Shown: in pieces, positions 1 to 64,000 of the stretch
How positions within the stretch are numbered: the first letter of the stretch is position 1
How the letters are laid out: each line of letters opens with the position of its first letter
Source of the DNA: Psammoneis japonica
Taxonomy: Eukaryota
Direction: 5' to 3'
Assembly: GCA_008632985.1 (NCBI GenBank)
Contig: QPGO01000300.1
Span: 1 to 64,000, forward strand
DNA length: 64,000 nucleotides
The notes under the pieces: generated by a model
What the model was told of the DNA's origin: nothing
The model's database searches: none
What the model saw: the letters and a program-made list of their open reading frames with translations, nothing else
Position numbers and translations under genes: made by a program

Positions 1-757
1 CAAATGTTGCCCAAGCCTTTGTGTGTGTGCACTGCTGTGAAAAAACAAAAAATCATGGGCAGTCAGGCACACTTTGAAACTTGTGCACTTGCTCTCAAGT
101 TCGCTGAGCTGCTTGTCATGCAAGTGGCAAAAAAGATGTGTTGTGGGCTCAAAATGATTTTGAGGTGCTGCGACAAATCAGTGGAATGGAATTTCCAACT
201 TGAGTGTGAGTGTTGACAACAATGTGAATGGTCTGTGACAGCACATGCACCTTGCTGATTGCAGCTGGCAATTGCCAGCAATGGCTTGTGACAGAGGACT
301 CCCACAGCAGGAGATGCACAAGGACAAAAAAGAGCGAAATGTCCCAGTGACCCACAGAGCATTGGCAAGGCCACTTGTCACTGCACCTGTTTTTTGCCAA
401 GCAGAGCAGCCTGATGTGCTCTGTGAATGACTGCTTGTGTGCCAAGCATGTGATCAGTTAGATGTGGCAAATCTGCACAAATGGAAAAATGGACATGAAT
501 GAGCAACATGGCTTTCTTGCCGGAAAGTGTCTCATCTTTGTGTTGCAACAGCTTGTCTTTCCTGAGCAAGTGCATGCATGAAATGAAAAGGGCATCTTTG
601 CAACTAAACACAAAAGTGGCTGAATTTTCTTTTGGGCAAGCAAGCGTGTTTATGCATTGAGATTTTCCTGGATTCTTTTGTGGCACAGAGAATTTCTTTT
701 GCTTTTCCTGGGTTTTGTGTTGTTTGTGTGCTGCCTGGTGAACACTCTCCCTTTTTC

Positions 758-3675
758 TCAACGGGGTGGATAACGAATTGCATTGGCAACCTCCTTTTGG
801 GCAAGGCTGTTCTGGCCGGGCAGCAGTTCATTTGAGAGTGGGCTTCGATGGTCTGCATGGAGGGCCGTCCCGATGTTGATTGCCCTGAAGGGGTCACGGG
901 AAGAATCAAACAACCCACTCCCAATCTGAGAATTCACATCAACAACCAAGTCAGAATGTGCTGACCAATCCTTGTCAAACTGCTTCACATAAGGCATGAT
1001 GTCGCCAAACATTTCGTCAATTATTTCTCCCACTTCGTTGCCCGCTCCCCAATCACTTGCACTGTCCACGTTCTCCTTCCTTATCGCTCGCTTGAATTCT
1101 AGAAAAATCCTCTCCAAAAAAATAATCTCCAACATGGCTGTACAACGCACTCAGTGGTATCTTCTTTCCTGTGAATGTGTTGCTTGGGTAATGGCTTTGC
1201 ATTTCTTTGACTAGAGAGGATCCCATGGCGAGATCAGGTCCACCGATTTCGAGGAGTTTCATAACATTTTCTTTGTATTTGACGCATCGTATTCGATCGT
1301 GTTCCATGTTATCCCAAACCTCTTGACCTTAACCTTGTATATGCCAAAGATGTAGTCGGCCTTACCCTCCATTTTGAAGATACCCCAAGTGGCATCACCT
1401 TTCATTTCGACCTTCTTTTTCTGTGCAATGATGGCTTTCATGTCATCCAACCCCTTGATGCCGCTGGTTTCTAATATCATAGATGTCCCCAGGTGGGGTG
1501 TACCGATGGTGATGATGTGGTCAATGTGGTTAAGAGGATTTCCGAGGTCCGTGGCCATAGCACTGTGGATTGCCCACCGAAGAGCAAGACCACCCTGGCT
1601 ATGGGCAACGCAGATTATTTTTGCATTCTGAATGCTTCGCCACCTTCCCACACCGTAATACTTGTCCAACACGTCAACGATCTTGTCAGACAACTCCAAC
1701 GCCATTGATACAACATCCATCCTTGGATCCGACGACTCAAAGAATTCCATGCCATTGTATTTATAGCCATCTCTTTCGCTAGACGGCCTTTCGGCTGTTG
1801 CCCTGTTTGCATAATTGAGATACGGATAGGCCTCAAACTCTCTTGCGACATGATCGGGTATGCTGCCTGTATCAGGTTTGAAATATACACCAAACCCGCG
1901 AACATCATGGCCCTTCCAGAACCTTTTGTCGGCTCCCCAACCATGTATAAAGAGCACGGGGTAAGGAAGGGACCCCGAATACTTTGCGAACGGATCTGGA
2001 GGAGAGTGTGAAGAGCCGAGAATGACGAGATCATCTCCGTTGACTGTATAGACATGTGCGTTATGGTACCACAAACCGCCCATTTGGTACAGGGAGCCGC
2101 CATATCCAAGTTCATAAGTGGCCGGTGGTAGGTCATATGAGTCAATCAATCGTGGCGAGGTGGGATCTCGCACGTCGTAGGCACTGATTTTTGCACTCCC
2201 ATCGTGATCTCCGACGTAAAGCACTTCGCCGTCGTCATCAAGTGCCATCCGATATGCAAGCGGGTGGTTGGAGACACGCCCAAGGATTTCTGGGTTCGTA
2301 TCTTTTACACCACGGGCAGCGTCATAGATAACAAATCCTTCGCCACGACCTGTGGCATTCAATGCTATCCCATAAATTCTATCATGATAGCCAAGAATCA
2401 TTTCGTGCGGAGGCGTAGTGCCGCTTGGTGGACTGAGTTTTCCAACCAGAGTAATGTTTGGTTTTTCGTAAGTGTATGTCGGATAATTTATCTTGTATAT
2501 GTCGACGGTGGCATCAACAGGCCCCTTGCGGGTCAACCAGTATAGATATTCATTGTAGCGAGAGAGAATCACCTCATCGGCACCCGAAGGTTTTACGGGG
2601 GGGCTACGATATTCCAGCCTGAGAGATGGCGGCTCATGCCATATGCTGTACATCGATAAGGATCGTCCGGAGTACAACAAGTAAGGAGCGTGATTTGACG
2701 GATGGGACGATATCAAGCCCTTGCGGCAATATGTTTCCGAGAAGCATTCTGGCGGCGTCACTGGATTTGCGGGATCAGAGATGTCAACCATGGTAATTTC
2801 TCCCCTTCGGTGTGCCGTCCACAAATTAGTGCCAGAAACCCAAATGTCCACAATGAAGTTCCCATGAAGAGTAGAGCACGTGTCGACTGACGCAACATAC
2901 CTTGGCGCAGCCGGATCCGAAATGTCGTAGATTAACACTTTTTTAGAAAAGTAACAGCCGAGATACGCGAAATGTCCTTGCACGTGTATATGCACTTCGC
3001 GGGGTGGGTATTCAGCCAGGTGCGGCAACCGCGTCCTGGACACCACGGACATTCCCGGGCCAAGACGTCGTGCTGCAACGGAAGGGTCCTGATGTCCTGA
3101 TCCCCGCTCCGCCTTGGCATCTGGGGCTTCGTATGGAGCAGCATGCTGACAGAGTCAAAGCGAAAACCGATATTTGATGAGGCAGAATTCAACGTGGATG
3201 TTGTGCAAATCTCGTTGATGAAAACTCACCGTCTCTGGATCGTTGGTATCATCTGTTACAAACGTGCCTCCGTGGACCCCATCTGATAGATGTTGAAGAC
3301 GCCGTGCACTTGCTCGTAGATGGAAGTCTCCAGTAGAAAGCGGCTTCTTCTCGGTTTCGTTGTTATCATATGCTCCGAAACCACCTCCTTGGACCCCATC
3401 TGATACCGGTACAGGTTGAAGACCACGTGAATTGGAATCGCTTGCTTCATGTGGCGTTGCCTACGAGGTTAAAGAAGGGGACAAGATCAGCTACATAATA
3501 CAAAGCTTTGTGTTCTTGGTTCATTGAACATTCGGTCGATACGAGATGTATAGGAGCTTACCTCGTCGTTCCACGGCTCCGTCCCAGCAAGAACCTCAAC
3601 AATCTCACAGGCTCGAAGGAGGACTGAAGCCGCAACGATCCAGCCGCACAACCGGTTTTGCTTAAAGAGTTTCAT
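758..3675 (-). pseudogene. Spliced, probably secreted protein: signal peptide + propeptide, LVIVD-type beta-propeller repeats, then a PGAP1/lipase-like alpha/beta hydrolase; two frameshifts near the 3' end
   Basis: Exon 1 3675-3562 (MKLFKQ...hydrophobic...WNDE), intron GTAAG..TAG 3561-3461, exon 2 3460-3230, intron GTGAGT..CAG 3229-3146, exon 3 in frame with ORF 1259..3052. Repeats IYDISDPAAP / MVDISDPANP / AYDVRDPTSP; hydrolase motifs PVLFIHGW, AHSQGG, IGTPHLG. The C-terminus continues in other frames (1053..1307 DLAMGSSLV; 758..1150 SDLVV..SQ, H). TpA is intact here. Confidence 0.8.
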
Positions 3676-4176
3676 TGTTTCACTTTTGTTGCTTGTGTTC
3701 TTTTCGCTTACTTATTTTGTGGTACCAGTGGATGGATTTCGCACCCTTTTCCCACAATTCCGCGAAAGCATCTGCCCCTTACCATAATAAATGTTGGCAA
3801 ACATTTATTGACAAAATTTCATTGTCGCCGATTCATTCTCTCGAAGACAATATGTTGAAAGCGCTTGTCGCGTTTTTTCTTATCGATTTCTTGACGCCTT
3901 TTCCAAAACAGAGTGTCCCTCGGTGTTCTATCTCAATTGTCCTCCCCCTGTCTATTTCTTCGAGTTCTCATCGCCAAACCACACCGGAGTCCCATTGGTT
4001 CTTGCTGCTTCATTTGGTCGACACAGTCATCGATGCAGGCTGCCGCGCGACTAAAAACCCGCGAGAGGTCTTTGCATGACATCTCGACAATAAATAATGT
4101 TAAAAAACAGTCATTTGTTAATTAAAAATAAATGACCGCACTCACTCAAAATCGAGTTTGTCAGGGAAAGACCAAT

Positions 4177-4351
4177 TGAATGAGATAGGCACATGTACTC
4201 TATGACCGAGTGTGCCCTCTCTGATGTATGTGTGTTAACTAACGCATTAGACACATGGGAAACCGTCAGGTTTGGGCTGCATCAGCGATGATGGGGTCTC
4301 TCCTCGGTTCTCCCACAACTTTTGTCAAGTCATCTCAAGCTAGATCTTGCA
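4177..4351 (+). repeat. 5' LTR (TG...CA)
   Basis: Aligns without gaps to 9659-9833 with 16 mismatches by manual alignment. Confidence 0.95.
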
Positions 4352-4655
4352 CTGTAATTGCAGTCATTGTTGCAGCTTGTTCACTGCATTGTCAGTTTTA
4401 TGACAATGCGAGGAGTGTCATCGAGAAGAGAGAAAATCTGTTTGCGAGCGCGTGCAGAAAATTTCATTCGAAGTCGATCAGAATCACCGTGCAATTGCAC
4501 TCGTGAAATCGGCGATTCAGAGCAGCGCTTGTTTGAACTCGAAGCTCGTGTTGCTGCTGTTGAGTTCGTTCTTGTTTGGTTGTCAATTGTTCTCGTTGTG
4601 TGGATCAATTGGGAGCACTTTGCTTCGTTCATCTTGTGGATTGTTGATTGTTTGA

Positions 4656-5927
4656 TTGCTGAAATTGTTCATCGCCATGCATCGAGAAGCCTTGGAGAAA
4701 GCATGCATTGAGCACAAGACCAAATTCGTGGATTCAGAATTGCAGGAAGTGAAGCTCACTCAAACCTTTGATGATGGTGCTAAACTTTCAAAAATGTGTC
4801 CTGTTTTCACAGGAGAGCATGGAATTGAATCATCATTGCACGTGGAGGACAGGTTCCGGAAGGTGGCAAGACAGCTCGACTGCAACACCAGACCAGAATT
4901 GTTTGATGCTTTCGAGGATTGCATTCAAGGTGCTGCGGAAGCGAAACGGCAGAATGTTGCCACGGGTGTCCAACAGAATCAACAGACGGTGGCTCAATTT
5001 AATCAGGCTGTCTCGGCTCATCATTTGTGCTGCGTGAAACCAACAGCTCGCGACACAATGAAGATGCATTTGCCCACTTGCAAAAAGCCTCACTCAGTGG
5101 AATTGGAAACTCATGTTGATTGCATGGAAACGTTGTTTTGTCACACCAGCCGTTTGCCTGGAACCGTTCCTGAACTTACAGAGCAGGAGCAGAAAAATGT
5201 CATCTTCTGCACCTTCCCTTTGACCTGGCAGCAGTCTTACATTCGTGCGGGCAAGAACCTTGTTGCGGACTTGATGGTGGATGTCCAAGCCCACATGAGC
5301 AATGAAAAGGCATTCGCCGATGGTCAGGACAACAAGAAGCGCAAGTCCAATGATGGCAATGGAGGGAACTCTAGTGACAAAAAGGGCAACCGAGACAAGA
5401 AGGGTGGCAAGGGCCAACCAAAGGCGAATGATCCGTGTCTGGTCCCATGGCACCATGGAAGGCATGCGCAGGGCCAGTGTTGTGACAATCCAAACAACCC
5501 CAACTGTCGTGGGCCTCCAAACCGTGGCGGTCGAGGTGGAGGCCGTGGTGGTGGAGGTCAAGGCGGAGGTCATTTCCAAGGAGGCCGTGGACAAGGCCGT
5601 GGAGGCGGTGGACACTTTGGTGGTCATGGCGACCAGAACCAAGGAGGTCGTGGCACCCACCACAACAACAACAACAACAATGGACACCAAAGTGACAATG
5701 GCAGCCAAGGTGGTGGTCAGCATCATTGCAATGAAAACAACAACCGTGGAGGCCAAGGTCAGGCTGACAGACATGCTGCTCAAGCAGACAACATGAACAA
5801 CAACAACCAGGCTCAAGAAGCTCCTCATGGTGACGTGCACCATTTCAACATGATCGGACGAGGCCCTCCGCGTTGTGGAGGTGTGGTGAGGTTTCAGCCA
5901 GATGGGCAGTTTCCTCGGCAGTTCTGA
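4656..5927 (+). pseudogene. gag: Gypsy gag-like ORF with Cys/His knuckle and RGG/N-rich tail
   Basis: 423-aa ORF after the 5' LTR; CLVPWHHGRHAQGQC knuckle-like motif followed by an RGG-rich low-complexity region. Confidence 0.75.
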
Positions 5928-5966
5928 GAAGAAGGAGCTGAATGCTCCGGAGCTGGGTGCTCCCAG

Positions 5967-8900
5967 TTGCCCATGAGAGAAGCATTTGTTGATGAAAATG
6001 ATTGTGTTTTGCCTGAAAGAAATGATGGATGTTTTGTTTTTGATTGTTTTAAAAATCCTGACGAATTGTCACCCATTGAATTTGAAAATGCTGCAGAAAA
6101 TTACATGAATGAAGAGGGGGACGTGTTCGATCAGGATGCGTTTGAGTGTCACATTCCTCTCCCCAAAATGAAATCGCAAGTCTCGCGCACTGCGTTGGTC
6201 CCATCTACACTGCTTGTTACAAAATTGATCCAGCGGCATGAGTCGAACAGTGTGATGCATGTCTTGTTTGACTCAGGTGGTTCTCACACTGTGATCTTGT
6301 CTCAAGTTTTACCTCAAGGAGCCGTGCCATCTGTTGACGAACATGGAGTCCGAGAGCTTTTCAAACCGCTGCAGGTCCTTTTCAGTCGGGTCGTTGGGCA
6401 GCCCTGAGCGACATTGCATTGCCGGAATTCCACAAGACCAGGAGGATTGACGGCTGTGTGGCTCACGTGTTCGATGCTCCGTGCGCGCATGATGTCATTT
6501 TGGGTCGAGATTTCTTGGGTGAGATTGGCCTCAATTTGAACCATGACACGAGAACACTGCATTGGTTGGACCACGCAATTCCAATGAAGGAGCCTCGTCA
6601 TTGGTCCAAGTCCTGCAATTGGCATGTTGCTTTGGACTGAATGGATGAATTTGACAAAGATTGTGAAGACGAGTCAGACTGCGGATGTGACGACGGATGC
6701 GACACCTGTGTGCTTGATGCTGAGCATGAAGCAACGGATCCGGCGGAGGCAGTTCGGAGTCTGGACCATCTCACAGAAGAACAAAAGAAGAAACTGCTGG
6801 CGGTGTTGGAAAAGCATTCGACCTTGTTTGACGGAACGTTGGGCCACTGTCCTCATGAAAAGGCACACCTTGAAGTGGATGAAAACGCTGTTCCTTGTCA
6901 CTCAAAACCGTTTCCTGTTGCTCGAGTCAATGAAGAAGCGTTCAAAAAGGAGTTGAAGCACTTGGTGAATCTTGGTGTGCTGCGACCATGTGGACCTGCG
7001 GAATGGGCAGCTGGTGCTTTTATTGCTCCGAAGAAGGACGGTCGAGTGCGATGGGTGTCAGATTTTCGGGAGCTCAATGAGGTCCTCAAGCAGAAAGTGC
7101 ATCCTTTGCCGGTCACTCAAGATGTGCTGCAACGAAGAGCGGGTTACAAATTCTTCACGAAATTGGATCTCACTGTGTTCTACTGCAATTTGGAGTTGGA
7201 CGATGAAAGCAAAGAGCTTGCCACGATTGCAACTCCCTGCGGAAAGTTTCAGTGTTGTCGCATGGCTGTGGGATTGAAGCCAGCTCCAGACATTGCTCAG
7301 TCCATTGTTGAAAAGATTCTTCATGGTTTGGATGTCGAAACTTGTGTTGATGATGTTGGAGCATTTGATGCTGACTTTGACTGCCATCTCTCTCGCATTG
7401 ACAAGGTGCTGCATCATCTCGAAGAGAATGGTTTGAAAGCCAATCCGTTGAAATGCGAGTGGTGTGTTCAAGAAACCGATTTCTCAGGGCATTGGCTTGC
7501 TCCGACTGGTGTCAAACCATGGAAGAAAAAGGTCGAAGCGATTCTACGAATGCAACCTCCACGGGACACTGCTCAACTCCGATCATTTCTTGGTGCAGTG
7601 ACTCATTGTTGCAATGTGTGGCCTCGCCGTTCTCACCCACTTGCACCTCTGGCTGAATTGACAGGCAAAAGTCAGTTCCAATGGACGGAATCATGTCAGA
7701 AAGCGTTCGATGAAATGAAAGCAGCAATCATGGCAGAAGCATTGATGGCCCACCCTGACCACAACCTGCCATTCCATGTTCACACCGATGCATCAGACCA
7801 CCAGATGGGTGCCGCCATCATTCAAGATGGTGAGCCGGTGGCACATTGGTCTGAAAAGCTTTCGACGGCTCAACGAAACCATTCGACAATGGAAAAAGAA
7901 CTGCTGGCCGTTGTCATGTGCTTCAAAGAATTTCGCTCAATGCCACTCGGTGCTGATGTCACTGTTCATGCTGATCACAAAAATCTCACCTTTCGCACTT
8001 TGAATGCACAGCGCGTCCTTTGTTGGTGCCTGTTCCTCGAAGATTTTGCGCCTGCGTTTAAGTGTGTCGAAGGCAAGGATGACGTGCTCGCTGATTGTTT
8101 TTCTCGTCCACCACGCATGGATCCGCCTTCGGAGGGGAAGAGCCTTGGGCCAAGTGGCAAACGCAAAGGCAGCAAATGCAAAGGAAAAATTGTTCATTTT
8201 GAAAAGTTGGATTCCAAGGCCCAGGCCGAGGAAGATTTGGAGTTAGGCGCTTGCAGGTTCAAGTGTTGCCGTGCTCCTGTTGCTCCTTCTGATGAGTCTC
8301 ACGCCACCTTTTCCTCTCTGCTCGACGAGCCTGAATTGTTTGAATGCTTTTTGAATTGTCCGACACTGGACGAGATGCCGAACCCCACTGAGATGTCAAG
8401 GATCCAACAGTTTCAGTTCGAAGACCTCCAACTGAACCAGCAAAGACAACAAAATCCGCAGCAGTTTGTGGTCAAGATTGTGAAGCATTGTCCCCTGATT
8501 TGTCATCGTTTGCAATTGAATAATCCGCCTGGAGCCTGGAAGATTTGCACCCCCACTGCATTGTTGCGGGATGTCATTGCATGGCATCATCGCGCATTGG
8601 GCCATTGTGGAGTCGCACGACTGCACAAAAGTGTTCGGACTCACATGCATCATCCTGCATTGCGGCGACGTTGCAACGAATTTGTCTGCGATGTGTGTCA
8701 ACAATTTAAACAACCAGGCCCTGGATGTGGAGAGTTGCCTCAATGTCAAGCGCCTTTAGCTCCGTGGACGGAAGTGGCAGTTGGTCTCATTGGACCGTGG
8801 AAGATCCCGATTCAAGATCAAGAGATTGAATTCAGCGCTCTCACTTGCGTTGATGCTGTCACTGGATTGACTGAACTCGCACGCATTGACAACAAAGCTT

Positions 8901-9550
8901 CTCAACATGTGACTGACAAGTTTTGCAACCTTTGGTTGGCTCGTTGTCCCAGACCAAATCGATGCATCCATGACAATGGTGGAGAATTCATTGGTTGGGA
9001 ATTCCAAATGTTGCTGAATCAAGCGGGTGTTGCGGATGCTCCGACGATGTCTCGAAATCCTGCAGCCAACTCCATTTGTGAACAAATGCACCAGACGGCA
9101 GCCAATGTCTTGCGTGCTGTGGTTGTTGCCAACCCACCTTTAAATGTTCAACAGGCCGAGCAGATTGTGGACGATGCCCTTGCCACAGCCTCTCATGCTT
9201 TGCGATGCTCCCACTCAAGGTCTGCGGGTGTTTCAAGTGGAGCTCTGGTGTTTCAACGTGATGTGATTTTGGACCTGCCCATGGTTTCTGATCTCGCAAT
9301 GATGCAAGCCAACCGACAAGTGTTGATTGACGAGAACCTGCGATGACAAAATGCGAAGCGACATTCCTGTGATTGTCTGGTTGGTCAAGATGTGTCAATC
9401 AAGTCGGTGGATCCTTCGAAGTTGGAAGAACGAGCTTGTGGTCCGTTTCGAATTGCACAAGTCCATGCCAACGGGACTGTTTCGGTGCTGCGAGCACCGC
9501 ACGTTGTCGAGTGAATCAACATTCGCCGTGTGGTGCCGCATCGGAGTTGA
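5967..9550 (+). pseudogene. pol: Gypsy pol: aspartic protease, reverse transcriptase, RNase H, integrase with GPF motif
   Basis: Protease LFDSGGSHT and VILGRDFL; RT KKDGRVRWVSDFR and CVDD (for YxDD); RNase H HTDASDHQMG and NHSTMEKELLA; integrase HH-CC finger, HDNGGEF, NSICE; KLEERACGPF after 9346. Frameshifts and stops are present. Confidence 0.92.
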
Positions 9551-9646
9551 GGGTTTCTTCCCAACGTCTGGGTTCCCTTCTCCGTGTGTGGTGGGTTTTG
9601 AATTTTAGTCGAGTGGCTCCAATGGTGCGCGTGTTCCTTGCACCAT

Positions 9647-9658
9647 GGAGGGGAAGAG
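9647..9658 (+). other. Polypurine tract of the Gypsy element
   Basis: GGAGGGGAAGAG immediately 5' of the 3' LTR. Confidence 0.85.
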
Positions 9659-9833
9659 TGAATGAGATGGGCACATGTGCTCTATGACCGAGTGTGCCCT
9701 CTCTGACACATGCACATTAACTGACGCATTGGACATGTGGGAAACCCTCAGGTTTGGGCTGCATCAGCGATGATGGGGTCTCTCCTCGGTTCTCCCACAA
9801 CTTTTGTCAAGTCATCTCAAGCCAGATCTTGCG
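9659..9833 (+). repeat. 3' LTR
   Basis: Copy of 4177-4351, followed by TSD CCAAT. Confidence 0.95.
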
Positions 9834-10849
9834 CCAATGGCCCCCGCCGATTGATCCAATCGACTGCAATTTGAGTGGATTGCGAAATGTTCAGAATCCC
9901 TCTGTTGAGTGTGTTGAAAGTGATCTGTCCAACAATCTGTGCAAATGGAGAATTGCTCCACCACATGCTCACAATTTCTTGTCAGTCCACAGCTCTGATG
10001 GCCAGCAGCCAGGCAACTCCTCAACATGATGCCTCCTCTGTGCTGAGCAAAGCAACAAAAGAGACAAGCAGACATCATGGCATTTTCTCTGACACCTGCC
10101 CAAGCCATCAAAGGCACTCTTGACTTTGCAAAGAAGGCTTGCAGAGCCACCCACACAACAAGACAGTCATGTGGGAGAGTTTTTTCAGATCCTCAACACT
10201 CTCAAAGACAGAGCTGCCAACAGTGGCTGGAATGAAGAAGGGGTGGGATCTTGGTTGTTCCTGACAATCCAGCTGAAGTCATGTCTGACACTGCCGGCTC
10301 TAATTTTTTGACACACTGCAGTCAAACCAAGGTGGCCATCATCCTCGAGTGCAAGTGTGCATGCATCAACCAGCCAACGAGGCCTGCACAAGACACAACA
10401 ATGACGCTGCGCCACCTTCTTGTGCAAGTGCACTTTCTGAAGAAGGAAAAACCAGAACTCAGGTCTGAGAAAAGCAGCACAAAAATCTCCAACGCAACAA
10501 GACACAACTGTTTTGAAGCCTTCTGCTGAAGGCAACAACTTGCTTTTCAAGGGTTTCTGCATGGAGCCCCACGTGTTTTTTGCACCAAGAACCCACCGCC
10601 ATGACAGCTCCCCCACTGCCACAGGCCGGCCCTGCCAGCAATCCTTGGCATGATCCCTCCCCTGCTTGGGACACCAGTTTCCCATCAACTCCTTCCAGAA
10701 ACTGATCCGGAGAGTCCAGCAACTCTGAGCTCAGGGAGATCATCCTCCATTTTGAGCTCGCTGGGTGGGGCTCTTTGTGACATTGGGCTTGCAGAATTTT
10801 GTGCACAAGCTCTGCAGCAAAATCATCAAGCAATGAATGCACTGGTGAC

Positions 10850-11040
10850 TGCCAGCAGAAAAAATGCAGTTGTGTGAATGCATCTCCTCCTTTGTGCACT
10901 TGAAGTGCGCCATGAACAGTCTGCCCCTGGGCACACTCCACAGATGCCAAATGACACACCCAGCCCATTTTCATTCTCATGAACGTTGAAAATGGAGAGC
11001 CTTTGGCTTTGCAACACAAGGTGTGTGAAGCAACTTTGCA
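10850..11040 (+). repeat. Degenerate dispersed repeat; inverted homologue at ~33410-33580
   Basis: Shared segment acacacccagcccattttcatt...gttgaaaatgga.agcctttggctttgcaa; ORF track shows ENENGLGV and MKMESLWLC at both loci on opposite strands. Confidence 0.7.
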
Positions 11041-11248
11041 GAAGAAAATATGTGGAATTGCACATGCATGACAATGGGGGTCATTTGAAAATGTTGCAAA
11101 AGTCACAACTGACATTTTGCATGAGGAAAAACACCAAATTGCATGGAAATGTGTGCAATGTCATGCAAGAGGGTGATTGGAGCTGCTGACTTTTTGGGAG
11201 CTCAACTGAAATGTCATCTGAGCAAAGGTGTTTTGATTTGCATGTGGT

Positions 11249-11803
11249 GACGTGTTCCAGCCGCACGTGAACCAAATCGTGCACAGAAACGACATTTGCG
11301 CGATTTTTGCGCGGTCCCTAACGTACGATCGAACTTTCACCACCAAAAGTATAGATTTATCCAAATATAAATGTTTTGCAACACTAACAAGACTCGTGTG
11401 AGTGTTGCAATATCATTGTTATTGTGCTATCTATGTTTTTCATTGCGTTAAAAGATTCGTAACACAACGGATGATTTTCGGCGAAAATATTGCCGTTATT
11501 TGGATGTTACCTAAACATATCTTTCTACGATGCTACTTGGTAGGTTTTCTACCTACAAAAATATCTCAGTATAAATCTACGGACGTACAATCAGTATTGA
11601 GTCTACTGAGGAAGTTTATGATACATATCCCATGAGGATTTGAATACCCCTCAAAAAACTATTTAAATGTTCATACTCTAGAAGCCTATAAAAGTCAATC
11701 TGTCTAAGTATTTTTATTAAAATGCTCTATACACTAGAACATACATAAATTATATTCAAAATCCGATTGTCGTTTTGTGCGTCACCTGGGACTGGAACAC
11801 GCC
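11249..11803 (+). mobile_element. MITE family 1, copy A (555 bp, TpA intact)
   Basis: TIR GACGTGTTCCAG...CTGGAACACGCC, 4-bp TSD TGGT on both sides, AT-rich, inverted homologue at 23130-23684. Confidence 0.9.
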
Positions 11804-12093
11804 TGGTGAAGAGCAACGCCTTTGATCAGATGACATTTCAGTTGATTTCCTGAGGAGTTGACATTCGTGCATGGATGGGCAGACAGACTGACAACAATTG
11901 TTTCTGCGCCATCCGCAAATTTCAACGACACAGTCTTGAACATGTGAGTTTCACACCTCAACACATGAATTTGTGGTTTCCATTTAAAATGGATGACCAT
12001 TGAATTTGGTCTTGTTTGCTTGCCAAACATCTTTTGCAAATTTTGTTCATGACAAATGGTGTTGAATGAATTGGCCCTTCAACCACTGGACTT

Positions 12094-12413
12094 GAGCAAA
12101 TCTCCATGGGTGGAGATTTGCTTGCTTGCATCACAAATGTGGCAAATGAAGCAACTTCAGACACACACAACATTTTGTTTGCGCGATTTTGTTCTGGAGC
12201 GCGCATTCATCGAAAATCTGGAGGCACCCTTTTTGCAATTTAGAAAGTTCAATGTCGCCTTTTAACACCGGGTTTTTTGCAAGCTTCATCTGTGAACAGA
12301 GAGAAATTAAATCTCAACCTTTGACAATGGAGGTTGTCATGAATTGCTGTCACAAACAGAGCAATGACACCACACCCTGGGAGCAAATCTCCGCCGGTGG
12401 AGATTTGCTCCCA
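12094..12413. repeat. Two related hairpin palindromes (12094-12122 and 12378-12413)
   Basis: AGCAAATCTCCA-tggg-TGGAGATTTGCT and TGGGAGCAAATCTCC-gccggt-GGAGATTTGCTCCCA. Confidence 0.8.
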
Positions 12414-12587
12414 ACAAGCAAATGCACGTGGCATGCTTTGCACAGATTGTGCACGACATGACATTTTAACACTGTGTTCATTGCATTGTCACAAAAGTGC
12501 GAGACACGTCACACATCCCCAAGTGGAGCAACCCCTGGTGATTGAAGGGTCAAGTTGTGAGCAAACTCAAATGCTTTTGCTCAAGCA

Positions 12588-12845
12588 TGTTGACTTGTCA
12601 TGACTTGTGTTGACTTGTGATGACTCATGTTGACTTGTGTTGACTGTCCTCTGGTCATGTGTGCGTGGTGTCCATGCAAAGCTGTGTGTGTTCATGACAT
12701 TCTTCATCACGGGGGGCTGCAGGCAAGCAAGGTGCGGGAGACTGTCAGTTTGTCTTTGGACATTTCTGCACTTTTTGTTGACTTGTGTTGACTTCTGCCA
12801 ACTTTGGTTTGCTTGTGTTGACTTTTGTTGACTTGTGCTGACTTC
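12588..12845. repeat. Degenerate ~10-bp tandem repeat (tgttgacttg), in two clusters
   Basis: Repeated gttgactt / tgacttgtg units at ~12588-12645 and ~12776-12845. Confidence 0.7.
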
Positions 12846-14099
12846 CTTCTGCTCAGCGCATTCCGCGACCACTTTCTGCATTGACATTTCATGATTTAAT
12901 TGGCAACTTTGGCAAGGAGCATAAAGTTGACACTTGAGAACAAAACACTCAGATGCCAAATCCCACATGACATCATTTGTCTGTTGGACACACGCAAATG
13001 AACAAAGTGACAAAAATTTGCTGACGGTGCTGGTGCTCTTCTGCACAGTTTCTGTGCACTGACTCTGAGAGCCACGATGATTTCCATTGTTGTGGTGCAA
13101 TCCAAAAAACTGTCAATGTTGCAGTTCAGTGGAGCATGGTTCCACCCAGAGCAGCCAGAATGCGTCGCCTCTGCAATGCTGGCCATGGGGCACACCATCA
13201 TTCTCCATGGGGCACACCATCATTCTCCATGCAATGGGCACATGCAGAAAGGTGTTGTGTGTGTGTGCCCATGAGTGGAAAACTGTCACCAGCAATTTTT
13301 GCAATTTTCTGCATGAGTTGCTCACAGCACCTGCAAGGAATGTTGATGACAATGACGTCATCTAGAATGGTCGATTGGAGCACTTGGAAAGACACGAGTG
13401 AGCCAAATGGCACATCAGTTGAATTTGTTGTGTGCTCACATTGTTGTGTGTGCATGCCTCAAATTGGTGTGGATGCTGTTTTCATCCCCACATGGACGCC
13501 ATTGTCGCTTCTCATGTTGTGTTGCACTTTTGCAAGCATCTGTCGCATTTTCGATTCAACCTCATCTTTTTTTGAAATTGCACAAAATTGCCACACTGTC
13601 ATTTTACAAGAGAAATGCCAGGAAACTGGTGTCTGACACCCGCACATTCCGTCTGCAGCCAGATGCTCAAATTGTGAGGTGAGACAGAAAACTTTTCTGG
13701 CGGAGCTGCTCTCTCAGAGATCTTGCAGAATTGAGCAGAACACAGTGCACAAAATGAGCAGAAACTGTGCATGCATCAAGCCATGAAAAGACTTGTTGCA
13801 AACTGAGAAATGCACTTGGACATGCACACAGACAGATGCATGCACCCATGACAAGACAGGGTGAAGACAACATGGACAGGAGCCATTCAGCAATGTTGGG
13901 AGAGCACTGGATGGCAACTGCATGTGCCATTGGTGTGGGTGCACACAGTGTGAAAAGGACCCACCTTGGGGTTTAACTTGAGTCAAACACGTCCTTGGTC
14001 ATCACACAGACTTGGTCATTGACCTTGCAGCCACAATGCAAACATTGGCATTTTCATGTGCATTGTTGTGGAGGATGTTTTGAGCATGATGTTTGTTGA

Positions 14100-15260
14100 C
14101 AAATTTTCAGTTGGCCAGACATGTCATGGAAATGACCATGTCACAGCTGAAGACCAACTGACCCGGAGCAGACATGAGGGATGTGCATGACAGGCACTGT
14201 GCAGAGCCCACACACAATGGATTGAAGCATGCCAGCAATGGCCGAAATGTCAGAAGGTCTGCTGGAGCCAAGATCCATTGATTGGATGGAGCCACTGATG
14301 GCTTGGTGGACATGCTCAACAATTGTGTTTGCTTGCAGATTTTCAGCTGTTGCAGGCTTGCTTGGGATCAACTCCACAGCTGTCAAGTGAGTCAGTGAAC
14401 TGAGACATGAATTTTGATCCATTGTCACAAACAAGTGACTTGGGTCGTGGATTGAGCAGCACTCAATCAGATGTTCTTGGAGGTCTTGGAGCCACATGAT
14501 GACATTTCAATCCAGCAAGCAGCGAAGTTGAACACAGAGATGGCCTTGATGGCACAGTCAATGCCGCTGATGTCAGCAAACACACAGGGACCAAAGAAAT
14601 CAACTTGCGTGACTTGCCATGGCTTGCATGTGACATCCAGTGGCAGCAGTTCACTGCACTTTTTCATGGTGCATCTCTGCTTTTTTGACAGAAATGGAGA
14701 ACAAGAACACTCCTCTGCTTCTGAGGCACCATTTCTTCCTCATGACATGATGTCTTAAAAAGTCAACCTTGGGAGCAGTGAGGAAAGTTCCTTCAATGCA
14801 TCTGTGAAGGTTGTTCTTGGCAAGATGTTGAAGAACAATCTCAATTTTTGTTGAAGATGCTGGGCAAAGGTTGATTTTGCCAAACAAAAGAAGGACATCA
14901 AAGACTGCAGTGGTGTCTTGCACACCACCAAGTTGGTTCACAAAAGCTGGCAAGACATTGTTTGATGGCATGGCTCCTTGTGGCAGTTGCGGGCAGCATT
15001 GCTTGCCCCATGGCAGGAAGACAGCACAAAGCCTCATGGTTGAGAACAAAATGACAGCAGCCATGGTTGAGATTGAAGCATGTGGAATGAGTGGACCCTT
15101 TGATTTTCCAGATCATGTCATCAGGGTTTGGAGAGTTGGATGAGGATGGCACACAAGACATGAGTTTGGACACCACAAATTGGACAAGAAACAAATGCCA
15201 CCATTTTTCTTTGGTCGGAACAAATGTGGCATGCCCTGCTTGGAAGCAACGTGACAAGCA
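14100..15260 (-). pseudogene. Older, heavily decayed Gypsy pol fragment (RT to integrase)
   Basis: LPWGKQC..LPQGAMPS and VDFLRHH (RT); PWQVTQVDFFGP and QANTIVEHVHQ (integrase), paralleling PWTEVAVGLIGP and AANSICEQMHQ in the full-length element. Confidence 0.7.
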
Positions 15261-16139
15261 ACAGCGCCAATGTTCTCAAAAGCTCATCAACTTCTTTCCT
15301 TGCAACAGGGTGAAGTGCTTGAGGAGGGGCGGCACAAGCTCTGGCACAACAAGGCTTGGTTCCAGGCTTGACTTGGAGCTTGGCCAGTGGACCAGGAAAG
15401 CTGCACCAAGAGCACCATCAAATGAGTTGGGGTGCCAGCCAAACAACTCCAAACAATTGCATCCTGATGCCATCTTTTAACAATTCTTTTTGTTGCACTT
15501 GTTGCTTGAAATGGCATGAGTCTGATGTTGCATGGCAGCCAGCACAAAATTGGGTGAAGCTGTGCCAGTGGGGTCAATGTTGTCACTCCAATCTGTTGAC
15601 CTTTCTGGTTGCTTGGGGATGGCAGCATCATCCCATGGGACAGCCTCAGTCTTGACATTGAAGACAAGACCAAGCCTTTGACATGCTCGGTGGCCAACAA
15701 CAACACCATGGCATCCAATTGCCTTCTCTTTGATGTGAGCATGAATGTTTTTTTTTTGCTCTCATGCTGGCACCAAAAGACATTCAAGTCCTGGTTGTTG
15801 GCCGATTGGTCACCACAACAGCAGATTTCCTGACCCTGACCCCAACCTCCAACATTGTGGAAAATGCTGGCAGCACAGAACAAATGATGCTCTCCTCTCA
15901 AGTGTCCTTGCATGTGGTGGCTGGTGCTGCCATGATGTCAAGCTGCAGCTCCAATCTCAAGAACAAGACCTGTCTCAAAAAGAGCTTGCCCATTGTTCTG
16001 ATTCACTGGGCAATCACTTCGGCAACATGCGAGCATTGGCGCCACAGTCAAGCAAATTTGCACAGCATGTTGTGTGGGTGGGAACAACCAGAGCATGCGC
16101 ATTGAGTTTTTTGTGTGGGCACAATGATCATCAGAATGT

Positions 16140-19100
16140 CAAAAACAAAACAAAACCCAACTTCTGTTTTTAAAGTGCCGCCGGGCTTCCGCCCAGCAAC
16201 TCCGGCAACAAGCTGGCCCACACCCCCAGCACACATGTGTGCAGCAGGGGCGTGTTTCGATCAGCCTGCTCTGGCATCACCCTCGGGTGATGCCGCACCA
16301 AAGTGACTGGTGACAGTGCGAGTGCCCCTCGCTGCAAGCCGTTTCGCCTCCCTGATGCTGGATTTAAACATGGGTCTCACCATCTCCAACCAATTTTGCA
16401 ATCTTCAAGTTGAGTGAGTTGAGTGTTCTTCCACCAAGTCAAACAAAGCGGACCCATCCTTTGCAAGACATTCGTTTGACCGGGAGTAAATTGCCTTGAC
16501 TTCCACCTCTGCATCTCTCCTTTGGGCTGACTTCCTTGTCTCGGCATCGTGACCATGTGCTGCATCGTCATTTTGATCCCACAGTTCCCACCATTGGGGC
16601 CAAATGAAGCTTCCCACGGTGGCAGACCAATCCAATCTCTGGATGTTCTCCTCCACATCAGAAGGAAGCACCACATTCCTGAGGTGCGAAGCGTGTGCTG
16701 CAATTCATTGGATGGCAAATCTGCTGTCAAACAGGTGCCTCCATCCCATCAGATCTTGGGAACAGAACACCGTAATGACACTGTGGTGCAAGTCCTCTGG
16801 AAATGCTGTTTGATCGTGAAACCAAGCTTTGAGGGCTTCCAAGAGAAGATCTTGCAAGGGAGGAGGCATGTGGATGTCGTCGCATTTCTTGTGCAAGCCC
16901 TGAAGGAAAGTGCGTCGCCATGATTCATCATGAGGACATTTTAAAATGTGGCCACGATCCTCCATTGGGTGTGAGCAATGCACACAAGCGTCTGGGCAAT
17001 TTGGGTTGCACCGATGCGCCATCTGGTTGGTGGGAAGTAAATCTTGAACCAATTTGACCGTGCCAACCTTTCGTCTGATGTTCATTGACATGAGTTTGGA
17101 GTGAGACGCCCAATCTATAGACTGAAATGCTTCGTCTGTCCATGAGCATTTCTCTTTCATGTGCAGCACAAGTGCCGGGCAAGACGCTTCGCATGGCATC
17201 ACCTGCTTGAACTTGGGTCCCACTGTGGAATTGTTCAATGCCAGGTTGGCAGAACAATGAGGCATTTGCGGCGCGAGCAGGGTGTCGCTCTGGAACTTTC
17301 TGTGGCATTGTCCAGCGATCCTGTCTGCGCAGACATTCACTTTGGCAGGTGGAGAAAGTGTCTCATGTGGAGCACTAGAATCTTGGTGTCCTTTGACCCA
17401 CTGAACAGTGACGGAAGTGCACGGAGTGTTCTCAGCAGATGATGCAGCCATTGTTTCCATTGATGAGCAGATTTCATTGACAACATCCCAATCAGCAGAT
17501 GTGGTGTTCGCTGTGTGACTTCTGCAGTGAAAGTTGAGCAGCGCGGAGTCTGAATCCTGAACTGGGGAGCTTGACAGCGGTGTCTCGAACTTCGATGCAC
17601 GGCGGACGACAGCCAAGTTGTTGCAGCATGAGTCGCTTCCCAGAGGACAGCTTGCAAAACAATGTTCCATCACCTGAATTGAGAATCTCAGAAATCACAG
17701 CACTCCGTGTGCCTCCGCTCTGTGAGAAGTTGTGCGAAAACCAAACACTGGACCAGCGCAGTCCACCAGCCTGTCGACCCATCGCTGCCCGCTGTTGACC
17801 GGCACAACTGCAAGCAGTGTGCAATCTCGAAGACGGGTGCATGCATGTGAACGTCGGTGAAGAGGAACGATTCCCATTGTGGCAATGATGACAACCAAGC
17901 TTGAAAGTCCGAAGGAACCAGTGTGGTGGGAGGTGGGTCAAATGAAGATCCAGTGTGTCCAATGCGCCACCTGCCATCCTTGGCAGTGTCCACCATCGCT
18001 GGAGCAGCCCTCGGTGACAGATCGGGTGCCACCTCAAGAGGGTTGACAGATTGGGCAGAGCCATGAGACATGGGGAAAACCTGGAACCCCGAGTCAGACT
18101 TTGTGCACAAATGGTCTTCGTTGGGTTCACAGTGCACAGAAAAGGTCATGCGCATCTCCGTTGCAGGAATTGCCCAAGAACCCATTGGGCCTCGAAGTTC
18201 TAAATCGTCATTCTTGCATGACAACCTGCAGGCACGTTGCCATTGTTTCCATGCTCGAGCAGATGGGGCGGCCTGTTTGACTTGGTTCAATGTTGAAATG
18301 CTGCCAAGAACTGAGGTGATTCCTTGGAACTTGTGCTTGTCAAGTGCTCTGCCGTCGGGTGAGGTGACATCCGAAACTGTGAGGACGTTGAGGAACAAGC
18401 AACAACAGTTGTCCCACCTGACCTCTTTGTCAGAGAAAAGTCCCGAATCAAGCACTGTCTCCATGAGACATTGATCATTGTCTTGTTGAAGTGGAAGAAC
18501 TCCAGGTTTGTCCAGGTTGAAGGAAGCATTGATGCAAGAAAGGAAGGGTCTGAGTGAGCTGCGCCATTTCAACTCAGAATGTGGGAGACGGGAGTGCACA
18601 TCCTTCAAAAAGCTGACACCTGCACCCAGATGGAACTGAGTCCAAGACACTGCAATCCGTGAAAGGGCATGTGGCTGGCTGACACCTCTCCAGTGTGACA
18701 AGAGCTGCATGATTTGGCTGACTCCTTGTTCGACATCCAAAGACCGGAAACTGCCACCTCCGAGGGAATGTGGGCCAAAGAGGACATCTCGTTTCGTGTT
18801 GCAATTGTGTCCACATTTCACAAAGATCACACAGAATGGCTTTCCTCTGGATCTCCAACAGTTCCTTTGGGAGAAAATGGGTGTGTTTGGAAGGGTGCAC
18901 GTCATTGCTGCCAGGCAGCATGCAAAGCAATGGGTCCATGCTTCTTGCCGATCTAATGGGCATGATCAAAGAAACAATGCTGCATCGTCGCTCTTCTTCT
19001 TTGAGGCCTTGCAGTGCGTCTTTTGCGTTCCAGCCGGAGCTTTGTGGTGGCCCAAAGTCTTGTGAGATGAGCAAGGCGACAGTTGTGTGCCAGGCCTGCT

Positions 19101-19226
19101 GTCAGACTGATCTGCGGAAGAAGTGTCAATTGCGATTTCATCATTGTGTGCGCGAAGGCAAGGCTCGCCGTCCTCCGCAAAGTTCCATTCAATGACATGA
19201 AAGGAGCACTTTGGGAGTTGCAGCTC
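16140..19226 (-). mobile_element. LINE-A, 3' part of ORF2 (post-RT region, RNase H, CCHC finger); 3' end approximate
   Basis: ORFs 17688..18905 and 16705..17673: GSDGS, WVKGHQD, NVCAD, CVHC...EDRGHILKC. Continuous with 27945-32830 once LINE-B is removed. Confidence 0.85.
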
Positions 19227-19272
19227 ACAACACAAACAAACGCGCAAACGTGCAAGCTAAAAAAATGGCACC

Positions 19273-21666
19273 ATGGCACCTGAGAAAAGAAACAACTCTG
19301 CGGTGAAGAGTGACACTTCACCAAGGAAAGGTGTGAAAAAGAAACAAGGCAAAGGACAAGACGGTCAAGTGGCGGCAACGAATTCCATCGACAATCTCAA
19401 AGAAAAGGAGGATGACCATTCCAGCCAATGTCCATCGCTGTCCAGTGCAAACCCCACACAAAACTCACACAAGAAAGCACCCCCTTGCGCGAACCCAAAA
19501 AATGCCGACGGTCGTCCCAACACCAGAAGTCAAGGACTTCTTGAGGCAGAAAACAAGATTGCTCCAAATGAAGAAGTCATCAATGAAAACGATCACATGC
19601 AAGAACCAACTGAAGAGGAAGACCAGAGCAGATTCCTCCCGGACCTTCCTGACCCAGAATTGCAAGGAGAAACGACAAAACCGACAGACGTGATGGACAA
19701 CCTTGGTCTCACGAGCAGAAACCATGTCAACAACTCCGATGAAGATGAGGACGACAACTTCGACGACACCACAAAAAATCTCTTCGTCGCCGAATCTGAA
19801 GCCGCCAAAGAAGATCAATCAATGGAAGACGTCGAGGAAGACGAGGCAACCTCGGACAAAAACATGCAGAGCGGCTTTCATTGCACCGACATCCGCCACA
19901 ACGCATTTGTCGCCATCCCACCCTCCAAAAAACCTCTCAAAACAATCTCCACTGTCATCCGCAAAGCAGTCGATGTCATTGGAGATGTTCTCGGCGACAA
20001 AGTGATGATTGGCACGTGGGATCCAGAACTCGAGGACACCTTCGGCGCCTGGAGAGACGGCGACAACGTGCCGGAAGGCAAAGCGCAAGACAGAGAGACC
20101 ATCAGCTCCTTCATTGGTGTCGACCATCTTGCACCACAAGCCAACCAAGAACACAAAACATGTGCTCAAATCCGATTTATTGCTGCACGCGACCCTGACG
20201 ATGGTGAAATCGATTGCGACACCGCAGCCGAAAGGAAGTGCGGAGAAAGGCTTCTGGGTGCTTTTGAAGACATCGAAGAAGGTCAATTCAACGTTGGCCG
20301 CAACCCACTTCCATGCCAGTCCACCCAATCGGAATGTGTTGGATGGCTCTGCATGAGCACCAAAACGATGAGCGAAAAAACACTGCACTGCACCATCCGA
20401 AAGCATCTCGGCCTGGAATTCAAGCGCGACTCCCTTGGACTTCAATGGCGATCGATTGCATTGCCAACCGGACGCCGCCCCACTTTCGACAAGAAAGACC
20501 CAAAGAAAAATCCCGAGGCCTTGCACCTCATCGTTGATGTCAACTGTGCTCACCAAGTCAAAGTGGCCGCCGAGAAGTTGTGGAGTGTCGGAGCACCCAA
20601 ACGCATTCTTGGCCTGCAACTTCATCACGTCCCATGTTGCTCCTCACCAACCATGCGGAACGCTCCAGACGACATCCGTGAACATGTTGATGAGCTCGCA
20701 CAACGCCAACACCACTTCTGCAACAACACATTGAGTCAAACGGACTTTAATTTCATCGCCAATCTCGACGTGATCCGGAAATCCAGGAATCCTCCCACGA
20801 CCCTAGGAGCATTTCTGATGAGGAAACGCGTTCAAGACCCTGCATCAGACACCACTGAGATGATTCCACTGTTCCATCACATCAACCACAAGTGGAACAG
20901 GGAAAACGAGTGCATCATTGCCTTCCCAGAGAAGAACTTTAAGAAAGCGATGAGCACCATCAACAACCTCATTCCCGAGGTTCTTCATCACTTTGGACCA
21001 GACGCAGCCTTCTGGTTTACCTCACTCGGCATCTCGGTTTATGAAGACACCATTTGCAACCCGGGTGCAGGAACTGCCACCTCAGCCCAGAGCAACAAGA
21101 TCAAAGAGATCATCGAAGATGACCCCTGGGGCATGGAGGACGATTGGCAAGCACAAAAGAAAGCAAAGGGCGGATTGAATGACAAAGAGAAAAGGAACAC
21201 ATCCAAAGCCAAGTCACTCAAAAAACTGCCGGCTTCGCCATCCAAGAAGGCACCTTCACCAGCAAAAGAGGCAGCAGAACGTCTTGCTCAAGCTGATGAC
21301 ATCGGATCAACAGGTGTGCTTTGGGACAAAAGCGACGCCACTCAGTGCTCCAAAGCAAACAAGACGGTTCTTTTTGACAACAAGAACTTGGAAGAACCAC
21401 ACGAGTGCGAGAAGGACGACGCGTCCATCAAGACCACCGAATCCACTTGCGTCAAGCTTCAGAAGTCCCTTGAGGTCAACGACAAACTCCCAATCGAAGT
21501 GGAAGAGTTGCGCCAACAACTTGCGAAAGAACGCAACGAAGGTGATGTGGCACACCACCTTGACGACAAAGGTGGTGCACAATCAGCAACCAGTCTCTTG
21601 GCCACGGAGGCTGGACGACAAGAATGGTCTGCACCGTCCTCGGCAGGCCCGTCGACGCCTGCCTGA
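19273..21666 (+). CDS. LINE-B ORF1 protein (797 aa, acidic/low-complexity N-terminus, coiled-coil-like C-terminus)
   Basis: Long ORF starting 46 bp after the TSD and directly upstream of the endonuclease ORF; almost no Tyr. Confidence 0.75.
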   Translation: MAPEKRNNSAVKSDTSPRKGVKKKQGKGQDGQVAATNSIDNLKEKEDDHSSQCPSLSSANPTQNSHKKAPPCANPKNADGRPNTRSQGLLEAENKIAPNEEVINENDHMQEPTEEEDQSRFLPDLPDPELQGETTKPTDVMDNLGLTSRNHVNNSDEDEDDNFDDTTKNLFVAESEAAKEDQSMEDVEEDEATSDKNMQSGFHCTDIRHNAFVAIPPSKKPLKTISTVIRKAVDVIGDVLGDKVMIGTWDPELEDTFGAWRDGDNVPEGKAQDRETISSFIGVDHLAPQANQEHKTCAQIRFIAARDPDDGEIDCDTAAERKCGERLLGAFEDIEEGQFNVGRNPLPCQSTQSECVGWLCMSTKTMSEKTLHCTIRKHLGLEFKRDSLGLQWRSIALPTGRRPTFDKKDPKKNPEALHLIVDVNCAHQVKVAAEKLWSVGAPKRILGLQLHHVPCCSSPTMRNAPDDIREHVDELAQRQHHFCNNTLSQTDFNFIANLDVIRKSRNPPTTLGAFLMRKRVQDPASDTTEMIPLFHHINHKWNRENECIIAFPEKNFKKAMSTINNLIPEVLHHFGPDAAFWFTSLGISVYEDTICNPGAGTATSAQSNKIKEIIEDDPWGMEDDWQAQKKAKGGLNDKEKRNTSKAKSLKKLPASPSKKAPSPAKEAAERLAQADDIGSTGVLWDKSDATQCSKANKTVLFDNKNLEEPHECEKDDASIKTTESTCVKLQKSLEVNDKLPIEVEELRQQLAKERNEGDVAHHLDDKGGAQSATSLLATEAGRQEWSAPSSAGPSTPA

Positions 21667-21699
21667 GGAGGACGTTAAACAAGGAACACCAAGTCAACA

Positions 21700-24600
21700 A
21701 ACTGATGAGAGGTGGGGGGATTCCACGTTGCTGAAGAAGAAAAACAACATCTGAATTGCCTTCCACAATGCAGGATGCCTTCATGTTAACCTCAGCAGGA
21801 CAGACAAACACAAAGGCATTCTCGACTGGATCTCTGACAATCAAGCTGATCACATGGGGATTGGCGAAGTAAACCTCAACTTCTCCAGAATGTCAAAACA
21901 TGAACAGTGGAAAGACAGATGGAGGAATCTAAAAGGCGGAAGCTCTGTCATCGCTGCTGACAAGCACCACTCTACAGAGAACAAAAGACAACACGGAGGA
22001 GTCGGACAAATCCTGACACGTGATGTCAACCACCATTTGATTGCTGAGGGAATGGATCCTGTTGGACCAGGCCGCTGGACATGGACAAAGTTGCTGGGCA
22101 AAACTGGCATCCACACAAGGATCATTTTGATGCACCGTCCCACACCAGACAGAGGAGGAAACCCAGGAAGAGCCCACTCTCAACAGGAGACACACTTCAG
22201 TTCCAAAGGTGACGATCGGTGTCCACGAGACGCACTGCTCTTGGACCTCGGAAAGGACATCAAGAAGTGGCAGACGGAGGGCGACCTGATTGTCCTGGGA
22301 GGAGACTTCAATGAAAACGTTCACTCAGCCCCCTTCAGATCATGGATGCGCTCCTCAAACTTGATCGACGCACTCAAAACAGCACACCCGACACTCGAAC
22401 CAGTGGCTGCCTGCGACAAAAACCAGTCGGAAATTCAAATCGACACGGTTCTCATCTCACCTTCACTGGAAGTCAGCAGAGCAGGAATGTCAGGCTTTGG
22501 TGACTTCGATTGCACTTCGGACCACCGCATTGTCTGGATTGACATCATCAAGTCTAGCGCGCTGGGCCATGCTCCACCGAGGCTTGCCGACATTAAACCC
22601 GACAGACCAGCTGGCCAGCTGAAAGAGCCCAAAGTGACAAAAAAGTGCAACAAACCAACAGCAACCCAGATCCGTCAAGATGGCATGCTGCGTCGAGCGA
22701 TCGATCTTGAGAACTCCGAGGACTTCCCACCGGCCCTGCAACAAGACTGTGAAGAACTCTTTGCAAAGAATCACAGACTGCACCAAAACTCCAAAACCAA
22801 GTGCTGCAAGTTGCACATGAACGAGGTGGAATCGTCCGATAAAATCAACAAAGCAAGAAAGGAAATCCACCTTTGGTGCCCAATTTACAAGCTCCGACAG
22901 AGGCGCCACGTTGGCATGTCAATGACACGCCGACGAATGAAACACACCGGCCGCATGGATGCGCTGTCCATTGCCTCGAACCACATTCAACAGGAACACA
23001 AACAAGCGATGAAGAGGTGCTGCAGGCTAAAAAAGATGCCGCCAAACTCCGCCAGAGTGAATTTAAAACACAGTGTGCAAAAAGAGCTGAAGAAAACAAC
23101 ACTGCCGCAGAGCACGAGGAGAAACTCATGACGTGTTCCAGTCCCAGGTGACGCACAAAACGACAATTTATTTTGAACATGATTTGTGCATCTTTTAGTG
23201 TGTGAAGCATTTTCACACAAAATGCTCAGACGGATTGACTTTTACAGGCTTGCAGAGCATGCACATTTAAATGTTTTTTTGAGGGGTGTTCAAATCCTCA
23301 TGGGACAGGTGTCACAAACTTCCTCAGTAGACTCAATGCTGATTGTACGTCAGTGGATTTATGCTGAGATTTCTTTGTGGGTAGAAAACCCACCAAGCAG
23401 CATCGTAGAAAGATGTGTTTGGGCAACATCCAAGTGACGGCAATGTTTTCGCCGAAAATCATCCGTTGTGTTGCGAATCTTTTAACGCAATGAAAAACAT
23501 AGATGGCACAACAACAATGACATTGCAACACTCACACGAGTCTTGTTGGTGTTGCAAAACATTTGTGTTTGTACAAATCTGTGCTTTTGGTGGTGAAAGT
23601 TCGATCGTAAGTTAGGGACCGCGCAAAAATCGCGCAAATGTCGTTTTTGTGCACGATTTGGTTCACGTGCGGCTGGAACACGTCTCATCAGCCACAGCTG
23701 CCAACAAACCAAGGCATTCAGACGAATTAAACAGGTCACAGGGAAGGCAAGGTTGGCCTTGCAAACAGTCCAGGCAACAGGACGAGACAGGCAGGAAAAG
23801 GACTTCTCTGCCAAGAATGGCATGGAGCACGTGTGCGGCCGAGAAGGAACCGAACGGTTCAGTCAAACATTCACCAAAGGATCGAACATTCCTTTCATGC
23901 AGAAACCTCTGGTGAATGACTTTGGATGCTTGTCCGACACAAAAGCAGCAAAACAAGTTCTTGACGGCACACACAAGACCCCTGCAGGCGTCGATGCCTG
24001 CGCGGCGAAATTCATCGAACAATTGAAACAAGTGGACAACCGCATTCCACCCCTGGAATTGGATTGCAGCACAAAGGAACACATGGACGGATGGAGGAAG
24101 ATGAGGGCACACACATCGAGCAGTCCTTTTGGCCCCTCCTTTGCGGATTACAAAGCGGGAACACAAGACGAGGTGGTGTCAGAATTTGACTCCTGCATGG
24201 CAGTCATCCCAGCGAAGCACGGTTGTGCACCCAAATGCTGGACCAAAGCAGTCGATGTGATGATCCCGTAGAAAAGCGACTCCTCTCATGTGAAGAAGCT
24301 CCGAATCATTGTTCTCTTTGATGCAATGTATGATCAGGTCAACAAATGCCACATGCGCAACCTCATCAACCACGCTGAAACTTACAAGGCTGTTCCTTGG
24401 GAAGCATGTGGCAGCAGGAAACGGCACAGAGCAACTCACTGCGCTCTCAACAAGGTTCTGATGAACGACATGATGCGAATGCTTCACATCCCCGGTGCAA
24501 TCAACAGCGCCGACGCCAAATCATGCTGTGACAGGATCTCACATGCCATCGCTTCTCTCTGCATGAGGAAATGCGGCGCGGGCGAGGACGAAACCTTTGC

Positions 24601-27600
24601 GATGCTTGGCACCCTTCAACAAGTGCAACACTGTGTCAGAACGGCACACGGTGACTCAGAGGCCCCTTGCGCAGCTCTCGAAATCCCGTTTCAAGGAATG
24701 TTCCAAGGCCACGGAGCAGCACCGGGAATCTGGCTCTTGGTCAGCAGCCAGATCATTGAAATGCTGCGGAAAGAAGGTTTCGGCATCCGTGCGACAACAC
24801 CAATTGCAAGAGAGACCTTCCATTGTGTCTGCTGCACCTTCGTCGATGACACGGATCTTCCTCACACGTCCACCGATGGAAACACCACCTGCGAAACGAT
24901 TGTCACGGGGATGCAAGACATGACAGACTGCTGGGAAGGAGGCATTCGTGCAACAGGCAGCGCGCTGGTCCCAGAGAAGAGCTTCTGGTCCCTCGCCTCG
25001 TTTGCATGGGAAAACAACAGATGGAGACACCAAAAGACAGCAGAAACACCAGGGGACATTTCACTGCTTGACCACGGCGGGAAGCGAATCACCATCAAGA
25101 GGCTCGAAGCAACAGAAGCAAGGGAGACCCCAGGTGTGTGGTCAGCACTGGATGGCAATTCAGAGGCTCAGGTTCGAGCACTGTCCGACAAAGTCAACAA
25201 ATGGGCAGATCAGATTCGAAGTGGCCATCTCAACAGAACGGAATTGTGGCTGTCCTTGAGAGGCGGCATCATGAGAGGCATTGAACACCCACTGGCGGCT
25301 GCATCCCTGACTAAGAAGGAATGCTCACAAGTCGAAATTGCACTGTTTAACGTTGCTCTTCCTGCTTCAGGCTACCCAAGAACTTTTCCGAAAGACATTC
25401 TCCACGCACCACCAAAATTCAACGGGCTGGGGATCCCCAAACTGCACGTGGAACAAGGGTTGGCGAAGCTGGAAGTGTTCCTGCAGCAGATGGACTCTCC
25501 ATCAATGACGGGCAAGGAAATGCAACTCATCTACGAACTTACTTTGCTGGAGCTTGGACAGGATGGACAGCTGTTCCTAAAGAATTTCAAGCAACTCGGG
25601 CCGCCAGTCACAAAGTCCTGGATAAAATCGTTGTGGGAATTTTGCTGCAGGCACGACATTGAATTGCTCTCACCCACAACGCCATTTGCGCCATGCCGTG
25701 CAGGAGACACATTCCTTGTGAGCATGTTCGCAAGCCACGGCTGCAAAGGCAAAAAACTCAGGAAACTGAACATTTGCCGCATGTGGATCCAAGCTGCTAC
25801 AATCTCGGACATCACCTCTGGTGACGGAACCAGAATCCTCCCATGTTGCTGGAAAGGAGAAACACAATGCCAATCACACTGTAAATGGCCGCGTGCTGGG
25901 TGCCCATCCAAAAGATGCTGGAACGTGTGGCAAGAGGCACTGGCGTCGAGTTGTTTAGCAGTTGGACAAAACCAACACCTAAAACTTCGCAGACGACTTG
26001 GGAAATGGACCCGAAAACCGGCCACCACCTGGAGCTTCTGGGAGTGCGACGACAGGGTGTGCTGCACGGGAGAAGAAGGCATTGAAGTCTGCTCCAGAGC
26101 CCCGCACAGCAGAAGGAAACGACGACCGCTGTGCCATTTCACGAGCCATGCTGCCGAGCTTCCCAAAGACGCCAAACCAACTCAGATTCAATGGGTGGGG
26201 GGAAAAGTTTTACCTGCTGGCACTGCCGACTATGACATCTTTGCAGAACATGAAACACCAGATTCGTGGGCATTCATTCATTGCAGCCTCCAACCGCCAG
26301 ACAATGTGCTCACGACTGGTGTTCACCAAGGCACAGCCATCAGTGTTGCAGACGGGTCCTACAAAGATGACCTTGCCACGGCAGCCATGATTTTAGCACC
26401 GGAGGAAGGACACTCCCTGCGACACCGCGGAGTTGATCAAACCCCGGGCAACATCAGCGATCTCACAGCACACCGGAGCGAACTGGGGGGGATCTGTGGG
26501 CTGCTCGAACGTGTCCTCCAAACATGCCAAACACACAGAATCACGCAAGGCCGGATCGTGCTGGGTTGTGATTGCGACTTGGCGCTGACCACATGTTTTT
26601 GCAACAGCTGCGACGACCCGAAACAAACTGGCTGTGATCTCATCCACCCAATTCGACAAATGATCCAACTCATTCCAATCGCTGTTGTTCCGGCTGAAAT
26701 CACAGGACATGAAGATCGACATGTTCCCCTCAGTGAACTTGGCTGCTTGGAGGCACTCAATGTAGAAATGGACTTGCTTGCAAAAGCACACTGGGAAGCT
26801 CTCAAGGCCAATGATGACCCAGCTCCATTCCAGACAGAACAAAAAAATTGGAACATCAAGCCAAACGGCAGGCTTCTTACAATGTGGGACAAAACCATCA
26901 TCACGGACCACATCTGCGGGCCACCTGCAGAACGGCACTGGGAGAAGAAACTCAGCACTGAGCCAGGCCATGCCACGATTGACTGGAAGGCCTTGGGCAA
27001 AGCAACGCAACGGTGCCCCACCTTTCGCCGTCTATGGCAGCCGAAATGGTCTGCCGACCAGGTCAGAACAAACTGCAAGTTGCACGAGTGGGGACGCATC
27101 AAAAGCAACGCATGCCCACGCTGCAGAGAACCAGAGAAAGGAATTGACCATGTTCTCCGTTGCAGATCGTTCGAAGCACTTGAACTGTGGAAAAATCGCC
27201 TTGGCGACTTGGAAGACTGGCTCAACAAAAATCATGCGCAACCCGACATCAAGCGAGGACTTCTTCAACTCCTTCAAGAGTGGCATGACGAATTGCCACA
27301 AGGACCAAGGCTCTCAGACAATGCACTCGTGGACATGGCATCATTCGCTCAGGATGCACTCGGAGGTCAAGCTCTCTCCCGCGGCTTCATGGCCAAAGAC
27401 TGGGCCGCAGCACAACAGGCATGCTACGACTTCTTGGACAGAAAGAATGCCGGACTTCGCTGGCTCTCAGGAGCAATGCAACAGCTGTGGGACATCTCCT
27501 GGGACATGTGGCGACAACGCATGCGCGCCGCTGCTCGTGACAACTCGGCAACACAAATCAGAATCAACAGCCTTCTGGATGACAAGATTGAGGAGGAATG

Positions 27601-27736
27601 TGCCTCCTGCTTTAACTCACCCAACCCCTCACCCCACCTCATGCGGTGGTTCACCCAATCCATGGAAGAAGTCCAGGCAGAAACCACAGACTTCAAGCGC
27701 AACTGGATTGAAGCTGTCCGGGTGCGAAAACAATGA
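21700..27736 (+). pseudogene. LINE-B ORF2: AP endonuclease, RT, RNase H, zinc finger; interrupted by a MITE and stops
   Basis: APE motifs GIGEVN, GGDFNE, QID, SDHR; RT motifs DAKSCCDRI, FQGHG, TFVDDT; RNase H motifs VADGS, RSELGG, GCDC, GHED; CPRC...DHVLRC. In-frame TAG at 24269-24271. Confidence 0.9.
23130..23684 (-). mobile_element. MITE family 1, copy B (555 bp, TpA largely converted), inside LINE-B ORF2
   Basis: Perfect TIR GACGTGTTCCAG / CTGGAACACGTC, TSD TCAT (23126-23129 and 23685-23688). Confidence 0.92.
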
Positions 27737-27944
27737 CACGCTTCTGCATCTCCATCGACAACCACCCAGGCCTCACGGAGCCAGGTTGCCGGTTGCCGCC
27801 CACAACCACAAATGCGGTGTGTGTGTTTTGTTTTGCATCGACACTCTGAACCTGTCCACAGTTGTGGATTGAAAGGACTCTCAGGCGCATTTGAGCCCCA
27901 GGCAGCAGCCAAATTGGCTGTGCAATTTTTAAGAATTGAATTGA

Positions 27945-30900
27945 ACTTTGGGAGTTGCAGCTCGTGCCCTGCTGCGTTCAGTGGGTCGCACCAAAGTTGA
28001 TCATCTTGCTGCACTTTGAATGCCAACTCCAAGCCGTCAGGCTGGGGGGATGCCGTGAAGTCATTCACCTGCTTGGACGTGTCATCCACATGTCCTCGGT
28101 TGTAGATCTTGAGTGATGCGGAGTGATCAGGAGACTCAAAGAAAGCTCCGTGAGCTTTTTGGTCGAAGAGATTGAACAAACTGTTGCACACCCAGTTCCA
28201 GCACAGTGGAGAGTTTCCACCACCTTGTCCTGTGCCGCAGACAGGAAAATCCAAAGAGTGGGAGCAAGAGGTGGGAGACAACCCAATGGCTGTTTTAGCC
28301 AGTGCCGAGCTTGTAGGAGGGCAGATGTGGCTGACTTTGTCACTGTTTTGGGCACGCCGTTGCTTCAACTTTCGAGCACCACCAGAGCAGGAATGTTCCT
28401 GTCGCAACAGGAGGTGCAGTCGCCGTTGCTGTGGACAGCTGTTTTTCAAGACACCCTGCTGATTTCCAACATCAATTCTTCCAAACATGCTGGGACGTCA
28501 GCATGCAGGAAAGGACGCGTGCCGCAAACACCTGGATTGTGCAATTTGTGATGCTCCACATTCTGAGCCAACGAACGCCATGGGACACTTGAGATCAGTT
28601 GGAAATCTGCCTCGCAGACATGAACAATGTGCAAACAGTGAATCTTGTCATTGCCTGCTTCCTTGAATGTCATCACATTCACAATGTCCCTCCATCGGTC
28701 ATGGGAACATCCCCAGCACAAGGCGCAATTGAGCAAATTAAGCCAGATTTGCACCAAGGTCTGCTGTGCATCATCTGGGTGGATGCAGGCATCCGTCGGA
28801 TCTCCGTCCTTTGTCTTGGCACGTGAATGAGCGTGGGAAGCACACGTGGCCTTCCAGTGACCGAGGTGCAATCCCGACCTGATGGATGCAGAGGCAGTTT
28901 GCAAGTTTCCTTCCATGACTTCAACTCACCCTCCAAATTGTTGGCCGTGAGACAAGAGGAGACGGCAACAGGGGAACAACGTTCGAGGTGCTGAATAAAA
29001 CGAGGTGTGGCCTCATTGAGTTGGGTGGTGTCACATTTGCCGTCTAAGATGAGATCAGCGAAAATCGTGTCTGCCTTGCAACCAAGGTCAACGGACAGTG
29101 GAGGAACAGCAGGTGGAGCACCGTGTGCTTGACCGAAATGGCATTGGTTGCGGTGGTGGATGGCTGAGGCCACATTGTCTGGGGCATCGATGGCAACCCA
29201 GTCCTCACACTCTTTTGGATTCACCGCGGGGTTCCGGGGTGCATGCACGCTGTTGACGCCATTGTTGCCATCCAGTTTGCAGCATTCAATCTTGCGGAAA
29301 AGTTTCTTGGTTTCTTCGGCCTTGCGGACATTCCTGACAATCTTCGCTTTGCGTTTGGACTCCTTGGTGCCTTCCAATTCGAGTGAAGCAATCTTCTTGG
29401 CCATTTCATTTTCGCGGTGGATGACGCTGTCGGCAGCAACTTGTCCACATTTGGCTTGGGTGGCGCGGAGCTCACGCAGACAGTCCTCCAGGGTTTCCGG
29501 GATGACAAAGGAACCTTGCAGCTTGTCTTGGATGACACGGATGTGGCTGACTTGATCCAGGCAAGAGCACATCATTGAGGCCACTCGGCCAAGAATGTGC
29601 ACCCGACACCGCAGTTGTGACAATTCTGCCGACCACTCTGGTTCTCTGTGGATCTGACACTTCTTCGCAGCAGCCAAAGATTGCTGCAACATGTCTTGAT
29701 CTAACCTTTCTGCCAGTTCATGATCGGGGATGGCTTGATCAAGTGGCACTTGTGAGCGAGCCAACACATGTCTGCTGGCCAACATTGGTCCGATGGCATC
29801 CAAGTGGGTCGTCACTTGGGGTTGAGGCGAAGACTGGATGTCCCTGCAGCTGGCCTTGGGCAAGTCAACGGCAGGATTCCCAAACAAGGCCATCGTGTCA
29901 AAATCCACGAAATGAGCATGATGGTCTGACACAACACGACAACCGAATGCTTCACATCCACCAAACCTGGCAGCAGACAAAGCACTGGGTGTGGCAAGCA
30001 TGAAATCCAGGTGTTTCCGTCCTCACGTGTGTGTGGAAAGTTCGTTGCTGCCCATCAAATCATGTGACACATCCGAAAGGGTAAAACGCTGGGTGAGGGA
30101 GGCAAGTGTGTCCGTGTCCATTGAGAAATTGGTGTTGAAATCTCCGCAAATGATGACTTCGTGATTGGAGTCGACCAAGAACTCTTGCAGGCGACAAGAC
30201 AAATCCGCACAAAAGGCCTTCCTGGGGTCGATGGACTGTGCTGCGGTGTCGTGCTGAGATGGAGTTCCCCAACAAGAGGGCCGTTCCACCAGGTTTGCAC
30301 TGAGCAGTGAAGGGGGTTGAGCTGCATGAGAAGGTGCCGCGTCCATTGGAAATTGCATTGCAGACAGCAGATCAACACACTGACAGAACATCACACTGCG
30401 CAGTGTCCAGACACACTTCCGAAATGCCCACGACGTCTGCTTGGATCTCATTTGCCATTTGACAATGCTCGCGGATGTCACCACCTCTTTTGTCAAATTT
30501 ACAACCATCAGCGTTGAATGCGCACAGACGAGCATGATGGGGCAGCTTGGGATGAAGATCATCACCAACAGGATCATTGGATGTTGGCCGAGAAAGGTCA
30601 ATGCTTCGAGTGCTTGACGCACCATTGCTGGTGCCATTCAAGAGCAATTGCCATTCGTTGATGTAGGATGTGCTGGTGGAGTCACTGCTCATGTTGGGCC
30701 ACGCTCCTCCAATGAGAAGACTGGGGCTCAGAGCTCTGACTGTCAGGTGATGCAGTGTTGCAGGAGATTTTGCGGCACTTGGCGGTGCGGTGGAACAAAT
30801 GGGAGATGGTGAGGGACTCGTTTGCAGGAGATGAGATGTCGGGTGGACGCCTGATTGTTTGAGGTGGTGGAGGCGGCAAAGTCCAACCCCTGTCTAAAAA

Positions 30901-32830
30901 TCCTTCTCCTTGTCACGTGAATCAGCCAAGCAATCTGGTGTGTCCATGTGATTTGGACGTTTCCATGCAGATGTTTGGGTTGGATGATTTGCTTGGAGCA
31001 GGTGGACTGTCTGATTCATCTGGTCCTGCACACCCGCAAGTTGTTGAGAGTGCTGAGCATGTAAAGCTGTGATGCCCCACTTGTGTTGTTGCGTGAATGC
31101 ATTGTCAATCGCCTCCACATCTCCTGAGTGCTGAGAACGTAAATCCTCCAAAGCTCTCTTGGTTTTCTCTTGCATCTGAGACATGTTGCGTTGGACGTCT
31201 GCTGGCTGAACGGAGGTGATGGAACTGGCAGTGGGCTGTGTGGCCTGTGCATGTGAGTGTGGTGGAGAAATCATGCCAGGGCAACTGGAGCATCCGGGCA
31301 GTGAGGGCAAGTTCTGGGAGCACTGGGTGTGGATGTGGGGAGGAACAGCTGATCCTTGTTGAGCACCACGGCCGGGGAAACCTTGACCTCTGCCATCATG
31401 ACCGCGGCCCGCCGATTGCAACAGTGGCGGGTGTTGATGATTGCCTGAAGCATTGTTGTCTGTCAAAGGTGAAACATCAGAAAAGGCAAGAGGCTCTAAA
31501 CTGCGGATGCTGGGCAATGCAATGGACTTGCCAGTGTCCGACATCTCTTCCATCACACCGAAAACTTGAGGAGGATCCTTAAAGAGTGGGGTGGGACAGG
31601 CTTCTTTTGAAATTGTTGGGATGAGATTCATGACGCACGTGGAAATGGCAGCCCTGGCAGACTTGAACTCGAGACGGTTGACAAGGATGTTGCAGCGGCC
31701 GGTGGTGGCACTTGATGGGAAGATTGCTTTCACGTCTTTTAATGCCTTGACCTGATTCTCAAAATGGAGCACAATGTTCGGAGCAGCACTCAGCAGTGGA
31801 ACAACGAAAGTGTCTTCATTCCGATGAGCTTGGATTTTGACCATGTTGCAAAAGGCGAGGGGGGAGATGCACCAGGTCTTGGCCACGACAATGTGTGTTG
31901 GGAACTTCTTGGACACATGAAGCAAGGCCTTCCCGGCCGAGCAAAAGTCTTCCATCAATGCCTCAACAGTGAAGGCAGCAGCACGCAGGGGAGGAGCGAG
32001 ACCTTTGTTGTTCCCGGCCGAGCGACAGTCTTCCATCAATGCCTCAACAGCAAAGGCAGCAGCACGCAGGGGAGGAGCGAGACCTTTGTTGTCAGCACGA
32101 ACAGAGGTGGTCACCAACCTGAACTTTGGCATTTTTGTCTGGCATTTCCCAAGATCACGGAGGAACATTTTTGCAGCTTCATCGGCCGGAGTGTGTTTGG
32201 TCGCGGCAGCAATGCAGCATGCTGGGGAGGCCGTTTCAACATCTGATTCATTCCAATGATGACGTTTCATGCCCACATTGTTGGAATCCAAAATGCTCTG
32301 GACATGAGGATGAGAGCAATTGTCACGAAGAGGAATTTTCGCAAGGATCCGGTGGCATGAGCAGTGAGTCACAGGACGTTTTTCACCTTTGCGAGTCATT
32401 GAAATGACGAAGTGTCTTTTGTGTTGAAGAGATGACACCCATTCAGCAACGTCAACGTGGGCAATTTGGTTGTTGTCATTGTCCATGATCTTCACATCCT
32501 TGCAGCAGGTGAAGAGAATTTGTTGAAGAACCTGCAAATGAGGGGTGACAAGAGTCATTGGCTTGCACGACACTTCTGGGCCACTGATGTCAAAATGAAG
32601 GGCAATTTCCTCAAACTGACGCTCGGTCGGTTTGGAAGAAGGCTTGATGGATGATTGGTCGACAGCAATGTCATCAGCCACAGTCGCATCATGACGACGG
32701 GAAGGGCCATGGCTGCCGTCAGTGACAGAAGAAGATGCCATGGTGGTTGGCTGTTCTGTGGGGAACCTGGCACCAAAAACACGCAGGTGCTTTCAACTGG
32801 AATGTGCGCAGAATTGCAGGATGTCAAAAA
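27945..32830 (-). mobile_element. LINE-A, 5' part: ORF1 (30894..32741) and ORF2 APE + RT; 5' end approximate
   Basis: RLCAFNADG, GISEVCLD, IICGDFN, SDHH (APE); GTGQGGGNSP, GHVDDT (RT). ELQLPK is duplicated at both junctions with LINE-B. Confidence 0.87.
31930..32091. repeat. In-frame 81-bp tandem duplication inside LINE-A ORF1
   Basis: NKGLAPPLRAAAFxVEALMEDxxSAG occurs twice. Confidence 0.9.
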
Positions 32831-35230
32831 CAGTCTGCATGGTTGGGATGACTTTCATTTTACGCAAGCATTTTGGGAGGCAATTTGAGTCATTTCCATT
32901 GCCCCCGCTGTTGCAGCTCCAGCTGGAGCAAGAAGCAATTGGGCTCTTGATGACATGAGCCCTGTGTGCATGATGTCACTTTTTCAAGACACCAGTGCAA
33001 GAGAGCTTGGTCTGCTGAATCATCAAAGTCAATCACTGCAAGCCTGCTGGACTCTCCAAGAAATCATTTCATTTGCAACTGTGGGGCTCCTGTTGTTTTG
33101 TTGTTTGGCCAATGTCTCAGCTTGCTTTGCATGCATCCAAAGCTTGTGATTGACTCATCTTTGTTGTCACCCCAGCCGGTGCTCTGACTGATCACCTGAA
33201 TGGCACTCTCTGTCACCAAGAAATGTTTTCAGGTTCAGGCTCCATTTTTCAATCTGCTGGCTTCAAATGTCTGCTGTTGCAGACCGGCCCAGAGGCAGGC
33301 ACAAGACATGCTCCAGCTCAGGTGGGACCTTGCACTGCTGAACTGTGGCATCAAGAGTTTTTTGGATTGTGCTGCACGTCACACATGTGCGCATCTGTGT
33401 GTGAGTTTCTATGAAATTGTTTCATGCTGCCTGTTTTGCAAAGCCAAAGGCTTTCCATTTTCAACATTTGTGAAAATGAAAATGGGCTGGGTGTGTTCTT
33501 TGATGTCTGCAGAACACACCCGGGCAAACTCGCCAAGGAGGAGACACATTCACAAAATTGCCTCTTTTTCTGTTGGCAATTCTTTTCATTTTCATTGCTT
33601 GACAGGGTTGGGGTTGGGGTCAGGGTCAATGTCGCACACGGAGTCCCACCCAGGGCTGGAACTCATCCAAGTTCCTTGAAGACGACAGCACTTCCAGTTC
33701 AAGGTGCACCTTTGAGGATGTTGCAATCAACTCTTGTGAGGATGCACAATGCAGTGAGGAGAAATGACAGCTGGGTGAGCCAAAATGGAGAAAAGAGTGC
33801 ATTGAAAATGAGAGTTGGTGTGCCTGCAGACCAGAAACTGAGCAACAATGAGAAGCATGTGTCTGCACAGGAGAAACTTTGAGCATCCAATCACAGGCAA
33901 CTGTTCAACAAGGAGTGCAATTCTCTTGAGGCATGTGCACAATGAGCGCACAGCAGCACAATGTTGGGCAGATGACAGTCGTGCATTTGTTGTGATTTGT
34001 GCAACAAATTGCTGTCAATGCTGACGATGATGATGACATTTTTCTCAAGCTCTCACAGGATGACTTTGCAATGGGCACTTGTCGCAATGATTGACTGCAC
34101 TGCTCAAAACATGAACATGCAAAGAAAGTCCCCCTGATGAAGTCTCAGTTGTTCAGCGATGAATGCATGACAGCAACAGGTCAGAAAACAGAAAACAGAC
34201 CACGGCATTGGTGCAATGTTTTGCTTTGAAACAGAGGTTGCTCTCGGGGACTTTCATGACTGAGTGCATTCTCAAACTCAACGACCCAAATGTCTGCAAT
34301 GACAAAATGTTCTGGGGCACGTTGCTTGCTGTCATCAATGTCGTGCGAAGTTTCCAGCACAAAAAAAAGTTCAGAAAGTCCAATCATCTTGCCATCCATC
34401 AGCTCATTGTGCAAATGCCTCAAAAACAAAACAAATTGATTTTGGGTTTCTGATTCATTGCTTTGGCAGTGCAACAGCCAGTCCCGTGCAAAATCGTGAT
34501 GACGGTGCATCGATTTTGCACTCGTCTGTCTGTTGAACCAGAAGTCTGTCTGTCTTTCTGAGTGCAATGACCCCCAAAACATCAAACCACTGCACGGTGA
34601 GGGACGACGCACAAAAAAGGCAAGACCATGACGGGGGGATTCATCGTTGGCGCAGCACTCTGTTTGACGCAGCTGCTCGTCGTCGAGATGCCTCAGCCCA
34701 ACAGTCTGCGCCCCAAAACTTTCAAGACAGGAAGGCCAAGGGCTCAAGTGTGGCGCCGTGCACTTGCTCAACGCGACTGTCGACAGTTGGTGCGTGTGCC
34801 GTGCATCTGCTGGTTGCATTGGTGCGCCATTGGAAACCACAAAACAAACAAGCAGCAGTGTAGTTCCAGTGCTGCTGCTGAGAGTGCAAACGGTGGAAAA
34901 GACAAAAGGGCTGATCCGAGGATCACTTGTGTGAAGCACATGAGTTAAAACGTTTTGCTCTAGAGGGCACCAAACTGCAGCAACAATCAGAAATCTCTGA
35001 AGAACCAAAAAGGCATCCTTCCATGTTGAAGCTTCCTCAAGAGTGGCGCCATGCACTCGCATGAGGCGACTGTCGACAGGCCTGGCAGACGACGATGAAT
35101 GCCCCAAGATCTCGCACAAGAGCATCAATGGAGGGCATGTGTGCCGTCCATTTGTTCGTGCGCTGTTGAAAACTGCAAAACAACCAAGCGGAGCAACGCA
35201 TCCTCGTTTTACTCATTTGTTCATTGATCT

Positions 35231-36797
35231 TCAAAAGAGCAGTCCTTCTCTTCTGAACGCAGGCACAGGACATGAGAAACACCAAGGAAACGCAGTTCCA
35301 CCTTGCTCTCTGCTGCTTTCATTGCAGTGCGTAAACTCCAGTGATGCTTGAAAGACGCGGGCGACAGCCGTGGCGAGCTCCACAGGTGCTGCATTTCTGA
35401 TTTGCCTTCGTTGCTCCGCCGCCGTTCCAAAGAATCGACAGTCTGCCGGAAAGGATTGCAATGCTTTCAACTCGGACAGACAAAGGCGGCGATTTTCAAA
35501 ACAGTGAATCAGTGGCGTTCCTGTCTTCACGGCCGGAGCAAGGGCTTCCGCTGCAAGATGTTGCCTTTCCATGTCCTCTTGCAGCGAGGGGTCCTCCTCG
35601 AACCAACCCTCAAACGGCCGAAGAACATCTCTCACCAAGACACGGGGTGGTTGATCGGCCTCGCTGCCATGTGTCGTTTGTGGCAAGGGTGACACATGGG
35701 CACACGTGTGTGCTGCAAACAAAAAGAGCCTTGGACGCTTCTGTGCATCTCCAAAATCACAAGCGCAGAGGCAGGAGCAGTGAACCTGGTGTCCCACACG
35801 CATCAGATCTGCAACGATTCTCATGATGCACTTGAAATGTTTGCATTTCCACATTCCAAGAACATTCTCGAAAGAAACTGCAACAGGACGAAACTCCTTC
35901 ACTGCATCAATCAAGGAAAGCAAGAGCTGGTTGTTTTCTTCGTCATTCTCACCACCATTGCGGTTCGTGCCAGAAAAGCCTTGGCAAGGAGGAGAAGCGT
36001 GCACGTGGTCGATGGAACCAATGGTCGCCTTGTGTTCTGGATCTTTTTGGCATTGTTTGTGGAACACGCGAATGTCGCCGGCAAAAATGGACGTGTGCGA
36101 GCTGTTTGCGGACAAAGTTTCGACCGCTGCAGTGTCTTGTTCAATCGCTTTGGCTGCTTTGAATCCGCATCTCTCAAACCCAATCCCCATGCCACCACAC
36201 CCTGCAAATAGATCCAACACACGCTTTTCGGATCGCTTCGCCTCTGGTTCTCGGTTTGGACCAGCAGCAGCCGAACTGATGCCATTTCCCCTCTGTCTGC
36301 GGCTGACAGACAAGATCTGGAATCTCGCTCAACTGTTCTTTCCCAAACAGGTCCAGTGGCAATTCGACGTCAGTGCCTTCGACTTGAGCGTGAGGGAACA
36401 ACTCATGAAGATGTGAGTCAAAGTCATCCTTGTGTTGACCTGGGATTGTCTCTTCAAAGTGTGCAACCAACGTGCACATTGCACTCTTCTCTGTGCAGAA
36501 GTGTTTGACTGCGACAACAACATCAAGACTGCATCTGTCGCTTTCTTCCAAGCACTGACAGCAACGCCCTTTCTGGGTGGTCTTTCCTTTCACACGCAGG
36601 CTGGCGGGATTGAAGCCGTCAGACGATGATCTTTTAGTTGGGCCCACATTTTGCACTTCTGTGTCGCCTTTCAGCTTTTGTTTCGACCTAAAACCTTGGA
36701 GAGCAAGAGCGAGTTTACTTTTTCGAATCAATTCATAAAACATGGGAGTTTCATTGTCCAGTTCTTCGTCCCCAGTTGACTTGGCTTTAAACTGCAA
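35231..36797 (-). pseudogene. C5-cytosine DNA methyltransferase, DNMT4/RID/Masc1-like (decayed, frameshifted N-terminal extension)
   Basis: Motif I VLDLFAGCGG, IV HASPPCQGFS followed by GGENDEEN, VI FENV, VIII QKRPRLF, IX RRLCLSELKALQSFP, X QIRNAAP. Subfamily assignment is an inference from the motif IV context. Confidence 0.85.
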
Positions 36798-36861
36798 GGA
36801 CCTGTCTCAGACATTTTAGCTCCAGTGAAACGAAACGGCTCTACCTCCGGATCTCCTTCAT

Positions 36862-38743
36862 GTGTGCAAAGAGCTGGATGCACCCCTCGAAACACAAGCC
36901 ACACTGGCTTCTTCTTGCAACATTCACTCGATTGACAATCTCATGTGCAGCTTTGTACGGCTCAAAGATCAAACACTCCATGGGGTCAAGGCCCGCACGC
37001 AAAGAGCTCTTTGTGGCTTTGCATTGTGGTTTCACGCTGCGCTGGACAAAGTTGGGGATGCCCCCAACTGCCACGAGTGAGAAGACTTTGATGCTGACGT
37101 GCTCGAAGAGTTTGAAGAAAACAAAACCAAGAAGAAGAAAACGGAAAAGATGCTGCTGCTTCAGCACAAGCTCACTGGAGAGTCCACTGGAGAGTCCATG
37201 TTCTGCATGTGCTTAGAAGGTGAACACATTTTTTATGAGATTGTGAAGGACACCGACAAGAAGGACACATTGGCAGAGCACATCTCCAAAATTGTGCAGT
37301 GAAACTTGTGCGAAGATTTGAAATTGTGCCAAACACTTGATGTTGATGAGGTCATGACCGACACCGCTTCTGCGATCCTGGTGCAGGAAAGGCACCCCGA
37401 CCGATTGACTTGTGGGCCAACCCAAAGCGGCAAATCTGATTGCAAAGCCGTCGTCATGGCCGCGTGTTTGATGATGAAAGTTCCAGTGATGATTCTCATG
37501 AAGGACAAGTCGGAAAGCCTGGCATTGCACCACAAGCTTCTGGCTCGAGCCGAAGGAACCAAATGTCAAGGCAAGGTTTTCATGCCGCATGGAAGGCGCC
37601 ATGCGATGGCGGATCTCCAGCACCACATCAATGCCGAAAATGGAATCGCGATGGTGTTTCCCGACACAGCCAGTGAGATGAATTTGGGAGCTCAGGTTTT
37701 GGAACGCTGCCAAGAGCTGCGACAACGTGATGAGAGAGAGTTCAAGTTTGCGCTGATCATGGACGAGGCAGATGGGAATTGGCAATGAAACGGCTGTTGG
37801 AGTTGAAACCGTGTTTGAAAATCATGGTCACCGCTGTGCCAAAACCAATTGTGCTGCTCTGCGAGCATGAGTTGAAGCAAAGTCTTGATTTGTTCAAACT
37901 GCGCACGCACTCGGATCACTCAGGTCTTGAGAATGTGGAGCCACTGAAAGACTCAAATGGCAAGCCCATCCACCTGGAAAACAACGTCAACCACATGAGC
38001 GAAGAGAACATCAAAACAGCTGAGGAACCTGTGTGCGATCAAAGTGTGCAAGATGAAAGACTTTTGATGACGACATTGGCTTCCAAGGTAGAGCTGGGTT
38101 TCCTTCCGCCACCAAAATCGGTGCCACCATCCCCTGCACAAACAAGAAGATGAAGATGATGTGCGACCAAGCATTGGGCAACAACAAACCGGGGGTCCTC
38201 TTGCTCGATTGCACTGCACGAAGGGTGTGGGTCAAAGGCAACATTTTTGAGAAGGCAGCGCTTGTGCAAGAAATGCACGCTTGCGCTGGCAAGCCAATCG
38301 TGGCTCTTGCCTGCGTGGGGCAAGGGGTGTCTTGCCGGTTGCCAGGTCAAGAGCGCGGCTTCTCTTGTGTTTCAAACCACCAAGTCTCAGAGGTTGTCGC
38401 CAAGGTTGATGCAATGTTTGGTGCGCAGATGCCAATTTTTGTGTTTGGCTGCTCGAAAATGCGGAGAGTGATGTCATGTCGATCCAGCACACGAGTTCCG
38501 AGTCACCTTGTGATGCACCTCGCCGTTGGTTTCAGCGTTGAGAACTTGATTCAAGCACTCAGGCGTGCGACTTTCAATGGAAAGAGTCTCTTGGCCGCCA
38601 ATGGAAGGGCAATCGTCATCCACCTTACGCCCCAGGGAGACTCGCAAGTTGGGATGGCACACAAACACTTGACAGCTCAAGCATGCAGACACTTTCTCCA
38701 CTGTCTCAGCTGCCTGTTGAGTGAAAGAAACTGCACCTTTTGA
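36862..38743 (+). pseudogene. P-loop NTPase / SF2-helicase-like protein (decayed, several frameshifts)
   Basis: Walker A GPTQSGKS, Walker B LIMDEAD, motif III-like MVTAVP, motif VI-like LIQALRRATF. Confidence 0.6.
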
Positions 38744-39991
38744 CACTTTTTTCCACACAAGCACCCAATTCAAAAACTTGGGGCAAAAAATCAGGACCTT
38801 CATTTTTGCAGCTGCAATGTCTCATCCAGGGACCTCAAAACTTGCAGTTTCTTTGCATGGGCAAGCCAAGGAGACACTGACCAACAGTGCAGCAGGTCAC
38901 TTGGTTGAAGGAAACACAGCATTTGACAGCATCCTGGGATGCACAGCTTTTTTTTTGCACTTGGCATCATCTTCCCAAATGGATTGACAACTTGTCTTGA
39001 AAAGACGCAATTCAGACAAAATGAAGCTGTTGTTCATGTTGCCTCAGGGCTTGTTTTTGTGCCCACACAAAATGGGCCCCACAAAACAGACCACAGTCTT
39101 CTGCACATGAGACACATGGAAGAGAGGAAAAAATGTGACTGTTCAATCCACCACATTTTAAGGTCCCACTTTTGCCTCAGCCATCACTCCAGTTGCCTTG
39201 TGATTTGCATTTGTGACAACATGACACAAGAACAGCACTTTTCTGACACAACCAATCTGCGGTGCTGGCACCACATTTCACCTTGTCTTTCATGCTGCAG
39301 ATGACATTCAATCAAAAGTGTTGACTGCATTGACTTGTGTCATGATTGGCTGACAACTGCCATCATGAAATGGATTCAAACACGCCATTGCGTGTTTGTT
39401 GTTTGTTTTGGTCATCCGCCAGAGCCGGTGTTTGGGAATCACCAAAAACCGAAAAAGTGTTTTCACACAGGAGGTGTTGCCATCTCATTCCCAACCTGTG
39501 TAGAAACCTGTGTGTTGCCAAAAAAGCTCATTTTTGGCATGTGCTGGTGTTGCCTCAACCACATGGAGCAGTCTGTTGCTGATGCCAAAAGCTCTCACAG
39601 GAGCACAGAGAGTCGAAGCTCAAACATCAGCTGCATTTGGACTTTTTGAGCCAGCCAGTGCTCTCACAGTGAAAGCACAATTGTCCTTTCAGAGCAGAGA
39701 CCAGACTGGTTGGTTGCCAAGATGCCACTCAGAGAGCATCAGCTCTGCAAGAACAGCTCTCAAGAGGCAGCCCACAAAGGCAGCCCCATGAAGAGCTCCA
39801 TTGGCAACTTTGTGCAAGCATTTGCACAGCTCCATCTTGCTTGTTTGTCCCTTGTGAAAATGTTGCTGCTGCGCTGCGCTGCTGCCCAAATCACACTCAG
39901 CTCTCTGCTGGGTGCAAAGAGTGAGCAAAATTTGACAAAATGAGGAGATGGTGCTTGTGACAAATGTTGCCCAAGCCTTTGTGTGTGTGCA

Positions 39992-40382
39992 GTTCCAGCC
40001 CCAGGTGGGAGCTCGCAGTGCTGACGTGTGACAACAACAATTTTTGTCATCCGTCGCATGTTTCGTACGTAGATTTCCATGTGTGACATTTAAAAAAAAT
40101 TGTCCAGACTCGCTGTTTTGCGAAGCCCCAGACGTTTCACATGACAAATTTATAGAAACAACAATGCGCCAGTTGCATTCTTCAATGTCTGAAGAATGCA
40201 ACTGGCCAAGTAAAAAATGATGTGCTTCAATCATGTGCGAGTTTGTGCGTTCGCAAAATTGCCTCATTTTCTGTTGGCGATCATTGACATTTTAATTGCC
40301 GTGTGATTTCACTGCGGAGCTCGCAAATAGAAGTCTACGGGCCCAATGTCACACGGATTCCCACCTGCATCTGGAACGCGTC
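39992..40382 (+). mobile_element. MITE family 2, copy A (~390 bp)
   Basis: Left GTTCCAG.cccc.AGGTGGGA and right TCCCACCT.gcat.CTGGAACGCGTC inverted termini; the first ~240 bp are repeated at 49515-49759. Confidence 0.75.
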
Positions 40383-42531
40383 CAATGAGGAACTTGTCGC
40401 AGACAAGGAAAGACTCATCAAGATCGTGAAAGGAAATCGCCAAAAAGAGAAAGAGGAGCAATTGAAAAAGAGGAGGAAGACTTCTCAGCAAAGAGAATTG
40501 ACTGTTTTGAGTTTTTTCTAGAAAGAATCACAAGAAAAATGCAAGAAAGGTGTGGTTGAGCTGGCCACCTGCTCCGCCAGCCGCTGGAATTAGAGAGAGT
40601 GGCAACCGACAAGTCACAGCTGCAGAAACAACACAAACCTTCACCAGACATTGTTCGATTCGTCATTCTCAGTGGTCAAAGAAGCCCCACGTGCTCAAAC
40701 CAACACTGACCAACTTTCAAGTGATGTCCTCCTGAAGGCATTGATTGTTGTCACAGACCTTTTGGAAATGATCATGTGCGAATTGCAAATGCCCAGGTCA
40801 TGAGACACATCCGATCTGAGCATCATGAGAATCACACGCAGCCACACCTCCATCGTAGTCACTCTTGTCACCAATGCCAAAAGACTGTCATTTTAGCTTG
40901 CACGTGCCGGGAGCATTCTCTCCAACATTGCCTTCCAAGATGCAAATGTCGATGTTGTTGAACTTCCCAGCCAAGCTGGGATGCACTTCAACAAAACAAC
41001 AAAGAAATGGCAGTCTTTTCCAATTTCTCATGTGAAAAGAATCATTTTTTCATGTGTCCCTGTCACAAAGATCCTTGTTGCCCAATGAAGCTTGCTGGAA
41101 TCCAAACAAAATGAGATGAATGCTGCAAAGCAACCACCTTTTTCCATGTTGTTTCAAACAAACACAAAAGGGTCAAACCACATTGACTTGTCACAAAACA
41201 CGGGGTGAATGGCTTTCAACGCATTTTGCAAGGACATGGACATGGAAGGTCGAGTCCAAGGTGCAGACTGAAGGCCAAACACAAATGGTGTCAGCTTTCC
41301 TTCAAGCACATGCATTCCAGTGAACCCTTCAAGACAACAGCCACACACATTTGTTTGCTCACTGGGCCCTCAACAAATGGAAACAAATCACAGCCAATCA
41401 GGAAATCAAACTGGAAGAAGCCATCCTCATCTTCGTGGAGCAACCACACCCTTGCTCGACACTTGATTTTGCATCAGAATGAAATGTCATTTTGCCAACC
41501 ATGGACACTTTTGTTGAACTCCTCCCTCTTCAAATGCATTCAAAATTTCATGAAAACAACAAATGACTGTGCTGCTTGTGTTGGACGAACAGTTGTCTCC
41601 AATGTCCATTCCTTTCATTGGCTTGTTTTTGTCTCTTGCTCAGCCCTCCCAGATGATGATGTCATTGTGAGCTGGCAGGGGCATCATGGGAGATGCAAGG
41701 GACACAGCATGGCCAGATTTTTTGTGGATGAAGTGTGGCGCATCATCAACATTTTGCAGGTGGTCATCTGGTTGCTGGCATCACTGTTGCTGTCATTGCA
41801 ATGTTCAGGACAGGGATCCCAAGGGGGCATGTCATTGAAGAGAAAAACATCTTGGCACGGCTGCTGCCATTGGTTTGCAATGGTGATGAAACATGCTGTT
41901 GGGCAGAGGCACAACTTGTGGGTGCATTGGTGCTGGCGTTTGTGTGAGTGGCCAGGTTGTTCATTTCATCTGCACTCCTTCATCAGAGGTGGCAATGTGG
42001 TGGTTTTCAATTTTCTACACACGAATGTTGCCAATTGACGTCAATTTCATTGCACCTTCAATTGCAATTTTTGCGTGCAAAGTGAAACAACACACTGAAC
42101 TTGTCAATGCTTTTTGTGCCAACATTTGTCATCCATTTGTGTTTGATCATTCTCAACAATTTAATTCGATTGTTGGTTTTGTTGGATTTTGTGAATTTCC
42201 ATTTGATCTTGTTGTTGCATTTGTGTTGAACCGATGTCTTTGATTTTGGTTTTTAACAGCTCCACATCATGCACACCCCACCATGTTGACTGGCATGTCC
42301 TCTGCTGTTCAACACGCTCCAGTCTCCCCCATGCACATTTCCAGCATCATTTTTCCAGCACCTCCCGGAATTTCGGTGCATGGCTCTCTGCCCTGCTTCG
42401 GGTGCTCATTCTCATGCGCAATTGTCCACGCATTTCACAACAGCACATCCTCTCCCCAAACTGCTTTCCACCTGAGCATGTGCTGTTGTCATCCATGCAC
42501 TTTCTACGTGAATCACAACTGACCTCTTGCC

Positions 42532-45500
42532 ATGGCGGTCGACGACTTCACCCCGTCTCACGACGAGGTCAACCCCGATCCTTCCTTCCAATTTCCTGAT
42601 GAGTGTGATTTTGATGACATGGAACATTTCACCAACGGTTTTGGAATGGAGTTGTTTGGTCCCAAGCTCAAAAGCACAGCTTCAATGCGTGCATCCAAAA
42701 AGCAGTTTTTGGAATCAACGAAATGGACTCCCTCTCCGCAATTTCTTGCTCTTCCCTTCCTTTGCCACAAGCCGAAGTTGCGTCGAATTCCATGTGTTGC
42801 GGAAGTCATCCGCGCCAACAATGTCATCAGGAAAACTCTTGCACACCCTGACGTTTGGTCTCACATCAAGACTCGTGGTTGGTCCCTGAAGAAATCCCAC
42901 TCGCTGAAAGGTCAATGCCACCTTTGTTGTCGAAATTTGGGTGAAGCTCTCCATTTCTCCAAAACACCCGGAGAGACAGTCAAACAAGAAGAGCACCATG
43001 TGAATCTTCACCGCAGCATCAAAGCCATGGTAGAATTTGTCCACACGATTGTCGCCGGTGACGACCTGAATGATCCCGTTTCCGGCAAGCCTTGTTTCCA
43101 GTTTCTAAAGTGCAACAACATCAAAAAACTGATCAACGACCGTGCACAAGACCTCCACGGTGCATTTTTTGTCACCGAAATCGCAACGCGCCACAATCAG
43201 CACAAACAAAATGACTTCGACTGCTGGTTCATGCAGATTTTTTGCCATGTCCAATCGCAAAAGGAGTGGCGCCTGTTCGTCAACAGCTTTCCAGTGCTGT
43301 GCGATTCTAATGACCCGGGCTCTCAGGCGGACAATGTCAAGGAATGCCTCACTCCGGACCAAATCGACAACACAAAGAACAAAGTGACAATGGCTGGTGA
43401 TTCCCTTGCCCGTCGGGGAGGTGCACGAAGAAAAAACAAATTCCATGTTGAACCACGAATTTGGGAAGCGCTGTCCTGAGGAACAACCTGGCACACGACC
43501 CAAGTGCAGCAAGTTGCTCACAATCCTTCGATGCAGAATGCGTGATCAGAGGGTCGACTGCTTGGATGATGACAACAAACAAGAGCATCAATCCAAAACC
43601 AAACGCAAAATTGGGAGGACCCGCAAAGATGGCACCTGTTTGTACGACGGTGCGTGCCCCCCCCTCCTTGTTGCAGCATGTTTCTTGTGCATCTGTCTTC
43701 TCATGTGTCCACATTTTATCCTCTTGTTCACATTTGCCGTGCAAGAGCCTTCCTTGACCGTCCCCAACAAGAAGCCAAAGACTGCATCACGCTCCACCAA
43801 GGCACGTCCTCCTTTGTCTGCCAACCTGCCGTCGTCGCGGGAGGCAAACCGCACTCTCACCGCCAACCTTCCCACTTTGTCGGAAACCATGGATTCCCAC
43901 AAACCTTCCTCTTCACTGGAAGGTCCTCCCTCCCAGCTGCCAGCCTCTCCACGGTCGGCACCACGAAAGGCCCGGTTGCGTCGTCTCCCCCACTGGACCC
44001 CAACGACATGTCGTGTTGGACAAGTCTACACTCCGACAGCGCTTTGACCCATCCAAGTGTCAATCTGTTGCCTCAGACGAAGTTGCTGCTCATGTGTCAC
44101 GCCTTCACATCATTGACAAGGCAACTGACACGGAGCATGTGCTTCACCATTCCGCTGCCGACTTTTGCCTTGCCGACAACCGCAGGGAAAACTGGCACAT
44201 CTTTCCTGACAAAACCCCCATCAGCGACCCAACTGCCGCATCTCGTGTGAGAGCCGAGCATCCTCCTGACCTCGATCACTGCTCAGACGAACTCTCTGTT
44301 GCCCGTCATGCAAACTCTCTTTACAAAGGGCACTTTGGTTGCCTTTGTGTGTGCATTCCTGCCCTTTTGCTTTTCATTTTGTTGAAGGGAGAGTCAGATT
44401 TCAAACATGACGGATCACTGGCAGTTGACAACAAAGACAGACGAAGGATCAAGATTGGCTGTGCTGGTCGGTCACATCATTTGAAGGAGCCTGGCTCTAC
44501 AAAATCAGCCAAACCCAAGGCCACATGCGGTCTTCATGTTTTTGATCCTGACGATGACTTCAACGCGAAGGAGTCTTCCAAAATCAAGGCCATGGTCGCT
44601 GACATTCTTGACTCGATTCAGCTTTGCGAAAACGATGTCGAGCTTTGGAAGCTTCGCAATCCCCCACCGTTCAACTGGTCACTTGTTGCAAAGAGCACTC
44701 GAAAGCATTTTGTGATGAAATGGGTTGTCTGTGTTTCCGTCATGAGGACGTCACCCTGCAGGGATTGTGCACATCCCGTGGTCAATTTTGTGAAGGACAC
44801 CGTGACGTAAAAAACTGCACCTGGCTTCAACATCGGAAAACAGCCGCTGGTTGTTTCTTTGTCATGGATGCCTTTGGCGACACATGGTCCTTCAAGGCAG
44901 TCACCAACAGCAGAAGCCCCATTGGTCAATGCTGCAACGACAAGTGCGACATGAACCCGATGTTGACTCGGATGCACCACAACCGAGCTCAGCTCGACTT
45001 TGTGCTCAAAGACATGGATCTCCAACACGATGGTCCCACCCATCCTGACTCTGTCCCAACCGCACGTGCATTCAAAAAACTCTCGCTTGATGACAGCCGG
45101 CCATGGAACAATGTTGTCATTGGCAGAGGCGGTGACACGAGAATTCCCTGTGTGTGCATGGATCGGCTTAAGTTCCCCACATTCCCTGTGAGGGACTTTC
45201 ACCTGTCCGCCCCAAGCACAGCTCTGTTCCGTTTCAAGAACATCGTGTGCAGATCTGGGCCCAATCCGAAGCAAGTCATGCAGTTGGCCATTCATGCTGG
45301 TTGTCCAACTGGGTGTCACCAATTTTTACCATGTCGGTGACAAGTGCCTGCCTGAGCCATGTTGCCGAGGTGTCGACCCATTTCTACAATTTGCCGATTG
45401 CTTGATGAATGAGTTTGGCATTTTGTTCGGTGATCCACAGGCAGGCAGGATTGGCCCAACAAATTTGACCTGCGACAAGTTCACTGAGGTTTTCATTGAC

Positions 45501-46646
45501 GACAGGCACACTGGCACCGCCAATGACCCAGTCGACCTGATGGTCAACAAAATCCATGCAGTTCTGCTTTGGCTCAATGACAACGTCACCACCAATGAGT
45601 TCTGTCCCAATTTAATGGAACAACGCTGCAAGGCTGCCTGCGATGTTTGGGCACACAGGGGAGCAGATTTTAGCAAGATTCGTCTCATGTCAGTGCTGCA
45701 TTGTCTCGCTCTGTCCAGTGTTGTGGTGAAGGACCACCCGCGTCTGAACGACATGGTGTGTCCTGTGTTCAATTCTGGAGCGGCCGCTCAACTGGCCCAC
45801 ATTGACCCAGATGAACGACCGCTCATGCACCAACGGACATCATTGGAGACCGGGACCAAGGAGCATGGCTGGAACGGCACAGAGCACAAACTCTGTGAGA
45901 ACTCAGACAATCGCTGCACCTGCATGTTCGATCACATGTTCCACGGTCCATGTTCCGGACAAGATCTCATCACATTTTCTCCATCAGGCAAGCGATTGCG
46001 CAAACCCCATGGATCAGAGGAACGTCAAATTGTGGAGTGCGTTGACTCAGACCCTGACCTTTATGACAAAAAAGATGCAACGGTTCACGGCGGAATTTCG
46101 GCTGATCCCAGCGATGAATCCTTGTTGCGTGATGGAGTGGCTGCTGACAATGAATTAAACTCATTGTCCAGATCATCCGACAATGACGAATCTTTGCCAA
46201 ATGACAGAGTTGTTGCAGACGATGAAATGAACTCATTGCGGGAAGAATCCTCCTCCGACAAAGACAGTGCGGGACTGATTTCTGGTGCATCGGACAACAA
46301 CGAATCATTGGCCCTGGACGGAGTTGTGGCAGACAACGAACTTAGCTCCTTGCCAGATGAGTCCTCCGACAACGAAGAATGTGCGGGATCATTTTCTGGA
46401 GCATCGGACAAGAACAAATCATTGACTCTGGACAGAGTGGTGGCAAACAACGAACTTAGCTCCTCCAACGACAAAGACAGTGTTTCGGAATGCGGCGCTC
46501 ATGTCATTGCTCTCAAGGATGAGGAGAGTTGTGTCAATGCAACCAACGACCATTCGACTCCACCCGACCTTTCACAAAATCCCACTGTCGATGTGGACGA
46601 ATGCGTGGTGGCAACTTTGGCACAAGTCTCGCACCTTCTCCTTTGA
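42532..46646 (+). pseudogene. Long decayed coding region of unknown function (several frames); acidic repeat SDNDESLxxDxVVADNELSS near the C-terminus
   Basis: Successive long + ORFs (42532..43479, 44013..44810, 44624..45340, 45294..46646) with protein-like composition and Tyr replaced by Cys/His; no motif recognised. Confidence 0.45.
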
Positions 46647-46898
46647 GACTTGAGTGTCGATTGCTGTTCTGGCTCATGTGTGGCTCTTTCTACCCTGCTT
46701 TTTAACAATGCACAGTCGTGACGGTGGCACCAAAATCCTGTGGCTGTGCATGACCAGGCCTGCAAATGCCGGACAGCTGTCCTTCAACGAGCTTTGTTCC
46801 AACAGTGGGGTGCAGGCCATGGCAAACACTCAGCATCGAAGAGATGAGGCTGGGTGTCAAGTTGCAAAAAACCTGTGCACGAATGCCAGCGTTGAGGC

Positions 46899-49800
46899 AT
46901 GCACCGTCTCTCTGCAGACGGAAGTGCCACGCACCACCTCAATTGCAACATTTCTGCAAAGGATTTTGTGGCTCGTGTGAAGTCACGATTCGGCAGTGAA
47001 ATTGATTTTAAGAACAGTGGATTCATCCAGATCTGCATGGACTGTTGCTGGATGCAACGCGGCAAGTGGAACATGACGTCTTTCGGAAATCGCTTCATCC
47101 GCGAAAACCTGAGAGAGATGATGCCATCCTTGTTGCATCCCAAGTTTGAAAGGTGTCGCATCACAGTCCCGTGCAACCTGTGGTCCCTCTCCCAAGTCGT
47201 GCGCAACTTGGAGCACATAGAAGAATGCACGCTGACTCAATTGATGACTCACGAAACGGCGATGGACGAAGTTACGACATGCCAAACGTCGCTGAAATCG
47301 CAGAACAAGACAGGGGGGATTGGCTGGGAAAACCATCCGACCAGGAAGCATTGTGTTCAGGAGTCACGGAACAGGAAATTTGGGAAACACTTCCAGAAAC
47401 GGAAAAGGGACAAGGTCTTAGACTTCACAAGAGAAGTTGAGAGCTGCAATCCGAAAAATCCATGGAAGTTTTTTTCTTTCGAAAGAAGCATGCCCAACTG
47501 GCAGACCTGCCTCGACCCGTGGCCCCGGTGGTTTCTGGACCCGCACATCGACGAATGAAGCTGGCTCCTTCAATTCTTGTGGCCTTGTCAACTGCACAAA
47601 TTAGGTGAGTGCTGAGGGTTTTGTCGTCTGTTTCCGAAATTGCGCATGTTCCAACAATGGCATGCTCCAACACTGTTTCAAAATGTAAAGCACTGTTTGC
47701 AGTTGCCAATCATCGACAATGCCCATCAACCGCCATTGTGAAACTTGGCCGCCCATGTTTTTCTCCTGTCTTGAACTGCCCAAACGTGCTTTGTCTTCTC
47801 GTGTGACTCTGTGATTCCCGGTTGTTCCTCGTGCACCTGCAAGTTTTCACCGACAGCACGCTGCACAGGCCATGTTCTCCATTCACAACAAGGACGGGCG
47901 TTCAAGTTTGATCATTGAGCAAGCGAGGAATGCTCACAAAACACGCCAGCATTGGAACTTACCAGCAATGCACCCAGAGAGGCAGGGAGAACAGCACGCG
48001 GCAAGCGGTTGGTCAAACAACCCAAGCAATGAGCTGTTTGATGAGTTTGCAGCCGGATCAAGGGAGGGCAAGCTTCGTCTGGCGATTGACAAGCAAGATG
48101 TTGATTCGTCAAGCAGGGAATCAACCCTCAGTTTGCCCACATGTGGAATGGACCAAAGCAGGAATTGCGGACTGCTCGCATTGGACAACGGTTTGGGAGA
48201 TGTGTGCAAACTGGCTGTGGACCAAAAGGGCATCGTGTTTGATGAAAGGAAGCTAGCACGTTTGTTCGAGCGACAAGCAGAGCGAGACGCACCTTGCAGG
48301 TTGTGGCGGTGTGATGAATTGGAGTTCTTTGAATTGACGCCAAGGAAGGTCAATGGTTGGATCTTGGAAACAATCAAGAAAATGGGCTTGGGTGGGGGTT
48401 CTTCGGTTGTTGTGACAATGAAAAGGACAGGAGACTGTGGAGACAATGTCCAAAAATGAAAAAGGAAACGATTCGCAGCAATCACGTCGAGCATTTTGTT
48501 GGGTGTGTCAGTGAGGTGACCAGCGCGTTTGATCGCATGACTGATTGCTCATGTGAGGGGAGGTGCAGCGATTTTGTCATTGTCCATTTAGAGGAGGATG
48601 CAATGGAAGAATTGGGTTGGAGATCGTTTTGGCGCTGAGTTTCCATTGGAGGTGCATGGTGCATGGATGCAAACTTCTGACCTGTGGTGATTGATGTTCG
48701 TGCATGATTCTGCATGGTTGAAAGTTTCAAATGCAATGATCCAGTTGCATGTCGAAATCATCATTGACATTTAATTGTGCAATTGGTCACTTGAACTGAA
48801 ATGAATGTAACCAAGCATGTGGTTTTCCAAGTTAAATGACAAAAATTAGCAAACATGATGATTTGGGGAAGATTTGACAGTTGACAATGCATGAGGATGG
48901 GAAGGCAGCATCGCCATAAAGTGTCAGGAACAGGTTTGAAATTTTGCAAAGACAATCTTCCTCGTAAGAGCTGTTCCACTGCACGATTGCAGACAGGAGG
49001 AACTGACAGCGACACAATGAGTCAAGGGCGATGGGAAGGAGGAAGAAAGTGGCTAAGATGGATGCTGCAGGGGCAGAGGGAGCGCCCCACAGCCCGAGGC
49101 TTACGGCGGCATTGCAGCGGTCGGGGGCTGTGGCGGATCACAAGTCACCAAAGAGAGAGGTGGAAGAGGTGGCACGGAGAGAGCTGTTCCCAAAGGCGAA
49201 ATTCCTTGTGAAGGCGGACATGGCGAGTGGTGGCAAGGTGTCAAGGCCAACACGCAAAAACACAGCAGATGGCAAGTTCAGCAAGTGCGAATGGGTGGGA
49301 TCATGGGAGGACTGGGCTAAAAAAAGCGTGCTCAATGCGATCAATGCAAAAAGAAACACCGTGTGTCAGACGACAATGAGGAGTGCAATGAGTGGCAAGT
49401 GAGGAGGAATGGAGCATTTCCAAAGCGAGAGTGGAAAGTGGTGCTGCCAATGAATTGCTCGTTTTTCTGCAGTCATTGCAACAGAAAAACAAGCAGAGGA
49501 AATCCGAGACAAAAGATGCGTTCCAGCCCTGGGTGGGAGCTCGTAGCACTGACGTGTGACACAAATAATTTTCATCATCCGTCGCATGTTTCGTGCGCAC
49601 ATTTCCACGTGTGACATTTAAAAAAAATTGTCCAGACTTGCTGTTTTGCGAAGCCCCAGACGTTTTACATGACGCATTTGTGGAAACAACAATGCGCCAG
49701 CTACATTCTTCAATGTCTGAAGAATGCAACTGGCCAAGTAAAAATTGATGCACTTCAATNAAATTCACGAAGAGTGCTGCGATGTGGAGGAGGATGGCAG

Positions 49801-50302
49801 AGTCCGGAAGCACCAAGGCCACAGATCTGTCTGCTGCAAGCGACGAGGCACTGGCCCTGTTGATGATGGAAAACTGCTGAAAGGTTTGGGAGTGCAAGAA
49901 GATGCAGGAGCCAGATGAGGAAGGGAGCAAAGAGGAAAAACCGGCTCCATTGCACACGGACCCGTCGCAACAGCATGACTCTTGGAAGGATGAGAAACAA
50001 AGCGCTTCAACAAATTGCCAAAGGAGGTAAAGGAAGACAGGGCGAGAGAGCAAGGTGTGCATTTCGACACGTGGCACACAGACAAAAAGAAAAAGGAGAG
50101 CAAAGAAAAGGGAAAAAAGGCAAGAACCACTCAAGAGCCAGTGAAAACAGAGACAAGAACGCAGGCAACATTGGAACTTTCTAGTGACAATGAGGAGGAC
50201 GATGAAGCAACAGAGACACCAGGTGGCAGAGAAAATGAGGAGGAAGACGAAGCTGGCCAGGAAGACAGTGACGGAAGCGAAGGAAATGAGACTCCAGTGT
50301 GA
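46899..50302 (+). pseudogene. Further decayed unknown ORFs (46899..47558, 47872..48638, 49031..50302)
   Basis: Protein-like composition, a putative intron at 49395-49472, acidic C-terminus at 50015..50302; no family recognised. Confidence 0.3.
49515..49759 (+). mobile_element. MITE family 2, copy B, truncated at the N at 49760
   Basis: Starts GATGCGTTCCAG; direct repeat of 39992-40231. Confidence 0.8.
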
Positions 50303-52719
50303 GCAAATTGGAAATGTAGGACGACCAGGACTGTGGCATTAACCCAGCATTGATTGATGACAGATGTTAAAAAACTGTGGCGATGCGTCTTGGTTGGTTG
50401 AAAAGAGTTGACCAGTTCATTGTGATCATCCCTTTAAATTGTAAAACATTGTTGCATGATGTGAAAATTGACAATGATGTTGATCATCAGCAGTTGTGGT
50501 GAACAAAGGCACACGCTGATTGGGAAAAGAGGGGGATGTTTGCATGGTTGAGGTTTGTTCTTACAGACAAAAAGATGTCTCTGTGGTGAAAAAAGATTGA
50601 CCATCATAGATCAATTTTTTTTGCCAGCTGCACAACTGATGAGGTTTAAAACCACAAAAATGTTGTCTGTCAAAGAGACAAAATTCACAATGAAAAGACA
50701 AAGCCAGATCACTGTGTTGCGCCCTCTGATGTTTTTTTGGTTTTGCAAAGATGGTTTGAAAACAAAATCAGGGGAGAAGGAGACAGAGCAGGCAAAGTTG
50801 TTGACATGCTCATTTGGGGTCTCATCTGGGCAGGCATTGGTTGTTCATTTTTTGGGAAGTTTCTTGGCTGTGGCTTGTTTGTGGTGGCAACGAGTGCTTG
50901 CTGAGTCAGGCTTGGCTTCTGACAGCAGCTCAGCATTGTCAGTTTGTTTCACACAGTCATGCAGTTGGTGGCTGGCATTTTTGCACTGGAAGCAACTGTT
51001 GCCTGAAGAGGACAGCAGCCCCCACTTCACCACCACAACCAAGTGAAACATTCTGAACAAGCAATTTGTCAGATTTGGATTGGCAAAGGCTGCCAACAAA
51101 CATTGAGTCACAGCAGAAGTGTGCCAGAGAAAATGGATTTTGTTGACATTTCACAAATTCAGCGAAAAGGTGGCTTGCAGTCAGCCAGGTTGTGTTTTCT
51201 TGCCATGCATGACTTTTGATTGCACCCTGCTTGTTGCCACCTGCTGCAGAGGAGTGTTTCCTTTCCACTTTGTTTGTGGCATCAATCCAGTGGGGGTGGC
51301 TGCATTTGCTCACAGCAGTTGCCATGCTGCAAAAAGCCAAGATGCAGCAATTTGGCAGCAGCCACTTGTTTGCATTCTTTGTGTTCAAACCAATTTGTTG
51401 CCAATGACAACCATGGCTCAAAGAGGAAGAACCCAGATGAGTGACAAGACAATCTGACAGCCCAGCCATCCACAAAATCCTGTCACTCTTGACCACATGG
51501 CAGATGTGTTTGACCCACTCCATGGGTGCACACCAGCGGAGATGTTTGCAGGCCATCATTGCACAAGACACCACCGTGGTTGTCCATGACTCACAAACAT
51601 GCACCAAGTCAACAACTTGGCTTGTGCAGAAGTTGCAGAAAATTGCATTTTTTTGTGACTGAGGTGAGACTGCCACCAGCAGAGCTTGCTGCTGCTGTCA
51701 GCTCACCACAAGCTGGTGGAAAGCCAGAAATGAACAGAAAATGCAGAGTGGCAGCTGCTCAAAAGCAGAAAACTGTGGTTTTGCTTTCATTTGCAGAGCT
51801 TTTGAAACATTTAGAAAATCTCAGGCACCTGCTCATCCTGCACCACACAGGACATTGATCACTTGCTGCAGTGCAAACTGCTTGCCAAATCAGCACACTT
51901 GCAGCATTTTTGTCAATGAAAGCTTTGATGGACATTGGTGGAGCTGGGCTGGAATCAGCTGGACAAGAATGATTTTGCATGAACAGCAAAGTGCGTGGTG
52001 TGTTGGCTTGCACCTCAGTTTGGTTTTGCCCAAAATGGCAAGGGCAAGGGGGAGCCAACTCACCTTTTTGGGGAACACCCAGAAAATGAGGGGAATTTGT
52101 GGGAAGAGACCACTGAAATGGCTCAGGGGAGGGGAACAAAAAAGAGTGGATTGTTGGAATCCCGCATCAATGCTTGACAGACGGTTGTGCTTCATCCCAA
52201 AGACTGGCAAAGTTGTGCATGCACCACACACTGAGGGTGACAACCATGACTGAACCGCCGACACATTGACACTAAGTGGCCCCATGCGGCAGAGCACCTT
52301 TTGGTGTGGTGCAAAAAAAATTGGCTTTTCAAGGTGCCATTGAGATGACCAAACTTTGCCATGGACTATGGAGATTCGGAAAACTTGGTCGCACTGTCCG
52401 TCAGTCACCAGGCATCGGAGGTCAAAATCTGCGGCGATGATGCTCTTTTCGCACCGGTACGAAGAACCGTCATTAAAAGAATAGAAAGAGATTTGTAAGA
52501 GATCACATTCTACTTTAACATTTGAAGCACTGGTTTAGACATAAAGCTGCACTGAAACCCCCAAGCAATCCACAAGTCAGCTGTCATTTCAAGATCCTGC
52601 CGCTGGTGGATACCACCACTCATCATGCCACATGCCTTCATGCGTTTCACGGCTTGTTCATTCGCCGACCGATCACTGGCTACAGCTGCTGAGACAAGAA
52701 CCGCTTCGCTGGTGAATTT

Positions 52720-53880
52720 GGGCTCCAACCGCCGCCATTGCTAGCAGCTATACTCAAATACAGGATACAGCCTCCCACTGCCACCAGTGCTAGTGGGAGC
52801 CACATACAGTCTCTAACCGCCGCCAGCGCTAGCAGCTGTGCAGGATACAGCCTCCCACTGCCACCAGCGCCAGCATCATACAGGGGAACCCACCGCCACC
52901 AGATAAAAAGGATAGTAGTGCACAGGCTCCAACCGCCGCCATTGCTAGCAGCTATACAGGATGCAGCCTCCCACTGCCACCAGTGCCAGCATCATACAGG
53001 GGCACCAACCGCCACCAGATAAAAAAAGATTGTGGTGCACAGGCTCCAACCGCCGCCAGTGCTAGTGGTTATACAGGATACAGCCTCCCACTGCCACCAG
53101 TGCTGCAGCAGTAGCACACAGGCTCCTACTGCCACCAGTGCTAGCAGCAAAAGGCTCCAACCGCCATAAGGCTCCAACCGCCTCGATTGCTACCAGTGCA
53201 CAGGCTCCAACCGCCGCTAGTGCTAGCAAATATACAGGATACAGGCTCACACTGCCACCAGTGCTACAGCAGTAGCACACAGGCTACTACTGCCACCAGT
53301 TCTAGCAGCAAAAGGCTCCAACTGCCTCAAGTGCCAGTAGTGTACATGATCCCACCGCCACCAGTGCTACAGCAGTAGCGATGTATACAGGCTCCCACTG
53401 CAACCACTGGCCAGTAGCAAAAAAGCTCCAACCACCACCAGTGCCAGCAGCATACAGAAGCATCCACCACCACCACATAATAAGGCTCCAACCGCCTCGA
53501 TTGCTACCAGTACACAGGCTCCAACCGCCGCTAGTGCTAGCAAATATACAGGGTGCAGGCTCACACCGCCACCAGTGCTACAGCAGCAGCACACAGGCTA
53601 CTACTGCCACCAATTCTAGCAGCAAAAGGCTCCAACTGCCTCAAGTGCCAGTAGTATACATGATCCCACCGCCATCAGTGCTACAGTAGTAGCGATATAC
53701 AGGCTCCCACTGCCCACTGCAACCACTGGCTAGTGGCAAAAAAGCTCTAACCACCACCAGTGCCAGCATCATACAGGGCTGCCAACCACCACCAGATAAA
53801 AAGGACAGTAGTACACAGGCTCCAACCGCCGCCTGTGCAAAAGCAGTAAAAGGCTCCTGCCGCCGCCAGTGCTACCACAT
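52720..53880. repeat. Complex C/A-rich minisatellite with a ~314-bp higher-order duplication; TpA intact
   Basis: Recurrent CAGGCTCCAACCGCC, CCACCAGTGCTA and TATACAGGATACAG modules; ATAAGGCTCCAACCGCCTCGATTGCTACC at 53166 and 53480. Confidence 0.85.
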
Positions 53881-54611
53881 TCAGCCCTGCCATAATAGTC
53901 CAGTCCATAAATCATAAATTCATGTTGAAAACAACACCTTCAGAGACGCCACCAATGAGACAGATCTCTTTCAAACTTTCCAACACACATTGTCACATGT
54001 AGAAGCATATACTGTGGTATGGCTACGGGAACGTACTGAAAACGCCGCCGCCGCCGCATCATCATCGTGAAAGTGCCGTTTGCGTTGGCCTCACGCAAAT
54101 TTGAATGAGCTGATTGGTGCAACTGCCATTTCAGTATCGCCCCACGTAACATTACGTACGTGGAATCCTACATATGTTTGGTAAACGCATGGAAGGACAG
54201 GCCGAGTGCGACCATTTTTTCAAATCTCCATAGTCCATTGTTTTCACCGTGTGGGTCGCCTTGCCAAAAAAAGCTCAATTTGCAGTGCTGTTTTGCAGTG
54301 TGGCTTTGTGAATGTTGACAAACACAACTGCAAAAAGCGCGCTTTGAATGAAGCATTTTGGCAAAATGGCACATCACATGATTTTGTCATGTGCTTTGTC
54401 ACTGAATTCTGAAAAATGTGTGTGAAAAACACCCACATCATTTGACAATGTGCAAAATTTTTTGACCGCATCGAAAGGTGAGGAAAGAACAATCTTTGCC
54501 ATCAAATCATCCATGTTGACATTGCTCATGTCTGGCTCTTTTTTTGCCTTGGCCTTTGCTCTAGATCCCTTTTGGTTTGCACTTGTCACCACACAACACA
54601 AGAGGGAAAAC

Positions 54612-54880
54612 ATGATCCACTGCATTCTGCAAATGAGACAGGTCAAAGGAAAGCACAAAAAATGATCCACTGCACTCTGCATGTGAGACAGGTCAAAGGA
54701 GAGAACAAACATCATCACTCAATCAGCCACATTTTGTTGGCCATGTGAAGCTCTGCTTTTGCCTTGGCCTTCACTCCAGGTGCCTTGTGGCTTGCATTTG
54801 TGGCTGCAAAACACCAGAGTGATGCCAAATGATCCACTTCATTTTGCACATGAGATGCATCAATTGGAAGAACAAGAATG
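54612..54880. repeat. Short ~50-bp direct repeats
   Basis: ATGATCCACTGCA.TCTGCA..TGAGACAGGTCAAAGGA at 54612 and 54662, with a diverged third copy at ~54829. Confidence 0.7.
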
Positions 54881-57800
54881 AGCAATCAATCCACCATGAT
54901 TTTGTTGGCAATGCATCTTTCTGCTTTTGCCTTGGACTTTGCTGTGGATGCCACATGGCTTGCATTTGTGATCACATGACAAAGAACAAGTGCAATGATC
55001 TGTCAATGCACCAGCTTTCTGATCAACATCATTCGCTGCACTTCTGTTTCATTTTGTCTTTTGCACTGCAGGTTGCAATGTTGTTCCCAACATTGACTGG
55101 TGTCATTGTTGTTTTGACAAAAGCCGTGTCATGAATGGGGCGCGAATGCACCATGGTGTGTTGCCCATTTTTGTTCTTCCAGCCGGTCGACCGTTGATTT
55201 GCACCTTCATCTGCTGTGTGGTTCCACACGTGTGCCGGCATGTAGAATGTGCAGAAATGTGCAAGAGAGGAAGCACAGGAATTGCCAATGTGTCATTTTT
55301 CATCCATGCATCGAGCGCACATGTGACAAAGCATCATCTGTGCTTTTTCTCCAGGAGCTCATGCTTCCCATGAAAAAACACGGCAAAAAGTGGTGTTTCC
55401 GGGGAATTTCAGGGAGCCCCGCTGCAAAACCAAACCAAGGTTTGCTCTGACACAGAAGGGAGTGTTCATTGTTTGTGACAGCTGCTGTCACATCGGAGAC
55501 ATCCATTTTTGCATTTGGCGGGCAAAGGATTCTTCATGATCAGCAGTGGCAAGGGCAACCTTTGGCAGAGCACTGGCCAATGCTCTCTGGCATCTCTGGC
55601 AGTTGCCTGCAATGTCAGCTTGAAAACCTCTTTGCCCTGATTCCTTTCAACAGGCAGAAGATGACAAGACAGCCATCAGTGCCCAGATCATGCATGGTGT
55701 CTGCAACCAGATGCAGCCATGTTTTCCCACTTGATTCAACCAAATTGTTGCAAGCCATCTCACAAAGAGTGACAAAACACAGCAAACAAGACTTCACGGA
55801 AAGGTGCGGAATTTGCACACAACTCCGTGGCCAAAAGAGGGAGTCACAAAACATGATGATCACGTGACAACAAGAAAATTTGAGTTCACACTCTGAATTC
55901 ACATTGCAACGTACGTTCTCATTCCCTGTCACTTTGCGGAGTGAGCATGTTCCGATGCCTCAATCCATGCTCCACAAAAGGCATTTTTTCATTGCACTCC
56001 GATTGCCAACCCATTTCCTGCACTCCGTTAAACACATTCCACACAAGGAACGGAGTCGACATTTGATGCAACATGGAATGCACTGTGCCACTGCCAAAAG
56101 GGGAAAATGGAATGCTGTGTGGAACATGTCGAGCATGTGGCAAATGCAATGCTGTCGGAACAGTGTGGCACCTGTGGTCCATCTGCTGCAACAGCCAGCT
56201 CTAGAGAGAGCAGAGTTGTCCTGTGCCTCGGCGAGCCTCTGAGTCATCCTTTGCTTGCTGCACTCACCAAATCACAAGACTTCATTGAAAAGCAACAATC
56301 CAATCTTATGACACACGAAGATGACCTCGTGTGTGCCGAGTTCTCATTGCTTGGTGCTGGGCGCATGTTGACATTCACTCTTCATTCTTGTCCACCAAGT
56401 CTTGACAGAGTGTGCCGGGGACCAGCAGTGGCTCGGGCATTTCTGCACTTCTGAAGACAAGCTTGCAAGTCTGAGAGAAAAACAATGGCAGAAGAATGAG
56501 ATGATGTGAGCAAAGAACATGAAAATGCATGGCGACACACTGCACAGAACATCCCCAGAAATCTCGGCACTCACCCTCAAACATGATTCTGAAAAATGAC
56601 ACGACGAATTCGACAATGGCACTTCTCAAGCTGCTGGCATCAATGAACAGAGTTTGCTGCAATGGAGTGCCTCACACTGCCACAACGTTGCAGCCACACT
56701 CGGTGCTCATGAAATGAAGAGGCTCTCTGTGACAAAATGAAAATGAAAAGAACAGTGAGTGGTTCAGAAAATTTGAATGAAAATTGAAGCGTTCAGCTGA
56801 TGTCCTCAAACATGCCATCAAGCAAGAGTGGATTGGTGCCCCCTCCACCTCCTCTTGATGCTGGTTTTCCTCAGCATTGTCATTCATTGATGCACTCAAC
56901 TTGTGCAAGATTTTTGAGAAGTGGAAGTGCAGAGAGGAAAAAGACGCCAATGCAAAAACTTGCTCCAGCATCAATTTGCATGCACGCTGCCAATTCCAAA
57001 AAATGCATGGAATTTCATGACAGTTTTCTCCACACTTTCAAGCAAAGAGTCCACATTTCTTAATGTCAAATGCATCCACATGGTGCATGAGAGATGATCC
57101 ACACATGTTTGTTGCTGAACAGCTCTGCTGCGGAGCTCACACACAGAATTCTGTGGACCAATGTCCAATCCAGGACCAGCCCTGGGTGAAATGACATTTG
57201 CCCATGGAGAACTTTGTGTGAGTTCTTCAACTCCATGTTTCAGTCAATGAACATGCTTGTCTTTAAACTCTGAACAAACAAACAATTTTGCAGTGTGGTT
57301 GTGCCTCCAAATGCTTCAAGCTGCACCTGCCCCATGCAATTTTCAAGACATTGAAAAAGTCAAAAGTTGTTGAACAGATTGCTTGTCAATTGAACTGCCC
57401 AGCAGCACAAAATGTTGCCAAAGTCAGGTGGAGACATGCTTGTGCAACATGCGATGTGATCCAAACAACTGTCAGTGTTGCAGCTCAGCAGCGCAAGGTC
57501 CCACCCAGAGCTGAAGCACATTTGAGAGAGTGCTGCATCTCCACTTTGTGGTTGACACATGAGCTGCTCCCCGCCAACAAGATTGCACATCAATTTGATT
57601 TGGTGCATCCTTGCCTGTTGCATTGCTGGGTGCAATGAAGGAGCAGATCAAAGGATGCTCCAGCAAAGATGATGAGCTGCCAGCAAAACTTTGCCAAAAT
57701 GTTTGAACATTGCATCTGCATGAGTCTGGTCTCACACATTTGACACAAGGCAGAGCACATGTTCCTCTTGTTCCACCTTGCCCTCATTGACATTTGTCCT

Positions 57801-58661
57801 CTCATTGCAGCGCACCTGGCAGATCTCATCTGCAAATCACCCCCTTGATCACAGACTTGTGACAACAGATTCAGCCATGGGTGTTTTCAACTGACAAGAC
57901 AAAACAGGTCACAGGATGTTCCTGCGTGTTCAAAAAATCTTTCAATGCTCCCCTTGCTCTGATGGAGAGCAGTGTGCACAGTCATGGAATGGTGCATGTG
58001 TCCCACAGCACAGAAAGACAATCATCAGTTGCCCTGGGGGAAGGTGAGAAGATGCTGAGATCCATCCAACTTGGAACAAACTCATCTCAACAACAGGATT
58101 CTTAGAAAAGGCATGAACAACCCCTTCTTCAACAGTGAGGGGGCAGGCATCACTGGGTGTTCTTCATTGCTTGAGTCGCTGGGCATGATGTGGTCAATGA
58201 TGTTGGGAAGTGGGTTTTTCCACTGCCCTTTTGAGAGCAAAGCAAATGATGATGCCACCTCCTTGCCTTCACAAGCACCTTTGACAAATGCCGCATGTTT
58301 GCCAACCTTAAAACTGTGGTGCTTGATCCCAAACAAAGGTGCTTGGCAGACAATCACAACATCTTGGTTGACAGGAAGTGAAGCAAGCAAAGGAAGTCTC
58401 AAAACAGGTGCACAGCACTGACATGCAGGGATGCACATGAGAAAAGGAAATGCCAGCTTGAGCGAAGTGACAACATGACAACATTGATGCAATGCTGCCC
58501 CTGCATGATTTTCTCCCTTGAGGTGTGGCTCCATGGCATGATGGTGGTGCACAAAGCTGACATTCATCAAATGCTTTGTTCTTTGTGGCATGCCCAGTTG
58601 AACATTGGCCGGTGCAACAGATTTCAAAACAGACAGATTTCTGCCCTTTGGAGCACAGCTT

Positions 58662-61600
58662 TCAAGAACTGTGCAGCAGGTCAGAACAAAACTGCCAACT
58701 CATCTTGAGATGTGATCCCATCATGTGATGTGACACATCAAGAATGGAGTTGTCCGACTGGTTTTGTGGATCCCAATCTGATGTGGGAATGCTGTCCAAC
58801 AAGGAAAGCATGAGGTCTGAGGAGTCTAAAGAATCCAGCGTCTTTAAGTCCATGCCATCTGATGCACTGGCCTGGGTCCACGAGTGCCCCAGACAATTGA
58901 GGGTGACCTGAGAAGCATGATGATTGGAAAGAGATGAACATCTGCAATGCATTTGGAGCTTCTTGCAGCTTTTCCAAGGCTGCGCAGAACACATTTCCAG
59001 CATCCGCAACCCCATCAAACTAAAAGCGTGCAGAAAAGACGGACGTGAACCAACCAACAGTCCTGGCAAGGTCAAGCCCAGAGGCGATGATGCCCGATTT
59101 GCGGCCATGACCTTCAACGATGATGCAGACATCTGTGCTTTCACCAGATGGCTCCACCAGACTCTGGGCAAGTGCCAAGACCACTGGATCTTTGACAGCA
59201 ATGGTCAACAGCAGCCCTTCGATGTTTGCACATTCAACCAAAAATGATGTCCCATCCTTTCTGGGCTCAACACTTGCACGCCCATCTTGCAAAGCTCTCA
59301 AAGGCAACTTAAAGGGAGGTGCCACTGTGTGGCACCAGTGCGCAAGCTTGTTTGACAAGGAAGATGATTTTGAGCACTTCTGCAGTGCAGATGTCCACTG
59401 TGCAAAGGAGTGTGATTTTGCCGGGAGGCTCGCTGGTCCCTGGCGTCAGTTGGGAGCACAGGCCAAATTGAGGTCATCCACAATCACTCTCCAGCTGACC
59501 TCATCAATGACAAGGTGATGAACAACAGTCAACAGCAGGGGTGGATCAGGTGATGGCCTTCTGAATGGTGCTGCTGCTGCCATTGTTGGCCCATTCTCCA
59601 AGTCACGCAAAGATTGATCTCGTTCAATTTCGCGTTCAATTTCAATCAGCAGCCCATCAAATTTTAACATTTGAATTGTCTTCAATGTGGAATGCGAGAA
59701 ATCTTGATGCAATTTCATCAGTGTGCTGGATCTGCCTGGCATGACGATTCACTGTTTCATGAGAGAAGCGCAAAGTGTCATGATGGATGATGAGTGACAG
59801 GAGTGCAGCCTGGAGAGCTGCCTCATCAACATCATTCCAAACCAGAAACATTGTTGACTGGTTGCAGTGCAAAGGTGCTGGAAACTGCTTGCCAAAAAAC
59901 CATCTGAGGATTGGGGTCAGGTGAACCAGCCAATTTTGGCCCTTTGTTCAGGTGGTCCAAATGAAGCCCAAAAGAGGCTGCAGAAAGCAAAAAGGAAGCA
60001 AGCTTCTCCACTGTCTTAAATTCCATCACAGAAATCACATTGAGACAGTGCTCAAGGCTCTGGGCAAGGGCAGCCAGCTGAAAGCTCAGGAGGGAGTCTC
60101 CTCCCAGCACAAAGAAACTGTCCTGCATGTCCACCCATGGAAGGTCCAGCACTTTGCAAAACATCGCTGCCAGCCTGACTTCCTCAGTCATCCTGGGTTC
60201 CAGAAAATCCTTGGCAGATCTTTGGAATGCAGTGACAGCGTTGCCACCCGGATGATCTCTGTGAACTGATTCCAGCTCATCATGCTTTCCAATGATGCTC
60301 GATTCTGTGCAAGGGTTGCACCCCGCAGGATGCTTTCAAGTTGATCAATCGCCTGCCCAACCGTTGACCAATCAAACAGGTCTGTGGCAAACTTGGCTTC
60401 AACGAGCAAGTGGTCACCAGATCCCAGACTGAACCTGATTGAAAAAAACAAACATCGCTGTCTTGGTCTCCTTCACTTCAAGCTCTGCCACTTTCAGCCC
60501 ATCCAACACCAGGCCTGGAGCAACATTTTCATGTGTTCGTCAACAGCCAGCATTGTTTGAACAAGCAGGGTCTGTCCCCGCAATCTTGAATGAACTGGCC
60601 TTTTCACAAGATCCTCCAAGGCAATGTCTTGATGATCAAATGTCATGACAGTTGCCCGCTTCACCTTTGCAACAAGTTCCGAAAATGTGAGATTCGCGCC
60701 AAGTTGGAATTTGATTGGCAGCATGTTGACAAACATGCCAATGAGGGACTCTGTTTTTGGGTGAGATTGTCCTGATGACAGGACACCTGCAATGATTTCT
60801 TTTGGCCGGTGAGGTGATGGAGCAAAATGAAATGTGCAGAGAGCAAGATGGAGAAAGATGTTGTTGCATGTGTGGCTGCAGCTGCACAGAGTGCAGACAC
60901 AATCCCATGGAACTGTTTCATGAAGCTCCCACCTTCACCCGAGTGGAGCACAGGTCTGAGCCTGTCAGTGGGAAGGCACAGAGGTTTGGGATTCTCCCCA
61001 AGCTCCTCCCTCCAGCAATCTGGCAGTTCTTGGCAGGCCGCACTCCACCAAAACTTTGCCTCCCAAAGGCAGAAGTTGCCAAATTGAATTGTGAGAAGTG
61101 GCAAGCGTTGATTTGCACAGGCAGCTGACAGCTCCATGCACAAAATGTCCCATGACAGACCATCAATGGCAATGTGGTGTGCAGTGATGACAAGCTGCAA
61201 GCGTTGCTCTTCAAGCCAAACAAGCAGTGCTTGGATGGGCAAAGTGTTTGAATCTTTGAGGTGGAAAGGAGCTGAAGCGATGTCTGTCATTGCTTTCTTC
61301 ATGTGCAGCTGCCTGTCACCATCTTCCACATTGCACACATCAAGCTGACGCAAGAGAAACAAAAAATCATCTTGGACAACTTGAAAGGGTTCTTTTGTAG
61401 AATGCCCACAAGAAGAGCGGAGGATCTCATGGCAACTGATGACAGTTCGGAGTGTGTTTTCAAGGCAACAATGATTCACAACATCATTTCTCAGATCAAA
61501 AACTGCAGATGCATGGCAGATCGGTGAACTGGGATCAAGCAGATGAAGGAAATGCATTTGTGCTTGTGCCAAGGAGAGAGGAAGCTGCTTTCCAACTCTT

Positions 61601-63550
61601 TGGCTGCATGGGCAGACCTCAATGTCCACGTTGTCTGTTGCTCCAGCATCCACGATGCGTGACAAAACATCACTTAGAGTGGGTTCTGCAAAAAACTCAG
61701 TGAACCGGACCCGTGTCACAAATTCTTGTCTCACTTTACCGAGGAGCCTCACGGCTGAAAGAGATTGACCTCCAAGGCTGAAAAAGTCAGCATCCTGCCC
61801 AACATCTTGCGGCTCGAGATCCAGCACATCAGCAAAAATCTGTGGCAGTTTCTTGCACAGCGGTGACTGATGATTCTTTGGATCATGAGACCCGACCGTC
61901 GAAGCCCAGGAGTGATCTGGGAGGCGAGATCTGTCCGTTTTGCCAGAGGAGTCGACCCGGCATGCAGCAATCTTGACAAATGCAGCAGGGACCATGTGAT
62001 CTGGAAGAGAAGATGCCAGATGGGATTGCAGACTGCATGCATCTGGCCTTGTGCCCATTCTCTCTGGGACCAACTGTGCACAAAGAAATGGAATGCCTTC
62101 CTTTTGGTGGCAAAGAGCGACAGCACAAGCTCAAACATCCCTCCTTTTGAGCAACTTTGTTTCAATTTCACTAAGCTCAATCCGAAACCCTTGCAGTTTC
62201 ACCTGTGTGTCCAGCCTTCTGAGATGCTCAATGCTGCCATTGGGAAGCCAGCGGCAGCGGTCTCCGGTCTTGCAGATGACTGGCATTTCGGCTGAAACAG
62301 AGAATCTGTTTTTGACGAATTTCTCTGCCGCAAGGTCTGGCAAGTTGAGATGCCCACGGGCCACCTGTGGGCCCGCTGCACAGAGCTTGCCCGGAACACT
62401 GGGTTTCACAGGTTCACCATCAGAATCAAGGATGTAAAGCTTTGTGCTGCCAGGATTCGAAAACCCAATTGACTTTGGATGTTTCATGTCAGGAGTGCAT
62501 TGGATGGATGTCACAGTGACCGTTGCTTTGGCAGGTCCACATTGATTGTTGATGAGACAGCAAGGTGCTGTGCCCATTCTCTGATCAACAGGGGAGGGAC
62601 AGCCTCACCACCAATGGCAGCCATGTGCAAATTGGGAACCTCCTGAGGTGACACTGTGCCAAGCTGTGTTGGAGTGCACCCAAGGGTTGTGACATTGCAT
62701 GTGCAAATAAACTTGCCAAAGCCTTCAAGGGCCGTCCACTTGTCACAAAGAACCGCCATCCCACCAAATGCCCACACCATCCAAATGTCAAAAACAGATG
62801 AATCAAAGGTCAGCTGCCATGATTTGGATGACCCGCTTGTTGGGCCCAGGGTCAAGGACAGCCCGCATCAAATCAATGCAATGGGCCACAGCCAAGTTTG
62901 GAACCACAAAACCCTTGGGCTTGCTGGCAGTGCCCGATGTAAAAATCACACAAGCAAGTTTGTTCCCTGTGACCATTTCCTCTGTCTCTGCTGTTGGTGA
63001 ATCATGGTGGAGGATGAGATCATTGTTGTTGACCACACACAGCGGCTCAATGCCCAGCTTGGAAAACTGCTTGGAACAGGCCTTGCTGCACATGACCAAT
63101 GATGGCAAAATGTCTTCCAGCACGGTTTGGATGCGAGCATTGGGAAGTCGCAAGCCAAGAGGGACGCAGGCCCCACTGGCTTTTAGAACGGCCAGTGCAG
63201 GTGCCAAACAGCCAATTGTCCATTCAGCAGCCAAGCTGACGAGAGAGGATTCGGGTCCGATGCCGCAATGCAATTGCAGCCTGGCAGCCAACAAGTCAGC
63301 AAGCACAATCAAGTTTTCTGCAGGAGAGCTTCTGCTTTCCCGTTGCATCTTCAAGGGCTGCATTGTCGGGCACTTGTCTTGCTGTCCGTGCAAAGATCTC
63401 TCTGAGGGTGGCAAGACCACGATGCGGACGAATCTCTCTGCCGAGCTCCAACACATTCACACCTTCTTCCTTGTCATGCAGTGGCAGTGGTGCCATCTCT
63501 GCACTGTGCCAAAGCAGCTTTTGTGCATGCGTTGCAGCATCTTCCATCAA
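58662..63550 (-). pseudogene. Non-ribosomal peptide synthetase, A-T-C-T-E architecture, decayed
   Basis: A domain: ACVIFTSGTASKPKG, FDSSVFDIW, NQCGP, GPQVARGH, KTGDR, QVKLQGFRIELSEIE. T domains: FFSLGGQSL, FFVLGGDSL. C domain: PLSLAQ, HHIAIDGLS. E domain: HHDTLR, HHLVIDEVSW, EGHGR, RTVGWFTS, LNCLG. Confidence 0.88.
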
Positions 63551-63566
63551 AGGACGATGGTGTGTG

Positions 63567-63568
<2 letters not shown>

Positions 63569-63609
<41 letters not shown>
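63569..63609. repeat. Compound microsatellite (TG)n(AG)n
   Basis: Directly visible. Confidence 0.95.
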
Positions 63610-63616
<7 letters not shown>

Positions 63617-64000
63617 ACAAAGATGGTTTGGCTTGAGAGAAGGAGCTGCAGGTTGTGATGAGAGGTGGGTTGGCCATCGGCCATCCCAACAACATCACAC
63701 TGTGCACTGCAAGTGACGTTGGTGTTTGCAACATTCATTTTTATGTCCATCATGGTGCACCACACAAAAACACACCAACGCCACATGCCGCTTGCAATGT
63801 CAAAACAAACAATGTCAAAGACATTGTCAGGAACTGACAACAACTGTTTCAGGAAACACTTGTCAACATCAACAATGCAAAGCCAACTGGGAATGCTCTG
63901 ACTCTTTTTGCTGAACATTGGAGGTGAGTTGAAGCTGACAAGAGTGGGAAAGATCTGGGGAAGTCAGCTGGTTGTCAACCTCACTTTTGTTCTGCTGGCT

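Follow-up and report, generated by a model that had tools for sequence, protein, structure and literature searches.

Near-complete loss of TpA from transposon-rich DNA of Psammoneis japonica suggests in-place TpA to TpG/CpA hypermutation

Results

The window, a single stretch of 64,000 nt, holds a spliced host gene, LTR and LINE retrotransposons, two copies of a MITE-like element, a C5 DNA methyltransferase ORF, a tandem-repeat array, and a nonribosomal peptide synthetase (NRPS) remnant, laid out as follows:

1–749, no strand: TpA-depleted, CpG-poor flank; positions 1–629 hold 2 TA (observed/expected ratio, o/e, 0.04) at a CpG o/e of 0.12
750–4400, minus strand: island 1, host gene, expressed and spliced, with an LVIVD repeat and a DUF676-type esterase, together with its 5′ flank; normal TpA
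1262–3145, minus strand: host gene exon
3146–3229, minus strand: host gene intron, 84 nt, GT..AG (minus strand reads GTGAGT...CAG), skipped by an X2 contig
3230–3459, minus strand: host gene exon
4177–9833, plus strand: Ty3/gypsy LTR retrotransposon with TpA-erased interior and spared 5′ LTR (Pfam RVT_1, RT_RNaseH, Integrase_H2C2)
4177–4351 and 9659–9833, plus strand: gypsy LTRs, a repeat pair with an apparent 5-bp target duplication, CCAAT
4656–5927, plus strand: gypsy gag-like ORF
6641–9346, plus strand: gypsy Pol
11243–11803, plus strand: island 2, MITE-like element copy A with terminal inverted repeats, unmutated, 52 TA, o/e 0.93
19261–27736, plus strand: non-LTR (LINE) retrotransposon, TpA-erased, split by MITE copy B
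19261–21666, plus strand: LINE ORF1-like
21755–23131, plus strand: LINE endonuclease (Exo_endo_phos, E 1.7e-07)
23132–23684, minus strand: MITE copy B, lying within the LINE; conversion partial when aligned pairwise with copy A
24272–27736, plus strand: LINE ORF2, RT-containing part, a 1154-aa ORF
27427–28497, minus strand: reverse-transcriptase remnant, GHVDD replacing the Y-DD box (sub-threshold RVT_1 match, E 0.17)
35231–36328, minus strand: bacterial/phage-type C5 DNA methyltransferase ORF in depleted DNA (PF00145, E 3.8e-44)
39992–49759, plus strand: second LTR-bounded element, TpA-erased, with 240-nt repeats at 39992–40231 and 49520–49759
52270–54240, no strand: island 3, tandem-repeat array with periods 116/161/314, normal TpA
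58665–63456, minus strand: NRPS remnant, frame-broken and TpA-erased, its Pfam pieces (AMP-binding, PP-binding, Condensation) falling in different frames

Pfam scans covered three sets of 19, 117, and 20 ORFs, in which the families above threshold were retroelement, DNMT, NRPS, and host-gene families only. Within these sets, the scans returned no viral hallmark gene, capsid included, and no deaminase family above threshold in the window, where SNAD4 was matched below threshold (E 0.19); the ORFs of the second LTR element matched no Pfam family. The 1154-aa LINE ORF resembles EEP+RT proteins of ~1900 aa with up to 39% identity, the Atlas neighbours of the methyltransferase are bacterial and phage DNMT clusters, and relatives of the transposable elements were found in metagenomes and MMETSP. 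Once its intron is spliced out, the host gene has an open frame over 704 aa with matches to LVIVD (E 5.4e-12) and DUF676 (E 1.6e-06). A search of 5.8 billion clusters revealed no close relative, the best match having 36% identity over 12% of the query.

With o/e computed from base composition, the whole window contains 549 TA (TpA o/e 0.13), next to CpA at 1.56, TpG at 1.65, and CpG at 0.56. Three islands were delimited (750–4400, 11243–11803, and 52270–54240; 6,183 nt in total), which hold 305 TA at an o/e of 0.74. The remaining 57,816 nt contain 244 TpA against 3,706 expected (o/e 0.07), bearing out the initial annotation, which had described TpA as nearly absent outside three islands. In this depleted DNA, TpG and CpA stand at an o/e of 1.6–1.7, and TG (n = 5,877) and CA (n = 5,952) counts indicate that the strands are about equally affected. 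For TpC, the o/e is 1.05 outside the islands and 0.96 inside them, and CpG o/e varies from 0.07 to 0.9 between bins. Residual TA in depleted DNA lies mostly within TAA/TTA, a bias that could reflect new mutations instead of resistance. In terms of sequence products, A>G at the A of TpA and T>C at its T are identical.

TpA conversion destroys Tyr codons and removes TAA/TAG stops. Ten long ORFs in depleted DNA contain 0–7 Tyr apiece; the island 1 host gene has 43 Tyr in 631 aa. Tyr is absent from the 489-aa NRPS piece and from the C5 methyltransferase ORF, in which motifs I, IV (PCQ), VI (ENV), and VIII are still legible. All motifs for which the initial annotation had noted Cys or His in place of Tyr were located in the sequence: CVDD (7343–7354, plus strand), HTDAS (7781–7795, plus), NHST (7877–7888, plus), GHVDD (28081–28095, minus), NCLG (58887–58898, minus), and CGP (62533–62541, minus, inside an AMP-binding frame). 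The 901-aa Pol, to which about two Tyr had been ascribed, holds exactly 2 (0.2%), while the 120 Pol relatives listed keep normal Tyr, each with at least 2.6%.

At 21 alignment columns with Tyr in at least 80% of 40 relatives, Pol reads Tyr twice, His ten times, Cys eight times, and Phe once; 18 of the 21 conserved Tyr are thus replaced by His or Cys. Analogously, LINE ORF2 shows 6 Cys, 3 His, 1 Phe, and no Tyr at 10 conserved Tyr columns (30 relatives). Pooling both proteins yields 13 Tyr>His and 14 Tyr>Cys. None of these 31 conserved Tyr is replaced by Arg, and TA has therefore never become CG in Pol or LINE. Further changes in Pol against its relatives, namely Thr>Ala (6), Ile>Val (5), and Met>Val (4), are first-position A>G, as TpA across codon boundaries would give. 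Arg>Cys/Gln/His at 7 of 24 conserved Arg is of the CpG-decay type.

The two MITE copies reveal the direction of change at the nucleotide level. Copy A is a recent insertion in old depleted DNA: its flanks have a TA o/e of 0.02–0.04, and a contig from a public run (X1; contigs built from exact 31-letter words) joins 11242 to 11804, the empty site for this copy. At the 52 TA sites of copy A, copy B reads CA at 23, TG at 15, TA at 12, and other dinucleotides at 2, so that 38 sites (73%) are converted and none has become CG (0/52). In the reverse direction, 12 of the 13 TA in copy B are also TA in copy A. From A to B, 42 of 69 substitutions are A>G/T>C and 4 are G>A/C>T, and 38 of the 42 sit at TpA. 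Together with the Tyr columns, the MITE pair supports the polarity put forward in the initial annotation, TA>TG or TA>CA, that is, A>G at 5′-TA on either strand. Conversion rises from 0% in copy A over 73% in copy B to ~93% or more in older elements, with near saturation in the gypsy interior (o/e 0.07) and the LINE (1-kb bins 0.02–0.24). This dose series hints at a build-up over time.

The two LTRs of one element are identical at integration. In the gypsy pair, 14 of 15 substitutions are TpA-derived, with only 1 other substitution in 174 nt; in the pair of the second element, 16 of 25 are TpA-derived and 3 CpG-derived. Each pair includes four double differences, with TG in one LTR and CA in the other. 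Since the LTRs start identical and differ at TpA-derived sites, the mutations occurred after integration.

Sparing follows location. The gypsy 5′ LTR adjoining the host gene retains a TA o/e of 0.67, compared with 0.07 in the interior and 0.20 in its 3′ twin; targeting thus goes by position, not by sequence. As the initial annotation had proposed, transposon-rich DNA is targeted regionally; the host gene is spared, with a TA o/e of 0.07 over the depleted 57.8 kb versus 0.76 in the host CDS and 0.50 in its 5′ flank (3460–4176). Because this flank is non-coding, sparing is not solely selection on coding sequence. Within the host transcript, the far 3′ portion (630–989) is depleted (o/e 0.09), and therefore transcription as such gives no protection.

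X1 contigs over the erased stretches 10428–10935, 12628–13529, and 13841–15984 have a word depth of 50–59, and the host-gene contig has 47. The three erased-stretch contigs are TpA-poor as well, with 0, 5, and 8 differences from the window, respectively. With depth taken as copy number, we infer that the erased stretches are at single-copy depth, so repeats are not required. X1 may be the assembly's own sample and hence no independent individual; its library type is unrecorded.

Discussion

The initial annotation knew of no description of such a process. One exists: a preprint on the alga Bigelowiella natans (Mettrop et al, bioRxiv, 2026; 10.64898/2026.01.13.699255), in its available text, gives the first report of a genome-defence-like process in which integrated viruses undergo TpA>TpG/CpA hypermutation de novo. 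Two integrated viral regions yielded 231 SNMs; 230 were A>G or T>C, all at TpA; they arose de novo in mutation-accumulation lines, episodically between lines, at a rate of ~6e-7 per site per generation. RT and endonuclease-RT domains are over-represented among TpA-depleted CDS, and the signature reaches DDE genes. The authors name an ADAT2-like candidate, hypothesise an ADAT/TadA-type DNA deaminase, cite engineered TadA and amphioxus ADAT2 as active on DNA, and likewise draw the analogy to RIP.

The window resembles B. natans in several respects. Changes are almost exclusively A>G/T>C, confined to TpA, and yield TpG and CpA; they are regional, in B. natans striking silent foreign DNA in an otherwise normal genome; they occur in place in single-copy DNA without repeats, copy number in the window being taken from depth; and TpA loss is accompanied by CpA/TpG gain in the long term. 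In contrast, the targets observed in B. natans are NCLDV and virophage inserts that are still TpA-rich (rho 0.45; TpA 3.3% and 9.2% of dinucleotides), and its genome-wide clusters comprise three or more 1-kb windows with rho of at most 0.43 (10.64898/2026.01.13.699255, available text), whereas here ~58 kb stand near saturation at an o/e of 0.07. The targets in the window are LTR and LINE retrotransposons, a MITE, and an NRPS remnant, with no viral hallmark found in the Pfam scans. By analogy, we consider it very probable that a real TpA>TpG/CpA process of the B. natans kind has acted here, and the window would represent a further, far more saturated instance of it on the targets just named.

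We propose that an A:T>G:C transition at 5′-TA on either strand would act in silent mobile or foreign DNA, leaving the expressed neighbour gene and its flank untouched. The polarity, TpA specificity, action in place, and regional sparing of this scheme are observed in the window. Mutation would follow integration and accumulate with residence time, TpA conversion being an estimated ~40- to 260-fold faster than other substitutions. Targeting may follow a chromatin-like domain, not sequence or copy number: a putative TadA/ADAT2-type deaminase, recruited to silenced chromatin, would turn adenine into inosine in the 5′-TA context, and inosine would then be read as G at replication. The 5′-TA rule fits the natural substrate of TadA/ADAT2-ADAT3, an A preceded by U (U33-A34 in tRNA). 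We know of no natural enzyme that has been shown biochemically to edit chromosomal DNA by domain. Adenine deamination is the chemistry that we favour, and we give it an even chance; as a compromise, the whole statement seems to us rather probable, and including the enzyme step, with the odds multiplied, it falls just short of even. Tentatively, such an enzyme may edit the 5′-TA adenine in chromosomal dsDNA, guided by chromatin domains, as the main permanent killer of transposons, saturating and reaching beyond viral inserts. If true, this would be a repeat-independent mirror image of RIP in function and a new class of natural DNA base editor, which may occur in more protists than one species.

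RIP itself consists of C>T mainly at CpA, creates TpA, lowers GC, and needs duplicated sequence. The window, in contrast, destroys TpA and raises GC; mutation extends to stretches at single-copy depth, and identical LTRs fare differently by position. With the polarity opposite (TA lost, CA/TG gained), fungal RIP is rejected as the cause, and the MITE pair and the dinucleotide counts uphold the earlier statement that RIP runs the other way. The likeness lies in dinucleotide-specific transition hypermutation in place, missense-riddled transposons, and genome defence (PMC7296669, available text). APOBEC3 similarly provides deaminase-driven retroelement hypermutation with a dinucleotide context; it differs in acting on minus-strand cDNA, where C>U conversion accompanies reverse transcription and gives strand-biased G>A before integration (PMC4866542, available text), whereas the changes in the window are A:T>G:C, strand-symmetric, and post-integration.

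Among alternatives to adenine deamination, an unlikely one keeps the regional in-place process, but the T of TpA would be enzymatically modified in silenced DNA (for example by a TET/JBP-type dioxygenase to 5hmU/5fU), mispair with G, and yield T>C. Over two strands, the resulting CpA and TpG are indistinguishable from the products of A>G at TpA, and oxidised thymines mispair with G; 5hmU, however, pairs mostly as T, and we know of no thymine-modifying enzyme or modification of the TET/JBP kind in this lineage. Moreover, a TC>CC signature is absent, as the TpC ratios of depleted DNA and islands (1.05 vs 0.96) indicate. A precedent is a dinoflagellate TET/JBP enzyme that makes 5hmU, marking and silencing transposable elements, and in older work 5hmU replaces T preferentially in TA and TC (PMC11572971, available text). 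The likeness is thus an enzyme-made pyrimidine modification concentrated on repeats. It is described there as an epigenetic mark, not as a mutator, the window lacks the TC signature, and X1 contigs total only ~141 Mb, well under the 1–250 Gbp given for most dinoflagellates (PMC11453091, available text). The authors of the B. natans preprint favour a deaminase (10.64898/2026.01.13.699255).

It is very improbable that TA is really present and that a modified TpA base in heterochromatin, or standing inosine, was misread when native-DNA long reads were basecalled or polished. The effect is regional, as base modification would give, and the platforms of the assembly and of X1 are unrecorded; yet ~50x contigs of exact 31-letter words reproduce the TpA-poor sequence with 0–8 differences per 0.5–2 kb. 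A per-strand error also predicts TG versus CA by strand and some CG/TA in the consensus, whereas each site has settled on either TG or CA, with the two interleaved, and TA>CG occurs at 0/52 MITE sites and 0/31 Tyr. Furthermore, in the B. natans mutation-accumulation lines, mutations of this type were identified with Illumina reads (10.64898/2026.01.13.699255).

Equally improbable is A-to-I editing of retroelement RNA by an ADAR- or ADAT-type enzyme with 5′-U preference, fixed by reverse transcription and reintegration. The targets are mostly retrotransposons, and a 5′-U preference of ADAR is quoted in the B. natans preprint (10.64898/2026.01.13.699255). However, nearly all differences between the LTRs of a single insertion fall at TpA-derived sites; the changes are therefore post-integration, and this comparison effectively refutes editing at the RNA level. 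The strand symmetry (10 His vs 8 Cys in Pol, and the near-equal TG and CA counts) and the involvement of the DNA-type MITE, the NRPS remnant, and stretches at single-copy depth also oppose it, as do the B. natans mutations, which appeared in situ within a viral insert present as a single copy (10.64898/2026.01.13.699255).

Finally, ordinary forces, whether decay of methylated CpG, RNA-level selection against UpA, or GC-biased gene conversion, can practically be dismissed, contradicted as they are by the LTR and MITE comparisons: CpG decay is present, as the Arg changes and the CpG-poor bins attest, and adds to the TG/CA excess, but none of these forces takes non-coding or pseudogenic TpA to 0.07 within the lifetime of an LTR pair with 1 other substitution per 174 nt, and young elements with a CpG o/e of ~0.8 are already TpA-erased. 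The contrast with 5mC decay drawn in the initial annotation is supported by elements at a CpG o/e of 0.74 whose TpA is already down to 0.07. Unable to remove TpA, 5mC deamination is rejected as the cause of TpA hypermutation; it is a second, separate, and slower signature here (CpG o/e 0.53).

TpA is nearly absent outside three islands

TpA is depleted across the whole window (observed/expected ratio, o/e, 0.13; dinucleotide count, n = 549), and CpA and TpG stand at o/e 1.56 and 1.65, CpG at 0.56. Three islands of ordinary TpA content were delimited from a 250-nt TpA density map:

about 750-4400, minus strand (host gene), island 1
11243-11803, island 2, young MITE copy
52270-54240, island 3, tandem array

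Together, the islands (6,183 nt) hold 305 TpA (o/e 0.74). The remaining 57,816 nt contain 244 TpA versus 3,706 expected from base composition (o/e 0.07), a loss of about 93% over tens of kilobases, with TG at o/e 1.69 and CA at 1.59. These counts confirm the near-absence of TpA outside three islands described in the initial annotation, and all Cys- or His-for-Tyr motifs it named are found in the window sequence. They are listed here with the NRPS remnant, which is what is left of a decayed gene lying in the erased domain:

7343-7354, plus strand, CVDD
7781-7795, plus strand, HTDAS
7877-7888, plus strand, NHST
28081-28095, minus strand, GHVDD
58887-58898, minus strand, NCLG
62533-62541, minus strand, CGP, in an AMP-binding frame
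58665-63456, minus strand, NRPS remnant with AMP-binding, PP-binding and Condensation, then again PP-binding and Condensation, in differing frames

On both strands of the depleted DNA, the stop triplets TAA (236) and TAG (119) sum to 355, versus 2,776 TGA. This scarcity probably favours long open frames: in the window, 178 frames run for 110 codons or more without a stop, and many of these overlap on both strands. Such frames in TpA-erased DNA could mislead gene finders, and dinucleotide tools tuned to RIP would overlook the signature. Searches of the window for RNA genes returned no Rfam match and no tRNA gene.

TA changes to TG or CA

The direction of change can be read from two paralogous MITE-like elements and from the protein relatives of two retrotransposon ORFs:

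11249-11801, MITE copy A, in island 11243-11803, 52 TA
23132-23684, minus strand (inverted relative to copy A), MITE copy B
6641-9346, gypsy Pol
24272-27736, LINE ORF2 piece (1154 aa), the RT half of a ~1900-aa endonuclease-RT protein family

At the 52 TA sites of copy A, copy B reads CA (23), TG (15), TA (12) or other (2), and 12 of the 13 sites with TA in copy B are also TA in copy A. Within the pair, 38 of 42 A>G/T>C differences fall at TpA. Gypsy Pol was aligned with the best 40 of 847 relatives, and columns with Tyr in at least 80% of the aligned relatives were taken as conserved. Only two of 21 such columns are kept in Pol, while ten read His, eight Cys, and one Phe. LINE ORF2, for which 30 of 59 relatives were used, keeps none of its 10 conserved Tyr columns (Cys 6, His 3, Phe 1). 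Nearly all conserved Tyr codons examined in the transposon proteins are destroyed.

Tyr makes up 0.2% of Pol versus at least 2.6% in all 120 relatives listed. The normal Tyr content of these relatives implies that the Cys and His states are not ancestral to the Pol family. Pol also differs from its relatives by six Thr>Ala, five Ile>Val, and four Met>Val replacements, all first-position A>G changes, which may stem from TpA at codon boundaries. TA to CG changes are absent from the MITE, Pol, and LINE ORF2 comparisons, as expected where a single hit abolishes the target. All three comparisons, which are independent of one another, bear out the proposed polarity, TA>TG/CA.

Changes arose in place, at an estimated high rate

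Two elements with paired terminal repeats bear on timing:

4177-9833, gypsy element with 174-nt LTRs and an apparent CCAAT target duplication
39992-49759, 9.8-kb element with 240-nt direct repeats at its two ends

The LTRs of one element are identical on insertion. Between the gypsy LTRs, 14 of the 15 differing positions are TpA-derived, and four show TG in one LTR versus CA in its twin. The second pair (39992-40231 versus 49520-49759) has 25 differences, 16 of them TpA-derived. Therefore, these changes arose in place. By an estimate that draws on few background substitutions, the rate of change at TpA steps would exceed that of the remaining positions ~40- to 260-fold.

MITE copy A is untouched, with a TpA o/e of 0.93, although the old DNA that surrounds it stands at only 0.02-0.04. 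A contig of X1, a public sequencing run, connects 11242 to 11804 and thereby represents the empty site of this copy. Copy B is 73% converted, and the gypsy interior has reached o/e 0.07, so that the three form a dose series. The summed word depth of the MITE family in X1 amounts to ~8,700-13,900, versus ~50 for unique DNA; together with the empty-site contig, this suggests that the family has been active recently. When 24 nt of the MITE were used to scan contigs from metagenomes, no locus with further copies emerged.

Erasure follows position

The borders of erasure track position, not sequence. The gypsy 5′ LTR, which abuts island 1, has a TpA o/e of 0.67, compared with 0.20 for its twin 3′ LTR. 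Island 1 contains a host gene:

1262-3459, minus strand, host gene with LVIVD repeat and DUF676-type esterase

A contig of X2, another sequencing run, omits 3146-3229 (GTGAGT...CAG on the minus strand), whereas the DNA-run contig reads through it, which shows that the gene is expressed and its transcript spliced. After joining across 3146-3229, its frame is open for 704 aa. Stretches without X2 coverage were not counted as evidence of silence. A search of 5.8 billion protein clusters found nothing close to this protein: the top match is 36% identical and covers 12% of the query. This is a weak argument against the organism being the annotated B. natans reference.

The non-coding 5′ flank of the gene (3460-4176) retains TpA at o/e 0.50; sparing is thus not merely purifying selection on coding sequence. 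In the distal 3′ part of its transcript (630-989), TpA falls to o/e 0.09; transcription per se is thus not protective. Word depth is 50-59 in contigs that cover three erased stretches (10428-10935, 12628-13529, and 13841-15984) and 47 in the host-gene contig. Taking depth as copy number, we infer that copy number is irrelevant to erasure. Island 3 (52270-54240) lacks a long ORF; its array has periods of 116, 161, and 314, is C-rich on the plus strand, and reaches a TpA o/e of 1.2.

Residual TA and its context

Most residual TA in the depleted DNA (177 of 244) lies within TAA/TTA, and ATAC and ATAT are almost absent. Across paralogue pairs, TTAA shows no conversions versus nine retained copies. 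In the MITE pair, targets followed by A at +1 changed in 3 of 19 cases, compared with 34 of 79 where C, G, or T follows. These counts hint that TAA/TTA contexts may resist conversion; no motif past TpA is claimed. Comparison of product 4-mers with the small islands is too noisy to part -2 from +1 effects. The best-supported 40 of 1,514 run-contig differences, which are not a representative sample, comprise 8 TpA-type, 13 CpG-type, and 19 others.

Candidate chemistry and alternatives

The window displays a real, striking, and regionally targeted TpA-erasing hypermutation, and we consider it highly probable that a genuine TpA-erasing process is at work. The chemistry we favour is enzyme-driven A>I deamination at 5′-TA steps in silenced chromatin, with either DNA strand as substrate; provided that the process is real, we give it about an even chance.

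The leading alternative places the chemistry on the thymine: 5hmU or 5fU made at TpA by a TET/JBP enzyme, for example, would give products identical to those of A>I at TpA. Dinoflagellates provide a precedent, in that transposons carry such a mark there (PMC11572971), but no accompanying TpC signature is found in the window. Ordinary CpG decay is present but separate: conserved Arg of Pol is replaced by Cys, Gln, or His at 7 of 24 sites, which shows CpG decay distinct from the TpA changes.

Strand-wise misreading of a modified base is an unlikely source of the signal. Contigs of X1, built from exact 31-letter words at ~50x depth, match TpA-erased single-depth stretches with 0, 5, and 8 differences, X1 possibly being the assembled sample. 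Moreover, misreading would split reads between TG and CA and leave some CG in the consensus, whereas TG-fixed and CA-fixed sites are interleaved here and CG is never observed. The LTR pairs exclude an origin through RNA editing and subsequent retrotransposition.

Relation to Bigelowiella natans

The initial annotation's idea of a "reverse-RIP" TpA>TpG/CpA genome defence is right in kind but not new to the literature. Full-text searches for other reports of this mutation type matched only a 2026 preprint (Mettrop et al, bioRxiv 10.64898/2026.01.13.699255, April 2026 version), which describes the same type in Bigelowiella natans. There, 231 of 302 nuclear SNMs from 15 mutation-accumulation lines fall in two viral inserts (NCLDV, 186 kb; virophage, 25 kb); 230 of these 231 are A>G or T>C, and every one of the 230 lies at a TpA. 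The TpA mutation rate is ~6e-7 per site per generation, and only 11 of the 15 lines are affected. The preprint further reports 324 TpA-poor CDS enriched in DDE endonuclease, endonuclease-RT, and RT domains, and 124 clusters in which three or more 1-kb windows have a rho TpA ≤0.43. Mettrop et al propose an ADAT2-like DNA adenine deaminase and an analogy to RIP.

The NCLDV insert has a reported rho of 0.45, compared with o/e 0.07 over ~58 kb here. De novo targets in the described B. natans data are viral inserts, whereas the sequences hit in the window are retrotransposons, a MITE, and the NRPS remnant; the preprint's supplementary lists of TpA-poor CDS and clusters may already include similar TE targets. 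Pfam scans of the window ORFs found no viral hallmark genes. A single earlier description of the kind exists, from 2026; the window is a new and more extreme case of it and shows the outcome of TpA hypermutation run to completion. It adds saturation, clear retrotransposon, MITE, and NRPS-remnant targets, and, from LTR twins and a nested insertion, evidence of post-integration domain targeting. Saturation and positional borders offer concrete starting points in the search for the targeting signal and for the enzyme, possibly a natural editor of adenine in DNA.

Further elements in erased DNA

Most long ORFs of the window have no family in Pfam scans, including several ORFs of 280-480 aa in the 9.8-kb element, none of which has one. 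The sole N of the window (49760) directly follows the 3′ repeat of this element. Two further ORFs lie in erased DNA:

35231-36328, minus strand, C5 DNA methyltransferase (DNMT) ORF, bacterial/phage-type (PF00145, E 3.8e-44)
30897-32792, minus strand, ORF of 632 aa

The DNMT ORF contains no Tyr, and its motifs I, IV (PCQ), VI (ENV), and VIII are readable; an Atlas look-up returned bacterial and phage DNMT clusters only. It lies in a run of same-strand (minus) ORFs (28682-37821) upstream of an RT remnant (27427-28497, minus strand) and so might be retrotransposon-borne. In this respect, it may resemble the retrotransposon-borne DNMTs reported for dinoflagellates and charophytes (PMC5890265). The 632-aa ORF is likewise devoid of Tyr. 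Its 64 relatives are weak (best E 2.1e-26, 27% identity), and none of the seven scanned has an above-threshold Pfam family. It carries an 81-nt tandem duplication at 31930-32092.
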